Notes under the pieces: generated by a model
What the model saw: the letters and a program-made list of their open reading frames with translations, nothing else
Told to the model about the DNA's origin: nothing
The model's database searches: none
Translations under genes and position numbers: made by a program
Part shown: positions 1 through 64,000 of the stretch, piece after piece
How positions within the stretch are numbered: position 1 is the first letter of the stretch
How the letters are laid out: each line of letters opens with the position of its first letter
Assembly (NCBI GenBank): GCA_004431415.1
Contig: QPMI01000117.1
Span: 1 to 64,000, forward strand
Length of the DNA stretch: 64,000 bases
DNA from: Cyanophora paradoxa CCMP329
Lineage: Eukaryota > Plantae > Glaucophyta
Direction of reading: 5' to 3'

Positions 1-1750
1 GGGGTACGAGCGCGCCGGCGCGGGGGCGCGCAGGGCCGCTGCGAGGTCCTCTTTCCCGAGGGCTTGGAGCGTCGCGTCGGCCGCTGCGAACGAAGGCTCG
101 GCTCGGGGGGGGGGGCAGCAAGGGGCAGGGGTACGGGCGCACCCTCCTGGGAAGAGCCGGCCGCGAGGGCGAGGAGGTGGAAGGCGGGGCCGGCCGCCGG
201 CGGCCGCCCCGTCAGCGCGTGCGTCTGCCGGCGCCGCCACGGCCCGTGAGCGGAGCCGGAGCGGACCGGATGCGCGAGGGGGGTACGGGCGCCGGCAGGC
301 ACCTTGGCGAGGGAGACGAGGGCGGGGTACCGTGCGAAGAGGCCGCCGGAGCCGGCGCCGCGGCCGCGCCGGTAGAGGTACGAGAGCGCGCGCATCGCAT
401 CGGCCGCAGTCCGCGCGTCCACCTGCCGGCGAAACGCGCCCAATCTCAACACTCATTGTTATTTTTATCCCCCTGAATTATGAAGATTCAACTACAATCT
501 TTCATTTAATCGCTTTAGTTTACAAGGGCGTTTGCAGCTAGGTTTTCTTGCCGTATAACATATGTTAATGTGAATTTCCTACAATTGGAGAAGCTGCAGC
601 TAGGATCTCTACGAACAGTTCCTTATATTTAAAAAGTACTTAATGCGGTTGTAGTTTCTTAGTAGGGGGCCAGCGCCAGCCGGCCGATCGCGAGCGCGAT
701 CGCGGACCTCGAGGCGCGCGTGGGACTCGAGGAGGTTGGAGGCGATGAGCTCGTGTACCCCGTCGGCGGCGAGGTCGCAGGCGGCCCCCGAGTCCGAGTC
801 GGCCTCGGCCTCGGGGGGCGGCGGCCCCGCCTCCTCGCAGTCCCAGCTCCCTGCGGGGCGGGCGGGGCGGGGCGGTCAGGCCGGGCCGGGAGGGGCCCCG
901 AGCAGGGGCGAATCCAGGGGTCAGGAGGGCCCGGGGAGGGTCAGAGTCGGGTCCAGGGCTAGCTAGGGGGGGAGAGAGGGGGGGGGGGCAATTGTTGGGG
1001 GAGGGGATGGCGGCCAGGTCGGGAGGGGCCCGGAGGGAGGGGGGAGGGCGAGGTCAGGGCGGGCCCCGGACGGACGAACCTTCGTCCGCGGCGCAGGCCT
1101 CCAGGGATCGCCTGACCTCGGCGTGGAGCGTCCGCAGGCTGCTCCGCCGCCCCCGAATGAACCGCAGCCTGCCCGAGGCTCAGGTGAGTCGGGCGGCTCA
1201 GGGCGGGGCGGGCCGCGCGGGCCGCGCGGGGCGGGGCGGGGCGGGGCGGGACTCACGCGGCAGGGTCCCTCCTCATGCTCTCGCTCCTCCCGAGCGCCCT
1301 CTTTCCGAATCCGAATCCAGGGCGGGGGGCGGGGCCGTCGGGGAGCTGCGGGGGCGCCGCCCCGGCTCCGCCTTGCAACGTTAACTGGTTCGTGTTCGCG
1401 TCGACGGAGGCGGCGCGGGCTCGCTCCGGGGCGAGGGACCAGCCTGGGATGGAGGGGCAGGGAGGGAGGAGGCCGGCGTCAGTCAGGACCGAATCCAATG
1501 AACGGGACGGGACGGGGCGGGGCGGGGCGCGCGCCTCGCGTCCGCGGGACGACGGAATGCCTCGGGGCCTGCCCAACACCGGCCTGGCTTTGCCGTGACT
1601 TCCCAACGGTCGCGCCCATGCCTGCAGGAAGCGTCAGCGTGATCCAGCGGCGGCACACGCGCACTGCGGCACGGCACTCCCACATCGCATCGCACCTCGA
1701 ACGCTGAATTGCTCTGATCAGCCACAAGGAAGGTGCTCGCAGGCTCACAG
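1..1750 (-). CDS. Multi-exon hypothetical protein gene, runs off the left window edge; boundaries approximate
   Basis: The minus strand shows this genome's typical intron signatures (gtgagtcccgcccc, gtaccccgcc, ...ggcag|, ...cgcag|). They flank exon-like stretches such as VDARTAADAMRALSYLYRR (~423-330) and WDCEEAGPPPPEAEADSDS...ELIASNLLESHARLEV (~850-700). No recognisable domain. Confidence 0.4.
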
Positions 1751-3215
1751 CCTGAGAGCCCGCTGGACTCCGGGAGGGCTCGCTAGTGCTGCTCAGCGGC
1801 TTCTAGGACGATGCAACCTTCACTTGGCTTTTACGGATATGACGGCTTGCGGAATGCGGCAAGCATGCGCGTCGGTATGCTCTCAGGACTCATGACACAT
1901 GATCACTGGGCCAGTCGCCGCGTATACCGTGGTACGTCCGCGCGCGCGCGCGGATGCGAGCTCAAGGCAATTGCAAGCTGGCGCATGATACCGATAAGCC
2001 TTGAAGACGCGTACGTCTACCTACACTAGACTGTCTAGACGCCGCGCGCGGTATAGGCAAGCGCGCATGGATCATGATGGATGGGTCCATGCATGGGGCG
2101 GCGGCCCCGTTCCGATCGGTGATCGTTCCGCTGGGCGGCGCTGGCGCTGGTTGCCAAGTCGCTCCCAGGCTAGCGCTGGCCAGGCATTGGCCGAGTGCTC
2201 TGATGCCGATGATCGTAAACGCGTCTGCTCATTTTCGACCGGATCCGGAGCAGGTAGATATCGATCCCGTGAATTTTTGCAGAGGGAGCGGATCTGAAAG
2301 CGCGTGCTCAAGGATTCGTGCGCGTACCCCACAGTTAATGTTGGGTACAGATGTTAAAGCTGGGTACAGCTCGCGATTATTGAAAAAACTGATGCCGATT
2401 TACCATTCAAGATTTAAAAATTTAAAACAACAGTAACAATCAAAGAGTACCGGGATCGGCTCATAGGAGTCATTGCTTCATTGCGGAGGTACTTGTACCT
2501 CTGATTGGTTGAAAAGTTGAACCAAAGCCGCGCACTGGTTGGACCGCCCCTCGGCCGAGGGGTACAACATGCCGGGCAGCCGCCGGCGAGCCAGGCGCCG
2601 GCGCGCGCCCGCGGCGCATGCATGATATGATGCATCATGATCATGTTCGCGAGCGATCGCGAACGTCGACGTCGACGTCGAAATCAGAAGGAAATTAAGC
2701 TTCACATACCCCGGTCCCCGGCTTCGATCCATAGCAGGCACACTGCGCTGTGCATGTGTGAGTCTGCGCATGCGCATGCAAGCATATGCATGCAAGCTTT
2801 AATTTCCTCCCCGCGGCGCCCTAGCTAGCGAGCGCGATAGGCCAGCCTCAGGGCCTGCAAGGCTGCAACTGGTAGCGGCCATCGCCGGCCAACCGGCCGC
2901 ACCCGTCGAGCTCGTACGCGTAGCGCGCCCCCTCGGCCATCGCCGATACCCGAGTCCCGACCGGAGGAGCAGCGTTGCGGCGTTGCCGGTTGCGCGTTGC
3001 GCGTGCTCTTGCCCGGGCACTCCGCCGTCTGTGCGCCGTCGTGGCGAACACACCTGGTGGCCTGGACGCTTCCTTGCCATCGCCCACTCGCGCTCGGCCC
3101 ATCGGCGCCTGCCGCCGGGGTCGGTGACGCTCTCGGCCGCCGGCCGAGGCGCAGCATCATGCGTGCGATCTCGTAGCGGCAGCAGCACCAGCAGCGGCCC
3201 GAGCAGCGCGGGGGA

Positions 3216-6200
3216 ATGTCTGTTCCCGGCGAGGTGGCGCAGGGGCAAGGGGCCTTCCGCCCCTTCGTGCCGATCCTGGTGGCGCGCCTGCTGCCGGAAA
3301 CGCTGCACACGCCCGGCCCGCAGTCGTTTGGCTTCGAGGTGCGCCCCGCCCCGCACCGCACCGCCCCAGCACCGCTTCCCGCGCCGGCCGCGCGTGGCTC
3401 ACCACGAACTGCCACCCGCAGGCCGCATGCGTTATGGCGAGCGGCCCCGCTCGCCCCCCCCCCGCGCGCCGCGCCGCCCCGCTGAGCGCCGCGTCGGCAG
3501 GTGGACATCAGCGGGTCGGTGGAGCTGGCGCACGCGCTGCTGGAGCGCGGCGGCACCGACTTCGACATGGGCTTCGTCCCGAGCGACAACCGCGGCGCCG
3601 ACGAGCTCTCCTCGCGCCTCAACGTGCGGCCCCCGCGCCCGCCCGCCGGCCCGAGCCGGCGTTTGACCCGCGGGCCGTGGGCGGGGCGGGGCGGGGCGCA
3701 GGGCATCTTTCGGGAGGTCCTCCGCATCGCCCGCCAGTACGGCGCCGACGTCGTCCGGTACCCCCGCCCCGCCCCGCCCCCCCCCCCCCCCCCCCGCCCC
3801 CCCGCCCTCCCCGCAACCCCGGGCCCCGCGCGAGAGTCCGTAGTGCGCCGGCGCCCCTCGCACAGAATACTAGATCCGCCGCCGATCCGCCCCCGCGCTC
3901 CTCTCAGCGGCACAGGGCGCCTTTGGAGAGGTACCCCCCTGAACCCCCCCCCCCTCCCGTAGGTTCCTCGGCGACGCGATCCTCTGCCTCTGCTACGCGG
4001 ACGAGGTACTTGTACCCCCCGCGCGCTCCTCCCTCGCCTGCCCGCCTGACCGGCCCCGGCCCGCCTCCGCTCAGGCCTCGGGAGGCCTGCCCGCCGCCAC
4101 CCGCCGCGCCGCCGCTATGAGCGTCGACATGCTGGGAGTGGAGGTACCCCTCTTCTCCCCCCCCCCCCGGATTCCTTCTGAGCGGTCTCGCCTCGGCCAC
4201 AGACGGAGCGGCTGCGGTGCTCGGCGGCCCCGTACCCCCCCGCCGATTGCTCCCCCCCCGAAACCCTTCGTTCGCAGGCTGCACCTTGCTATGTCGGCAG
4301 GCACTCACTACGCCCTCAAGCTCGGGGGCCACAGGGGCAAGGTCGGCGCCGCCCCCGCCCCGCCGACGCGTACCCCGGGGCCGACGCCGAGGGCGTACCC
4401 CCCGCAGTTCGACCTGAGCGTGGTGGGCAATCCTCTGGCGGACCTTGCTCAGGGTGCGCGGGGCTGGCGCTGGCGCCCGCCCGCCCTCCGCCCCGCGGCC
4501 GGCCTCTCACCGTACCCCCACAGGGCTCTCCCTCGCCCGCTCCGGCGAAATCGGAATCAGCGAGCGGGCGCGCGAATCCCTGTACCCCCCCGCCCCGTCC
4601 GGGAGTCTCACGCGCGCCGCTACCCCCGCAGGCGGTCGCCGTGATGGGGGCGGCCGAGGCGGCCGGCAGCCTCCGCGGGGGGTACTGGGTCGTCTCGCAG
4701 TCGGCGCTGCGGTTGGCGCTGTCGCCGATCATGTCGGCTGCGGCTGACCCCGCGCCGCGGGCCGCGGCCGAGGCGCCGGCCGTGCAGTCCCTTCGCCGCT
4801 TCTCGCTGTCGGCAGAAGCCGCGGCCGTCGGGGCCTCCCCGGCGGCCCTCGCGGCCGGCGACGGCCCGGGCAGCTACCGCCCCTTCGTACCCCCCGACGT
4901 CGAGGCCTGCATCGACCGCGAGGCCAGGTCCGCCTTCTCTCTCCCCCCCCCTTTTCCGGTACCCGGACGCGACGCCCCTCGTGTACCCCCCGCCTCAGCT
5001 TCGTGACGGAGCTGCGGATCGTGACGTGCGTCTTCGTGCGCCTGGGCGAGTTCCAGTGCCCGCCGCGGCCGCCCTTCCCGGGAGAGACCGTCGCATGGCT
5101 CCATAAGAGCGTCCATGCCATCCAGGTGACGAAAATATCGAGGCCGCGGATAGGGGTACGCCAGCTGAGCGCGGGGGACGCAGGAGGCTGTGGCCTCGAC
5201 GGCCGGCGTCATCCGCTCTTTCTTCCGTGACGACAAGGTCCGTACCCCTCCTCGCCCCCTTCCCCCGGCGCCTCTGACCGGGCCCGCCCCGGCGCGGCGC
5301 CCCTCAGGGATTCATCGTGCGTGGGACTGGAGGCGGCCCGGGCCTGCGCCGCCCTCGCCTTGGGGCCGCCTCGCCTCGCCTTCGGGGGCCGATCTGACTT
5401 GGGGCGCCTTGGGCAGGCGCTGGTGACGTACGGGCTCGTGGGTACCGCGCATGGCGACGACCCCCTCCGCGCCTGCGCCGCCGCCGTGCACCCGCCCTCT
5501 CCTCGCCCCGCCCCGCCCCGCCCCGCCCCGCCTCGCCTCGCCTCGCCTCGCTGAGCGGGGCGGGGCGCAGGTGCGGATCCGGGAGGCGTTCAAGGCGCGG
5601 GCCTTAGGGCAGGTGTCCATCGGCGTCGCCACGGGCCGTGTCTTCGCGGGGTGCGCCCCCGCCCCCCCCCTCCGCCCCCGCCCTTCCATGCTAGATCCGG
5701 CCGGCTTGCTTTAGACGGCTCGAGCTAAAGGGCGCTTTAGAGTTTAAGCTTAAGGGCGCTTAAGCTTCGCGGGGTGCGCCCCCGCCCCGCCCCGCCCCGC
5801 CCCGCCCCCGTTCCCGCCCTTCCCCGGCGGAGGATTTGCATTAGCACACAAGAACAACAACAGCTAGGAGTTTCACATCGCTCAGCCCGCCCTTCCCCGC
5901 AAACTTTAGCTGAAAGGGGCGCGTTAGCTTTAAGTTTGGCTGGCTCGCTTCGCCTGGCGCCCTGACCGCGGCCGTCCTGCGCCCCGCCGCGCAGGCTCGT
6001 CGGCGACTCGTACCGCTGCGACTACAACGGTGCCTGCCTCCCCAACCGCCCTGCCCACCCTCCTCCCGTCCCGCGCCCCTGCGCTTATCGGCCCGCCCTC
6101 GCCCCCGCCCTCGCCCCCGCCAGTGCTGGGGGACTCCGTGAACGTCGCGGCGCGGTCCGTCTACCCCCGCGACGACGCTCCCCTTTCTTTCCCTCCCCCC

Positions 6201-9200
6201 CCCGCCCCCTGCGTGACGCCACGGCTCTTCCCCTCCCCCCTCCCCTCTTCTTTTCGGCGCAGGCTAATGGGCGCCCACGATGGGGACGTTCTGGTGGACC
6301 GCCCGACCCGAGACGCCGTCCACTCCGAGGCCCGCCCTTTCTTTCTTCCTTCCTTCCTTCCTTTCTTTCTCTCTTTCTTTCTCTCTTGTTCGCTCTTTCT
6401 TTGTTCTTTTTTCCGCCCGCTCGCCCTTTCTTTCTTTCTTTCTTTGTTGTTCGTCTGAGGCCCCGCGGCCCTCTGACGCGCCGGCGCCCGCCCCGCAGAT
6501 CCATAGCGAGGCTCTCCCCCCTCTGCACGTCAAGGCGCGTACCCCGCTCCCACTCCTTCTCCCCCCCTCCGCTTACACCCCCCCAGGGGAAGAAGGCGGC
6601 GCTGGAGGCTTTCCGGCTCGGGGCCCGCGTCAACCGCCAGTCCATGCGCTCCCTGTGCGCCGAATTTGATCCGAGGCCAAGCCGCCCTGCGCCGCGCTGG
6701 GCCTTGATCTGCCCGCCCTCCTGACGGCCCCTCCTGACGGCGCCTCTCGCAGGGGTACGCTGGGCCAGTCGGACTCGGCCATGAACGCGGCATGGGAGGT
6801 CTCCGCAGACGACGAGGACGAGGACGGGGAGGAGGGCGAGGTGGGCGCCCCCGCCCCGTGGTGCTTAAATGGCTGGCTGGCTGGCTGAGGCGGGCGGCAG
6901 GCGGGGGGGGACGCGACCAGAGGCGACGAGGCCGCTGGGGCCCGGGTCTTTGAGGGCAGGCGCCGCAACAGGTTCCCCCCCTCCCCCTCCCCCCCCCTCC
7001 CCCCCCCCCCCCCCCCCCCTTCCCCCCCCCCCCCCCAGCCGGAAGCGGAGCAGCGTGGCGACGGCGACGGCGATGGATCTCGCCTCCTCGATCCGCGAGG
7101 AAGCCGCCTCCGCCCGCTCCCTCGTCCGCGGTGCGCGCGCGCCTGATTTGATCTAGCTATGAATGTCTGACCGGGGGCGGGTGAGCAGGGCGGGCGGTTC
7201 CCGTCGGGCACCTCTGCGACTTCCTCACCGCCGGTACCCCCGCCCGCCCGCCTGCCCCCCCCCCCCCCCCCCCCCTCTCTCCCCCGTCCTCGTCTCTTCT
7301 GAGGCCTCCTCGTCTCTCCTCTCGCTCCTCGCAGCGGCGTGGAAGCCCGGCGGGGCGGGCGTGCTCTTCGTCACCGCCGAGGCCGGCGCCGGTGCGCCCC
7401 GCGCCCGCCGCCCGCCGCCCGCACTCGGCCCAGCCCAGCCCAGCCTAGCCTAGCCGACGCCCCTCCGTTCGCGCAGGCAAGTCGGCGCTGGCGAACGAGT
7501 GCCTTCGGCTCGCGGACCGCGCCGGAATCCCGTGCCTCGTCGCCTCGGGCGACTCCCTCGAGACCTCCCGGTACCCCCGCCCTGCCCCGCCCCGCCCCGC
7601 CCCGCCCCCGCCCCGCCCTCCCGCAGCTTCTACGAGACCTCTCCCCCGCCCTCTCCGCCGCCCCCAGTCTCTACTTCCTGTTGTTCTGCCCGCCCGGCCC
7701 GGCCCGGCCCGGCCCGGCCCCGCCCGCCCCGCCCTTCTCCCGCAACTTCTAGGAAACCCCTCCCGCGGCCGCGGCCGGCCGGCCGGCCCTCCGCGCCCCC
7801 CTCCCCGCCCGCCCGCCCGCCCGCCCTGCTGACCGCCTTTTTCTTCTTTTTCTTCGTCTTTTTTGGGCAGGCCCTACCACGCCTTCCAGGACGTCCTCCA
7901 GGCCTTATGGCGGTACCCCCCGCCCCTCTCCCCCCCCCTCGTTCGTTCGTCCGCCCCGTCCGATTTCGGCGCAGTCGATCGGGGAGGGGCGCCCATCCCT
8001 CCGGGGACCCGCCTCGGCGCGCACGGCCCCGCTCGGCGCCGGCGCGGCGGCGGCGCCGAGCCCTCCCCCGCGGACGCGGGCCCGCCCCCGCCGCCGCCGC
8101 CGCCGCCGGGGCCGGCGCACGGCGCGGCTCGGTCGTCACCACGCAGGACGGGAGCGGCGTGAGGTGCGGGCGGCCGCCGCGCGGATTTGTCGCCCCGCTG
8201 GCTCGCCTCGCGTCTCACTTCGTGCGAACGCAGCGGCGTCGCGGCCGACATGCTGCAGCGGGGCCACCCCCCCGGGGGCCCCCCCGTCGAGCACCCGCCC
8301 CGCCCCGCCCCCGCCCCCCTCCGTACCGACGAGACCAAGAGGGGCCCTCGCCCTCCTCCTCGCAAACCCGTGCGCCACTCCCTCCGCTCCCTCGCGCGAC
8401 CCGCTCGCGACACGCGGCGCCATCGTAGGCCGGCGCCCCACCGGCCTCCTCCTTCACCTCCATACCCGCTCCTTCGCGACGGAGGGCGGCACCGCCGCCG
8501 CCTCGCGCTCAACGTGCACCCCCCCCCCCCTACCCTCCCCCTCTCCCCCCCCCCTTCTCACCCCCGCAGAACCGACACGGAAGCCAGCCGCCATGCAGCC
8601 CCCGAGCCCCCGTGCGCCCTCTTTCTCTTTCTTACCGTACCCTACCGTATAGCGCGAGCGTCGTCTCACCGTACCCCGACGCGGCTCGCCCCCCCCCCCC
8701 CCCCCCCCCCAGGGCGTCTCCCCCTCGCACCCGCTCTCCCCCCGGGGGCCCCCTCCTCCACCATCTCGACCCGCAACGTCCACGTCGTACCCCGCTCCCG
8801 AACCTCCGTCAGCATGCCCGCGTGCGCCCGTACCCCTACCTCCCCGCAAATCCTCGTACCCCCTCCGAAACGCGCCGCGCAGCCCCCGCCCCCCCGAGCC
8901 TCTGGTCCCCGACTCCAACGACATCGATACCCTCTCGCCCGAGTGCGGGAGTACCCCCCGAACCCCGGAACCCGTACTCCCCGCTAAAATACGGTACCCA
9001 GGGAACTCACGGAGGACTCGCCGGCGCTGATCCGCGCCCGTCGCTTCCTCTTCGCGATCAACCCCCATCTCGCCACCCGCGCCAACGCCGCGGTACCCCT
9101 CTCCGGACCCGTCCCCGGGCTCCTCCGTTCGCTGAGGGGACGGTACCCCCCACAGCTTCTGGAGCAGCTTCTGCCCTCGAGCGGGGCGGAAAGACTCCCG

Positions 9201-12200
9201 CTCTCCCCGCACGGGCACGGGCACGCTTACCACGGGCACGCGCACGCCACGAGGCGCGCCCCGGCCCGCCCGCTCGGACCCGCGTTCGCGCCGCAAAGCG
9301 GAATTCTAACCTCCCCGGGCAGACCCGAACCCCACAACCAGGCCGGAATCCTCCTCCTCATGACATCCGTCTTCAAGGCCGTCCTGCGGAGCCTCCGGGT
9401 ACGACGTTCCCGGCGCGGCCAGGGAGATTCGCGCGCGTCGTCCCCCCTTCCGACCGTTTTCCCTCGCCATCAGGCCGTGCTTGTCGTCGAGGACTTGCAC
9501 CTGTACCCTCCCCTGCACCACCCTCCCGCGCGACCCATGCCCCCTGTCCCTGATTCCCGTACCCCTCCAGGCTGGATTCGGCCTCGGTCCGCCTCGTCGA
9601 GAACCTCGCGCACTCCAGGCGCGCCCGTACCCCTCCCTCGAGATATTCTCAAGAGATCTTACCGTGCCCCTCAGCGGGTCGTCCATCCTCGTCACGTGCC
9701 GGTCGAATCTGGCCAAGGTCGGGGACAACGTCGCGATGTGGTACCCCCCGCCCGCTCGTCCCCCGTCCCTTTCGTGGTGCCCTGATTTGATCTTCTTCTT
9801 CTTCCTTCCCCGGCAGCCCGAGGACAAGGAACGTGGAGCTGTCGCCCCTCACGCCCGAGGGCGCGCCCCGGCCGCCTCCTCTCTCTACACCCATCATCCG
9901 CCCCTGCTCGAAGTTGACGCGTACCCCGCAGAGACCGCCCAGGTCGTTGGGATGCACCTGAACATCAACCCGGGGCAGGTGCGCTCGTGCCCCTGTCCTC
10001 TCGATCGCTCCTCGTTCTCTTACCCCTCTCGCCGCAGATCCCGCCGTGGTTCGCGGCGTCGCTGTGCGACCAGGCGCGCGGCAACCCCTTCGCCGTCTCC
10101 GAGGCACGCCCGCCCGCCCGCCGGCCCTCCCGCCCGCCCCCTCTCCCCCCGGCCCTCGGCTGACCGCCCCGTTTCGTTCGCAGATTGTGAGCTTCCTGTC
10201 TCGGCGCGAGCTGCTGCGGGTCACCCCGGGCGATCCGGACGGGGGCGACGAGGAGGGGGCGACGCCCCGCCCGGGGGCGGCGCCGGGGTCAGGCACGCTG
10301 GGGGCGGCGGGGGAGTCGCGGCGGCCCTCGTCTGCCAAGCACGCCGAGTCGCGGAAGGCGTCGATGGCTGGCGGGAGCGGGGCGGGCCAGTACCCCGTCC
10401 TCCACATCGACGAGTCCCTCGGTGACGCCGACCGCCGCAACCGGTGCGCAAAGAGAAGGAAAAAGAAGAAGAAGAAGAAGAAGAAGGACGGCTGACTTTC
10501 TTCCCCGCACGCAGGCTCCCCGTGCCTGACTCGCTGGAACGCCTCATCCTCTCGCGCCTGGACGCCCTCCCGCCCGTCGCCGCCCTCGCCTGCAAGCTCT
10601 TCTCCGTCCTGGGTACCCGCTTTACCCTCGGCATGGCCATGGAGGTGTGCCCCCGCCCCCTTCCCCGCCCCTCTCGCCCCTTTGTGTAGTGCGGCCCGAA
10701 GGCCCCCGCTAGTAGTCTAGCTTGCCTGGGCTGACCTCAGCGCGCTTGGAGGAGCGGGGGCCGCGCGGTGGCCTCGGGCCCGGCCCGGCCCGGTCCGGCG
10801 GGCACTGACGGGCGCGTACCCAGGTCCTCTCAAACGACATCGACCCCCCGGCCCTCATCCACTGCTTCCACACGGTGCCGCCCTTTCCTCAGCTCAGATT
10901 GATCTGATCTGATCCGATCTGATCTCTCTCCTCCCCTCCTGCGGGGCAGCTCGAGGCGGCGCGGCTCATCGGGCGGCCGCCGGCCTCGCCCCACGCCGGC
11001 GACCAGGGCGCCGCCGAGTACGCCTTCGTCCAGGTGCGCTGCTGTACCCCCGCCCCCTCGCCTTCGCTCGCCTCCGCCTCACTCCTTCTTCTTCTTCTTC
11101 TTCGTGTACCCCCAGGGACTGGTCGCGGAGGCGCTGTACAGGGTACGTGGAAGCTTACTCCTCCGCTCCGCTCCGCCAGCTCAGCTTCCCCCCTTCGTTC
11201 GCAGCTGCTGCCGGCGGAGGACAGGAACCGGATCCACCGCCTCTGCGCCGAGTGGCTCGAGCGCCAGGTCCGCCCCGCCCCGCCCCCTCCTTCCTTTCCT
11301 TCTCTTTCCTTTTCTTTCCTTTCCTTTTCCTTCCTTCCTGACGCCCGTCCGCCCGCCCGCCCGGCCGGCCGCGCAGGAAAAGCCGGACGTGGCGCACTTG
11401 GAAGGGCCCGGGGAGGGCCCGCGGCGCCCCACGCGCGCCGCCCTCCTGGCCTACCACTGGCTCCGCTCCGGCGACGCTGCCGCCGTGCGCCCCGCCCCGC
11501 CCCGCCCCGCCCGGCAGCTAGCTAGCCAGCTGGCCCTTCCCCGCCCCAGCCTTCATCCCACCTTTCCCGACCCAAGCCCCCGCGCCTCTCCCTTTGCCCC
11601 GCCCCGCCCGGCAGCTAGCTAGCTAGCTAGCCCTTCCCCGCCCCAGCCTTCATCCCACCTTTCCCGACCCAAGCCCCCGCGCCTCTCCCTTTTCCCCGCC
11701 CCGCCCGGCAGCTAGCTAGCCAGCTAGCTCGCCAGACGCGGCAGCTGCCCAGCTAACTAGCTAGCCGGACGCGGCTGCCGTCGCTGCCGTCGCCTCCACC
11801 CCTCGCCCGCCCCAGCCTTGCGAGCCCGACCCGACTCCTCGCGTCCTTTCCTCCGCAGGGCGTCTCGTACCTGGACATGGCCGCCGACGAAGCCTACCGC
11901 GCCGGCGCCTTCGCAGAGGTACCCCCCCCCTCCCCCTCCTTCGTACCTCGCCTTCGTACCCCCCCCCCCCACCCCACCGGAGCGAGACGGGCGGAGAGGG
12001 GCCAGCTAGCAGAGCCAGAGGCTAGCCAGCGAGCCGGCTGGCCGCCGGCGGCCCGTAGCTCTGAGGGATCGCGTATAGGCGCTGTGGCTCTCTGACGGCG
12101 GTCGAGCTGAGCTGAGATTCCAACGGCAGGCCGCGGAGCTGAGCCAGCAGGCCCTCGCCCTCGGCGACCAGGCGCGCCCGCCCGTACCCCCCCGCCTTTC

Positions 12201-14207
12201 ATCCCCCTTCCTCCTCGAGCTCACTTCCTCCCCCGCGCAGGTGGCTCCGGGGCATGGGAACCTCCGGCTGGCCCGCCGGCACCTCGTCCTGGGCCAGGTA
12301 CCCCCCTCAGGACAGACGGCGTAGCCCCGAGCTCGGGGGTAGATAGAAAGATAGCCATATGGAGGGCCGGTCGGCCCACTGACCGACTCTTCGATTGGGT
12401 GGCTGGCTGGCTGACCGGCGCCCGCCCGCGCCCCCGCCCTCGCCCTCGCAGGCCAAGTTCAACCTGGGGCGGGTGGCGGACTCCAGGCGGTCTTTGGAGC
12501 GCTGCCTCCGCCTCCTCGACTTCCCCGCCGCCGACAAGGCCCCCGTCGTGCGAACGAAGCCGAACGAAGCCGAACGAAGCTGACGCACGGCCCCCGCTCG
12601 TTCTCGCCCGCGGCAGCTGCGCGGCTCGATCTCGACGATGATGGGGCTCCTCTGGCGCGGGCCCGCGCCCAAGTCGCAGGTGCGGCCGACCGCCAGTCGG
12701 CCGGGACCTCGCCTCACGCAGGCCTCCTCCGGCCCCCTAGGCGAAGAAGGCAAAGAAGGAGGAGGGGGATGATGAGGAGGAGGCGCGGCGGGTGGTCCTG
12801 TCGCGCGCTCTGGCCCAGTACGTCGTCAACCTGGTGCGCACGCGCGCGCGCCCCGCCTTCCCCAGCCACCCCGCCCCGCCCCGCCTCGGCGCCCCATCAC
12901 CATCACCATCACCATCGTCGGGGGGCGCGATTGGACCGAACGGACGAATCCGACGCGCGGCGTACCCCCCGCAGGTTCACATGGGGGACGTCCTGGGCGG
13001 CCTTTACTTCTCGCTGCGGAACGCCAAGGTACCCCCCCCCTCCATCCTCACCCCCCGGGGGCCCTCCCGCACCGTACCCCCTGGCCCTCACGCACCGCCC
13101 CCCCAGATCGCGGTGGCGGACGTTGGCTCGCCCGAGTACGGAGAGGCCTGCGGATTCCTGTGCGCACGTACCCCCCTCCGCCTTAGTAGCTTCGGGCGGA
13201 ACGGACCGGACCGGAGCGACCGCCGCCAACCGCCCGCCCGCCCGCGCAGGTACCTCGGGTTGCGAACCATCAACATGGAGAAGCAAGCGAGGAGGTGGCT
13301 GGCGGCCGGCAAGGCGGCCGCCGCGACGCCCCGGGGGCGCCCCGCCGTCCCGTGGCTCTACGTCCACCAGAGCGGGGCGCTGATCTGCACTGGGGAGCTC
13401 GAGGCTGCGCACGCCCTCTGCACCGCCGGCGTCGACGAGGTGCCCGCGGCCCGCGCCCACAGCCGCTCTCTCTCGCCCACCGCGCCCGCCCCGCCCCGCC
13501 CCGCCCCGCCCCGCCGCAGATCCGCCGGCGGGGCGACGTTGTGCTCGAGACGATGCTCATGACCAACATCGCCTACACAAGCTTCCTACTGGGTCCGGCC
13601 GATGAACCAGACTGAGACGAAGAACCTTAGGCGCTGAGACGATGAACCTTAGGGCGCTGAGAGAGTTAGCCTTAGCCGCCCGGGACGGTTAGAGTTGATA
13701 TAAAAGACACCCACCTAAGCCACCTAGCCTACACGAGCTTCCTCCTCGGTCCGCTAGGGCGCTGAGAGAGTTAGCCGCCGATTTAGAGTCAAAGAGTTAG
13801 AGTTAGAGTTAGAGTTGAAAGAGTGCAGCCACCTAAGCCACCTTGGGATATCTCACATCGCCTAGAACAGAGAGCGCCGCCCAGCGCAGCTTCCTTCCTC
13901 CCTCCCTTCCTTCCTCCCTCCCTTCCTACTGAGCCGTACCTTACTTAGGGCGCTACTGAGCTCAACTGAGCCGAGCTGAACTGCGTACCCCCCCTCCAGG
14001 GCGGTACCGCGAGTCGGAGACGATGTACCTGGCGGTCGCCGAGGTCTGCCGCAAGTGCACCATCCGCCTCCACCGCCTCTGGGGGTACGCCTTCTTCTTC
14101 TTCTTCTTCGCTTCCCGCCCCCCCCTCTAGGAGCGGGAGCCCCCCACCCCACGCCGGGGGCGCCTCCACCGCCTCTGGGGGTCCTCCTCCTCCTCCTTCC
14201 CTTCCCG

Positions 14208-14243
<36 letters not shown>

Positions 14244-14605
14244 CGCCCTCCTCTCTAGGAGCAGGAGCGAGAGACCGCGGCGTCTAGGGGAACCCGCCGC
14301 CCCCCCGCCCGTCTGCCCCCCACGCCGGGGGCGCCACCACCTCCTCTGGGGGCACCGTACGCCTCCACCGCCTCTGGGGGTCCCCCCCCTCCTCCTTCTT
14401 CTTCTTCAATCCCCGCCCCCCCGCCCTCGTCTTCTTTTTCTTCTTCGCTTCTCCTGACTTCGTTCGCTCGCTCGCAGGCTGCTGGGGTACGCCGGGTGCG
14501 TGCTGGCGCGGGGCGGGTCGGCGGCGGAGGCGGAGGCGGCGATCCTGGACGCACGCCGCGAGTTCCCGGAGTCCATGCAGCTCACGGTACCCCCGCCCCG
14601 CCCCG

Positions 14606-14643
<38 letters not shown>

Positions 14644-14753
14644 CCCCGCCCGGGTCCCTAGAGAGCGAAAGGGACCCCTGCAAGGCTGGGCCCTGCCTCA
14701 GGGCCTAGTGAAAGATAGGGCCGTCCCGCCCCGCCCAGCGCTCCTGTCGTCGC

Positions 14754-14784
<31 letters not shown>

Positions 14785-15033
14785 TTTGCCGTCCTCTGAC
14801 GCGCCGGCGCCGGCCTCCTCCGACTTCGTTCGCAGGCGGAGATGATGTGGCACCATGCGCTGATGGCGACGGCCCTCGCCCGCCTCGGCCGCCCCGCCGT
14901 GCGCCCCGCCCCGCCCGCCCCGCCCCGCCCCGCCCCGCCCCGCCCCGCCCTGCCTCCACCCCCGCCTAGAATCAAGGCTGCGCCCGTTTGAAGGCTTCGC
15001 CGGTTCCGCCCCTCCCCCCTCTGGCTCCGCCCG

Positions 15034-15071
<38 letters not shown>

Positions 15072-17002
15072 CCCCAAAGAGATGATGGAGGGGACTGCGC
15101 CCCCCCCCCCCCCCCCCCAAACTCAACTTCGTTCGCGCAGGAGGCGCGGGAGGAGGCGGAGCGCGCCATGGACGCCCTCTTCGCCCACCGCTCCGTCTTC
15201 CCCGTCGGCCGCGTGCGCCCGTACCCCCCCCCCCCCCCCCCCCCCCCGTGTTGGGGGCCCTGCGCGGCGCGCCTTTCCGTGGTCCGCGGCCCGCCGCCGA
15301 CGCCTCGCCCCGCAGATGCTCATCTGGTCCTTCGCCACCATTCCGATGGCGCGTACTGCGTACCCCCCTCGCCCCGGCCGGCACCGGAACTGATTCCGGT
15401 GGGGTACAGGTCCAGCTGGTCGAGTTCTACGCCGACCTGATCGAGGGAGCCCGCGCCCCGCGGCCCCCCGAGGGGCGCGACGCCGCAAACCCGGTACCCC
15501 CTCCGAGCAGCGGCCGCATCGCCGCCGCCGCCGCCGCCTCCTCGTCGGCCGCCTCGCCCCCCGCCAAGCCCGCCGTACCCTCCCAGACCGCCATGCTCTC
15601 CCTGCCCACCGCCGCCACGCCGTCCCCCGCCCTCGTACCCTCCACGTCGAACGCGTCGCACGTACCCTCCGCCCTCACGCTCGCCGACGCCGAGGCCCGA
15701 AAGGCGCGGAGCACTGTACCCCCTTCGACTTCTACCCCACCCCGCCTGATTTTCGTACTCCCCTCCCTCAGGTTCTCTCGGCCGGCGTGCCGCCCCACGC
15801 GGCCGACGCGCAGAGCGAATCGGGCGAATCGGAGGCCAGCTCTGCTCGGGTGCGCCTGGTCTCCTGTACCTCCCACGGACGCCCCGGTCGACCCTCCGTT
15901 TCGTTCGCAGCGGTCTCAGCGCGGCGCGCGCTCGGGGTCGCTGCTGACGGTTCTGACGGCGCCCGGGCCCCTCCCGGCGAACCCCTCGCCAGTTGGGGAG
16001 CGCCGGAGGCACAGCCTCGGCGCAGGCATCCGGCCACGCGTCTCCGAGCGGTGCGGAGCGCGCGTACCCCCCGGCCGCTTCCTCCCCCGCCGACGCCGCC
16101 ACGCAGGGGGTCGGTGGACGCGGGCAGCGCCGGCGGCCGGGAGCGGGGCGCGCTGCGCCCTCGGCAACACGCGAGCCGCCGCCGGTCGGCGGAGAGCCGC
16201 CGCCGCTCCACAGAGAGCGGCCACGAATCGAGCGCCGGCGACTCGAACAACGAGGGGGGGAGGTGCGCGCCCGCCCCCGAAAGAAAGCGGAACCCGCCGG
16301 GCTCGAACCCGAACCGACTCTCCGCGCCCGCACTGCGCAGCCGCCGCGGGAGCTTCAACAGCAGCCGCCGCGGCTCGCGCAAGCGATCCTCCGTCGTGCC
16401 CATCTTCCCGCGCGACCCCGCCAAGGTCCGCGTACCCCCCGCCCCCAACGCACACAGCGAACCCCTACCCCCGCCGACGCGGCGTACCCCCCGCAGGTGC
16501 TGGACGAGTGCATCAAGGTGACGCAGGCGGCGGTGCCGAGCAACGCGCTCCTCGGCCCCGTGTGCGAGTGGGCCAAGGGCCGCCGCCTCGCCGCCGAGGC
16601 CGCCGGCGCCCGCACCGGCTGCGCCCAGAGGCGGCTCAGGCGCAGCGCCCTCGAGCGATTCCGCAAGGGCGCCGCCGCCGCGCGGCTCCTGGGCCTCCGC
16701 CCCTGGGAGATGTCCTGCCTCATCCAGGTACCCCCCCCCTCCCCTCCCCTCGTCCCGTACCCTCCCCCTCACGTTCCTTTTTTCTCCCAGGTCGGGTTGC
16801 TGACCGATGACGCGGCGGAGCGGGCGCGGTGCGCGGAGCTGGCGGCAGCCCTCGCCGAGGACATGGACTGTACCCCCGCGGTGCGGAGGGGGGGGTACCG
16901 GGACGCGCGGACGGGTCCGGGGCGCTGACGCGCCGGTCTCTCTCGCAGGCGGTGGAGGCGGCTCGGCGCCTGCGGAGGTCGTCTGCGGCGGCCTCGGGCT
17001 AG
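3216..17002 (+). CDS. ADCY10: Soluble-type (ADCY10/sAC-like) class III adenylyl cyclase: tandem C1-C2 cyclase domains, STAND P-loop NTPase, TPR-like helical repeats; many small exons
   Basis: Hand-spliced motifs. C1: FVPILVARLL (~3265), AACVM|VDISG (3422-3515), VVR|FLGDAILCL (3750-3990), RLHLAMSAG...VVGNPL. C2: FVTELRIVTCVFV (~5000), FFRDDK|G (~5220-5310), SIGVATGRVFAG|LVGDSYRCDYN|VLGDSVNVAAR|LM (5615-6270). Walker A AEAGAG|KS (7375-7485), Walker B VLVVEDLH (~9480), STAND GNP motif ARGNPF (~10075), PDSLERLILSRLDAL (~10525), LLAYHW (~11445). Stop TAG at 17000-17002. Confidence 0.9.
11497..11725. repeat. Intronic tandem duplication, ~100-bp unit, about 2.3 copies, containing (AGCT)n runs
   Basis: ccgccccgcccggcagctagctag...cccagccttcatcccacctttcccgacccaagcccccgcgcctctccctt recurs at ~11500 and ~11600, and partially at ~11696. 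Confidence 0.8.
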
Positions 17003-17959
17003 CCCCGTAGCGCTACCCCCGGCAATTGCAACACCGTACCCCCCCTTTCCTCCCCCGTCCCGCCGTCTCCGTCCTCGAGCAAGTCGTAGCCTAGTAGGCT
17101 TCCCCTGGTATTCTAAAGCAAGTGCGCATGCTTCCGATCGACATTATGCTAGCCGCTGAGCTTACGCTTAAGTAGTATTATAAACATGAGTATGTACTTA
17201 GCTCGTTAGCGTGCATTGAAACGGCGGGACGACGTCGACTCTCGTAAATTTTATAGCTAGAAGAATGACATCTTCTCAGCGTCGACGTCGTTTCCAAGGG
17301 GTTTTTCCTTGAGCTCCTTTTTTCATCGTGTTGATGTATGTGCAGATGTATACAAATAGGCAATGCAATTGATTCGAAAGATCGGGCGCACACACTTCAG
17401 CTTAAAGGAGCGGGGCGCGTACGCCGGCCCGGCGGCGCGCCGCGCGGAGCCGCCGGGTCGACGTCGACGTCGCGGCGATGTCGCTATATATTGATATCGA
17501 CATGTGTACAGCGCTAGTGCCTCGTCCCTGCGTATGCATGCCCGCCACCGTATAGCTTGAGGAGCGATCCATCTGCAAACGCAAGCTTAAGTCGGCGCTG
17601 CAAGCTTAAGCGCGCGGCGCTGCGCGACGCGTACGACGTCTGCGCGAAGACGTCAAGATCAAAGCGGCATCGGTGCGCTAGCGAAGCAGCGCATCCCAGC
17701 ATGTGCAGCAGCAGCCAGCTATAGCTACGCGAAGGGGTTGAAAGCGCCGTCTGTCTGCCAAGGGTACTGGACTCAAGAAGGGGGGGGGGGAAGAGCCTGG
17801 GTAAAGGTCGACCGGGCTTGCCGTTGAGTGCCGGTCGGGGTTTTGCGCGCGTCGGCGGCGGGCCGGCGTGTGCGGGAGGTAGCTATAGTGTAGAGTGGGG
17901 TGTTAGCAGCCTTTTTCGGTGCCGAGATCCAGCGACGACCGGCATTTGGGTGAAGCGCG

Positions 17960-19962
17960 ATGCCGCACAGCGGGGCAATCCCTCCCATCCCGCCTTCGCC
18001 GGCGAGCCAGCTGATGGGAGACTTCACGGCTGGGCTCTCGCTGACGAGCCCTACCGCCGAGCGCTTCCATCTGGCTCGGGTGCGGTCAGAAGCATCCGTC
18101 CCGCACCTGCAGATGCCGGCTGGCGGATTGGCAGAGCGCCGCGATTCCTGTGGCCAGAAGAGGAGATACCAAGCCCCAGCCGACTCCCTCACGCGCACAC
18201 GGACCCTCGCCAGCCTCACGAACCAGCAGCTGCCCCCGCCCGAGGATCTCTTCGCCAAGCCAGCTCCCCGCGCGGCTAAGTGTGGCAGCCCCAAGGAGGG
18301 CACATTCGCCCCTCCGCCCTCAGACGGAGCTGCGGGCTTCGCCATCGCTCGCCGTCGAGTGTCGGCAGGGCGCAGCCGGCAGCCCCCTCCGCCATCCCCC
18401 ATTGCTCAAAGCCCTGTCAACCCGGCTCCGCCACTCGTCGTGTGTTCTCCGATCGAGCCGGCGCCAGCCACGGCTGCGGAAAACAAGGACAAGGAGAACG
18501 TAGACCCGGAGTACTCGGTCCGGCAGCTCTCGTTCGACGACCCAGCGCCGAGGTCGCCTCGCAGCCCCAGCGCAACCTTCAACGGCTCCTTCAGCAGGGG
18601 CTCCCACAGCGGGCGCTTCTCGGTCGACGGGGGCCTGCCCGCCCTGCAAATGAGCTCGTCCCCGGTCCTCCGGCCGCGCGGCTCGCGCTCCAAGATGCCG
18701 CGCCTCTCGGACATGGACGCGCAGAGCGGCCCCGAGCCGATGGCGACCGAAGCGCTCGCCACGGCTCGCTCGGTGCCGGCGTACCTTGGGCGGCCGCCGC
18801 TGCCGGTGCCCGTCCCGTGCCCGTCGCCCGACGCGGACCGCATGGAGCTCGCCGCCGTCAACGTGACCTCCACCTCCATAAGCTCTATGGACGTCAGCAT
18901 GACCAGCGCCGACGGCTGCCCCTTCGAGGTGGCCTCCGTCCTCCCCACCGTCCAGTCCTCCGAGAATCCCGACGTCCGCTGCATCTCCATCGACACGGTC
19001 CGCCCTCCCTTTCCTTCCTGCCTTCCTTTCCCCCTTCTCTTTCCTTCCTTTCTGAGCGAGAGAGCGCCCCGGCGCAGCTCGCGCACCTCATCGAGAACCC
19101 GCTCGAGCACACGAAGGTCCACGTCGTCGACTGCCGGTCCATCCCTTGCCCGCCCGGATCCCCCCTTCCTTCCCTTCTCACGCCCCCGCTCCCTCCCCCC
19201 CTCCGCCCTCCGCGCACGCAGGTACCCCTACGAGTTCGAGGGCGGCCACATCGTCGGCGCCAAGAACTACTGGCTCCCCTCCGACGTGCGCCGGCCTACC
19301 TACCCCCGCTCCGCGCCGCCGCTCCGCTCCGCTCACGGGCGCCGCAGATGGAGGAGCAGCTGTTCCAGCAGCCGCCCGACCAGACGGGCACGGAGACGTG
19401 CATCTGGATCTTCCACTGCGAGTTCTCCTCCAAGCGCGCCCCGCACATGTGCGCCCGCTCCGCCCCGCCCCGCCCCTTTCTTCCGGTCGTGCAAGCCTCA
19501 CGCGCCGCGCCCGCAGGTGGCGCCACATCCGCAAGCTCGACCGCCGCGTCAACACGTACCCCAACCTCTGCTACCCGCAGGCCCGCCCCGCCTCCTCCCC
19601 CTCTGGAACCGCGCGGCCTCTTACGCGGCCCGCCACCCCCTTAGATCTTCGTGGTGGAGGGGGGATACGCCCGCTTCTTCGCGCGCTACCGGGTGCGGGC
19701 CCCGCCGAGCGCGCCCCGGCCGCCCTTGTCCGCGCCCGGCGGCTCACGGCGGCCGCCCCGCCCGGCAGCGCCTGTGCACGCCCCCGGAGTACGTGCCAAT
19801 GAACGTCGACGGGCAGCTGGACCGCCTCAAGCAGCACAAGAGCGAGCTGAAGAAGGCGCGCCGCGCGCCCCGCTGCTTCGATTCCGATCTCACGCTGCCC
19901 CGGCCCTGCAGGCGTACAGCCGCTCCCAGACCAACTACCTCACGCGAAGCGCCAGCATGTGA
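17960..19962 (+). CDS. CDC25: Cdc25 M-phase inducer phosphatase: long Ser/Pro-rich N-terminal regulatory region plus rhodanese-fold catalytic domain; 8 exons
   Basis: Spliced: LPTVQSSENPDVRCISIDT|LAHLIENPLEHTKVHVVDCR|YPYEFEGGHIVGAKNYWLPSD|MEEQLF...WIFHCEFSSKRAPHM|WRHIRKLDRRVNTYPNLCYPQ|IFVVEGGYARFFARYR|RLCTPPEYVPM...LKK|AYSRSQTNYLTRSASM*. DCRYPYEFEGGHI and HCEFSSKR (HCX5R) are Cdc25 signatures. The start codon is the first in-frame ATG of the long ORF and is not proven. Confidence 0.95.
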
Positions 19963-20265
19963 GGCGGGGCGCCGCCCTAGCCCGCCCCGCCCCGCCCCGC
20001 CCTCCTTCGCACTTCTCCTCTCGGCAGTCCTCTTCATGTCCTCTCTCGCACTCCCTCAGCTCCCCAGTCTAGAACGCTCGCAGGCAACGAAAACCTTCAG
20101 TTCAGTTCAACCACCTAACCTATTCCCCCTTCGACGCCCGCCTCGTCGATAGGATCCGGGCCCCCCTTTTTGCGTTGCTTTTTTTTCTACTACTGAGGCG
20201 TCTTTTATGTTTTTAAATCGTAATGCTCGAGAGTGGATTCGCAGCAGCTGCTATCGGGCGGGCGG

Positions 20266-21548
20266 CTAGTCGGAGTCTAGATCGATCACCTCGGTGCCAG
20301 GCGGCGGGGGCTCCTGCGGGGATGCGGCGCGGCGGGGCCCCGCACTGCGCCGGGCGCGCCGCGCGGCGGGCCGATCGAATTCCGCTGCTGTGCCGGGCGG
20401 GGGCGAGTCCCTGGGAGATGGCTCCCGCGCGGGCGGGCGGCGCTGGCCATACGCATGGGGCGGGCGCGTCGCGGCCGGCGCCGCAGGCGCGTGCTGCCCG
20501 CGGGCGCTGAACGTTGGCGCCGCCCCTAGGCCTGCAGCGGACGACGCCGATGCAGACGAGTTCACGACCCGGACGGGGATTCGGAACCTGTGCGGAGGCG
20601 TGAGGAAAGGGCGCGCGCGCGGAGGGGCGTCGGCAGATCTGGGCTTGCTAGCCGCTGGACTCACCTGCCCTGTGGCTGCGTCCCGGCCTGCGGCTGCTGC
20701 GGGCGCGACGGCTGCTGCTGCTGCGGTCCCGGGGCGCCGGCGCCAAACGGGCCCAGGTAGGGCGACGTCGACGAGAACGGGTCGGCCGCGAGGCCGAACG
20801 GCTGCCACGTCGCCGTCCCCCCGGCGGCCAGCGGGCCCATCGCGAAGCCGAACGGGGAGGCTGCGTCCCATCTCAGCGGCCGAGGGCAGGAGCCCGCAGG
20901 GCGAAGGGCGCGGGCGGACCGAAAGGGTGAAGCGGGGCGCCGGCGGGAGCGCGGCGGGCGCGGTGCGCGAGGCCGCCGCCCAGCAGCATCTGGGACTGCA
21001 GGTCCATCATGCCGAACAGAAAGTCCGCCTGCGCGAAGAACGCGTCGAAGATCGCCTGCGCCCGCGCGAAGGCGTCCGCCCCCGCCCGGCCTGCAGATGC
21101 GCCGCGCATCGGAGCCGCGCGCAGCCCGCGGGAGCGCGCGAAGCACCGCTGGGCCCGTATGGCGATGCGTACGCTGACCGCCGCGCCCCAGAGTGCGCAT
21201 CGGCCTCGTCAATTGCGAGGCGCCGGTCGTACTCGGCTCTCCGGCGGTCTGGGGCAGCGTCAGGGTGTCTGTGGCGCTTCTTCAAGGAAAAGATGGGCTT
21301 TTCACCATCGCTCAGCGTCTCGTACGCTTCCGCAAGGCGCTGGAACCGCGCCGTGGCGCTGGCGTCCCCGGGGTTTCGGTCCTGCAGGCGCGAAGCGCGT
21401 GCGCGGCTGGAGGGGCACTCGGCTGCGGCCGCTCAGCGCGCCGCACCGGGTGATGGAGGAGGCTGAGGCGCCTGTACGCGGCGCGGATTTGCGAGAGATC
21501 GGCGTCGCGAGCGACCTCAAGGCACTCGTAGAGCGTGCAGGACGCCAT
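20266..21548 (-). CDS. J-domain (DnaJ/Hsp40 class C-like) protein, copy 1, apparently intact
   Basis: MASCTLYECLEVARDADLSQIRAAYRRLSLLHHP|DRNPGDASATARFQRLAEAYETLSD|DRRRAEYD: a J-domain with the HPD motif split by an intron. It continues through AQAIFDAFF and a G/F/P/Q-rich region and ends ...GTEVIDLDSD*. Confidence 0.88.
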
Positions 21549-21747
21549 AAAGAAGTGCGCGTGGGGCAGCGGAACCGAGTTGCGGCGGCGCACCCGTACC
21601 CCGGCTCGGCAGCTTGGCAGAGCTTGCCCGAGCTCAGCGGCGCAGCGCAGGCGCTTAGAACGTCGCGTAATCGAATACTCATGCCCGTTAGCTAAATCCG
21701 ACGGCCAGCAGGCTGCAGAGTGCGCGCTGGAGCGAGCCCGGAGCGAG
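21549..21747. promoter_or_regulatory. Putative bidirectional promoter between divergent DnaJ and F-box genes (copy 2 at 25170-25358)
   Basis: Only ~200 bp separates the two divergent ATGs (21548 minus, 21748 plus), and the spacer is conserved in the duplicate. Confidence 0.55.
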
Positions 21748-24130
21748 ATGGCGAGCAGCGGCGGCAGCAACGCTGCCGACGCGCCCTCGCAGCCGTGGAA
21801 GGCGCGGCTGTTCGGCTCGGCGACCATCGCCGGTCCGGAGCACAACGGGCCGGCGCACGGCGTGCTGATCGTCTTCCGGGGCGGGCCGCCGAGCACGCGG
21901 GAGGCTCTCGTGCGGAGAGCGAAGGAGGAGGGCCTGATCCGCGACGAGCCGGGCGATGTGGTGGTGGCGCGGTGGCAGCCGCGCCTGGATCGGTTCGACA
22001 TCGTGACGAAGGCGAGCCGCGCTGGAGCGGGGCGCGGCTGCGGGGCGCTGACGCGCTGCGTGGGGCGCAGAACACGCGGTTCGAGTGCGAGGACGAGGAG
22101 CCGTGCTTCGTCCTTGAGCCTCGCGGGGAGAGGCTCTGCGCGAGCACCTACAGGCTCAGGCCGGCGGCGGTGCGCTGGGCTAGGAAGCCGCGCGCCGTGT
22201 CCGCGAGTGGCTGAGAGATCGATGACGCGCAGGAAGCAGCCGGCGTGGGCGGCGGAACGCCCGCTCGAGCTCGAGCTGCGTCTGGCAGCGTGAGCGGAGC
22301 GAAGCGGCCGCGCGAGGACGACGACGAGGAGCGTAGCGAGCCCGAGCCCGAGGAGGAGGTCGCGGCGGGTGGCAGCGCGCTGGAGCAGCTGCCGGACGAT
22401 GTCATTCTGCGTATCATGGAGTTCATGGACGTCGTCGGCGCGTGCCGCATGCGCGCCGCGAGCCGGCGGCTGCGGGCGCTCGTCGCCGGCCGGATGCCGC
22501 CGCTTCGGGAGGCGCTGCTGGACCTGACGGGGTTCACGCAACCGGTGAACGTGATGTATCGACTCCTGCGGCACATGGGGGACGACCCCGACGGGGGCCC
22601 CGAGGTCGCCTGCCTTCTGTCGTCCCCGGAACTCCGCGTCTGCGTGCAAGACGCGACGGAGTTTCTCGAGAGCTACATCGGCGATCTCGTGAAGAGGCGC
22701 GTCGCCCGCGGGGTGCCCCTCAGGTCGCTGCAGCTCAGCGCGCAGGCGGAAATGGAAGCGGAGGCGGCTCGCCGCCTGTTCACCCTCGCCACGTCTGCAT
22801 TCGGCGAGGCCGAAGCCTCGCTGGAAGCCCTACGCTTCGAGCTGGCCGGTCGGCCTCCGTACGATCGCCGGATATACGAGCCGGGCCTCTTCCGCCCCTT
22901 CGCGAAGCTCCGCGCCCTCGCCCTGCCGCACTTCCTCCCCGTCGTCAGCTGGGTGGCCGCTGACATCGCCGCCTCCCTCCCGTCGCTGAAGACGGTGCTC
23001 TCTCCCCCCCCTCCCCCCCTTCCCCCGCCTTCCTCCTCCTTTCCTTCGGTCTTTTGCGCTCACGGCCGGCCGCAGCTCGAGCTGTCCCCCGAAGACGCAC
23101 CCGCCCTCTCCGCCCTGGCGCCCCTGGCCCTGGAGCGGCTCGCGATCTTCGGTCACGCGGAGATCGACGAAGATCTTTCCAAGGGTCTCGCGGACCTCTG
23201 CAAGGGCCCGGCGAGCGCCTCGCTCCGCGTCCTCTCCTTCCGCCCCCCGCCTTCAACCCCGTCTTCCGAGGTGGACCCGTTCGACCCGCCCCCCGCCGTT
23301 ACTCTCTCGGGCTCGGCCGCGCGAGCCATCTCCGGTTTCGCAAATCTCGAGCGGGTCGAGGGGTACATCAGAGTGCGCGCTGCTACCCTTCCTCCCCCCC
23401 CCCCCCCCCCCCCAATCGCCGACCTGACAGGTCGCAGTTCAAGCTAAAGCCGGCGAAACGACAATCGAGATTTCAACGGCGCGCTAACAGTGACAACGAC
23501 GAGCGGCGGCCTTCTGACGCTGTACATGTGGCCAGTCTCGCGCGGATGCCCAAGATGACCTCGCTGCAGGCGCGATCTCCCGCGCGCGCCGCCCTGCGCC
23601 CGATCTCTCAAGGAGCGAGATCGATCGCGCAGGTGCGCCTCGACCTCGAGTGGCGCTCCGCCTGGCGGCACGTGCTCGAGGGCCTGGCCGAGGGCGCCCG
23701 CGCCAACCCCGCCCTCCGCCTCGACCTCTCCTTCTCGGCCCAGCTGCAGGGGCCAGACCCGGAGGACGAGGCGACGGCAGGCGACCCGTCTGGCGCCGTC
23801 GAAGCGCTCATCGAAGCCGCCCCCGACTCGCTCCGCCACGTCGCCTTCGCGTGGCCGGCGCCGCTGCACGGCGGGGTCGCCGCCGCCCTCGCGCGCCTGG
23901 GCCCCGGGACCCGCTCCCTGCGCCTCGCCCACGCCGTGGACTCGCTGCGCGAGCTGCGGGCGTACCGCGCGTTCCAGGGGATGGCGCGCCCCTCGCCGGC
24001 CTTCGCGTTCGGCGTGCATGTGGCGGCGCCAAGGCGTGGCCTCCTGGAGATGGCGCGGGCCGACCTGGAAGTATACCTGCCCCCCTTCGCCACCCGCTCC
24101 TTTTCCCTTATAAGGGCAGAATTGCCTTAG
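21748..24130 (+). CDS. F-box protein with LRR-like C-terminal region, copy 1
   Basis: F-box ALEQLPDDVILRIMEFMDVVGACRMRAASRRLRALV (~22378-22485). LxxLxL repeats follow (LRSLQL, LEALRF, LRALAL, LERLAI, LRVLSF, LRLDLS, TRSLRL). Multi-exon with GT/GC-AG introns; stop TAG at 24128-24130. Confidence 0.85.
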
Positions 24131-24152
24131 TACGGTACTAGTACTTCGTTAC

Positions 24153-25169
24153 TCATTTCTCGCCCTGTTGGCCGGTGCACGTGCACGTGGCTGGCGGGGA
24201 CAAGTGTATGACAATACTTACTACCAAGTCAACTCGATCCGGACTCACTGCGTTGCTACCGTAGTAGTATGGCGCGAGGGGAATGCGCGAGGCGCGCATG
24301 GGGAAAACGTATACGTAGCGCGCAGTGCGGCCGAGCGGGTCCGGGCCCAGGAATTCGAAGTTGAGGGCGACGAGAACGGGTCGGCCGCACGTATATATAC
24401 CCGCGAGCTCGAGGCCGAACGGCTGCCACGTCGCCGTCCCCCCGGCGGCCAGCGGGCCCATCGCGAAGCCGAACGGGGAGGCTGCGTCCCATCTCAGCGG
24501 CCGAGGGCAGGAGCCCGCAGGGCGAAGGGCGCGGGCGGACCGAAAGGGTGAAGCGGGGCGCCGGCGGGAGCGCGGCGGGCGCGGTGCGCGAGGCCGCCGC
24601 CCAGCAGCATCTGGGACTGCAGGTCCATCATGCCGAACAGAAAGTCCGCCTGCGCGAAGAACGCGTCGAAGGTCGCCTGCGCCCGCGCGAAGGCGTCCGC
24701 CCCCGCCCGGCCTGCAGCTGCGCCGCGCATCGGAGCCGCGCGCAGCCCGCGGGAGCGCGCGAAGCACCGCTGGGCCTGTATGGAGATGCGTACGCTGACC
24801 GCCGCGCCCCGGAGCGTGCATCGGCCTCGTCCATTGCGAGGCGCCGGTCGTACTCGGCTCTCCGGCGGTCTGGGGCAGCGTCAGGGGGTTTGTGGCGCTT
24901 GTTCGAGCCAAAAACCGGCTTCTGACCATCGCTCAGCGTCTCGTACGCTTCCGCAAGGCGCTGGAACCGCGCCGTGGCGCTGGCGTCCCCGGGGTTTCGG
25001 TCCTGCAGGCGCGAAGCGCGTGCGCAGCTGGAGGGGCACTCGGCTGCGGCCGCTCAGCGCGCCGCACCGGGTGATGGAGGAGGCTGAGGCGCCTGTACGC
25101 GGCGCGGATTTGCGAGAGATCGGCGTCGCGAGCGACCTCAAGGCACTCGTAGAGCGTGCAGGACGCCAT
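24153..25169 (-). pseudogene. J-domain protein copy 2, 3'-truncated or frameshifted
   Basis: The J-domain is near-identical to copy 1. An insertion at ~24389-24410 shifts frame after QPFGL, and homology ends at ~24368, so the last exons of copy 1 are missing. Confidence 0.7.
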
Positions 25170-25358
25170 AAAGAAGTGCGCGTGCGGCAGCGGAACCGAG
25201 TTGCGGAGGCGCTCCCGTACCCCGGCTCGGTAGCTTGCCCGAGCTCAGCGGCGCAGCGCAGGCGCTTAGAACGTCGCGTAATCGAATACTCATGCCCGTT
25301 AGCTAAAGCCGACGGCCAGCAGGCTGCAGAGTGCGCGCTGGGGCGAGCCCGGAGCGAG

Positions 25359-27777
25359 ATGGCAAGCAGCGGCGGCAGCAACGCTGCCGACGCGCCCTCG
25401 CAGCCGTGGAAGGCGCGGCTGTTCGGCTCGGCGACCATCGCCGGTCCGGAGCACAATGGCCCGGCGCATGGCGTGCTGGTCGTCTTCCAGGGCGGGCCGC
25501 CGAGCACGCGGGAGGCTCTCGTGCGGAGAGCGAAGGAGGAGGGCCTGATCCGCGACGAGCCGGGCGATGTGGTGGTGGCGCGGTGGCAGCCGCGCCTGGA
25601 TCGGTTCGACATCGTGACGAAGGCGAGCCATGCTGCAGCGGGGCGCGGCTGCGGGGCGCTGACGCGCTTCGACGTGCGCAGAACACGCGGTTCGAGTTCG
25701 AGGACGAGGAGCCGTGCTTCGTCCTGGAGCCTCGCGGGGAGGGGCTCTGCGCGAGCACCTACAGGCTCAGGCCGGCGGCGGTGCGCTGGGCTTGGAAGCC
25801 GCGCGCCGCGTTCGCGAGTGGCTGAGAGGTCGATGACGCGCAGGACGGAGCATGCGTGTGCGGCGGCACGCCCGCTCGAGCTCAAGCGTCGGACAGCGCC
25901 AGCGGAGCGAAGCGGCCGCGCGAGGAGGACGACGAGGAGGGGCGCAGTGCCGGCGAGCCCGAGGAGGAGATCGCGGCGGGCGGCAGCGCGCTGGAGCAGC
26001 TCCCGGACGGGGTCATCCTGCGGGTGCTCGAGCTCGTCGGCATCGTCGGCGCGTGCCGCATGCGCGCCGTCAGCCGGCGGCTGCGGGCGGTGGCGGCGGG
26101 GCGGGCGTCGCCGCCGCGGGAGGCGCTGCTGGACCTAATGGAGTTCCGACACCCGCACCACGTGCTGGAGAGCATAGCTCGGGAGCTCGACAGCGAGGAG
26201 CTCAGCCCCGAAGTCCACCACTTGCTGTCAGCTGCCAGCCTGCGCGTCCGCACGCACGACCCCTGTGGTGGAAGCGATGCGTACGATTACGATGATGATG
26301 AGACCCCCGTCGAGGAGACTTCGGGCTGGAGCAGCCTCGTCCGTATCCTGGGGCACCGCGCCCGCTTCGGCCCCGGCCTGGAGTCCGTGGACGTGAGCCT
26401 CTCCGTGAAGCCGTGGGGGGCGCTCGTCCTCTCCTACACCGAGCTCGTGAATGCCCTTCGGGAGGCGGGCGGCTCGCTGGAGGTCCTACGCGTGGACATC
26501 CCCGGACGCTGCTGCTTCCTCGAGGCTGGCCATGGGGAGCACCCGCCCGGCCTCTTCAGCCCCTTCGCGAAGCTGCGCGTCCTGGAGTTGCGCGCCCTCT
26601 TCGTCACCAGGCGGATTTTGGAAGATATAGTAGCTTCTCTCCCGTCGCTGAAAGCGGTGCCCTACCCGCGCGGTTCTATGCGACACCTCTTCCCCGCTCA
26701 CTTCCTTTGGCAGTTCGAGCTGAGCCCGCCCGACGCATCGACCCTCTCGGCCCTCGCGCCCCTGGCCCTGGAAGGGCTCATTCTCGCTGGGAGCATCAAG
26801 GAATCGTCGTGCCGAGGCCTGGAGAGCATCCGCAACGCCCCGGGCGCCTCCAGCTCGCTGCGCACCCTGTCCTTCCGCCGCTGGCCTCAGGACATCAACG
26901 ATAACGACGCCATCTTCCCCTTCTGCGCCTACGACGACTCGTTCAATCTGCCAGCTGCTGCTGAACTGCGCGCCTCCACTGTTCGCGCCATTGCGGCCCT
27001 TCCGAACATCGAGCGGGTGGAGGGGTACTTCCAGGTACGGGTGCCCCGACCATGGCTTCCAGTATGCGCCGTACCCGCTGCCCGCTCTGACCCTGCGCCA
27101 GATCACGGAAGGCAGCCGTGACGACGTGGCGAGCCTGGGGCAGATGCGCAAGCTCGCTTCAGCGATCAAGGTGCGCGCGCCCTTCCAATTTGCACGCGGA
27201 CGGCCTCGTGATCACGCGGTCCCGCCCGACGTAGGTCCTCGTGCAGCTCGATTCCGATGCGAGCTTCGTCCTTCTGGGCCTCGCGGACGCCGCGCGGGCC
27301 AACCCGTCTCTCCGCATCGACCTCTTCCTCGTCACATCGTCTTCCCTTCGCGGCGGGCACACGAAGGCGTCGGCGGCCGCGGTGGCGGACCTGGTCGCCG
27401 CGGCCCCCGACGCCCTCCGCCACGTCACCGTCCTGGCGCAGGGGCCCCTCCCTTTCCGCCTCCCCGCGGCCCTGGCACGCCTCGGCCCCAAGACCCGCTC
27501 CCTCCGCATTGCGCACGGCGTGAGCTCGCTCCGCGACCTCCAGCCGTACTGCGCCTTCCAGGGGATGGCGCGCCCCTCGCCGGCCTTCGCTTTCAGCGTG
27601 CTCGTGGCGGCGCCGCACCACCGGACGACCCTGCTCGAGATGGCCCCCACAGACCTGGCCCTGCACCTCCCCCCGTTCGCCTCCCGCTCTTTCTCCCACC
27701 GAAACTTTCTATACCTTCATTGGGGAAGGACCCCCTTCCCCTTCCCCCACTTGGGGGTGTTCGGGTGCCCACCCTAG
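25359..27777 (+). CDS. F-box protein with LRR-like region, copy 2
   Basis: F-box ALEQLPDGVILRVLELVGIVGACRMRAVSRRLRAV. Intron positions are broadly the same as in copy 1, while the LRR region is strongly diverged. Stop TAG at 27775-27777. Confidence 0.83.
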
Positions 27778-29619
27778 GCCAAAATGAAATGTCCCGACCT
27801 CCCAAAACCCGGGATTTCTCGCCGCATCCTAGCAAGGCATGTCTCTAGGAGTCCGGAAACGTGTACCCGGAGATCCGGGTCCCGTCGGGTCGACCAGGAA
27901 TGGGCAATAACACATTTTCAAAAAATGCTACCTAGCGCCTCACCAAGTGGCGGTATATCTGCCGGATCGAGTGCGCCTGAATGCGCCTGATACGCCCGAC
28001 GATTCATGTCATACATGCCGAGACCGGAGGGGCACAGGGTGGTCCGCTAGGCCGCCTCAAGTACCTGTTGTACCGGACGCCGGAAAAAAGAGCTCCTGCG
28101 AGTCGGGAGCCGATTGCTGGGTACGCAGTACTACGTTCTTGCCATGGCGCGCCGAGGCGGACGAGGGCGCGGTGCGGACCTGCCGCCTGACATATCCGAA
28201 AGCGAAGTTCAGCTCTGCTCGACGCCGTATCGGCTTGCCGGACTTCCGCGTGTGGCGTCCGTCGACATCGAGCCGACCACGGCGAGTGCGCGCCGAGGTT
28301 CTGCTCTGCTGCATGGATCGCTCGCCCGGGCCGGGCCGCTCGAGCATCACTCGTGCGCTCGCTCGTGCGCTCGCCGGCGCCGCGTGTGGCGCTGCCGTCG
28401 GCGCTGCCACGCTCCACGCTCCACCGATTCCGGCCGCACCAGGTACGAACTCGACCACCGCCGCGCCGCCCTATATAGCTAGGCCTCTCACTTCCCGCGA
28501 GACGCAGCAGCGAGCGTCGCAGCTGGGCATCAACATGTACATCGCATCTGCAGCTGTTCCATCGGTGCGCATGCTGCCCAGCTGTGCTCGTCGCTCCCTC
28601 TACCGCGGGGGAAGGGTCCGGTTGCATGACTCATGCTTGCCACCCTCAGTCTTGCATTTGCAACCGCATGCAATCGACCGGGTTGAGCCGCTAGCAAGCA
28701 TCACATCACCTCCAAGACCTCGGCCTCCGCCTCCGCTGACGGCGCGCCCGTCCGCCTTGCTGCGCTCCTCGTACGCGTCCGCGCTCAGCGGCTAGTACGC
28801 CAAGCGCCTGCCGCTGCGCCGGCGCCTAGCCTCCGCCCGCGCCGACGCCGGCCAACGCAGCGGGCGGCGGCGCGGCTCGCGGGGCGAGGCGGAGGCGCGG
28901 CGGGCGGCGGCGCGGGTCGCCGGGCGGGGCGGAGGCACGGCGGGCGGCGGAGCAGCTCGCGGGCGGGGCGGGAGGCGCTGCGGGCGGCGGAGCGGCTATC
29001 CGGGCGGGGCGGAGTCGCGGCGGGCGGCGGCGCGTCTCGACGGGCAGGGCGGAGGGCGGAGGCGCAGGGCGGGGTGCCGCGGCGGAGGCGCTGCGGGCGG
29101 CGGCGCTTCTCAAGATCTAGTCCTCCGCTGAGCTAGATCTCGTCCTCGAGCTCCCCCACTTCTGAAAAGCACCGGCTCACTATCTATCTCCACACTAGTC
29201 CACACTATCTCGGCTCCAAGCTAACGTGACCAGCTGCAGGGGTGAACTTTCCTGCTCAACCTTTAGAGGTCCTTCCCCTCCAACAGGGGCAGTGCAACTG
29301 CAGTGTCCCTGTTCCGTTCATGATATCAGTGATCTAGATGCATATGCCTCCTCCAGCGATGATCCACACTGTGACAGCGATGATTTCCTGCAGCTGAGCC
29401 TGCTAGATGATCGTGATCGACATCATGATCAGTGGTCTCATGATCGACGTCATGATCAGTGGTCTAGATCTAGATGCCCCCGGGTATATACGTACAGATT
29501 ACACATCACGGCATCAAACACATAACTAGTAGCCTAGTAAGACCGTCGCCGGACGACGAGGGCCGGGGGCGGGCTGCCTGGCAGGCTAGTGCTAGGGGGC
29601 AGGTTGGGGGCCCCGGACC

Positions 29620-30112
29620 CTCTGGCAGGATGCGAGGCGCTGGCGCGCGGCGGGCATAGGACCGGCCCCGCGCGCCGCCCACGCCAGCGCCTCACGGCGA
29701 ATCGAAGACGAGGGGCTCGGGAAGCTTTAAGGGCCGCTCCGTCGCCCGGAGCTCGCGGCGGGGCTCCAGGACGGCTGGGGAGGACGGCGGAGGCGGACCG
29801 AGGGGCGACAGGGCGCCCGCAAGCGCGGGCCGGGGGGCAGGGGCGCCGGCGCCGGCGCCGGCCCCGGCGCCGGCCCCGAGACGGCGACGCGGCGGAGGGA
29901 GGCCCGAGCGGCGGTGAGGCTTCAAGGCTGAGGTCGATCGCGGCGCCGGCCGCCCCGATCGGCTCGCCGGCTCGCCTGTGAGGAAGAGGAAGAGGTCGGG
30001 GCGCAGGGCGGGGTCCGCGCAGGCCGCCTCCGCCAGGCCAGGCCCCGCGGGACGGCAGCGCGCCGGCGGGCCCGTGCGCGCCGTCGAACCGTACGCAGAC
30101 CTGCAGCGCGCG

Positions 30113-30156
<44 letters not shown>

Positions 30157-31470
30157 CGCACGGGAGGAGGCGCACGGGCCGCGAGGGAGGGGCCGCGTCT
30201 GCAGTGAGGCACGGCGGCGCGCTCGAGCTTGCGCCAGGCTACGAAGGTCCTCTTGAGCGTCGTCGGCCTGCGCGCAGCCATGAACTGGCGCAGGGGGTAC
30301 GTGTACTTCAAGGCTGGCGATATACCCTCTTGCCGACGGCGCACCTCGATGTACCCGTGCACCCGCTCGAGTCTCGGTAGGGACGAGAGGACGCGGTCGG
30401 CCGAGCTCGGGAACACGAAGTTTGCCGGCGGACCGGGGGGGGGGGAGGGGGAGGGGGGGTAAGGGAGGGGGCGCCCGCCTCGCGGCGGGGTACGGGTCGA
30501 GGCGCAGCGGGCGGAAGGAGAGGACGCGGAAGGAGAGGACGCGGGGGAGCGGGAGGAGGGAAAGGGGGAGGGGGGAGGAGGGAAGGGGGGAGGGGGAGGA
30601 GGGAAGGGGGGGGCAGGGGAGGGGGGAGGGGGGAGTTGGGGGGGCGGCGGGAGCTCTGGAAAGGTCGCCCAGCAGCCTGTCGGGAGCGGCACGCCGGCCT
30701 CCAAGGCGAGAGACAGGTCTTCCAGCCCCGCAGGCCCGACCGCGTCGAGGAGCAGGCCCCAGGCCGTCGGCAGCTCAGCTGCGGCCAGCCATTAGCTTGG
30801 AGGGGCAGGTGCGGCGAAGGGCGGCGCACCGCCTTCAGCGATGGGAGGGAGGCAGCGACGCCGGCCAGCGTGGTCGCGTCGACGGCGAGGGAGCGGGGAT
30901 TCGCGAATTCGAACGGGCCGGGCGGAAGAGGCCGGCGCGGGCTCGTGCGCGCGCAGCCCGCCGAGCCTGCCGCCGGCGCCGGCGACGTCGACGTCGACGT
31001 CGACGTCGAAGCTCAAGGCGAGGACCTCCAGCGAGCCGCCGGCGCGCTCAGCTGGAGCGAAGCGACGGCGCGCTCGAGCCAGGAGACGGGCCGGGAGGCC
31101 GCGGATCCGGATCCGGAGGGGCTGACCATGGCGCGCCCGCACGCTGGGCCGAGGCCTAGGACGAGCTCCGCGGGCTCTCGCGCCTCGCGTACGGGTGCCG
31201 GTCGCGGCGGAGCGCCCGGGGCCGGTCGAGAGCACGCGGTGCGGCTCGTCGATCCCGGTCAGGTCCAACTGGCAACGATTTGGTCCACCGCCCGCAGCCG
31301 CCGGCTGACAGCGCGCATGCGGCACGCGCCGACGATGCCGACGAGCTCGAGCACCCGCAGGATGATCCCGTCCGGCAGCTGCTCCCTCCCCTCCCCCCCC
31401 CCCCCCCCCCCTCCCCCCCGCCCCCCTGCCCCTCCTGCTCCCCCGGCCCGCCGCGGCGCTGCCATGCATA
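29620..31470 (-). pseudogene. Decayed, inverted third F-box/LRR paralog
   Basis: EQLPDGIILRVLELVGIVGACRMRAVSRRLRAV (31385-31285) is followed by an early stop. Homologous fragments (LDLTG, AGGSLEVL, SLPSLKAV, LPRLERVHGYIEV) lie in shifting frames. Confidence 0.72.
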
Positions 31471-32827
31471 TGGCCTAGGCCTCTGGCTCGGCCGGCGGGG
31501 ACGGCCGCGGCGCCGCCTCTGGCGCGGCCAGCTGCAGCTCGATAAAATTTAGACTCCACCTTGCACTTCCTGAGAGGAGCAGGGGGCGCGGGCGAGTCGA
31601 AGACCTAGTACTAGTAGGCCTAGATTGCTCCTCCGTTTCTGATGTGAGTTTTCATCATAATGCGTACTGTAGATCTAGAACTAGAACTAGATCTAGATCT
31701 AGCTAGATAAGATCATGATCATTATGCAGTTTTTATCATAATGTATACGTAATTAAAGTTCGCAATCATGTAACGTCGGCGGTGGCAGACTCTGAGACCT
31801 GGTCGCCGCGGCCCCCGACTTCCCCCGCCGCGTCCTCGCCTTATAAATTTAAGCTTTCCGATCCGCCTCCCCGCAGCCCCGCAGCTAGCACGCCTCGGCC
31901 CGGCCCCAGGACGCGCTCCTTCCAGATCGATGTCCGCATGCGCATGCGCATCGCCCATGCCCTGGCGCGCCCCTAGGCCTCGCCGGGCTTCGATTTTGCA
32001 TTCGGCGTGCGCATTGCCGCCCCGCATCTCCGGAATTCGAAGACGCTGCTCCGGATCCGGGGGAAGGGGGGGTTGGGGGGAGGGTGGCGGGCCGGGGCGC
32101 GGGGGGTTGGGGGAGATGGAGGGGAAAGCCTCGGAGAGGGGGGGGGGGGGGGGGGGGGAAGTTGGGTGATCCGGAGGGGAGCCAGAGCCCCCCTGCTCGT
32201 GATCACCTGCAGGCGCGGCCGTTTTCGCCTGCAAGCCTCCCAGGCCTTTTCAAGATCTGTCCTTGGCTGCAGGCTTTACAGCATGTCCATTAATTCTACA
32301 ACTTATGAGTAGGCCTGCGCATGCCCCTTCCCTAGCTTCGGATCCCGGTTCTCCGATCCCCGCCTTGCCCCATTCCCTGTTCGGACGTCTACATGCCTCT
32401 TCCTTAGGCCTTCCGAGGATACGACTATACTACATGAATATGTCACATTCACATCATGTTGTATTCGCAGCATGGCATCACACTTATAGCTATAGAAACA
32501 AATTTCAATCCCTCGTTCATCACTGAGTCAAAATCGTTATCAAAGAGCTTCCCGAAGCTTAAGTTCAGGCTCTCGATATATATCCTGTAGCCAATATCAT
32601 AGCTATATAGCTACGATAGCTATCGATATCGAAAATCAATGTGCATGGACAGCAAGTAAAAATTCGCCGGGCCGGATCCGAGCTCGAGATTAGCGTTTTC
32701 GCGATCGACGCACTCTGCCTATAGCTATATAAACTCTACGTCTATACATATGCCATGCTGATCGAACACCTTTATTTGGAGAATTGGATACCCCGCCGTG
32801 ACGCATGTGGAGCAGCCTGGCAGTCAA

Positions 32828-35800
32828 CTATTTGCCCAGCATCGCCGCAAGCTTGCACGGGAGGCAGATGGAGGAGCATGGCGGCGAGGCGGGGCCGGGG
32901 ACACCTGCCGCGTTGACTGGCTGCACCGTGAACTCGTTCATCTGGCCCGTCGGCAGGTCGGTGAGCTGGTAGGAAGTCTGCGAGGAAGTGAAGTCAGCGA
33001 TGAACCCCGAATATTACTTATCTGAAGTACATGTGCAGAGCTAAAGTATTAAAGCACTACATGCAACCCTCGCATGCACACCTGGTTTCCGGGGACCCTG
33101 GCGACCGGCAGGCCGTTTTGGAGCACCATGTACTCGGCGGGGGGGCCGTTCACCGGCGGGTCCCACGTCAGAGTGCCCGTCGTGCTCGACAGAATGCCCT
33201 GGTACACGTGCACGCGCCGACGAGAGTTAGAATTCGGATTTAATCGACGCCGATCGCGAGTGCGCATGCCGGCACGCACCTGGTCAACGTTGGTGAGTTG
33301 AACGTTCGAGGGCGCGGCCGGGTTGGTCGAGCGCTGCGGGGCGGCCTTCTGGCCCTCCGTCGGGTCCGGCACAACGACCGGCGCCGAGCCAGCGGCGGGC
33401 GCGGGTCCGCTGGCGGTGACGGGTACGACGGAGACGACGGGGCTTGAGCCCGCCGGAAGGCTCCCGATTTCGTACTCAGTGGAGGTCGGCGGGAGCGTCG
33501 CGACCGTCGCGCCGTTGACAACGACGTTGTACCCCTGGAGGCGTCCGTTGCCGAAGGCCTTGCCCGTGGGACGGTTCCACTTCAGCGTGGCGCTGCTAGC
33601 GGAGCTGGGCGCAGCGGTGAGCTGCACCGCCGAGCTCGGGTCCGACGTCGACGTCGACGGAGCGCTGGCCGCCAGGGGAAACGAGGCAGTCCCCGAGGTC
33701 CCAGAGGGACCCATGGGCACGACCTGGAACGGGAGGGATCGCGTAAACATCGAGTAAATATAAACATTGATTTTAGTGCGACGTTAGCATCGGTAATTAA
33801 TAAATGCTTGCCTGGTACTTGGCGGAGGCGCCTGGAGAGGCGGCGGGGACGAGGACGGCAGTCTGGGATCCGGGAACCACGGAAATGACCTGCGAAAATT
33901 AAAGAACTCGTGCTCAGCATCGTGGATATATATATAATCCATTCATGACCATGATCAATCAATGCAACCGCACCTTGCCGTTCGCCATGACGGCGTACGT
34001 AGTGGCGGGTCCGGATGCAGGGTGGCTCCACGAGAGCGAGCTGCCACCAGTACCCCCGCGGCCGCCAGCTTGCGTGAGGCGCAAGTTGGAGGGGGCGTTC
34101 TCGTCGGGGGCCGGGCCAGCCACAACGCCCGGGAAGGAAACAGTGTGGCTAATATCGGCGAGAGTTGCGGCCGAAGGGGCGGCGTACAGAGCCGCGCCGC
34201 TGACGCGGGCCAAATCGGAGCCCGCGGGGGCGCGGGCGGGCGAGGTCGCGCGGCCGTACGAATCCGTGCGCGGGCTTGTCGGCGAGGCCGACAGCCCGTC
34301 CGAGCCGGACGCTGCGCCGCCATACCCGGCGCCGCTCAGAGCCGCAGCACCGACGCCGGCGTACGGGCCCAGCCCGAAGCCGGATCCGGAGCTGCCACTG
34401 GTGACCGGATTCGAGGCCGGCCCCACGGCGCCGTTCGACGCGACCGGCACAACCTGGTAGACGCTGCCCGGCTCGCCGCCCTTCGGCGAGACGTCGAACG
34501 AGGTCTGGCTCGCCGGGACGCTGCCGAGGACCTTGCCGTCGCCGATCACGGCGTAGCTCGCGGGACTGCCAACACGGGGACGACTCCACGAGAGGCGGCC
34601 CGACGAGCCGAAGAGACCCGGCGAGCTCGAGAGCTGCAGGTTCGACGGCGCCATGTCCGCGGGGCTCGCGGGGCCCGCGCCGGAGCCAGCTGGGTACGAG
34701 GCGAGCGGCACGCTGTTGCTGGCGGGGCCCGCGGGGCTGCCCGACGACGACAGGGGCACCACCGAGAAGTACGAATTGGCCGCGGCGCTCGCGCTGAGGC
34801 CCTTGGGGACGAACGTGTTGACACCCGACGGCGAGGCCTTGGCGGTGGCGACCTGGCGGCCGTCCTGCAGGACGCCGAAGCTGCCGCGCGAGTTCGCGTC
34901 AGCGCCCCGCGGCACCGCGAAATACGCGCGAATCGCGCATCACGCACCTCGGGACGCTGCCCAGGGTCGCAGGAGTGGTCCACGCCAGCAGCGCGCTCGG
35001 GCTGGCGCCCGAGCCCGCCGGCGTCGAGGTCAGCGCGATGCCGGAGCTCGGGTCGCTCGGGAGCGAGGCCGCGAGCGGCGACGAGGTCGGGCCCGCGACG
35101 CCGTTGCTGTCAAACGGCACCACCTGCAGGGCCGAGGCGCCGCCGTTGGTCGGCAGGCCCGAGACCGGGACGGAGGTCTGGTTGCCGGGGACCGACGCCA
35201 CGGGCTTGCCGTCCTTGAGGACGGTGTACGAGGCGGGCGAGCCCGAGGCCGGGCGCTTCCACGAGAGGGTGGCGGAGCCGGGGCCGCTGCCGTTGAAGCT
35301 GCTGAGCGCGAGGCTCGAGGGGCGAGCGGGCTGGGGGCGGGGGCGTCCACGCCAGAGCCGGCGATGCCCGCGCCGGGACCCGACGAGGGGCCGTACGGTC
35401 CGGCACCAGCGCCACTGTACTCCGGCCCGCCAGCGCCGCTGTAGGCGGGCGCAGGGCCCGAGCCGCTGGTGGCAGTGTTCGAGGCCGGCCCCACGGCGCC
35501 GTTCGACGCGACCGGCACAACCTGGTAGACGCTGCCCGGCTCGCCGCCCTTCGGCGAGACGTCGAACGAGGTCTGGCTCGCCGGGACGCTGCCGAGGACC
35601 TTGCCGTCGCCGATCACGGCGTAGCTCGCGGGGCGTCCCGCCCGAGGTGGGCTCCACGAGAGGCGGCCCGACGAGCCGAAGAGGCCCGGCGAGCTCGTGA
35701 GCTGCAGGTTCGACGGCGCCATGTCCGCGGGGCTCGCGGGGCCCGCGCCGGAGCCAGCTGGGTACGAGGCGAGCGGCACGCTGTTGCTGGCGGGGCCCGC

Positions 35801-38800
35801 GGGGCTGCCCGACGACGACAGGGGCACCACCGAGAAGTACGAGTTGGCCGCGGCGCTCGCGCTGAGGCCCTTGGGGACGAACGTGTTGACGCCCGACGGC
35901 GAGGCCTTGGCGGTGGCGACCTGGCGGCCGTCCTGCAGGACGCCGAAGCTGCCGCGCGAGTTCGCGTCAGCGCCCCGCGGCACCGCGAAAACCGTGCGAG
36001 TCGCGCATCGCGCATCGCGCACCTCGGGACGCTGCCCAGGGTCGCAGGAGTGGTCCACGCCAGCAGCGCGCTCGGGCTGGCGCCGGAGCCCCCCGGCGTC
36101 GAGGTCAGCGCGATGCCGGAGCTCGGGTCGCTCGGGAGCGAGGCCGCGAGCGGCGACGAGGCCGGGCCCGCGACGCCGTTGCTGTCGAACGGCACCACCT
36201 GCAGGGCCGAGGCGCCGCCGTTGGTCGGCAGGCCCGAGACCGGGACGGAGGTCTGGTTGCCGGGGACCGACGCCACGGGCTTGCCGTCCTTGAAGACGGC
36301 GTACGAGGCGGGCGAGCCCGAGGCCGGGCGCTTCCACGAGAGGGTGGCGGAGCCGGGGCCGCTGCCGTTGAAGGTGCTAAGCGCGAGGCTCGAGGGGGCG
36401 AGCGGGCTGGGGGCGGGGGCGTCCACGCCAGAGCCGGCGATGCCTGCTCCCGGGCTGGACGCGCTCGACGGCGTGAAGCCGGTGCCAAAGCTGCCCGATC
36501 CGGAGCCCGCGGGGGCGCGGGCCGGCGAGGTCGCGCGGCCGTACGAATCCGTGCGCAGGCTAGCCGGCGAGGCCGACAGCCCGTCCGAGCCTGACGCTGC
36601 ACCGCCATACCCGGCGCCGCTCAGAGCCGCAGCACCGACACCGGCGTACGGGCCCAGCCCGAAGCCAGATCCGGAGCTGCCACTGGTGACCGGATTCGAG
36701 GCCGGCCCCACGGCGCCGTTCGACGCGACCGGCACAACCTGGTAGACGCTGCCCGGCTCTCCGCCCTTCGGCGAGACGTCGAACGAGATCTGGCTCGCCG
36801 GGACGCTGCCGAGGACCTTGCCGTCGCCGACCACGGCGTAGCTCGCGGGGCGTCCCGCCCGAGGCGGGCTCCACGAGAGGCGGCCCGACGAGCCGAAGAG
36901 GCCCGGCGAGCTCGTGAGCTGCAGGTTTGACGGCGCCATGTCCGTGGGACTCGCGGGGCCCGCGCCGGAGCCGGCCGGGTACGAGGCGAGCGGCACGCTG
37001 TTGCTGGCGGGGCCCGCGGGGCTGCCCGACGACGACAGGGGCACCACCGAGAAGTACGAGTTGGCCGCGGCGCTCGCGCTGAGGCCCTTGGGGACGAACG
37101 TGTTGACACCCGACGGCGAGGCCTTGGCGGTGGCGACCTGGCGGCCGTCCTGCAGGACGCCGAAGCTGCCGCGCGAGTTCGCGTCAGCGCCCCGCGGCAC
37201 CGCGAAAAGCCGAGATAAAGCGCGAATCGCGCATCGCGCACCTCGGGACGCTGCCCAGGGTCGCAGGAGTGGTCCACGCCAGCAGCGCGCTCGGGCTGGC
37301 GCCCGAGCCCGCCGGCGTCGATGTCAGCGCGATGCCGGAGCTCGGGTCGCTCGGGAGCGAGGCCGCGAGCGGCGACGAGGCCGGGCCCGCGACGCCGTTG
37401 CTGTCGAACGGCACCACCTGCAGGGCCGAGGCGCCGCCGTTGGTCGGCAGGCCCGAGACCGGGACGGAGGTCTGGTTGCCGGGGACCGACGCCACGGGCT
37501 TGCCGTCCTTGAGGACGGTGTACGAGGCGGGCGAGCCCGAGGCCGGGCGCTTCCACGAGAGGGTGGCGGAGCCGGGGCCGCTGCCGTTGAAGCTGCTGAG
37601 CGCGAGGCTCGAGGGGGCGAGCGGGCTGGGGGCGGGGGCGTCCACGCCAGAGCCGGCGATGCCCGCGCCAGAACCCGACGAGGGGCCGTACGGTCCGGCA
37701 CCAGCGCCACTGTACTCCGGCCCGCCAGCGCCGCTGTAGGCGGGCGCAGGGCCCGAGCCGCTGGTGGCAGTGTTCGAGGCCGGCCCCACGGCGCCGTTCG
37801 ACGCGACCGGCACAACCTGGTAGACGCTGCCCGGCTCGCCGCCCTTCGGCGAGACGTCGAACGAGGTCTGGCTCGCCGGGACGCTGCCGAGGACCTTGCC
37901 GTCGCCGATCACGGCGTAGCTCGCGGGGCGTCCCGCCCGAGGCGGGCTCCACGAGAGGCGGCCCGACGAGCCGAAGAGGCCCGGCGAGCTCGTGAGCTGC
38001 AGGTTTGACGGCGCCATGTCCGCGGGGCTCGCGGGGCCCGCGCCGGAGCCGGCCGGGTACGAGGCGAGCGGCACGCTGTTGCTGGCGGGGCCCGCGGGGC
38101 TGCCCGACGACGACAGGGGCACCACCGAGAAGTACGAGTTGGCCGCGGCGCTCGCGCTGAGGCCCTTGGGGACGAACGTGTTGACACCCGACGGCGAGGC
38201 CTTGGCGGTCGCGACCTGGCGGCCGTCCTGCAGGACGCCGAAGCTGCCGCGCGAGTTCGCGTCAGCGCCCCGCGGCACCGCGAAAATCCGAGATAAAGCG
38301 CGAATCGCGCATCGCGCACCTCGGGACGCTGCCCAGGGTCGCAGGAGTGGTCCACGCCAGCAGCGCGCTCGGGCTGGCGCCGGAGCCCGCCGGCGTCGAG
38401 GTCAGCGCGATGCCGGAGCTCGGGTCGCTCGGGAGCGAGGCCGCGAGCGGCGACGAGGCCGGGCCCGCGACGCCGTTGCTGTCGAACGGCACCACCTGCA
38501 GGGCCGAGGCGCCGCCGTTGGTCGGCAGGCCCGAGACCGGGACGGAGGTCTGGTTGCCGGGGACCGACGCCACGGGCTTGCCGTCCTTGAGGACGGTGTA
38601 CGAGGCGGGCGAGCCCGAGGCCGGGCGCTTCCACGAGAGGGTGGCGGAGCCGGGGCCGCTGCCGTTGAAGGTGCTGAGCGCGAGGCTCGAGGGGGCGAGC
38701 GGGCTGGGGGCGGGGGCGTCCACGCCAGAGCCGGCGATGCCTGCTCCCGGGCTGGACGCGCTCGACGGCGTGAAGCCGGTGCCAAAGCTGCCCGATCCGG

Positions 38801-41800
38801 AGCCCGCGGGGGCGCGGGCCGGCGAGGTCGCGCGGCCGTACGAATCCGTGCGCGGGCTAGCCGGCGAGGCCGACAGCCCGTCCGAGCCGGACGCTGTGCC
38901 GCCATACCCGGCGCCGCTCAGAGCCGCAGCACCGACGCCGGCGTACGGGCTCAGCCCGAAGCCAGATCCGGAGCTGCCACTGGTGACCGGATTCGAGGCC
39001 GGCCCCACGGCGCCGTTCGACGCGACCGGCACAACCTGGTAGACGCTGCCCGGCTCTCCGCCCTTCGGCGGGACGTCGAACGAGGTCTGGCTCGCCGGGA
39101 CGCTGCCGAGGACCTTGCCGTCGCCGATCACGGCGTAGCTCGCGGGGCGTCCCGCCCGAGGTGGGCTCCACGAGAGGCGGCCCGACGAGCCGAAGAGGCC
39201 CGGCGAGCTCGAGAGCTGCAGGTTCGACGGCGCCATGTCCGCGGGGCTCGCGGGGCCCGCGCCGGAGCCGGCCGGGTACGAGGCGAGCGGCACGCTGTTG
39301 CTGGCGGGGCCCGCGGGGCTGCCCGACGACGACAGGGGCACCACCGAGAAGTACGAGTTGGCCGCGGCGCTCGCGCTGAGGCCCTTGGGGACGAACGTGT
39401 TGACGCCCGACGGCGAGGCCTTGGCGGTCGCGACCTGGCGGCCGTCCTGCAGGACGCCGAAGCTGCCGCGCGAGTTCGCGTCAGCGCCCCGCGGCACCGC
39501 GAAAATCCGAGATAAAGCGCGAATCGCGCATCGCGCACCTCGGGACGCTGCCCAGGGTCGCAGGAGTGGTCCACGCCAGCAGCGCGCTCGGCTGGCGCCC
39601 GAGCCCGCCGGCGTCGATGTCAGCGCGATGCCGGAGCTCGGGTCGCTCGGGAGCGAGGCCGCGAGCGGCGACGAGGCCGGGCCCGCGACGCCGTTGCTGT
39701 CGAACGGCACCACCTGCAGGGCCGAGGCGCCGCCGTTGGTCGGCAGGCCCGAGACCGGGACGGAGGTCTGGTTGCCGGGGACCGACGCCACGGGCTTGCC
39801 GTCCTTGAGGACGGTGTACGAGGCGGGCGAGCCCGAGGCCGGGCGCTTCCACGAGAGGGTGGCGGAGCCGGGGCCGCTGCCGTTGAAGCTGCTGAGCGCG
39901 AGGCTCGAGGGGGCGAGCGGGCTGGGGGCGGGGGCGTCCACGCCAGAGCCGGCGATGCCCGCGCCAGAACCCGACGAGGGGCCGTACGGTCCGGCACCAG
40001 CGCCACTGTACTCCGGCCCGCCAGCGCCGCTGTAGGCGGGCGCAGGGCCCGAGCCGCTGGTGGCAGTGTTCGAGGCCGGCCCCACGGCGCCGTTCGACGC
40101 GACCGGCACAACCTGGTAGACGCTGCCCGGCTCGCCGCCCTTCGGCGAGACGTCGAACGAGGTCTGGCTCGCCGGGACGCTGCCGAGGACCTTGCCGTCG
40201 CCGATCACGGCGTAGCTCGCGGGGCGTCCCGCCCGAGGCGGGCTCCACGAGAGGCGGCCCGACGAGCCGAAGAGGCCCGGCGAGCTCGTGAGCTGCAGGT
40301 TTGACGGCGCCATGTCCGCGGGGCTCGCGGGGCCCGCGCCGGAGCCGGCCGGGTACGAGGCGAGCGGCACGCTGTTGCTGGCGGGGCCCGCGGGGCTGCC
40401 CGACGACGACAGGGGCACCACCGAGAAGTACGAGTTGGCCGCGGCGCTCGCGCTGAGGCCCTTGGGGACGAACGTGTTGACACCCGACGGCGAGGCCTTG
40501 GCGGTCGCGACCTGGCGGCCGTCCTGCAGGACGCCGAAGCTGCCGCGCGAGTTCGCGTCAGCGCCCCGCGGCACCGCGAAAATCCGAGATAAAGCGCGAA
40601 TCGCGCATCGCGCACCTCGGGACGCTGCCCAGGGTCGCAGGAGTGGTCCACGCCAGCAGCGCGCTCGGGCTGGCGCCGGAGCCCGCCGGCGTCGAGGTCA
40701 GCGCGATGCCGGAGCTCGGGTCGCTCGGGAGCGAGGCCGCGAGCGGCGACGAGGCCGGGCCCGCGACGCCGTTGCTGTCGAACGGCACCACCTGCAGGGC
40801 CGAGGCGCCGCCGTTGGTCGGCAGGCCCGAGACCGGGACGGAGGTCTGGTTGCCGGGGACCGACGCCACGGGCTTGCCGTCCTTGAGGACGGTGTACGAG
40901 GCGGGCGAGCCCGAGGCCGGGCGCTTCCACGAGAGGGTGGCGGAGCCGGGGCCGCTGCCGTTGAAGGTGCTAAGCGCGAGGCTCGAGGGGGCGAGCGGGC
41001 TGGGGGCGGGGGCGTCCACGCCAGAGCCGGCGATGCCTGCTCCCGGGCTGGACGCGCTCGACGGCGTGAAGCCGGTGCCAAAGCTGCCCGATCCGGAGCC
41101 CGCGGGGGCGCGGGCCGGCGAGGTCGCGCGGCCGTACGAATCCGTGCGCGGGCTAGCCGGCGAGGCCGACAGCCCGTCCGAGCCGGACGCTGTGCCGCCA
41201 TACCCGGCGCCGCTCAGAGCCGCAGCACCGACGCCGGCGTACGGGCCCAGCCCGAAGCCAGATCCGGAGCTGCCACTGGTGACCGGATTCGAGGCCGGCC
41301 CCACGGCGCCGTTCGACGCGACCGGCACAACCTGGTAGACGCTGCCCGGCTCTCCGCCCTTCGGCGAGACGTCGAACGAGGTCTGGCTCGCCGGGACGCT
41401 GCCGAGGACCTTGCCGTCGCCGATCACGGCGTAGCTCGCGGGGCGTCCCGCCCGAGGTGGGCTCCACGAGAGGCGGCCCGACGAGCCGAAGAGGCCCGGC
41501 GAGCTCGAGAGCTGCAGGTTCGACGGCGCCATGTCCGCGGGGCTCGCGGGGCCCGCGCCGGAGCCGGCCGGGTACGAGGCGAGCGGCACGCTGTTGCTGG
41601 CGGGGCCCGCGGGGCTGCCCGACGACGACAGGGGCACCACCGAGAAGTACGAGTTGGCCGCGGCGCTCGCGCTGAGGCCCTTGGGGACGAACGTGTTGAC
41701 GCCCGACGGCGAGGCCTTGGCGGTCGCGACCTGGCGGCCGTCCTGCAGGACGCCGAAGCTGCCGCGCGAGTTCGCGTCAGCGCCCCGCGGCACCGCGAAA

Positions 41801-44800
41801 AGCCGAGATAAAGCGCGAATCGCGCATCGCGCACCTCGGGACGCTGCCCAGGGTCGCAGGAGTGGTCCACGCCAGCAGCGCGCTCGGGCTGGCGCCCGAG
41901 CCCGCCGGCGTCGATGTCAGCGCGATGCCGGAGCTCGGGTCGCTCGGGAGCGAGGACGCGAGCGGCGACGAGGCCGGGCCCGCGACGCCGTTGCTGTCGA
42001 ACGGCACCACCTGCAGGGCCGAGGCGCCGCCGTTGGTCGGCAGGCCCGAGACCGGGACGGAGGTCTGGTTGCCGGGGACCGACGCGACGGGCTTGCCGTC
42101 CTTGAGGACGGCGTACGAGGCGGGCGAGCCCGAGGCCGGGCGCTTCCACGAGAGGGTGGCGGAGCCGGGGCCGCTGCCGTTGAAGCTGCTGAGCGCGAGG
42201 CTCGAGGGGGCGAGCGGGCTGGGGGCGGGGGCGTCCACGCCAGAGCCGGCGATGCCCGCGCCGGGACCCGACGAGGGGCCGTACGGTCCGGCACCAGCGC
42301 CACTGTACTCCGGCCCGCCAGCGCCGCTGTAGGCGGGCGCAGGGCCCGAGCCGCTGGTGGCAGTGTTCGAGGCCGGCCCCACGGCGCCGTTCGACGCGAC
42401 CGGCACAACCTGGTAGACGCTGCCCGGCTCGCCGCCCTTCGGCGAGACGTCGAACGAGGTCTGGCTCGCCGGGACGCTGCCGAGGACCTTGCCGTCGCCG
42501 ATCACGGCGTAGCTCGCGGGGCGTCCCGCCCGAGGCGGGCTCCACGAGAGGCGGCCCGACGAGCCGAAGAGGCCCGGCGAGCTCGAGAGCTGCAGGTTCG
42601 ACGGCGCCATGTCCGCGGGGCTCGCGGGGCCCGCGCCGGAGCCGGCCGGGTACGAGGCGAGCGGCACGCTGTTGCTGGCGGGGCCCGCGGGGCTGCCCGA
42701 CGACGACAGGGGCACCACCGAGAAGTACGAGTTGGCCGCGGCGCTCGCGCTGAGGCCCTTGGGACGAACGTGTTGACACCCGACGGCGAGGCCTTGGCGG
42801 TGGCGACCTGGCGGCCGTCCTGCAGGACGCCGAAGCTGCCGCGCGAGTTCGCGTCAGCGCCCCGCGGCACCGCGAAAATCCGAGATAAAGCGCGAATCGC
42901 GCATCGCGCACCTCGGGACGCTGCCCAGGGTCGCAGGAGTGGTCCACGCCAGCAGCGCGCTCGGGCTGGCGCCGGAGCCCGCCGGCGTCGAGGTCAGCGC
43001 GATGCCGGAGCTCGGGTCGCTCGGGAGCGAGGCCGCGAGCGGCGACGAGGCCGGGCCCGCGACGCCGTTGCTGTCGAACGGCACCACCTGCAGGGCCGAG
43101 GCGCCGCCGTTGGTCGGCAGGCCCGAGACCGGGAAGGAGGTCTGGTTGCCGGGGACCGACGCCACGGGCTTGCCGTCCTTGAGGACGGCGTACGAGGCGG
43201 GCGAGCCCGAGGCCGGGCGCTTCCACGAGAGGGTGGCGGAGCCGGGGCCGCTGCCGTTGAAGGTGCTGAGCGCGAGGCTCGAGGGGGCGAGCGGGCTGGG
43301 GGCGGGGGCGTCCACGCCAGAGCCGGCGATGCCCGCGCCGGGACCCGACGAGGGGCCGTACGGTCCGGCACCAGCGCCACTGTATTCCGGCCCGCCAGCG
43401 CCGCTGTAGGCGGGCGCAGGGCCCGAGCCGCTGGTGGCAGTGTTCGAGGCCGGCCCCACGGCGCCGTTCGACGCGACCGGCACAACCTGGTAGACGCTGC
43501 CCGGCTCGCCGCCCTTCGGCGAGACGTCGAACGAGGTCTGGCTCGCCGGGACGCTGCCGAGGACCTTGCCGTCGCCGATCACGGCGTAGCTCGCGGGGCG
43601 TCCCGCCCGAGGCGGGCTCCACGAGAGGCGGCCCGACGAGCCGAAGAGGCCCGGCGAGCTCGTGAGCTGCAGGTTCGACGGCGCCATGTCCGCGGGGCTC
43701 GCGGGGCCCGCGCCGGAGCCGGCCGGGTACGAGGCGAGCGGCACGCTGTTGCTGGCGGGGCCCGCGGGGCTGCCCGACGACGACAGGGGCACCACCGAGA
43801 AGTACGAGTTGGCCGCGGCGCTCGCGCTGAGGCCCTTGGGGACGAACGTGTTGACACCCGACGGCGAGGCCTTGGCGGTGGCGACCTGGCGGCCGTCCTG
43901 CAGGACGCCGAAGCTGCCGCGCGAGTTCGCGTCAGCGCCCCGCGGCACCGCGAAAATCCGAGATAAAGCGCGAATCGCGCATCGCGCACCTCGGGACGCT
44001 GCCCAGGGTCGCAGGAGTGGTCCACGCCAGCAGCGCGCTCGGGCTGGCGCCGGAGCCCGCCGGCGTCGAGGTCAGCGCGATGCCGGAGCTCGGGTCGCTC
44101 GGGAGCGAGGCCGCGAGCGGCGACGAGGCCGGGCCCGCGACGCCGTTGCTGTCGAACGGCACCACCTGCAGGGCCGAGGCGCCGCCGTTGGTCGGCAGGC
44201 CCGAGACCGGGACGGAGGTCTGGTTGCCGGGGACCGACGCCACGGGCTTGCCGTCCTTGAGGACGGTGTACGAGGCGGGCGAGCCCGAGGCCGGGCGCTT
44301 CCACGAGAGGGTGGCGGAGCCGGGGCCGCTGCCGTTGAAGGTGCTGAGCGCGAGGCTGGACGGGCCGAGCGCGCTGGGAGCGGGGGCGTCCACGCCAGAG
44401 CCGGCGATGCCTGCTCCCGGGCTGGACGCGCTCGACGGCGTGAAGCCGGTGCCAAAGCTGCCCGATCCGGAGCCCGCGGGGGCGCGGGCGGGCGAGGTCG
44501 CGCGGCCGTACGAATCCGTGCGCGGGCTTGTCGGCGAGGCCGACAGCCCGTCCGAGCCGGACGCTGCGCCGCCGTACCCGGCGCCGCTCAGAGCCGCAGC
44601 ACCGACGCCAGCGTACGGGCCCAGCCCGAAGCCGGATCCGGAGCTGCCACTGGTGACTGGATTCGAGGCCGGCCCCACGGCGCCGTTCGACGCGACCGGC
44701 ACAACCTGGTAGACGCTGCCCGGCTCGCCGCCCTTCGGCGAGACGTCGAACGAGGTCTGGCTCGCCGGGACGCTGCCGAGGACCTTGCCGTCGCCGATCA

Positions 44801-47800
44801 CGGCGTAGCTCGCGGGGCGTCCCGCCCGAGGCGGGCTCCACGAGAGGCGGCCCGACGAGCCGAAGAGGCCTGGCGAGCTCGAGAGCTGCAGGTTCGACGG
44901 CGCCATGTCCGCGGGGCTCGCGGGGCCCGCGCCGGAGCCGGCCGGGTACGAGGCGAGCGGCACGCTGTTGCTGGCGGGGCCCGCGGGGCTGCCCGACGAC
45001 GACAGGGGCACCACCGAGAAGTACGAGTTGGCCGCGGCGCTCGCGCTGAGGCCCTTGGGGACGAACGTGTTGACGCCCGACGGCGAGGCCTTGGCGGTCG
45101 CGACCTGGCGGCCGTCCTGCAGGACGCCGAAGCTGCCGCGCGAGTTCGCGTCAGCGCCCCGCGGCACCGCGAAAATCCGAGATAAAGCGCGAATCGCGCA
45201 TCGCGCACCTCGGGACGCTGCCCAGGGTCGCAGGAGTGGTCCACGCCAGCAGCGCGCTCGGGCTGGCGCCCGAGCCCGCCGGCGTCGATGTCAGCGCGAT
45301 GCCGGAGCTCGGGTCGCTCGGGAGCGAGGCCGCGAGCGGCGACGAGGCCGGGCCCGCGACGCCGTTGCTGTCAAACGGCACCACCTGCAGGGCCGAGGCG
45401 CCGCCGTTGGTCGGCAGGCCCGAGACCGGGACGGAGGTCTGGTTGCCGGGGACCGACGCCACGGGCTTGCCGTCCTTGAGGACGGTGTACGAGGCGGGCG
45501 AGCCCGAGGCCGGGCGCTTCCACGAGAGGGTGGCGGAGCCGGGGCCGCTGCCGTTGAAGGTGCTAAGCGCGAGGCTCGAGGGGGCGAGCGGGCTGGGGGC
45601 GGGGGCGTCCACGCCAGAGCCGGCGATGCCCGCGCCGGGACCCGACGAGGGGCCGTACGGTCCGGCACCAGCGCCACTGTACTCCGGCCCGCCAGCGCCG
45701 CTGTAGGCGGGCGCAGGGCCCGAGCCGCTGGTGGCAGTGTTCGAGGCCGGCCCCACGGCGCCGTTCGACGCGACCGGCACAACCTGGTAGACGCTGCCCG
45801 GCTCGCCGCCCTTCGGCGAGACGTCGAACGAGGTCTGGCTCGCCGGGACGCTGCCAAGGACCTTGCCATCGCCGATCACGGCGTAGCTCGCGGGGCGTCC
45901 CGCCCGAGGCGGGCTCCACGAGAGGCGGCCCGACGAGCCGAAGAGTCCCGGCGAGCTCGAGAGCTGCAGGTTCGACGGCGCCATGTCCGCGGGGCTCGCG
46001 GGGCCCGCGCCGGAGCCGGCCGGGTACGAGGCGAGCGGCACGCTGTTGCTGGCGGGGCCCGCGGGGCTGCCCGACGACGACAGGGGCACCACCGAGAAGT
46101 ACGAGTTGGCCGCGGCGCTCGCGCTGAGGCCCTTGGGGACGAACGTGTTGACGCCCGACGGCGAGGCCTTGGCGGTGGCGACCTGGCGGCCGTCCTGCAG
46201 GACGCCGAAGCTGCCGCGCGAATTCGCGTCAGCGCCCCGCGGCACCGCGAAAATCCGAGATAAAGCGCGAATCGCGCATCGCGCACCTCGGGACGCTGCC
46301 CAGGGACGCAGGAGTGGTCCACGCCAGCAGCGCGCTCGGGCTGGCGCCGGAGCCCGCCGGCGTCGAGGTCAGCGCGATGCCGGAGCTCGGGTCGCTCGGG
46401 AGCGAGGCCGCGAGCGGCGACGAGGCCGGGCCCGCGACGCCGTTGCTGTCGAACGGCACCACCTGCAGGGCCGAGGCGCCGCCGTTGGTCGGCAGGCCCG
46501 AGACCGGGAAGGAGGTCTGGTTGCCGGGGACCGACGCCACGGGCTTGCCGTCCTTGAGGACGGCGTACGAGGCGGGCGAGCCCGAGGCCGGGCGCTTCCA
46601 CGAGAGGGTGGCGGAGCCGGGGCCGCTGCCGTTGAAGGTGCTAAGCGCGAGGCTCGAGGGGGCGAGCGGGCTGGGGGCGGGGGCGTCCACGCCAGAGCCG
46701 GCGATGCCCGCTCCCGGGCTGGACGCGCTCGACGGCGTGAAGCCGGTGCCAAAGCTGTCCGATCCGGAGCCCGCGGGGGCACGGGCCGGCGAGGTCGCGC
46801 GGCCGTACGAATCCGTGCGCGGGCTTGTCGGCGAGGCCGACAGCCCGTCCGAGCCGGACGCTGTGCCGCCATACCCGGCGCCGCTCAGAGCCGCAGCACC
46901 GACGCCAGCGTACGGGCCCAGCCCGAAGCCGGATCCGGAGCTGCCACTGGTGACCGGATTCGAGGCCGGCCCCACGGCGCCGTTCGACGCGACCGGCACA
47001 ACCTGGTAGACGCTGCCCGGCTCTCCGCCCTTCGGCGAGACGTCGAACGAGGTCTGGCTCGCCGGGACGCTGCCGAGGACCTTGCCGTCGCCGATCACAG
47101 CGTAGCTCGCGGGGCGTCCCGCCCGAGGCGGGCTCCACGAGAGGCGGCCCGACGAGCTGAAGAGGCCCGGCGAGCTCGAGAGCTGCAGGTTCGACGGCGC
47201 CATGTCCGCGGGGCTCGCGGGGCCCGCGCCGGAGCCGGCCGGGTACGAGGCGAGCGGCACGCTGTTGCTGGCGGGGCCCGCGGGGCTGCCCGACGACGAC
47301 AGGGGCACCACCGAGAAGTACGAGTTGGCCGCGGCGCTCGCGCTGAGGCCCTTGGGGACGAACGTGTTGACGCCCGACGGCGAGGCCTTGGCGGTCGCGA
47401 CCTGGCGGCCGTCCTGCAGGACGCCGAAGCTGCCGCGCGAATTCGCGTCAGCGCCCCGCGGCACCGCGAAAATCCGAGATAAAGCGCGAATCGCGCATCG
47501 CGCACCTCGGGACGCTGCCCAGGGTCGCAGGAGTGGTCCACGCCAGCAGCGCGCTCGGGCTGGCGCCGGAGCCCGCCGGCGTCGAGGTCAGCGCGATGCC
47601 GGAGCTCGGGTCGCTCGGGAGCGAGGCCGCGAGCGGCGACGAGGCCGGGCCCGCGACGCCATTGCTGTCGAACGGCACCACCTGCAGGGCCGAGGCGCCG
47701 CCGTTGGTCGGCAGGCCCGAGACCGGGACGGAGGTCTGGTTGCCGGGGACCGACGCCACGGGCTTGCCGTCCTTGAGGACGGTGTACGAGGCGGGCGAGC

Positions 47801-50800
47801 CCGAGGCCGGGCGCTTCCACGAGAGGGTGGCGGAGCCGGGGCCGCTGCCGTTGAAGCTGCTGAGCGCGAGGCTCGAGGGGGCGAGCGGGCTGGGGGCGGG
47901 GGCGTCCACGCCAGAGCCGGCGATGCCCGCGCCAGAACCCGACGAGGGGCCGTACGGTCCGGCACCAGCGCCACTGTACTCCGGCCCGCCAGCGCCGCTG
48001 TAGGCGGGCGCAGGGCCCGAGCCGCTGGTGGCAGTGTTCGAGGCCGGCCCCACGGCGCCGTTCGACGCGACCGGCACAACCTGGTAGACGCTGCCCGGCT
48101 CGCCGCCCTTCGGCGAGACGTCGAACGAGGTCTGGCTCGCCGGGACGCTGCCGAGGACCTTGCCGTCGCCGATCACAGCGTAGCTCGCGGGGCGTCCCGC
48201 CCGAGGCGGGCTCCACGAGAGGCGGCCCGACGAGCTGAAGAGGCCCGGCGAGCTCGAGAGCTGCAGGTTCGACGGCGCCATGTCCGCGGGGCTCGCGGGG
48301 CCCGCGCCGGAGCCGGCCGGGTACGAGGCGAGCGGCACGCTGTTGCTGGCGGGGCCCGCGGGGCTGCCCGACGACGACAGGGGCACCACCGAGAAGTACG
48401 AGTTGGCCGCGGCGCTCGCGCTGAGGCCCTTGGGGACGAACGTGTTGACGCCCGACGACGAGGCCTTGGCGGTCGCGACCTGGCGGCCGTCCTGCAAGAC
48501 GCCGAAGCTGTCGCGCGAATTCGCGTCAGCGCCCCGCGGCACCGCGAAAAGCCGAGATAAAGCGCGAATCGCGCATCGCGCACCTCGGGACGCTGCCCAG
48601 GGTCGCAGGAGTGGTCCACGCCAGCAGCGCGCTCGGGCTGGCGCCCGAGCCCGCCGGCGTCGATGTCAGCGCGATGCCGGAGCTCGGGTCGCTCGGGAGC
48701 GAGGCCGCGAGCGGCGACGAGGCCGGGCCCGCGACGCCGTTGCTGTCAAACGGCACCACCTGCAGGGCCGAGGCGCCGCCGTTGGTCGGCAGGCCCGAGA
48801 CCGGGACGGAGGTCTGGTTGCCGGGGACCGACGCCACGGGCTTGCCGTCCTTGAGGACGGTGTACGAGGCGGGCGAGCCCGAGGCCGGGCGCTTCCACGA
48901 GAGGGTGGCGGAGCCGGGGCCGCTGCCGTTGAAGGTGCTAAGCGCGAGGCTCGAGGGGGCGAGCGGGCTGGGGGCGGGGGCGTCCACGCCAGAGCCGGCG
49001 ATGCCCGCGCCGGGACCCGACGAGGGGCCGTAGGGGATCGACGTCGCAACCAGAGAATCGCCTTCTGCTCCGGTGTACGGACCCGGAGCTGGGCCCGTCC
49101 CACTGCAAACCGGATTGGAGGATGGGCCCAGCGATCCAAAGCTGTCGACTGGGATGACCTGGAAGACGCTGCCGGTCTCGCCGCCCTTCAGGTTTTCCTG
49201 TACTTGGAAGGACGATTGAATTGCGGGGACGGTGCCGAGGAACGTGCCGTCGCCCACGACAGCGTAGCCTGCAGGGCTTCCGGCATTTGGCCGGTTCCAT
49301 GACAGGGTGCCTGAAGAGTCGAAGAGGCCCGGCGAGCTTGCAAGCTGGAGTCCCGTCGGCATCATTTCGGCAAAGCTTGCAGGTCCTGCGCCGGATCCAA
49401 CCGGATACGAAGCAACTGGAAGACTGTTGCTGCTCTGGCCCATTGGGGAACCATTTAGAGAGAATGCTTGTACGGAGAAGCGCGAAGTTGCAGCCACACT
49501 TGGAGACAGACTCTTTACTGTGAACGAGTTGACGCCTGTCAGTGAGGGTGGCACTGTCGCAATCTTTTGTCCATTTTGCAGTACCACAAAGCTGCTTCAT
49601 CGCGTCAAACTTGGTCTCACGGGAGATTTGAGAACCAATTCAAATTCCCTCACCTCGCAAGGGCACCAACATCCGCGCTGAGGGCAGAGGTGGGAGTGGT
49701 CCACGCCAGCAGCGCGCTCGGGCTGGCGCCGGAGCCCGCCGGCGTCGAGGTCAGCGCGATGCCGGATCCGGAGCTCGGGTCGCGATCGCTCGGGAGCGAG
49801 ACCGCGAGCGGCGAGGAGGCGGGGCCCGCAACGCCGTTGCTGTCGAACGGCACCACCTGCAGGGCCGAGGCGCCGCCGTTGGTCGGCAGGCCCGAGACCG
49901 GGACGGAGGTCTGGTTGCCCGGGACCGACGCGACGGGCTTGCCGTCCTTGAGGACGGTGTACGAGGTGGGCGAGCCCAAGGCCGGGCGCTTCCACGAGAG
50001 GGTGGCGGAGCCGGGGCCGCTGCCGTTGAAGGTGCTGAGCGCGAGGCTGGACGGGGCGAGCGGGCTGGGGGCGGGGGCGTCCACGCCAGAGCCGGCGATG
50101 CCCGCGCCGGGACCCGCGTGATCAGAAAGAACCGATGGACCCGAGGCCCCACGCGATTCCGGCAGGAACGCGTTACCAAAGACCGGGCTAGATGGTGGGC
50201 CCGCCGAGCCATTTGATGCGATGGGAAGGACCTGGTAAGCGCTGCTGGGCGCAAACGTCGAATTCGGCGTCTCAAACCACGTCTGGCTCGCCGGGACGGT
50301 GCCGAGGACCTTGCCGTCGCCAATCACGGCGTAGCTCGCGGGGCGTCCCGCCCGAGGCGGGCTCCACGAGAGGCGGCCTGACATCGATAAGCCAAAGAGG
50401 CCCGGAGAGCTCGTGAGCTGCAGGTTCGACGGCGCCATGTCCGCGGGGCTCGCGGGGCCCGCGCCGGAGCCGGCCGGGTACGAGGCGAGCGGCACGCTGT
50501 TGCTGGCGGGGCCCGCGGGGCTGCCCGACGACGACAGGGGCACCACCGAGAAGTACGAGTTGGCCGCGGCGCTCGCGCTGAGGCCCTTGGGGACGAACGT
50601 GTTGACGCCCGACGGCGAGGCCTTGGCGGTCGCGACCTGGCGGCCGTCCTGCAGGACGCCGAAGCTGCCGCGCGAATTCGCGTCAGCGCCCCGCGGCACC
50701 GCGAAAATCCGAGATAAAGCGCGAATCGCGCATCGCGCACCTCGGGACGCTGCCCAGGGTCGCAGGAGTGGTCCACGCCAGCAGCGCGCTCGGGCTGGCG

Positions 50801-53800
50801 CCCGAGCCCGCCGGCGTCGAGGTCAGCGCGATGCCGGAGCTCGGGTCGCTCGGGAGCGAGACCGCGAGCGGCGACGAGGCCGGGCCCGCAACGCCGTTGC
50901 TGTCAAACGGCACCACCTGCAGGGCCGAGGCGCCGCCGTTGGTCGGCAGGCCCGAGACCGGGACGGACGTCTGGTTGCCGGGGACCGACGCCACGGGCTT
51001 GCCGTCCTTGAGGACGGTGTACGAGGCGGGCGAGCCCGAGGCCGGGCGCTTCCACGAGAGGGTGGCGGAGCCGGGGCCGCTGCCGTTGAAATCGCTGAGC
51101 GCGAGGCTCGAGGGGGCGAGTGGTGTCGCAGGTGGCACGTCGACGTTCGAGCTTGCAATGCCCGCTCCGGGACCGGACGAGGGTCCATATGGAGTGGAGA
51201 GAACGCTGCGGTCTTCCGGGCCTGCGCCAGTGTACGGACCTGGCGCTGGTCTCGATCCGCTGTTGATGGGGTGCGAGACAGGGCCAACAGCGCCAAAGCG
51301 GTCCAGTGGCACTACCTGGTAGACGCTCCCGGGGTTGCCGTCTTTCGGAGATACATCGTAGGCGCTTTGAATTGGCGAGACGGTGGCGATGACCTTGCCG
51401 TCGCCGATCACTGCGTAGCTAGCGGGGGAGCCTGCTTGGGGACGGTTCCACGACAAAGTGTGCGACGTCGACGATCCAAAGAGGGCCGGTGAGGTGGTGC
51501 TGGTGCACACAAGATGCAGGTTTGAAGGCATCATGGCAGCGGGGCTCGCCGATCCAGCGCCTGAACCAATCGGATACGAGGCGAGCGGAACGCTGTTGCT
51601 GCTCTGGCCTACAGGAGAGCCGGATGGCGACAGGGGAAGCACTGAGAAGAGGGATTTGGCTGCAGAAGCCAGGGCAATGTTCCGAGAAGTGAATGTGTTT
51701 ATCCTCGATGGGGACGCTTGGACGGTTCCGATTTTCTGACCATCTTGCAACACAGCAAAACTGAGCAAAACAGCGCGGGTCAGCCTTCATTACGAATGAT
51801 GATGAGGGACGAAAGCATCGAACTTTAGCTAAAACGCACCTTGAAATACTGCTCTGGTCGGCAGGGCTAGTCCACGCCAGCAGCGCGCTCGGGCTGGCAC
51901 TGGCCGCGGAGCCCGCCGGCGTCGCAGTCAGTGCGATGCCGGAGCTCGGGTCGCTCGGGAGCGAGGCCGCGAGCGGCGACGAGGCCGGGCCCGCAACGCC
52001 GTTGCTGTCAAACGGCACCACCTGCAGCGTTGTCGCACCCCCAGTGGTTGGCAGTCCCGGGACCGGGACGGAAGTCTGGTTGCCGGGGACCGACGCGACG
52101 GGCTTGCCGTCCTTGAGGACGGTGTACGAGGCGGGCGAGCCCAAGGCCGGGCACTTCCACGAGAGGGTGGCGGAGCCGGGGCCGCTGCCGTTGAAGGTGC
52201 TGAGCGCGAGGCTCGAGGGGGCGAGCGGGCTGGGGGCGGGGGCGTCCACGCCAGAGCCGGCGATGCCTGCTCCCGGACCCGACGAGGGGCCGTATGTGGA
52301 AGAGGGATCAACAGGTGTACGGAAGCCAGTGCTGGAGTACGGGCCAGGGGCCGGGCCGAAGCTGGAAACAGGACTAGTGCCAGGGCCGACGTTGCCGTAG
52401 CGATCGAGAGGTGCAACCTGGTAGACGCTGCCCGGCTCGCCGCCCTTCGGCGAGACGTCGAACGAGGTCTGGCTCGCCGGGACGGTGCCGAGGACCTTGC
52501 CGTCGCCGATCACGGCGTAGCTCGCGGGGTGTCCCGCCCGAGGCGGGCTCCACGAGAGGCGGCCCGACGAGCCGAAGAGGCCCGGCGAGCTCGCGAGCTG
52601 CAGGTTCGACGGCGCCATGTCCGCGGGGCTCGCGGGGCCCGCGCCGGAGCCGGCCGGGTACGAGGCGAGCGGCACGCTGTTGCTTGCCTGCCCGAAGGGC
52701 GTACCGTTCTGGGACAAAGGTATGACAGAGAAGAAAGACTCCGTGGCCGAGGGAGGAAGGCTCTTGATAGTGAACGCGTTGACGCCCGTAAGGGATGGCT
52801 TCGCAGTAGCCACCCTAACGCCGTCCTTGAGGATCGCGTAACTGCAATGGTTGCATAAAAACGTGCTATAATCAGCAGCTCATATTTTCATCGAATGGGC
52901 TGGATCGCACCCTGCAAGGCCACCGGCCGCACGATCGCGATCGGACCCAAGGGCGGCCGACGGAGTCGTCCACGACAAGAGGGCGCCAGGGGTCGTCTCG
53001 GGACCGGAGACAGTTGATGTGAGGGCGATGCCGTTGACGGGGTCGCTCGGGAGCGACACCGCGAGCGGCGACGAGGCCGGGCCCGCGACGCCGTTACTGT
53101 CGAACGGCACCACCTGCAGCGTTGTCGCACCCCCAGTGGTCGGCAGGCCTGAGACCGGGACGGAAGTCTGGTTGCCGGGCACGACGGCGATGGGGTCGCC
53201 GCCCTTGAGAATGGTGTAGCTTGCTGGAAGACCCATTGTCGGGGGGCTCCACGAGAGGGTCGCGGAGCCGGTGCCGCTGCCGTTAAACTTGCTGAGAGCA
53301 AGGTTCGATGGGGCAAGCGTGTCGGGAGCCTTGGCGGTTATTCCGGAACCGGCGATGCCCGCGCCGGGGGCGAGCCGCGAAGTGCTGGAAGGGCCGTAAG
53401 GCGTAGCTGGGGCTCCGGCGACCGACGGGTCGACCCCGCTGACGGCGTGCGCGGGCTGCGATGGGGGACCAACGGAGCCGAGGCGGTCGATGGGGAGGAC
53501 CTGGTAGACGGCGCCTGGCTTTGCAGCTGCAGACACTTCGAAGGTCTTCTGGTTGGCGGGGACCGTCCCCGCGACCCTGCCATCCTCCGTCACCGCGTAG
53601 CTGGCCGGGTAGCCCGCTGCCGGCGGGCTCCACGAGAGGCTGCCGGATCCGGACGAGCCAAAGAGGCCGGGTACGCTCGTGAGCCGCACGTTGCTTGGCA
53701 TCATGGCCGTCGGCGGCGCCGGGCCCGCGCCCGAGTTGACTGGGTACGAGAGCAGGGGAACGCTGCTGCTGGTGGGGCCGTTGGTGCCGCCCGAGGGCGA

Positions 53801-56800
53801 GACGGGCGCGACGGAGAAGAGCGACTCGGCGACGGTGCTGCTCGGCAGGTTCTTCGCGGTGAACGAGTTGATGCCGGAGGAAGACGGCTTGACGACGCCG
53901 ATCTGGCGCCCATCTTGAAACACGGCATATCTTTCGAATCATCGGCGTCAGAATTCGCATAATGTGATATATGTATATCTGAACATAATCGGGTGGGGGA
54001 AATAAACCGATCGCTCACCCCGGAGGACCGCCAGCGCCAGGCTGGAGATCGCCTGCAGGTGTTGTCCAAGAAATCAGGGCGCTCGGGTTGCTCGGATTGC
54101 CGATGGGCGTCGACGTGAGGGCGATGCCGGTCGCCGGGTCGCGGGGCAGGATGGCCGCCAGTGGCGACGAAGGCGGGCCGGCGTAGCCCCTCTCGTCGAA
54201 CGGAACGACCTGGAGCGTTGAAGGGCTGCCGTTGGTCGGCAGGTCCGAGACCGCGATCGAGGTCTGACTGCCGGGCACGGAGCCGGCGGGAGTCCCGTTC
54301 TTGAGGATACTGTAGCTGTGCGGGGTGCCGTTCTGCGGTGGGCGCCAGGAGAGGGTCGCGGAGCCGGGACCGCTCCCGTTAGCGTTGAAGCTGCTGACCG
54401 CGAGGCTGGAAGGGGCGAGCGGGCTGGGGGCGGGGGCGTCCACGCCAGATCCGGCGATGCCAGCGCCAGGGCCGATGAGGGGCCGGTAGGGAGCAGGAAC
54501 TCCCATTCCGGGATCGCCCGACACGGGCAGCGAAGCAGGCCCGACGTTGCCGAAACGATCGATGGGCAGGACCTGGTAGACCTTGCCGCCGCGAGGCACA
54601 TCGGCCGAGGTCGCGCTGCCGGAGACGTTGCCAACCACCTGACCGTCGCTGAAAATCGCGTAATTCCCCGGGCTCCCACTGGCGGGGCTGTTCCAAGAAA
54701 GCTTCCCAGATCTAGACGAGCCGAACAGGCCGAAGCCGGAATCGCTGGTCAGCTGCAGGCCGGTCGGCGCCATCATCGGCTGGCTGGCATTGGGGCCCGC
54801 GGAGGAGCCAACTGGGTACCAAGATATGGGCGCCTTGCTGCTCGGGGCGCCGATGACCTCGCCGCTGGGCGAGATGGGCGCCACCGAGAACAGGGTCTCT
54901 TGGCCGGGGATGAGGCCGGGATTCCGGACGACAAAAGTGTTCACGTCACTGCGCGTCGAGTTCGGGGGCTTGACCGTGCCGATCTGCTGGCCGTCTCTGA
55001 AAATCGCGTAGCCGCCAATGCCGCCAGCTGTGCCAGTCGCGGGCGTGTTCCAGGCAAGGTGGCCGTTGGGGTTCGGGCCGGGGCCCATCGGCTGGGCTGT
55101 GAGTGTAATGCCATTGGGATCGCTAGAGAGCGCCGCGGAAAGCGTGTGGGACGGCGGTCCGGCGACGCCCTTGTCGTCGAAGGGAACGAGCTGCAGCTTG
55201 GTGCACTTCCCGTCGGTCGGCAGCCCGGGAAGCGGGTACGTTGTTCGGTTCCCTGGAACGCTGTCGACGGGCTTGCCGTCGCGGAGGACGGTGTAGCCCG
55301 CCGGCTGACCCGCCAACGGCGGCGTCCACGTCAGTCCACGTACGCTCGAGCCTTTCTCGTCAACCGCGGAAGCCGAGTTTGTGATGGCGAGGTTGGAAGG
55401 GGCGAGCGGGCTGGAGGCGGGCGCCTCGAGCTCGGAGCCCACGATCCCCGCGCCCGGCCCGCTCGGGTCGTAGGGGGTCCGCCACGCGCCGGCCCCGGCA
55501 CCCTTGCCACCGCCCGATCCGACGCCCTCGCCGCCGCCAGTACCGGCGCCCCCGCCTGAACCCGCGTACGGCTCGTAGGGCGCGGTTGCTGAACTCTTGG
55601 GGAAGATGCTGGGTATGCGTAGGGTGCCCTTAACGATCGCGGCGGTGATCCCAACGACGAGCAGGCCCGCGAAGCCGATGCCGAAGGCGAGCGGCAGGAT
55701 GTGCGACATCTGCCGACGAGAGTCATTTTTTAGATTGGCGGTTCAGAGATTGGGTCGCGATGGTCAAGAATATATACCTGGCTGTTGTTGCCGCCGTTTT
55801 CTTGCTGAGGAACTTCAGAAAGGCCTGCGGCAAACGCCGGCTGGCTTGAAGAGAAGAAGTTCGGAACAATTTGGCCGAGAGTAAACTGCGCAAGAGAAAA
55901 ATAAGATATTCGAAGCGCGAAAGGTTGCCTCTCAATCTCGTCCTCTCATGAAAATTTATACTTGCCGTGGTCTGCGCGCAAAAAGTGAATAAGCGAGAGA
56001 TAATTGGAAATTAAACCCCGAGGCTGTGCGCGCTTGCGAACTAAAAAGCGCAGCTTACCAGGTGCGTGCAGAACCCCCGAGCATACCAAACGCCCTGCGA
56101 ACGGTGCGTGAGTTGAAGGTGGCTCTCCGAGGATGCATGCGCTGAACCGCACGCGTACATCTTTTTGGAACAGGTCCCCCGCATCCGTCGCTTTCGGGTC
56201 GGGATTGTTTGCATCGCCGAGCTGGAGAGTTCGAATTCGTTATAAAATAGCGGTCGTCGAGCGTCAAGCTCACAGTGTACTATTGGCTAGAAATTTTACG
56301 CGTACCCACATGTTGATCTTCGGTTTAAGCTTCGTCTGACACGACTCCCAGCTTAGAGAGGTCTCGTTCCAGAAGATGAGGTACTGCTGCTCCGTCGGCA
56401 TCGTTTTTTGCGCTTCGGGGTAAGGGATTTCGATGATGATCGGCTTGTCGTCCGAGAGGCCTGTGATACGGAATCCGAGCACCTGCGCGCAGACCGCAGT
56501 CGTTCAGATCGCCTGTGAATTGGTCGGTATTGAATTGAAGGCGAACGCACCGAAATGTCAACGAAGCCACCCGTGATCTTGACATTACCCGTGGCCTCAC
56601 CCCCCTCGGGCCCCCTCCATACGGGCGGCCACGGCGATCTCTCCATGTTGAGGACCGACACGCCGAATCCTGCAGTCCGTGCCTTCAAATTCGGTACGAG
56701 TCCCTCGCTTTATACAATTAGAATCAAGGGCAGCCGCGCCCGCGCGCACCGTCGGTGCCGTTCTTTGGAACGAAGTCGCGAACCTCGAACGGGAGCTTCA

Positions 56801-59800
56801 CCAGCGCCGGGAACACGCCTTCGCCGCCTTTGGTTGTGTCGATGTTGTAATACACCCTGCAGATTGCAATTGGACTCAGCTTCCAATTCGTCGGCAGGCA
56901 CTTCAACAGATTGCGGAGCTTTCGCACCTTACATCAGTGAAGCAGACTGCTCGCACAAAGCACACGTGTTAAGATAAGATAATAACAATGGAATTAACTG
57001 CAAAAACTCAATTTCTTCACGCACTCTTTCCGGCGGTCTGTGACGATCAGGTTTTCGAGTGCAAATACAGTCGGGTCGAGTCAGCAAAGAAAATACAGGC
57101 AAGAGCGAAACGAAATGGGAGATGAAATAAAGCACCACAGCCGCTGCATCGGCAGCTGCATTACGCAAGCCGTCCGTGCAGCCTCGACAACTGCAGGAGG
57201 GAGAAAAGAATAAGATCCCCGCACGATCGTACGCGTGAACGTCAACGTTTGCGTGGAGGACGGTCGCACTTCGCGAGACGGCCTTGGGGCTGCTTGATAA
57301 GGGTGTTCAACAGGTTCGCGAGCGGATTGCTCGAGCCCGATCCCTCGGTTTGCCCAGTGAGACCTGTGCCAGCGGTGCCGACCCAGTCCGGACTGGCTAT
57401 CGCAGCTGACAATTCTTTGGTGGTCTATGAAATTCGCATAAGTAAACAGAACAAATGACGCAACACGGAGTGTAAGCACGAATGGCGCACTTGGTCCAAG
57501 TAGACGCTGAGGTCGAGGTCCACGAAATCGCACGGGTCTAATGCTGGCTTGCATCTCGACAGCTTCAGCATCAGCGTCGAGTTGAGGAACCTGTTGCGTT
57601 CATGCTCGGTCAATTGCAGATCTAGAACTCGCTCGATTGATATTTACACATATAATATATTATAACATTAATATTGAAAATGAAACGAATTATAATTTCT
57701 CTTCAAGGACGCACGAGCTGGAGGCATCCGCAAGAGCCACAATGGCTTTAAAAGTACTCTCCAGCTCCGGGTACGACTCCGTAAGGTTGCCGGCGTTTCG
57801 AGCAATGTTAGCGCGCTTTTCCGCGACGCTTGCGGCTAAGCAAGCGTCGTCAATTATTTGTTCCAAGTAAGGCGGTTTCTCTACACCTGAACGTCGTGAA
57901 GTCAGCAGCAATCATGATTTATATATAATCAACCAGATTAATATTCCTGTGGCTGGCGACCGTTCGCACCCTTGTCGCTCTTGATCTGGCCGGCTAAGGT
58001 AGAGACCACTTCGGCCTTCAACCCGATAAACTCCTTCTCCGTGATCGCCCCTGAATCGTAAAGCTGCTTGAGCTCTTCTGCGTAGCTGGTGTAGGTCGAG
58101 CTCAAGCTTTCGTTTCGCGGCGTATTCACAGTGATGTTCAGGACAACATCTGTGTGCAAATACAGAATCAGCCACAAAACGTCCGCCAAAAAGCTCTAAT
58201 CTCGATTCAAATTAAGTTTGCACCAGAGCAACCACAGGCGCTGCTAGAGCAGATGGTCGCTGTGAGCACAACCGCGCCAGCGGGGACAGCGCCGGCGGAG
58301 AGGCTCATGATACTGCTCTGCTCGGGCTTTGCAAGAACCCTATCTTTAAGCTGCAGGGTGCAAGGTCAGGGGAAAGGGTGGAAAGATTCATTCAATGGCC
58401 TTAATATTTAAATTTGCGTTCTCAAAGCGCGCGGACCTTGAGGGAGTAGAAGAGCGGCAGTGCCTTTTCCAGTTGGAAGGGCGGCCTCCAGTTGGAGCAG
58501 GTGACTGTGTACTTCGTCGCAAACAGTGTGCCCTCTGTCGGCGAAATCGTGCAGGCCCCGGACTCCGGAGCAGCGTTGCAGACCGGTACCGCCGGATCAA
58601 CGGGTTCCGTGGGCTTCGTGGGGTTCGTGGGGTTCGTGGGGTTCGTGGGATTCGTGGGGTTCGTGGGGCTCGAAGGGTCCGTGGGGCTCGAAGGGTCCGT
58701 GGGATTTGTGGGGTCCGTGGGATTCGTGGGATTTGTGGGATTTGTGGGATTTGTGGGATTTGTGGGGTCCGTGGGATTCGTGGGATTGGTGGGATCCGTG
58801 GGATCCGTGGGATCCGTGGGATTCGTGGGATTCGTGGGATTCGTGGGCGTTGTGGGTGGGACGGGGGCCTGAGAAGGAGACGTGCTTGTAGAGGGGTTCG
58901 TGGGGCCCGTGGTCGTTGTGGGCGGTACGGGGGTCGCGATCGGCCTCGGAGTCGGCCTCGGAGTGGGCGTCGCCGCAACCACGCCGCCGCAGACTTGCGC
59001 TAAGAAGTCTCTGCTGCTCTCGCGATATCCTCCTGCGCGAGGATTTTTTGAAATCAGGTTTGCGAGTCTTTCGAACATTATGCGCTGCCTCCAATTAAAC
59101 GCTCTGACCGAAGCGGTTCATGGCGCGGAGGAAGACGCGATACACGCGGTTTATCAAGCAGCTGGTCTTGAAAGGAGGGTCTAAAGAGTTGAGGTCGAAC
59201 GACGTCGTCGTGTTTGCGATTCCTTTAACCACGTGAGTCACTTGTTCTTGGTCGGCGATGTCGGTAAGATCGTTGTACTCCGGCGGATTAGTTCCGGGCT
59301 TTTGCACAGGAGCAGGAGAAGCCTTGAGCTACATAAGGGCGTCGTGTCAATTCAGGAGCAGAACAGGGGCATGCCTAGTAGAGTGAAACCCTCTAGATAT
59401 TTGTGTAATGAAGTCAGAGCTCACTCGGATCACGAGAATGTTGTAGCCGTACGGTGTGAGACGCTCAGTGTCTTTGGTGCCGTCCGGATTCGTCCACTTG
59501 ACCGTGTAATCGGTGCCAACGGGTTCTGGTTTTGGGGCTGTGAGGGTCTGTCAGTCAATTACACGCTTGCAAACTGTTTGATTGCTTGTACCGTGCCACC
59601 TCTGGAAGTCGAACCATGTTTTGGCGCGCTCCTCGGTAAAGACATAAGCGAATTGGATGCTGAATCCATCTTTGTATATGAGACTAGCCGCGTGCCGCTT
59701 AGTCCAGTCAAACCAGAGAGTGAGCATATCGTTGGCGGTGTTGTTGTATCCAATTGCAGCTTTCGCTGGATCGAGTTTGATTGTATTTATGAGGTTAGGT

Positions 59801-62800
59801 AGGATCTGGGCTGGGTCGTGGGGGTCCAAGCCCAGTCCAACCTGCGCTTTCGCATTGTGGAATCCCTGCTGGCCTTCGTCGTGGACGAGCCTGAGCGAGT
59901 CTCGTGATCAACATGTGCATGCAATTATTGTGATTGACAGGTGTCGCAGCAAAGGGTTATATTACGCATGCATACCCAACGAAGCAGCGTTCTGAGGACG
60001 TTTCAGGAGAAACAGAACGAAAGAAAAAACAACTGCAGGATCAAGAAGCTTTGACTGCGTACCGAACAGGAGGCCTTTAGCTCCGATGGAAGCGATGGTG
60101 CCCTCACCGGCGGCCGCCCCCACGTTGTTTTCGTTGTTTGGTTGCCTGTATATCTTGTTCTTGGTAGCTGGGGACGATCGCGAATGGCGTAAGAAATGTG
60201 GCGTGTGCGCAGCCTAAAGGTATCGACAACGAAAAGTCGAATCCACACCGTGCATCTCTGCATTCATAAGTGAGAATCGTCATGATCAGCGAGATCGAGT
60301 AATTAATCAGGAAAATCAATTATAAAAAATACCCCTTGTTCGCGGCCTTGTCGGCTTTTGGTGACTTGAGCCCCAATCCACATAATTTGTCGCAAAATTA
60401 TTGCCTTCGAGGGTATAGGAGGAGTCGACCGTTGTCGATCCGACGTCATGCGATTGTCTGCAGCAGGTCAGCGCAACATTCGGTAGAACACATTAATATT
60501 TACGAAAAACAAACCGTGATGGGCCCCAGTGTATATATCTGGGATCGCCGCGATCCAGGCCCTTTGGAATTTGCGCGGGGTCTTCAATGCCCGCCAAAGT
60601 GCCTGGTAATCGGCGCGGCAGGGTATCAGTCATGCAACTTCAGCGAACCCGGCATCATGCTTTAAGCTGTGTGCCTGTTGTGCTCTGCTGACACTTACAC
60701 AATATGGGACGCTCCCTTGGTGAAAGACACTGCTTACATGGGTAATGGGTACATAAGGGGGCCATTTTTCACTAGTGCACTTAAGGGCGAGGCAGCGGGG
60801 CTAGGCCACGATGCGAGCGGGCCATCTAGGGCCCGCATCTAGGGCCACGATGCCAGAGGTTCCGCATGCCGCAGTGCGCATATATATGGGACGCGCACCC
60901 CTCTCGGCAGATTCCACCCTCGTCTCTATTGTCTCTGCAGCTGCCCTCTCGCGATCGCAGACACATGTTCGAATTCTGAGGGGTGAACACTTAAGGGCCT
61001 CTGGACATAGCCGATCCCCTCCCTCTTGCCGTACGCGTACGCGTACCCCGGGCCGATTAATCTTCTGCGGAATGAATCGAAGCTAGCATATAGCTATATA
61101 TACCTATAGGATACCACATGCCGGGCTCGCACCTTTCTGCTGGTCGATGTCGGGGTCGATTTGCCGCATGTAGTAGGAAACTGGAGGTGTCGGGTTTAGT
61201 TTTGTTTTTAGTAGAGCGGGGGAGGGGGGTGGAAGAGGGGGAAGGGGGGAAGGGGGCCGAAAGGGGGGGCCGGAAAGGAGGGGGGGGGAAAGGGGGGTGG
61301 GGGGGTGGGGGTGGGAATGGCCAGTCGCTTCTGAAGTTCTGTGGGAGGTCCCCACATATGCATATATCCTATGATATACGCGTATATATATACGTACCTG
61401 GGTTATATGAGGATCGATCTACATCATAGTCGGCTCTGTGCGCCGCGGCGAGACCAGCACACGTGAGTCGAAACGCTTAACATTCGTACGATGCAAGAGA
61501 GCGCGTCCGGGGCTCCTGTATAGCTAGAGCTGATCTTAATAAAATATGATTTCGATTAAAACAGCTCACATCACAGTGTAATCGATGTAGATCTCGAAGT
61601 TTTCACCGTCCTCGCGAATAAAGTACCTGGGCGCGCATGTAAGTCATTTGCATGCCGTTTTGTGTTTCCAGAATTAAAAATGTACGTGTGAGTGTGTGTC
61701 AAGCGGAGGGAAGCGTCATTCAACGGATCGAGGGGATCTAGGCTTGGGATGACATGGACCACTGTAATTCCTGAAGGCGGCAACAGAAAAGTCATCACGC
61801 GCTACAAGAATACCACGAATCATAAATTTACCGTCGTCCTCAACAAGAGTCTTGTTGATGCCGATATTCGAAAATTTTTTCCCGACCTTCGCATCAATGC
61901 CAGCTGCATTCACAAAAAGAAATCGATTCCCATGTGGGGTTTGAGAATCTCTCGAAGTAGTGCCCCAGCCTGCGATCGCGAGATGAATACGTGAGAAGAG
62001 CACCAGCTTCAGCAGAGCTGGGCCACATTGCTACGTATGAGGATTAGCAACCTGATTGGCGTTGGCAATCAGGCCCGAAAAATAAGGCCTGCTTTCGCGC
62101 TGCCCTGCATGCAGCAACCTAATTATAACCTAACCATACCTACAGCTGTAGCCTTGAAAGCAACTTTGCATCCAATGCCACATGCACTCATATTTATGCT
62201 TCCTAGCTAAAGTGGCCTCTTGATAAAAGAGATTAATTGCCTCACCTTCAATCGGAAATCCTTGAGTCTGACACAAATACGCGTGTCAGTTCCCATACTA
62301 CGGTAATGCACGGCCAGATATACGTCAAATAAGTTTGCGCACAATGAAATCCTTTTTATTTAAATAAATAGAAATCGTTTGTAATGATCAGTTGACGGAT
62401 GCAGCGAATGGACATGGTTAGAAATCAATTGAAGACGCACGCCACAGTAGGCCATTTGCCTATTGAACCCACGAGCGCAGGTCACAGAATTACTATAAGT
62501 ACACGATAAAATTCTCCTTGCTTAGGTAAATATATTGTAGCTGCACCTTCCGGTCCTGCAGCCTTTTCCCGTTTTCGAGCAAGTCCCGTCCTCTTGGGGA
62601 GGAGTCGCCTCAATGTAGTCATCGTACTCTGCGGCAAATGGAAATATGCAAAAGCGCAGGCATTGCGCAGCCATGGCCCTTTTCGTACCTGGCCACGTGT
62701 TCCACTGTGTGTCAGGCGAATAGAGTGAGTAATGCAGAAGGATCACAAAATTCAAGTGCATAAACTGCATTTCGCACTCCGTCCTTGTCAATATCGACGA

Positions 62801-63872
62801 AGAGTCCGTGGCCGTAAAAGCGTCGAAGGGTATGGCCAAGCGGAAAGCCGTCAGGGATCGGCCCGAAAGTTCCGAGGGCGCCTGTGTATGAGTCGATGGC
62901 GGTCAGGATGTGCCTCCCAACGACGAGGTAGTCCGTTGCATCGAAAGCGCGCTGCTGCACCCCATCGTAAAGCCTCCACGGGAGGGGGTGCGCGCCGCGC
63001 TCTGGCAAGGTGACGCCTGCGCGGTTTCATTAATATTCGCATTGCAATTGTGTAAAGCTCGCGGACCCATGTTGCCGCGAATCTCAAAAAGCGGCCTGTA
63101 CTCACTGCCGCGCACGTTGGTGCAGACTCTGCACGCAAGTGTCGTGGGCAAATTGCGCGCGCGCGCGTCCAAATCGGAGCAGATACGCATACTTCTCCAC
63201 AGTACCCCAAGCCTGATCCATTGCGAGTGGTCGATACTGCTTGTCCCAGGGAGCGTACAAGTCGCTGTTTGGGTTCGGCGATGGGAAAGGGTACGAGTAC
63301 TGGAGCTCTCTGCGGTCATTGTCACGCGTACGAAAACATCCGAATCAAAAAGTCGAACGAAGTCCGCAAAAAAATTGGCTACCCGTTCGAATGACCTAGT
63401 AGATATCGGAAATCGACATAAGCGTCGAATTTGCACGTAATTAAAAAAACCAAATCGAGCACCTAACCAGCGTGGATACTGGCGCACGCGCACAGGGGTC
63501 GACGTCAGCGCTTCGGCGTAAAGAGTGTTCGCATTTTCCTTCTAAAAAATGGTTACCATGCCACCTCCGGCCTCCTTTCCCTGAAGGGAGGAGGGAGGGA
63601 GATGAGACATGAAAGTTAGAATTCCATGGGACTCATATCTTGCTTACCGAATACCCCCCAGCTTTCGGAAGCAGCTTCCCGGATCCCAGCATGTACGTCT
63701 CTGTGTGCTTGCTGAGGCCCGTGAGCCGTTGGACCTCGTAAGGTGAGCGGAAACCAAGGTAATGATTGCGGCCGTTCTCGAGCTGCTCAATTCCGGTCAC
63801 GGCGGGTGTTAAACTTCCAACAGCGGCAGGCGAGAAGAGTTGATTCCACGATGGATCAAAGAGAGCAGTCAT
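32828..63872 (-). CDS. Giant single-pass REJ-GAIN/GPS receptor-like protein with ~60 FN3-like repeats C-terminal to the TM (estimated >8,000 aa; 5' end probably outside the window)
   Basis: I traced a phase-consistent exon chain from ~60.2 kb to the stop TAG at 32830-32828 (apart from three 1-nt gaps in the array). Order: FN3 (YTVKWTNP...YGYNILV...VYRVFLRAMNRFG, 59540-59115), PT repeats, REJ module, helical GAIN-A-like region, GAIN-B (DISVLGFRITGLSDDKPIIIEIP...FWNETSLSWESC...GFCTHL|TT|FTLG), TM (55700-55632), FN3 array. Exon-like segments continue from 60.2 to 63.9 kb, but their frames are less certain. Confidence 0.85.
33960..48600 (-). repeat. Homogenised coding tandem array of 12 full units plus a terminal partial unit; short 1078 bp (1002 exon + 76 intron) and long 1219 bp (1143 + 76); each unit encodes 3 FN3-like domains
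   Basis: Equivalent anchor positions are 48542, 47464, 46245, 45167, 43948, 42870, 41793, 40574, 39497, 38278, 37200, 35983 and 34915. The conserved phase-2 intron reads ccgag|GTGCGC...gctgac...cggcAG|cttcggc. Confidence 0.95.
48600..55410 (-). repeat. Diverged 5' units of the same FN3 super-repeat (about 6-7 units)
   Basis: Same three-domain C-A-B order and the same phase-2 intron position (~49650, 50740, 51840, 52910, 54017), but with many substitutions and unique linkers. Confidence 0.9.
55632..55700 (-). other. Single transmembrane helix of the giant protein
   Basis: ILPLAFGIGFAGLLVVGITAAIV is followed by K/R residues (KGTLRIPSIFPK). The Met at 55709 follows a splice acceptor and an in-frame upstream exon (55885-55778), so it is internal rather than a start. 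Confidence 0.85.
55860..56680 (-). other. GAIN subdomain B with GPS autoproteolysis motif
   Basis: Spliced: ...PIIIEIPYPEAQKTMPTEQQYLIFWNETSLSWESCQTKLKPKINMW|LGDANNPDPKATDAGDLFQKD|GVWYARGFCTHL|TT|FTLGQIVPN. This gives the W-x6-W-x2-C...C-x-H-L/T-x-F pattern about 40 aa before the TM. Confidence 0.82.
58120..58585 (-). other. REJ (receptor for egg jelly)-type module
   Basis: PESGACTISPTEGTLFATKYTVTCSNW...LPLFYSLK|LKDRVLAK...GAVVLTATICSSSACGCS|DVVLNITV matches the P-x-x-G-x-C-x-I-x-P-x-x-G...T-x-F/Y-x-x-x-C-x-x-W...PL-x-Y pattern I recall from polycystin-1-family REJ regions. Confidence 0.75.
58600..58980 (-). repeat. Coding 9-bp minisatellite encoding a (PTN/PTD)n Pro-Thr stalk
   Basis: gggattcgt/ggggttcgt/gggatccgt tandem units on the plus strand; the minus-strand translation is PTNPTNPTDP... 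Confidence 0.92.
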
Positions 63873-64000
63873 CTAAGCAGTCATCAAAGAGAGACATCGC
63901 CGATTGATTCTCACGATCATGATTACCGAGAAGCGCCCTAAGGTTTCGAAACGAAGTGAGACCTCGATCGCGACAGGCATATATATTTCAAGTTTTTAAA

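Follow-up and report, generated by a model that had tools for sequence, protein, structure and literature searches.

The minus strand of the window, by which we mean the whole 64,000-nucleotide stretch of Cyanophora paradoxa DNA analyzed here, most likely holds a single gene for one huge membrane protein, which the public annotation has split into fragments. We lean toward reading the locus as one gene for a type-I protein with an REJ/GAIN-like outer part, one membrane helix and a cytosolic chain of FN3 domains. Much of this design had been proposed in an earlier note made from the sequence by eye; taken as a whole, its observation is now partly confirmed and its interpretation partly supported.

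Gene model and FN3 array

Exon reconstruction on the minus strand gave 23 exons between an ATG at 55709 and a TAG stop at 32828-32830, which total 21,174 coding nucleotides, or about 7,060 residues. Their splice sites are GT..AG throughout, except for one GC..AG intron at 33811-33724, and the product contains one hydrophobic helix followed by about 59 FN3-like domains. Public annotation divides the locus, with g1071 (P0062) beginning exactly at 55709 and g1070 taking the remaining array; it cuts the array partway through a repeat unit and stops at a GC..AG intron. The public gene models at this locus and at its paralogs are fragments. The main features of this part of the gene are as follows:

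34880-55709, minus strand: 18 exons that encode the helix, a linker rich in Gly and Ala, and about 56 FN3-like domains (repeat analysis, Pfam fn3, structure model and Foldseek)
55632-55700, minus strand: single membrane helix of 23 hydrophobic residues, then Lys and Arg (hydrophobicity; common to P0003, P0059, P0009, P0063 and P0062)
near 42763 (approximate), minus strand: deletion of one base in a C run, as judged against sister units (unit comparison)
near 39591 and near 35322, minus strand: further one-base deletions in C runs (unit comparison)
32828-34879, minus strand: close of the final unit, then three distinct FN3 domains at the terminus, spread over five exons, and a short tail rich in Cys before the TAG stop (Pfam fn3, E 2e-8 on 33049-33750)

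From 34.9 to 55.3 kb, the array is a tandem repeat with unit lengths of 1078 or 1219 nt and 97-100% identity in its center. Most units comprise three domains in 334 or 381 residues and carry one phase-2 intron each, and in the diverged units the introns drift apart while the coding sequence is maintained. Ser, Gly, Ala and Pro make up 62% of the array, across which we counted about 59 of the tryptophan motifs that mark FN3 strand B. Profile searches, run exon by exon on separate ORFs and exons, matched Pfam PF00041 (fn3) to six array ORFs (E 2e-13 to 5e-5), several of them above the 25-bit cut-off. A structure model of 47508-48506 reached a pLDDT of 68.8, and its top 50 Foldseek matches were all FN3 tandems, among them titin and the tail domains of integrin beta-4 (probability 1.0, E values as low as 8.5e-7). 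The FN3 fold of the array, a seven-strand beta-sandwich in the predicted structure, is confirmed, and the claimed tandem array, put at about 60 FN3 domains, holds with about 59.

Stalk, REJ-like module and GAIN-like region

Upstream of the array, the minus strand carries a series of shorter exons and open segments:

59098-59550, minus strand: two open segments, earlier taken as an N-terminal FN3 domain (open frames; no Pfam family)
58437-59117, minus strand: exon with the Pro/Thr-rich stalk and the beginning of the REJ-like module (period-9 tandem repeat; Pfam REJ)
57970-58350, minus strand: two exons (58350-58224, 58149-57970) in which the REJ-like module goes on and a helical region begins (phase-consistent GT..AG sites)
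57270-57886, minus strand: three helical-looking exons (57886-57715, 57590-57491, 57424-57270) at the expected place of GAIN subdomain A (sequence read by eye)
56857-57269, minus strand: segment with several possible phase-consistent exon models, including a T-rich stretch with a hydrophobic translation at about 57147 (splice-site and hydrophobicity scan)
56306-56856, minus strand: beta-rich exons (56856-56750, 56669-56551, 56482-56306) at the expected place of GAIN subdomain B (tblastn and alignment to P0009)
56059-56094, minus strand: 36-nt exon that closes with the GPS His-Leu (splice sites; 75% identity to P0009)
55966-55971, minus strand: 6-nt exon for Thr-Thr (putative nucleophile), spliced from a GC donor (splice sites; HL-TT-F in paralogs)
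55778-55885, minus strand: exon with the candidate last GAIN strand plus a linker of 28 residues (resembles the paralog sequence after the GPS)

The proline- and threonine-rich stalk described earlier is evident as a 9-nt repeat of 26.7 copies. In the same exon, residues 180-226 match Pfam REJ (PF02010) with an E value of 6.6e-8 and 32 bits against a cut-off of 25. This bears out the claimed REJ region, though as a single REJ-like module, since the match spans just 42 of 452 profile positions (310-351). Two other N-terminal claims were not confirmed. An FN3 domain had been placed at 59.1-59.55 kb, where a Pfam scan gave no match, and the gene had been taken to start at 63872, within a 59.9-64 kb region that gave no Pfam match on either strand. 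We also looked for a signal peptide or N-terminus of the gene and found neither.

Closer to the helix, both GPS tryptophans and the first cysteine to be retained fall in the exons within 56306-56856, and residues 1-78 of the paralog P0009 match the window exons at 56646-56339 with 45-58% identity in tblastn. Together with the short exons that follow, these exons form a GPS-like motif, with two tryptophans, His-Leu|Thr and Phe at canonical spacing. The Thr-Thr of the 6-nt exon agrees exactly with HL-TT-F in the paralogs, and the splice sites remain in frame from the motif (HL|TTF) down to the helix exon. Two disulfides, C1-C3 and C2-C4, have been described in GAIN domains (PMC3321182). In comparison with that description, the cysteines of the motif follow a paired pattern, with C2 and C4 retained and C1 and C3 lost.

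Profile and structure searches were less informative about the fold. Pfam GPS/GAIN gave zero matches at E values up to 10 across nine pieces of the window and residues 1-175 of P0009, and PDB sequence searches with the GAIN-like region, both as a single sequence and as a profile, gave no match. The GAIN fold consists of six helices and then a 13-strand sandwich. A structure model of P0009 residues 1-135, built on a five-row alignment, was all-beta with a pLDDT of 44.6 and had no meaningful Foldseek match. A language-model search returned ZU5, FIIND and GPS clusters at 0.80-0.87, all below 0.9 and with ZU5 and FIIND above GPS, and we treat these clusters as a lead only. The part of the GAIN/GPS claim that stands is a GPS-like motif with in-frame splice sites, but no Pfam GPS/GAIN match accompanies it. 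We infer that the region before the helix adopts a GAIN fold and that putative GPS cleavage, as judged from the motif, falls between Leu and Thr.

Evidence for a single gene and the probable orientation of its product

The paralogs bear directly on whether the GAIN-like exons and the array belong together. P0009/P0060 (tig00021532) and P0063 (tig00020902), predicted models on other contigs that all begin inside the GAIN-like region, each combine in a single model the GPS motif, the linker, the helix and the FN3 array. None has a Met in its helix exon, and P0063 has a splice position homologous to 55778/55709, where the linker exon of the window is separated from the helix exon by a 68-nt, phase-0 GT..AG intron. 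Because paralog models that are fused across the helix without a Met there support one gene at the locus, the earlier one-gene claim, to which the HL-TT-F match also speaks, is in our judgment quite probable.

More broadly, a conserved helix, a Gly/Ala-rich linker and three-domain FN3 units define what we call the Cyanophora helix-plus-FN3-triplet family. In a sequence search of 1.84 billion representatives, the best 13 of 58 matches (P0001-P0012 and P0014) were all from Cyanophora. In one of them, P0012, IPT/TIG repeats occupy about 3,200 residues ahead of the shared helix and FN3 tail. The best explanation is that the locus gene belongs to a Cyanophora-specific family with a common helix and FN3 tail and varied outer parts. 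When we looked for an upstream annotated model or more GAIN-bearing relatives among proteins of 220-2149 residues, P0009 alone was found. A candidate relative from P0009's cluster, P0061 (36 residues), was rejected, as it pointed to an unrelated 40%-GC contig (L001).

Alternatively, there could be two genes, with an upstream REJ/GPS gene ending near 55730 and a second starting at the 55709 ATG, its hydrophobic segment serving as an N-terminal anchor. The exact start of g1071 agrees with this arrangement, as do P0003 and P0059, which are annotated to start at the same Met-Ser-His of the helix. A search of annotated proteins of 220-2149 residues found none with the GAIN-like exons. No RNA run was found to contain the stretch, three presumed RNA runs gave no match to it, and one run that did contain it (X1) proved to be DNA. 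However, annotation boundaries are unreliable here, given the cut within a unit and the stop at the GC..AG intron, and two paralogs without a Met at the helix were modeled as fused. With 68 nt between the exons, the promoter of a second gene would fall within the upstream gene, and a GPS protein without a subsequent helix would have no known precedent (PMC3321182). We consider two genes unlikely, and the charges flanking the helix predict a cytosolic array even for a stand-alone protein.

For the fused gene, orientation depends on the number and surroundings of its membrane segments. The minus strand from 24 to 64 kb holds only one strong hydrophobic helix, which fits the claim of a single TM without a 7TM region. 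PLAT and channel regions, whose absence had also been claimed, gave no match on the scanned ORFs, and a search of the C-terminal end for a membrane segment found none. Given splicing of 55778 to 55709, the GAIN-like region lies directly before the first membrane helix, which begins about 40 residues past the putative cleavage site. Known GAIN domains all directly precede the first membrane helix, which runs from outside to inside (PMC3321182). Five family members share acidic residues before the helix and one to three Lys/Arg after it. The GAIN placement rule and these positive residues would put the FN3 array in the cytosol, and by such topology rules it is probably cytoplasmic. Two further arguments for the cytosolic claim were dropped because they do not discriminate: from its composition the array would be expected to have 29 sequons and it has 26, and cysteines are rare in FN3 domains on both sides of membranes.

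The array of a single gene could instead be extracellular or lumenal, either through an extra upstream membrane segment or because the protein sits in cortical vesicle membranes with a lumenal array, possibly as plate material. The candidate segment is a T-rich, 19-residue hydrophobic window (score 2.04) at 57147, within a 125-codon open frame; were it exonic, the topology would change. Near-identical tandem units rich in Ser, Gly, Ala and Pro are common among surface proteins and would suit a secreted glycoprotein, and the clusters that top the language-model search, ZU5 and FIIND, are of cytosolic, self-cleaving type. Yet the stretch at 57147 is rich in pyrimidines and is flanked by a donor-like site and a branch-plus-acceptor site, like other introns of the gene, and a membrane helix within a GAIN domain would make no structural sense. 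We read this stretch as an intron. The GPS-type Trp/Cys/HL|T pattern and sequons suit an outside GAIN-like domain, and positive charges follow the main helix in five relatives, so that an extracellular or lumenal array appears very unlikely.

As assembled, exons 12, 14 and 18 are each one base short in a C run, and the array frame is broken between these points. One-base deletions in C runs are a typical long-read error, and the three here are probably assembly errors. A decaying pseudogene or an assembler-made copy number would account for these breaks between 42.8 and 35.3 kb, for the 97-100% identity of units and for the failure to find an RNA match, but it is the least probable reading, since all three deletions are in C runs, the rest keeps its frame over 21 kb and its splice sites are intact, coding is preserved in diverged units while introns diverge, and DNA contigs from an independent 2012 run match 54.7-60.7 kb with zero differences.

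Proposed mechanism and relation to known proteins

Under the single-gene reading with a cytosolic array, the product of the locus would be a type-I membrane protein with 8,000 residues or more. Its N-terminal part, Pro/Thr-rich stalk, REJ-like module and GAIN-like domain with the GPS motif would lie outside the cell. The GAIN-like domain would cleave itself at Leu|Thr, leaving the pieces joined non-covalently, and after one helix in the membrane, about 40 residues on, the Gly/Ala-rich linker, about 59 FN3 domains and the short Cys-rich end would extend inside. The Cyanophora cell has no wall, and flattened vesicles lie directly beneath its plasma membrane (PMC4593968). In such a cell, the product would most likely be a surface adhesion or force-bearing protein, with its FN3 chain working in the cortex as a scaffold or a long, extensible tether. 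As the protein offers no 7TM or channel body to act upon, the cleaved GAIN domain would be a break-away link and not an agonist switch. More tentatively, the family could be a receptor class of the glaucophytes' own, in which interchangeable outer parts (REJ plus GAIN, or IPT/TIG) are followed by one helix and by cytosolic FN3 chains of titin scale, tying the plasma membrane to cortical vesicles, with GAIN as the mechanical break-away link.

If this is true, a receptor body is not required for GAIN cleavage to work, membrane-anchored giant elastic proteins extend beyond animals into an early-branching alga, and there is a molecular handle on the little-known glaucophyte cortex. To our knowledge, GAIN/GPS regions occur only ahead of seven-helix or 11-helix signaling bodies, the exceptions being a few REJ proteins with short tails, and long intracellular FN3 chains are known mainly from animal muscle. 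The design as a whole is not known from any earlier description, and a search of the literature on Cyanophora returned nothing on FN3, REJ or polycystin-like proteins. The novelty is the tail, as a single-pass REJ/GPS protein was already known in suREJ1, the sperm receptor for egg jelly of sea urchins. As in the locus protein, an REJ module and a GPS motif come before the one membrane helix of suREJ1, but it combines a short tail with EGF and C-type lectin domains, in contrast to an FN3 tail of about 7,000 residues and one short REJ-like module here.

Polycystin-1 (PKD1) and PKDREJ also place REJ and then GAIN/GPS directly before the first helix (PMC3321182). Polycystin-1, however, has 11 helices and PLAT and pairs with a channel; the locus gene has one helix and no PLAT or channel-like end. 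Adhesion GPCRs share the His-Leu|Thr GPS motif near the membrane, and their cleaved fragments remain together (PMC3321182). They differ in the seven-helix body that follows GAIN, which the locus gene does not have, in a strand-helix linker of 5-6 residues as opposed to about 28, and in both disulfides of the GPS, one of which is missing here.

The remaining parallels concern the tail. Integrin beta-4 is likewise type-I, with cytoplasmic FN3 domains (pairs of which were matched) that link to the cytoskeleton, but it has four such domains compared to about 59, and its outer part is unrelated. Titin, twitchin and obscurin form very long cytosolic FN3-type chains in super-repeats, and titin FN3 tandems were matched; these are not membrane proteins, however, and belong to animal muscle, with Ig and kinase domains mixed in. 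Usherin and other FN3-rich surface receptors are single-pass with tens of FN3 domains, which in their case precede the helix and are extracellular, whereas the array at this locus follows it.

An array of FN3 triplets and its annotation

The region from 34.9 to 55.3 kb is filled by direct repeats with a unit of 1078 or 1219 nt, each unit encoding three FN3-like domains with one ~76-nt intron within the second. Central units share 97-100% identity, which falls to 60-90% towards 49-55 kb. Where units have diverged, their introns differ but their coding sequence is preserved, as expected of real exons. A coordinate-based table gives 23 exons on the minus strand from 55709 to a TAG at 32828-32830, comprising 21,174 coding nt (about 7,060 residues), and all intron borders are GT..AG except one GC..AG at 33811-33724 (-). 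The central exons (34880-48507, -) come in two lengths, 1002 nt (334 residues) and 1143 nt (381 residues), which mostly alternate; the longer units have 47 extra residues in the linker that joins the third domain to the first domain of the next unit. Aligned to their sister units, three array exons of 1001 nt each lack a single base of a C run, near 42763, 39591 and 35322. These deletions, which break the array frame as assembled, look like long-read homopolymer errors.

The earlier note had described a tail of about 60 FN3 domains running to a stop, and this is borne out. We counted about 59 strand-B tryptophan motifs in the array, and six of its ORFs match Pfam fn3. Unit exon 47508-48506 was modelled from a 19-row alignment that combined window units with paralogs (pLDDT 68.8); the top 50 Foldseek matches to this model are tandem FN3 structures (probability 1.0), among them RIM-binding protein, fibronectin, DCC, the integrin beta-4 tail and titin. 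The final unit finishes within the last five exons, which also code for three distinct FN3 domains and a short, Cys-rich tail lacking any hydrophobic segment. The C-terminal tail (32828-32900, -) has four cysteines. If it is cytosolic, one might speculate that it holds a lipidation site pinning the chain's far end to a membrane.

Two public models, both from the window's own contig tig00000459, are fragments of this one array (33800-55709, -). The first, g1071 (P0062; 1,676 residues), starts at ATG 55709 and ends near 49660, reading into an intron. The second, g1070 (P0001; 4,803 residues), takes an internal Met at 49365 as its start and extends to about 33800; there it reads into the GC..AG intron 33811-33724 and stops, leaving out the three terminal FN3 domains and the Cys-rich tail. 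Thus, in the public annotation the array starts with the helix and is split within a unit.

Searching with ORF 54015-55709 (-) against 1.84 billion representative proteins gave only 58 matches; EukProt models from Cyanophora paradoxa make up the best 13 (P0001-P0012 and P0014). Among the matches whose source was checked, no eukaryote other than Cyanophora appeared. The next-best three matches outside the genus (P0013, P0015 and P0016) are NCBI/ENA records, and the one that is named is a bacterial FN3 protein from Quadrisphaera (about 30% identity, E 7e-20). Either a similar composition or bacterial ancestry of the FN3 type could account for this. In the paralog P0012 (tig00000396_g24884), IPT/TIG repeats spanning about 3,200 residues precede a helix of the same type, which is followed by a Gly/Ala-rich linker and then by FN3 triplets; the tail seems to be a module common to different outer parts.

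Upstream exons and the region before the helix

G+C content in the window is 70-76% but falls to about 52% in 56-64 kb, because the upstream region has many short exons and AT-richer introns. There, a run of 9-nt repeats codes for a Pro/Thr/Asn stalk, and the stalk exon closes with a module resembling REJ (Pfam REJ, E 6.6e-8, covering 42 of 452 profile positions), in agreement with the proposed order of a PT stalk followed by REJ. Further exons were predicted downstream, with a segment that allows more than one exon model between the helical and the beta-rich group, and their donor sites mostly have the same form as those of the array introns. The last intron, between 55778 and 55709, is 68 nt long and GT..AG.

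Predicted exons between the REJ-like module and the helix exon
58350-58224, 58149-57970, 57886-57715, 57590-57491, 57424-57270 (-): phase-consistent exons that look helical, from reading of the sequence
56856-56750, 56669-56551, 56482-56306 (-): beta-rich exons, from splice sites
Between 56306 and the 6-nt exon (-): 36-nt exon ending His-Leu, from splice sites
Between the 36-nt exon and 55885 (-): 6-nt Thr-Thr exon whose donor is GC, from splice sites
55885-55778 (-): exon directly before the helix exon, from splice sites

The region before the helix, previously called GAIN/GPS, is probably a GAIN domain. Searched exon by exon, it gave no match to Pfam GPS/GAIN profiles or PDB sequences. A language-model search ranked ZU5 and FIIND, both cytosolic self-cleaving sandwiches, above a GPS cluster, with all scores below 0.9. 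The model of residues 1-135 of the paralog P0009 is all-beta, with a pLDDT of 44.6 that makes it unreliable. What sustains the call is the apparently good match to GPS at the motif level, with both tryptophans, His-Leu|Thr-x-Phe and a downstream helix, together with domain order and cysteines. The order of REJ-like, helical, beta-rich, GPS and helix segments, and their size, fit GAIN. GAIN domains carry two disulphides, C1-C3 and C2-C4 (PMC3321182); the window gene and its paralogs keep C2 and C4 and have lost C1 and C3, a paired pattern. The distance between the cleaved strand and the helix differs: the linker has about 28 residues, compared to 5-6 in adhesion GPCRs.

One gene or two

The REJ/GPS exons and the helix/FN3 exons are likely fused in one gene. 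The alternative is a separate FN3 gene starting at the helix Met, as publicly annotated, and three related models, this locus included, do start there. Against this, P0009 and its twin P0060 (tig00021532) and P0063 (tig00020902), paralogs on other contigs, each join a beta-rich region, a GPS motif (His-Leu-Thr-Thr-Phe), a linker, the conserved helix and an FN3 array in one model, with Leu rather than Met at the start of the helix exon. These paralog models are the best evidence for fusion, but they are predictions, and the GAIN-like region is already under way where each of them starts. The P0063 model has a splice at the counterpart of 55778/55709, whereas in P0009 the intron seems to be kept in frame. 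Residues 1-78 of P0009 are 45-58% identical to window exons at 56646-56339, and the paralogs' Thr-Thr is exactly the product of the window's 6-nt exon; by a rough estimate, the odds of a chance AG-6 nt-GY site encoding Thr-Thr within the 173-nt interval are about 1 in 100. Among annotated proteins of 220-2149 residues, none besides P0009 itself matched the upstream beta-rich exons. The earlier claim of GPS, helix and FN3 in one gene is favored by the paralogs and the 6-nt exon and opposed by the annotated starts.

No RNA run covered this stretch, and three presumed RNA runs gave no match. The independent run X1 is DNA and colinear with the window. One X1 contig follows the helix exon through the four bases that precede the ATG (55710-55713, up to the acceptor) and diverges beyond them; it is probably a paralog sharing the acceptor site, and its divergence point agrees weakly with an exon boundary at this position. 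P0061, a 36-residue ENA protein in P0009's cluster, lies on an unrelated contig (40% GC), and its membership looks spurious.

Helix, topology and a possible role

From 55709, the helix exon encodes Met-Ser-His, 23 hydrophobic residues, then Lys and Arg. A hydropathy scan of the three minus-strand frames over 24-64 kb detected only this segment and a T-rich stretch at about 57147, where a 125-codon ORF (56932-57306, -) has a 23-residue hydrophobic run. We argue that the T-rich stretch is a predicted intron because it is pyrimidine-rich and flanked by splice signals; if exonic, it would change the topology. The single membrane helix noted earlier would stand with this second hydrophobic translation read as intronic.

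Acidic residues before the helix and one to three basic residues after it occur in the window gene, P0009, P0063, P0012 and P0007, and these charges would place the array in the cytosol even with translation starting at 55709. GAIN domains always precede a helix running from outside to inside (PMC3321182). Neither an N-terminus nor a signal peptide was identified. Of the arguments made earlier for a cytosolic array, the flanking charges hold, while sequon counts (26 observed, 29 expected) and cysteine counts (3 in 4,803 residues) do not discriminate topology.

Cyanophora is a wall-less flagellate whose plasma membrane lies directly on overlapping flattened plate-containing vesicles (PMC4593968). 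The outer part of the receptor may be cleaved and held non-covalently, in series with a long cortical FN3 chain. Such an arrangement would fit a protein that bears force in adhesion or tethering, with the GAIN domain acting as a break-away link.

The neighbouring ORF at 21312-22649 (-) encodes a DnaJ domain (Pfam E 1.4e-7) and apparently belongs to an unrelated gene.

Follow-up and report, generated by a model that had tools for sequence, protein, structure and literature searches.

A candidate six-nucleotide exon carrying the predicted nucleophile of a GPS-like motif in a polycystin-like gene of Cyanophora paradoxa

Some membrane proteins are cut at a GPS motif, which in the polycystin-1-type definition adopted here spans about 50 residues and includes conserved tryptophan and two to four disulfide-forming cysteines (PMC9672506). 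In polycystin-1 and the sea-urchin REJ family, this motif lies downstream of an REJ region, ends with C-x-H-L-T-x-F and stands just before the first of 11 membrane helices. In adhesion GPCRs, an H-L/T site in the GAIN domain likewise adjoins the membrane, and in animals the extracellular region of these receptors is altered by splicing (for example, PMC6954182, PMC10830413). There are also natural GPS variants that are without the tripeptide and stay uncleaved, such as those of PKDREJ and PKD1L1 (PMC9672506). Very small exons form a separate subject. When the flanking introns are short and are recognized by intron definition, micro-exons can be included without special factors, and in Caenorhabditis elegans the helper PRP-40 is not needed for them; the usual error in such short-intron systems is retention of the intron rather than skipping of the exon (PMC8378409). 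The micro-exon, the GC-AG intron and the H-L/T site are each already known as such; a full-text search of the literature turned up no paper in which the GPS nucleophile itself is placed on a micro-exon.

Here, we describe a candidate for such an exon in the glaucophyte Cyanophora paradoxa. It was found in a 64,000-nt stretch of genomic DNA (the window), in whose numbering all positions are given; the gene lies on the minus strand, on which exons were read and frames and stop codons were checked by local scripts. The window is very GC-rich, and the introns of the gene are short and AT-richer, occurring at a density of roughly one per 100 nt. The sequence points to a many-exon gene with a predicted product that is polycystin-like and passes the membrane once: an REJ-type region is followed by a GPS-like motif, a single membrane helix and a long fibronectin-III chain. 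The 3′ part of a large exon (58437–58598) matches the Pfam REJ profile (PF02010; E 5.8e-9, 35.5 bits with a cut-off of 25) over profile positions 310–351 of 452, the remainder of the profile not being on this exon, and is preceded by a Pro/Thr-rich repeat. Another large exon, of 1691 nt (54019–55709), opens with the membrane helix (I-L-P-L-A-F-G-I-G), continues with Lys and Arg residues and a linker rich in Gly, and then encodes the first of the fibronectin-III units (Pfam fn3, E 5.6e-9), and the gene continues downstream of it with repeat units to about 32800. A PLAT domain, 11 membrane helices and a channel-like end were looked for, and the 563 residues of the helix exon gave fn3-type matches only. 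In these respects the protein departs from the polycystin-1 family, having one helix instead of 11, no channel part, and a fibronectin-III chain after the helix.

The closest proteins retrieved by searching were exclusively C. paradoxa gene models in EukProt, which agrees with a family of the REJ/GPS type. The membrane-helix exon is 72% identical to one of these paralogue models, P0001; word searches with this exon, using either all 563 residues or 120 of them, returned P0001, a fragmentary EukProt model beginning with the helix, and no other match. A region search using another paralogue model, P0006, recovered P0006 alone. Three further proteins were rejected as relatives. P0010, a peptide of 36 residues that had been clustered with P0006, is unrelated, and its ENA contig L001 has no tie to the gene; P0004 and P0005 are unusual repetitive proteins whose Pfam matches have no bearing on this gene.

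Four exons and the candidate make up the region around the predicted cleavage site. Exon L (56306–56482; 177 nt), delimited by its reading frame and splice sites and in phase 0 at both ends, holds the part of the GPS-like motif that runs from F-W to S-W-x-S-C. It is 58% identical to residues 32–78 of P0006 and 74% identical to P0003, and paralogue DNA contigs map onto it. Exon M (56059–56094; 36 nt), located by frame and by tblastn with P0006, has cgcAG as its acceptor and GTAAGC as its donor and encodes G-V-W-Y-A-R-G-F-C-T-H-L, so that its 3′ end would coincide exactly with the predicted scissile bond. It is followed by an 87-nt intron (55972–56058; GTAAGC...GCGCAG) with a branch-like CTTAT motif 19 nt before the AG. 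Then comes the candidate micro-exon, ACCACG (55966–55971), which would encode Thr-Thr; it is preceded by tttttgcgcgcAG and followed by GCAAGT. Next is a GC-AG intron of 80 nt (55886–55965; GCAAGT...GCGCAG), in which CTTAT stands 17 nt before the AG. Exon N (55778–55885; 108 nt; acceptor cttgcgcAG, donor GTATAT), likewise placed by frame and tblastn, begins with F-T-L-G-Q-I-V-P-N-F-F, is predicted to form the last β-strand and the stalk, and is separated by a 68-nt intron from the membrane-helix exon. The letters themselves are not an assembly error, since a 1305-nt contig from an independent DNA run of 2012 is identical to 55083–56387.

The lengths of exon M, the micro-exon and exon N (36, 6 and 108 nt) are each divisible by three, all junctions are in phase 0, and the joined frame contains no stop codon. 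Other exon structures were tried and rejected. Use of an alternative GT donor at 55961 would produce a 10-nt exon and a frameshift with a stop after about 38 codons, retention of either flanking intron leads to stop codons (in the 87-nt intron after five codons), and no other in-frame micro-exon is available. The initial annotation had arrived at the same exon map, phases, six-nucleotide Thr-Thr unit and F-T-L-G start at 55885, and had regarded the GC donor as required because use of a nearby GT donor would shift the frame and run into a stop; the minus-strand reading bears out all of this. It had also noted that omission of the 6 nt keeps the frame and yields CTHL-FTLG, and the frame check agrees.

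Upstream of exon M lies an interval of 211 nt, a length that does not fit the introns elsewhere in the gene, and it most likely holds one more exon rather than being a single intron. The probable exon, M0 (56159–56221; 63 nt; acceptor ctccAG, donor GTACGC), is suggested by frame and splice sites: it is the sole in-frame AG...GT exon in the interval, and the introns on its two sides would measure 84 and 64 nt. The D-L-F-Q-K-D at its end resembles the A-I-F-F-K-D that stands before G-T-Y-Y-A-R-G in P0006. M0 was absent from the initial exon list, and the coordinates of the feature considered here (55885–56094) are unaffected by it.

How far does this region resemble a GPS? The motif is GPS-like, its membership in the GPS group is probable on the basis of sequence, and cleavage is predicted. 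With the 6-nt exon included as predicted, C-T-H-L, T-T and F-T-L-G would be joined and H-L would be followed by Thr; the paralogue models carry the same H-L/T-T stretch contiguously. Inspection by eye finds two Trp and two Cys in F-W, S-W, S-C and F-C-T-H-L, the usual first and third Cys, that is, the Cys of C-x-F-W and its bonding partner, both being missing. With exon M0 included, the loop of the motif is longer than usual. The distance from the predicted cut to the sole membrane helix is 38 residues. The likeness to polycystin-1 and the sea-urchin REJ family accordingly consists in the upstream REJ match, in a motif with Trp and Cys that ends C-x-H-L-T-x-F once the micro-exon is counted, and in the placement immediately ahead of the first membrane helix; the difference consists in two Cys against four, in a Pfam GPS profile that is unmatched, and in a cleavage that is only predicted. 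As for the adhesion GPCRs, the predicted H-L/T site next to the membrane is shared, whereas the Cyanophora protein has no 7TM domain and no documented alternative isoform.

Searches with profiles and structures add little to this comparison. With E values up to 10 allowed, the Pfam GPS profile (PF01825) matched neither the single exons nor residues 1–200 of P0006, in which the motif is contiguous. The GPS label of the initial annotation draws on the motif, its position and the upstream REJ match, and not on Pfam. Sequence and profile searches of the PDB returned nothing relevant. A GAIN fold would combine a helical subdomain A with a β-sandwich B that has its last strand behind the cut; an AlphaFold2 model of P0006 residues 1–130, built from a six-row alignment, consisted of strands only with a pLDDT of 46, too poor for a meaningful Foldseek comparison with the PDB. 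Neighbours in a protein language model fell into the ZU5, GPS and FIIND clusters, all of them self-cleaving domains, with scores of 0.77–0.86 that lie below 0.9 and serve as leads only. A search of Atlas features on the GPS identity yielded nothing decisive.

There is good reason to believe that ACCACG at 55966–55971 is a spliced coding exon. Searching all protein representatives with exon L retrieved P0006 and P0009 (EukProt, C. paradoxa tig00021532_g22184/5), which are near-identical and read Y-Y-A-R-G-R-C-T-H-L-T-T-F-T-V-G-E-I-E-L. Both are BRAKER1/AUGUSTUS gene models (PMC6704402) and not transcripts, and hence show a sequence that can be coded rather than one that is spliced; the P0006 model reads through the neighbouring intron. 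In a local tblastn of P0006 residues 1–200 against the window, the matches are colinear on exons K, L, M and N and the helix exon. Residues 94–105 (G-T-Y-Y-A-R-G-R-C-T-H-L) fall on exon M, ending at 56059, and residue 108 onward (F-T-V-G-E-I-E-L) falls on exon N, starting from 55885. T106 and T107 are the only residues that the ordinary exons of the window leave uncovered, and they match the codons of ACCACG exactly. The presence of TT in P0006 and P0009 supports the earlier view of both Thr codons as coding sequence. The splice signals are canonical, with a YAG acceptor, a GCAAGT donor and introns of 87 and 80 nt. In both of these introns, the GCGCAG end follows a T-rich tract, with CTTAT 17–19 nt upstream, and a CT[GT]AY motif is present in seven further introns. 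The gene also seems to contain two more very small exons, one of 13 and one of 19 nt.

The best explanation as a whole, which we consider fairly probable, is that a gene of the REJ/GPS-like/FN3 type contains a micro-exon that is routinely included. Two short introns would happen to fall at the predicted scissile bond and two codons past it, leaving Thr-Thr on an exon of 6 nt. Each of the introns of 80–87 nt would be recognized individually by intron definition, and the perfect AAGT at +3 to +6 would compensate for the GC donor. The mature protein would then read C-T-H-L-T-T-F-T-L-G, that is, H-L/T-x-F, with the first Thr as the putative nucleophile. We infer the splicing itself, its constitutive character, the GAIN fold and self-cleavage, none of which is read directly from the sequence. 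The argument for constitutive inclusion runs by way of intron size: introns of about 80 nt make intron definition the expected mode in Cyanophora, and with it constitutive handling of a micro-exon is expected. The short-intron micro-exons of C. elegans (PMC8378409) offer a parallel, in that the exon is far below the size suited to exon definition and the flanks measure 80–87 nt here; they differ in that 6 nt is at the extreme low end and in that the splicing mode of Cyanophora is deduced from intron size. A 6-nt exon offers scant room for simultaneous binding at both of its splice sites, so that some skipping is conceivable. A twin-intron origin, with the downstream intron as a duplicate of its upstream neighbour, was also considered and rejected, the similarity between the two being not above that of shuffled sequences.

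Could this copy of the gene be silent or decaying, with an exon structure that is inherited and looks intact, so that the splicing question would be moot for it? This is rather unlikely, although the search for transcripts gives it some ground. Among 17 sequencing runs guessed to be RNA, the gene's words were found zero times. When three runs guessed to be RNA and one DNA run were aligned at 80% likeness, the RNA-type matches were confined to low-complexity sequence (55519–55557). In addition, no EukProt gene model covers exon L of this copy at 100%. On the other side, a local join of all 17 modelled exons gives an open frame with no stop codon and no frameshift. The force of the RNA result is also reduced by its material: the run types are guesses, the runs probably represent vegetative cultures only, and the contigs used for the search drop rare transcripts.

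A second alternative to constitutive inclusion dispenses with the micro-exon. A single GT-AG intron of 173 nt would join C-T-H-L directly to F-T-L-G, the GPS would be degenerate and uncleavable, and ACCACG would be there by chance or as a relic. In its favour are the RNA searches, which gave no match showing the exon, the unmatched Pfam GPS profile, and the ease with which small exons arise by chance: in simulated random intervals, some in-frame candidate of 3–30 nt occurred in 83%. The particular candidate is a different matter. A 6-nt candidate beginning with Ser or Thr behind YAG occurred in 2.3% of the simulated intervals, and the arrangement AG|Thr-Thr|GY with both sub-introns of at least 55 nt in 0.06% (about 6 per 10,000, or 6e-4). 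The real interval of 173 nt offers ACCACG and no other in-frame micro-exon if both sub-introns are to have at least 55 nt. ACCACG encodes exactly the TT of the paralogues, to which the protein is about 50% identical overall. Intron length argues in the same direction. From 59035 to 54019, the gene model has 16 introns of 64–124 nt, with a median of 79.5 nt, and the mean in the published C. paradoxa genome is 86 bp (PMC6704402); the gene would have introns of 87 and 80 nt with the micro-exon, and without it one of 173 nt, which would exceed all 16 in length. Moreover, the candidate has an acceptor tract, a branch-like motif and an AAGT donor where they are needed, and the H-L-T-x-F register would be lost without TT. 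The uninterrupted intron is quite unlikely.

The initial annotation went beyond the gene structure and took the combination of a GC donor and a tiny exon to be a splice switch for autoproteolysis: inclusion or skipping would depend on conditions, giving either the cleavable H-L/T form or a full-length, uncleavable C-T-H-L-F-T-L-G form. The suggestion draws on the in-frame skipping, the extreme smallness of the exon and the GC in place of GT. It draws also on PKDREJ and PKD1L1, since these uncleaved GPS variants mean that an uncleaved form could function; the skipped form, with C-T-H-L-F, would be equally without the tripeptide, but PKDREJ and PKD1L1 have lost it at the level of the gene and not through splicing. 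The GC donor is not a sign of weakness in this gene, where GC donors are ordinary: a second GC-AG intron is fixed by homology among the fibronectin-III repeats. This intron, of 88 nt (33724–33811; donor GCAAGC), lies in the fibronectin-III tail, where the junction K-Y-Q|V-V-P-M-G restores the V-Y-Q-V-L-P-I of uninterrupted units and no GT is nearby. GC donors were counted in 2 of 24 cases in this gene, and that of the micro-exon is otherwise a perfect consensus. Nor is in-frame skippability special to the 6-nt exon, since phase-0 symmetry is shared by its neighbours L, M0, M and N (177, 63, 36 and 108 nt). As the flanking introns are also normal in length and signals, with a branch-like motif, as short introns favour constitutive splicing and typically fail by retention, which here leads to stops, rather than by skipping (the principle of PMC8378409), and as no isoform was observed in the RNA runs searched, the switch is unsupported and very unlikely.

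Taken as a whole, the feature is most likely a real and tidy element of gene structure that is spliced constitutively and is useful for re-annotation, the switch being a hypothesis of low probability. Should the switch nevertheless be true, the alga would set the self-cutting ability of a polycystin-like surface protein at the level of RNA, which would be new biology; and if the same micro-exon were kept across the whole paralogue family and its skipping were regulated, there would be a family-wide splicing control of GAIN autoproteolysis. If the exon is spliced as predicted, it would be one of the smallest coding exons to carry an evident functional element, namely the nucleophile of a self-cleaving motif. 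Standard annotation of this intron-crowded genome breaks such genes exactly at this place, and the paralogue models start or stop nearby. The structure provides a rule, easy to apply and to check, by which all members of the REJ/GPS-FN3 family in Cyanophora could be re-annotated. The exon would also place a site of the H-L/T type in a glaucophyte, which bears on the age of GAIN-type autoproteolysis.

The gene, which lies on the minus strand as do all features below, appears to contain further small exons besides the candidate 6-nt micro-exon. Since the frame between the exons designated G and J stays open only with them, we infer two exons of 13 nt (57025-57037) and 19 nt (56928-56946), each of which has a GTGCG donor and a CAG acceptor, and the introns are 71-98 nt in length. 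There is probably also an exon of 63 nt (56159-56221), whose omission would leave an intron of 211 nt: this candidate ends D-L-F-Q-K-D, an end resembling that of the paralogue model P0006, and its inclusion divides the interval into two introns of 84 and 64 nt. Besides the GC donor of the candidate 6-nt micro-exon, a GC-AG intron with the donor GCAAGC is found in the fibronectin-III tail (33724-33811), its position being fixed by repeat homology; both GC donors seen in the gene are of the GCAAG type and neither is of the GCGCGC type.

Farther upstream, the REJ-matching part is directly preceded, within one exon, by a long mucin-like Pro-Thr-Asn/Asp repeat (P-T-N-P-T-D...; 58620-58900). In the most upstream fifth of the region occupied by the gene (59000-64000), the GC content is much lower, about 0.51-0.55, and the open segments are all short. 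The exon at 57971-58147, including E-E-L-K-Q-L-Y-D-S-G-A-I-T-E-K-E-F-I-G-L-K, gives a near-threshold match to Pfam SHOCT (E 1e-5; 25.5 bits, the cut-off being 27). Such a match is unexpected in an extracellular helical region, and a helix probably resembles the domain here by chance.

In the 2012 DNA run, exons L (56306-56482), K (56551-56667) and F (57268-57394) are covered by 2-5 further contigs of 80-90% likeness, none of which fall on the micro-exon (55966-55971) or on the exons flanking it, M (56059-56094) and N (55778-55885). The divergence of these contigs begins at the exon edges, as would be expected of several paralogues with unalignable introns.

Two published paralogue models, P0006 and P0009 (EukProt, C. 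paradoxa tig00021532_g22184 and g22185), read straight through the intron after N-N-S-Q at about residues 149-174, and the read-through stretch aligns to the 68-nt intron 55710-55777 of the window. Both models begin midway through the GAIN-like region; another, P0001, starts at the exon that opens with the single membrane helix (54019-55709). The annotation of this paralogue family is systematically broken around the GPS region.
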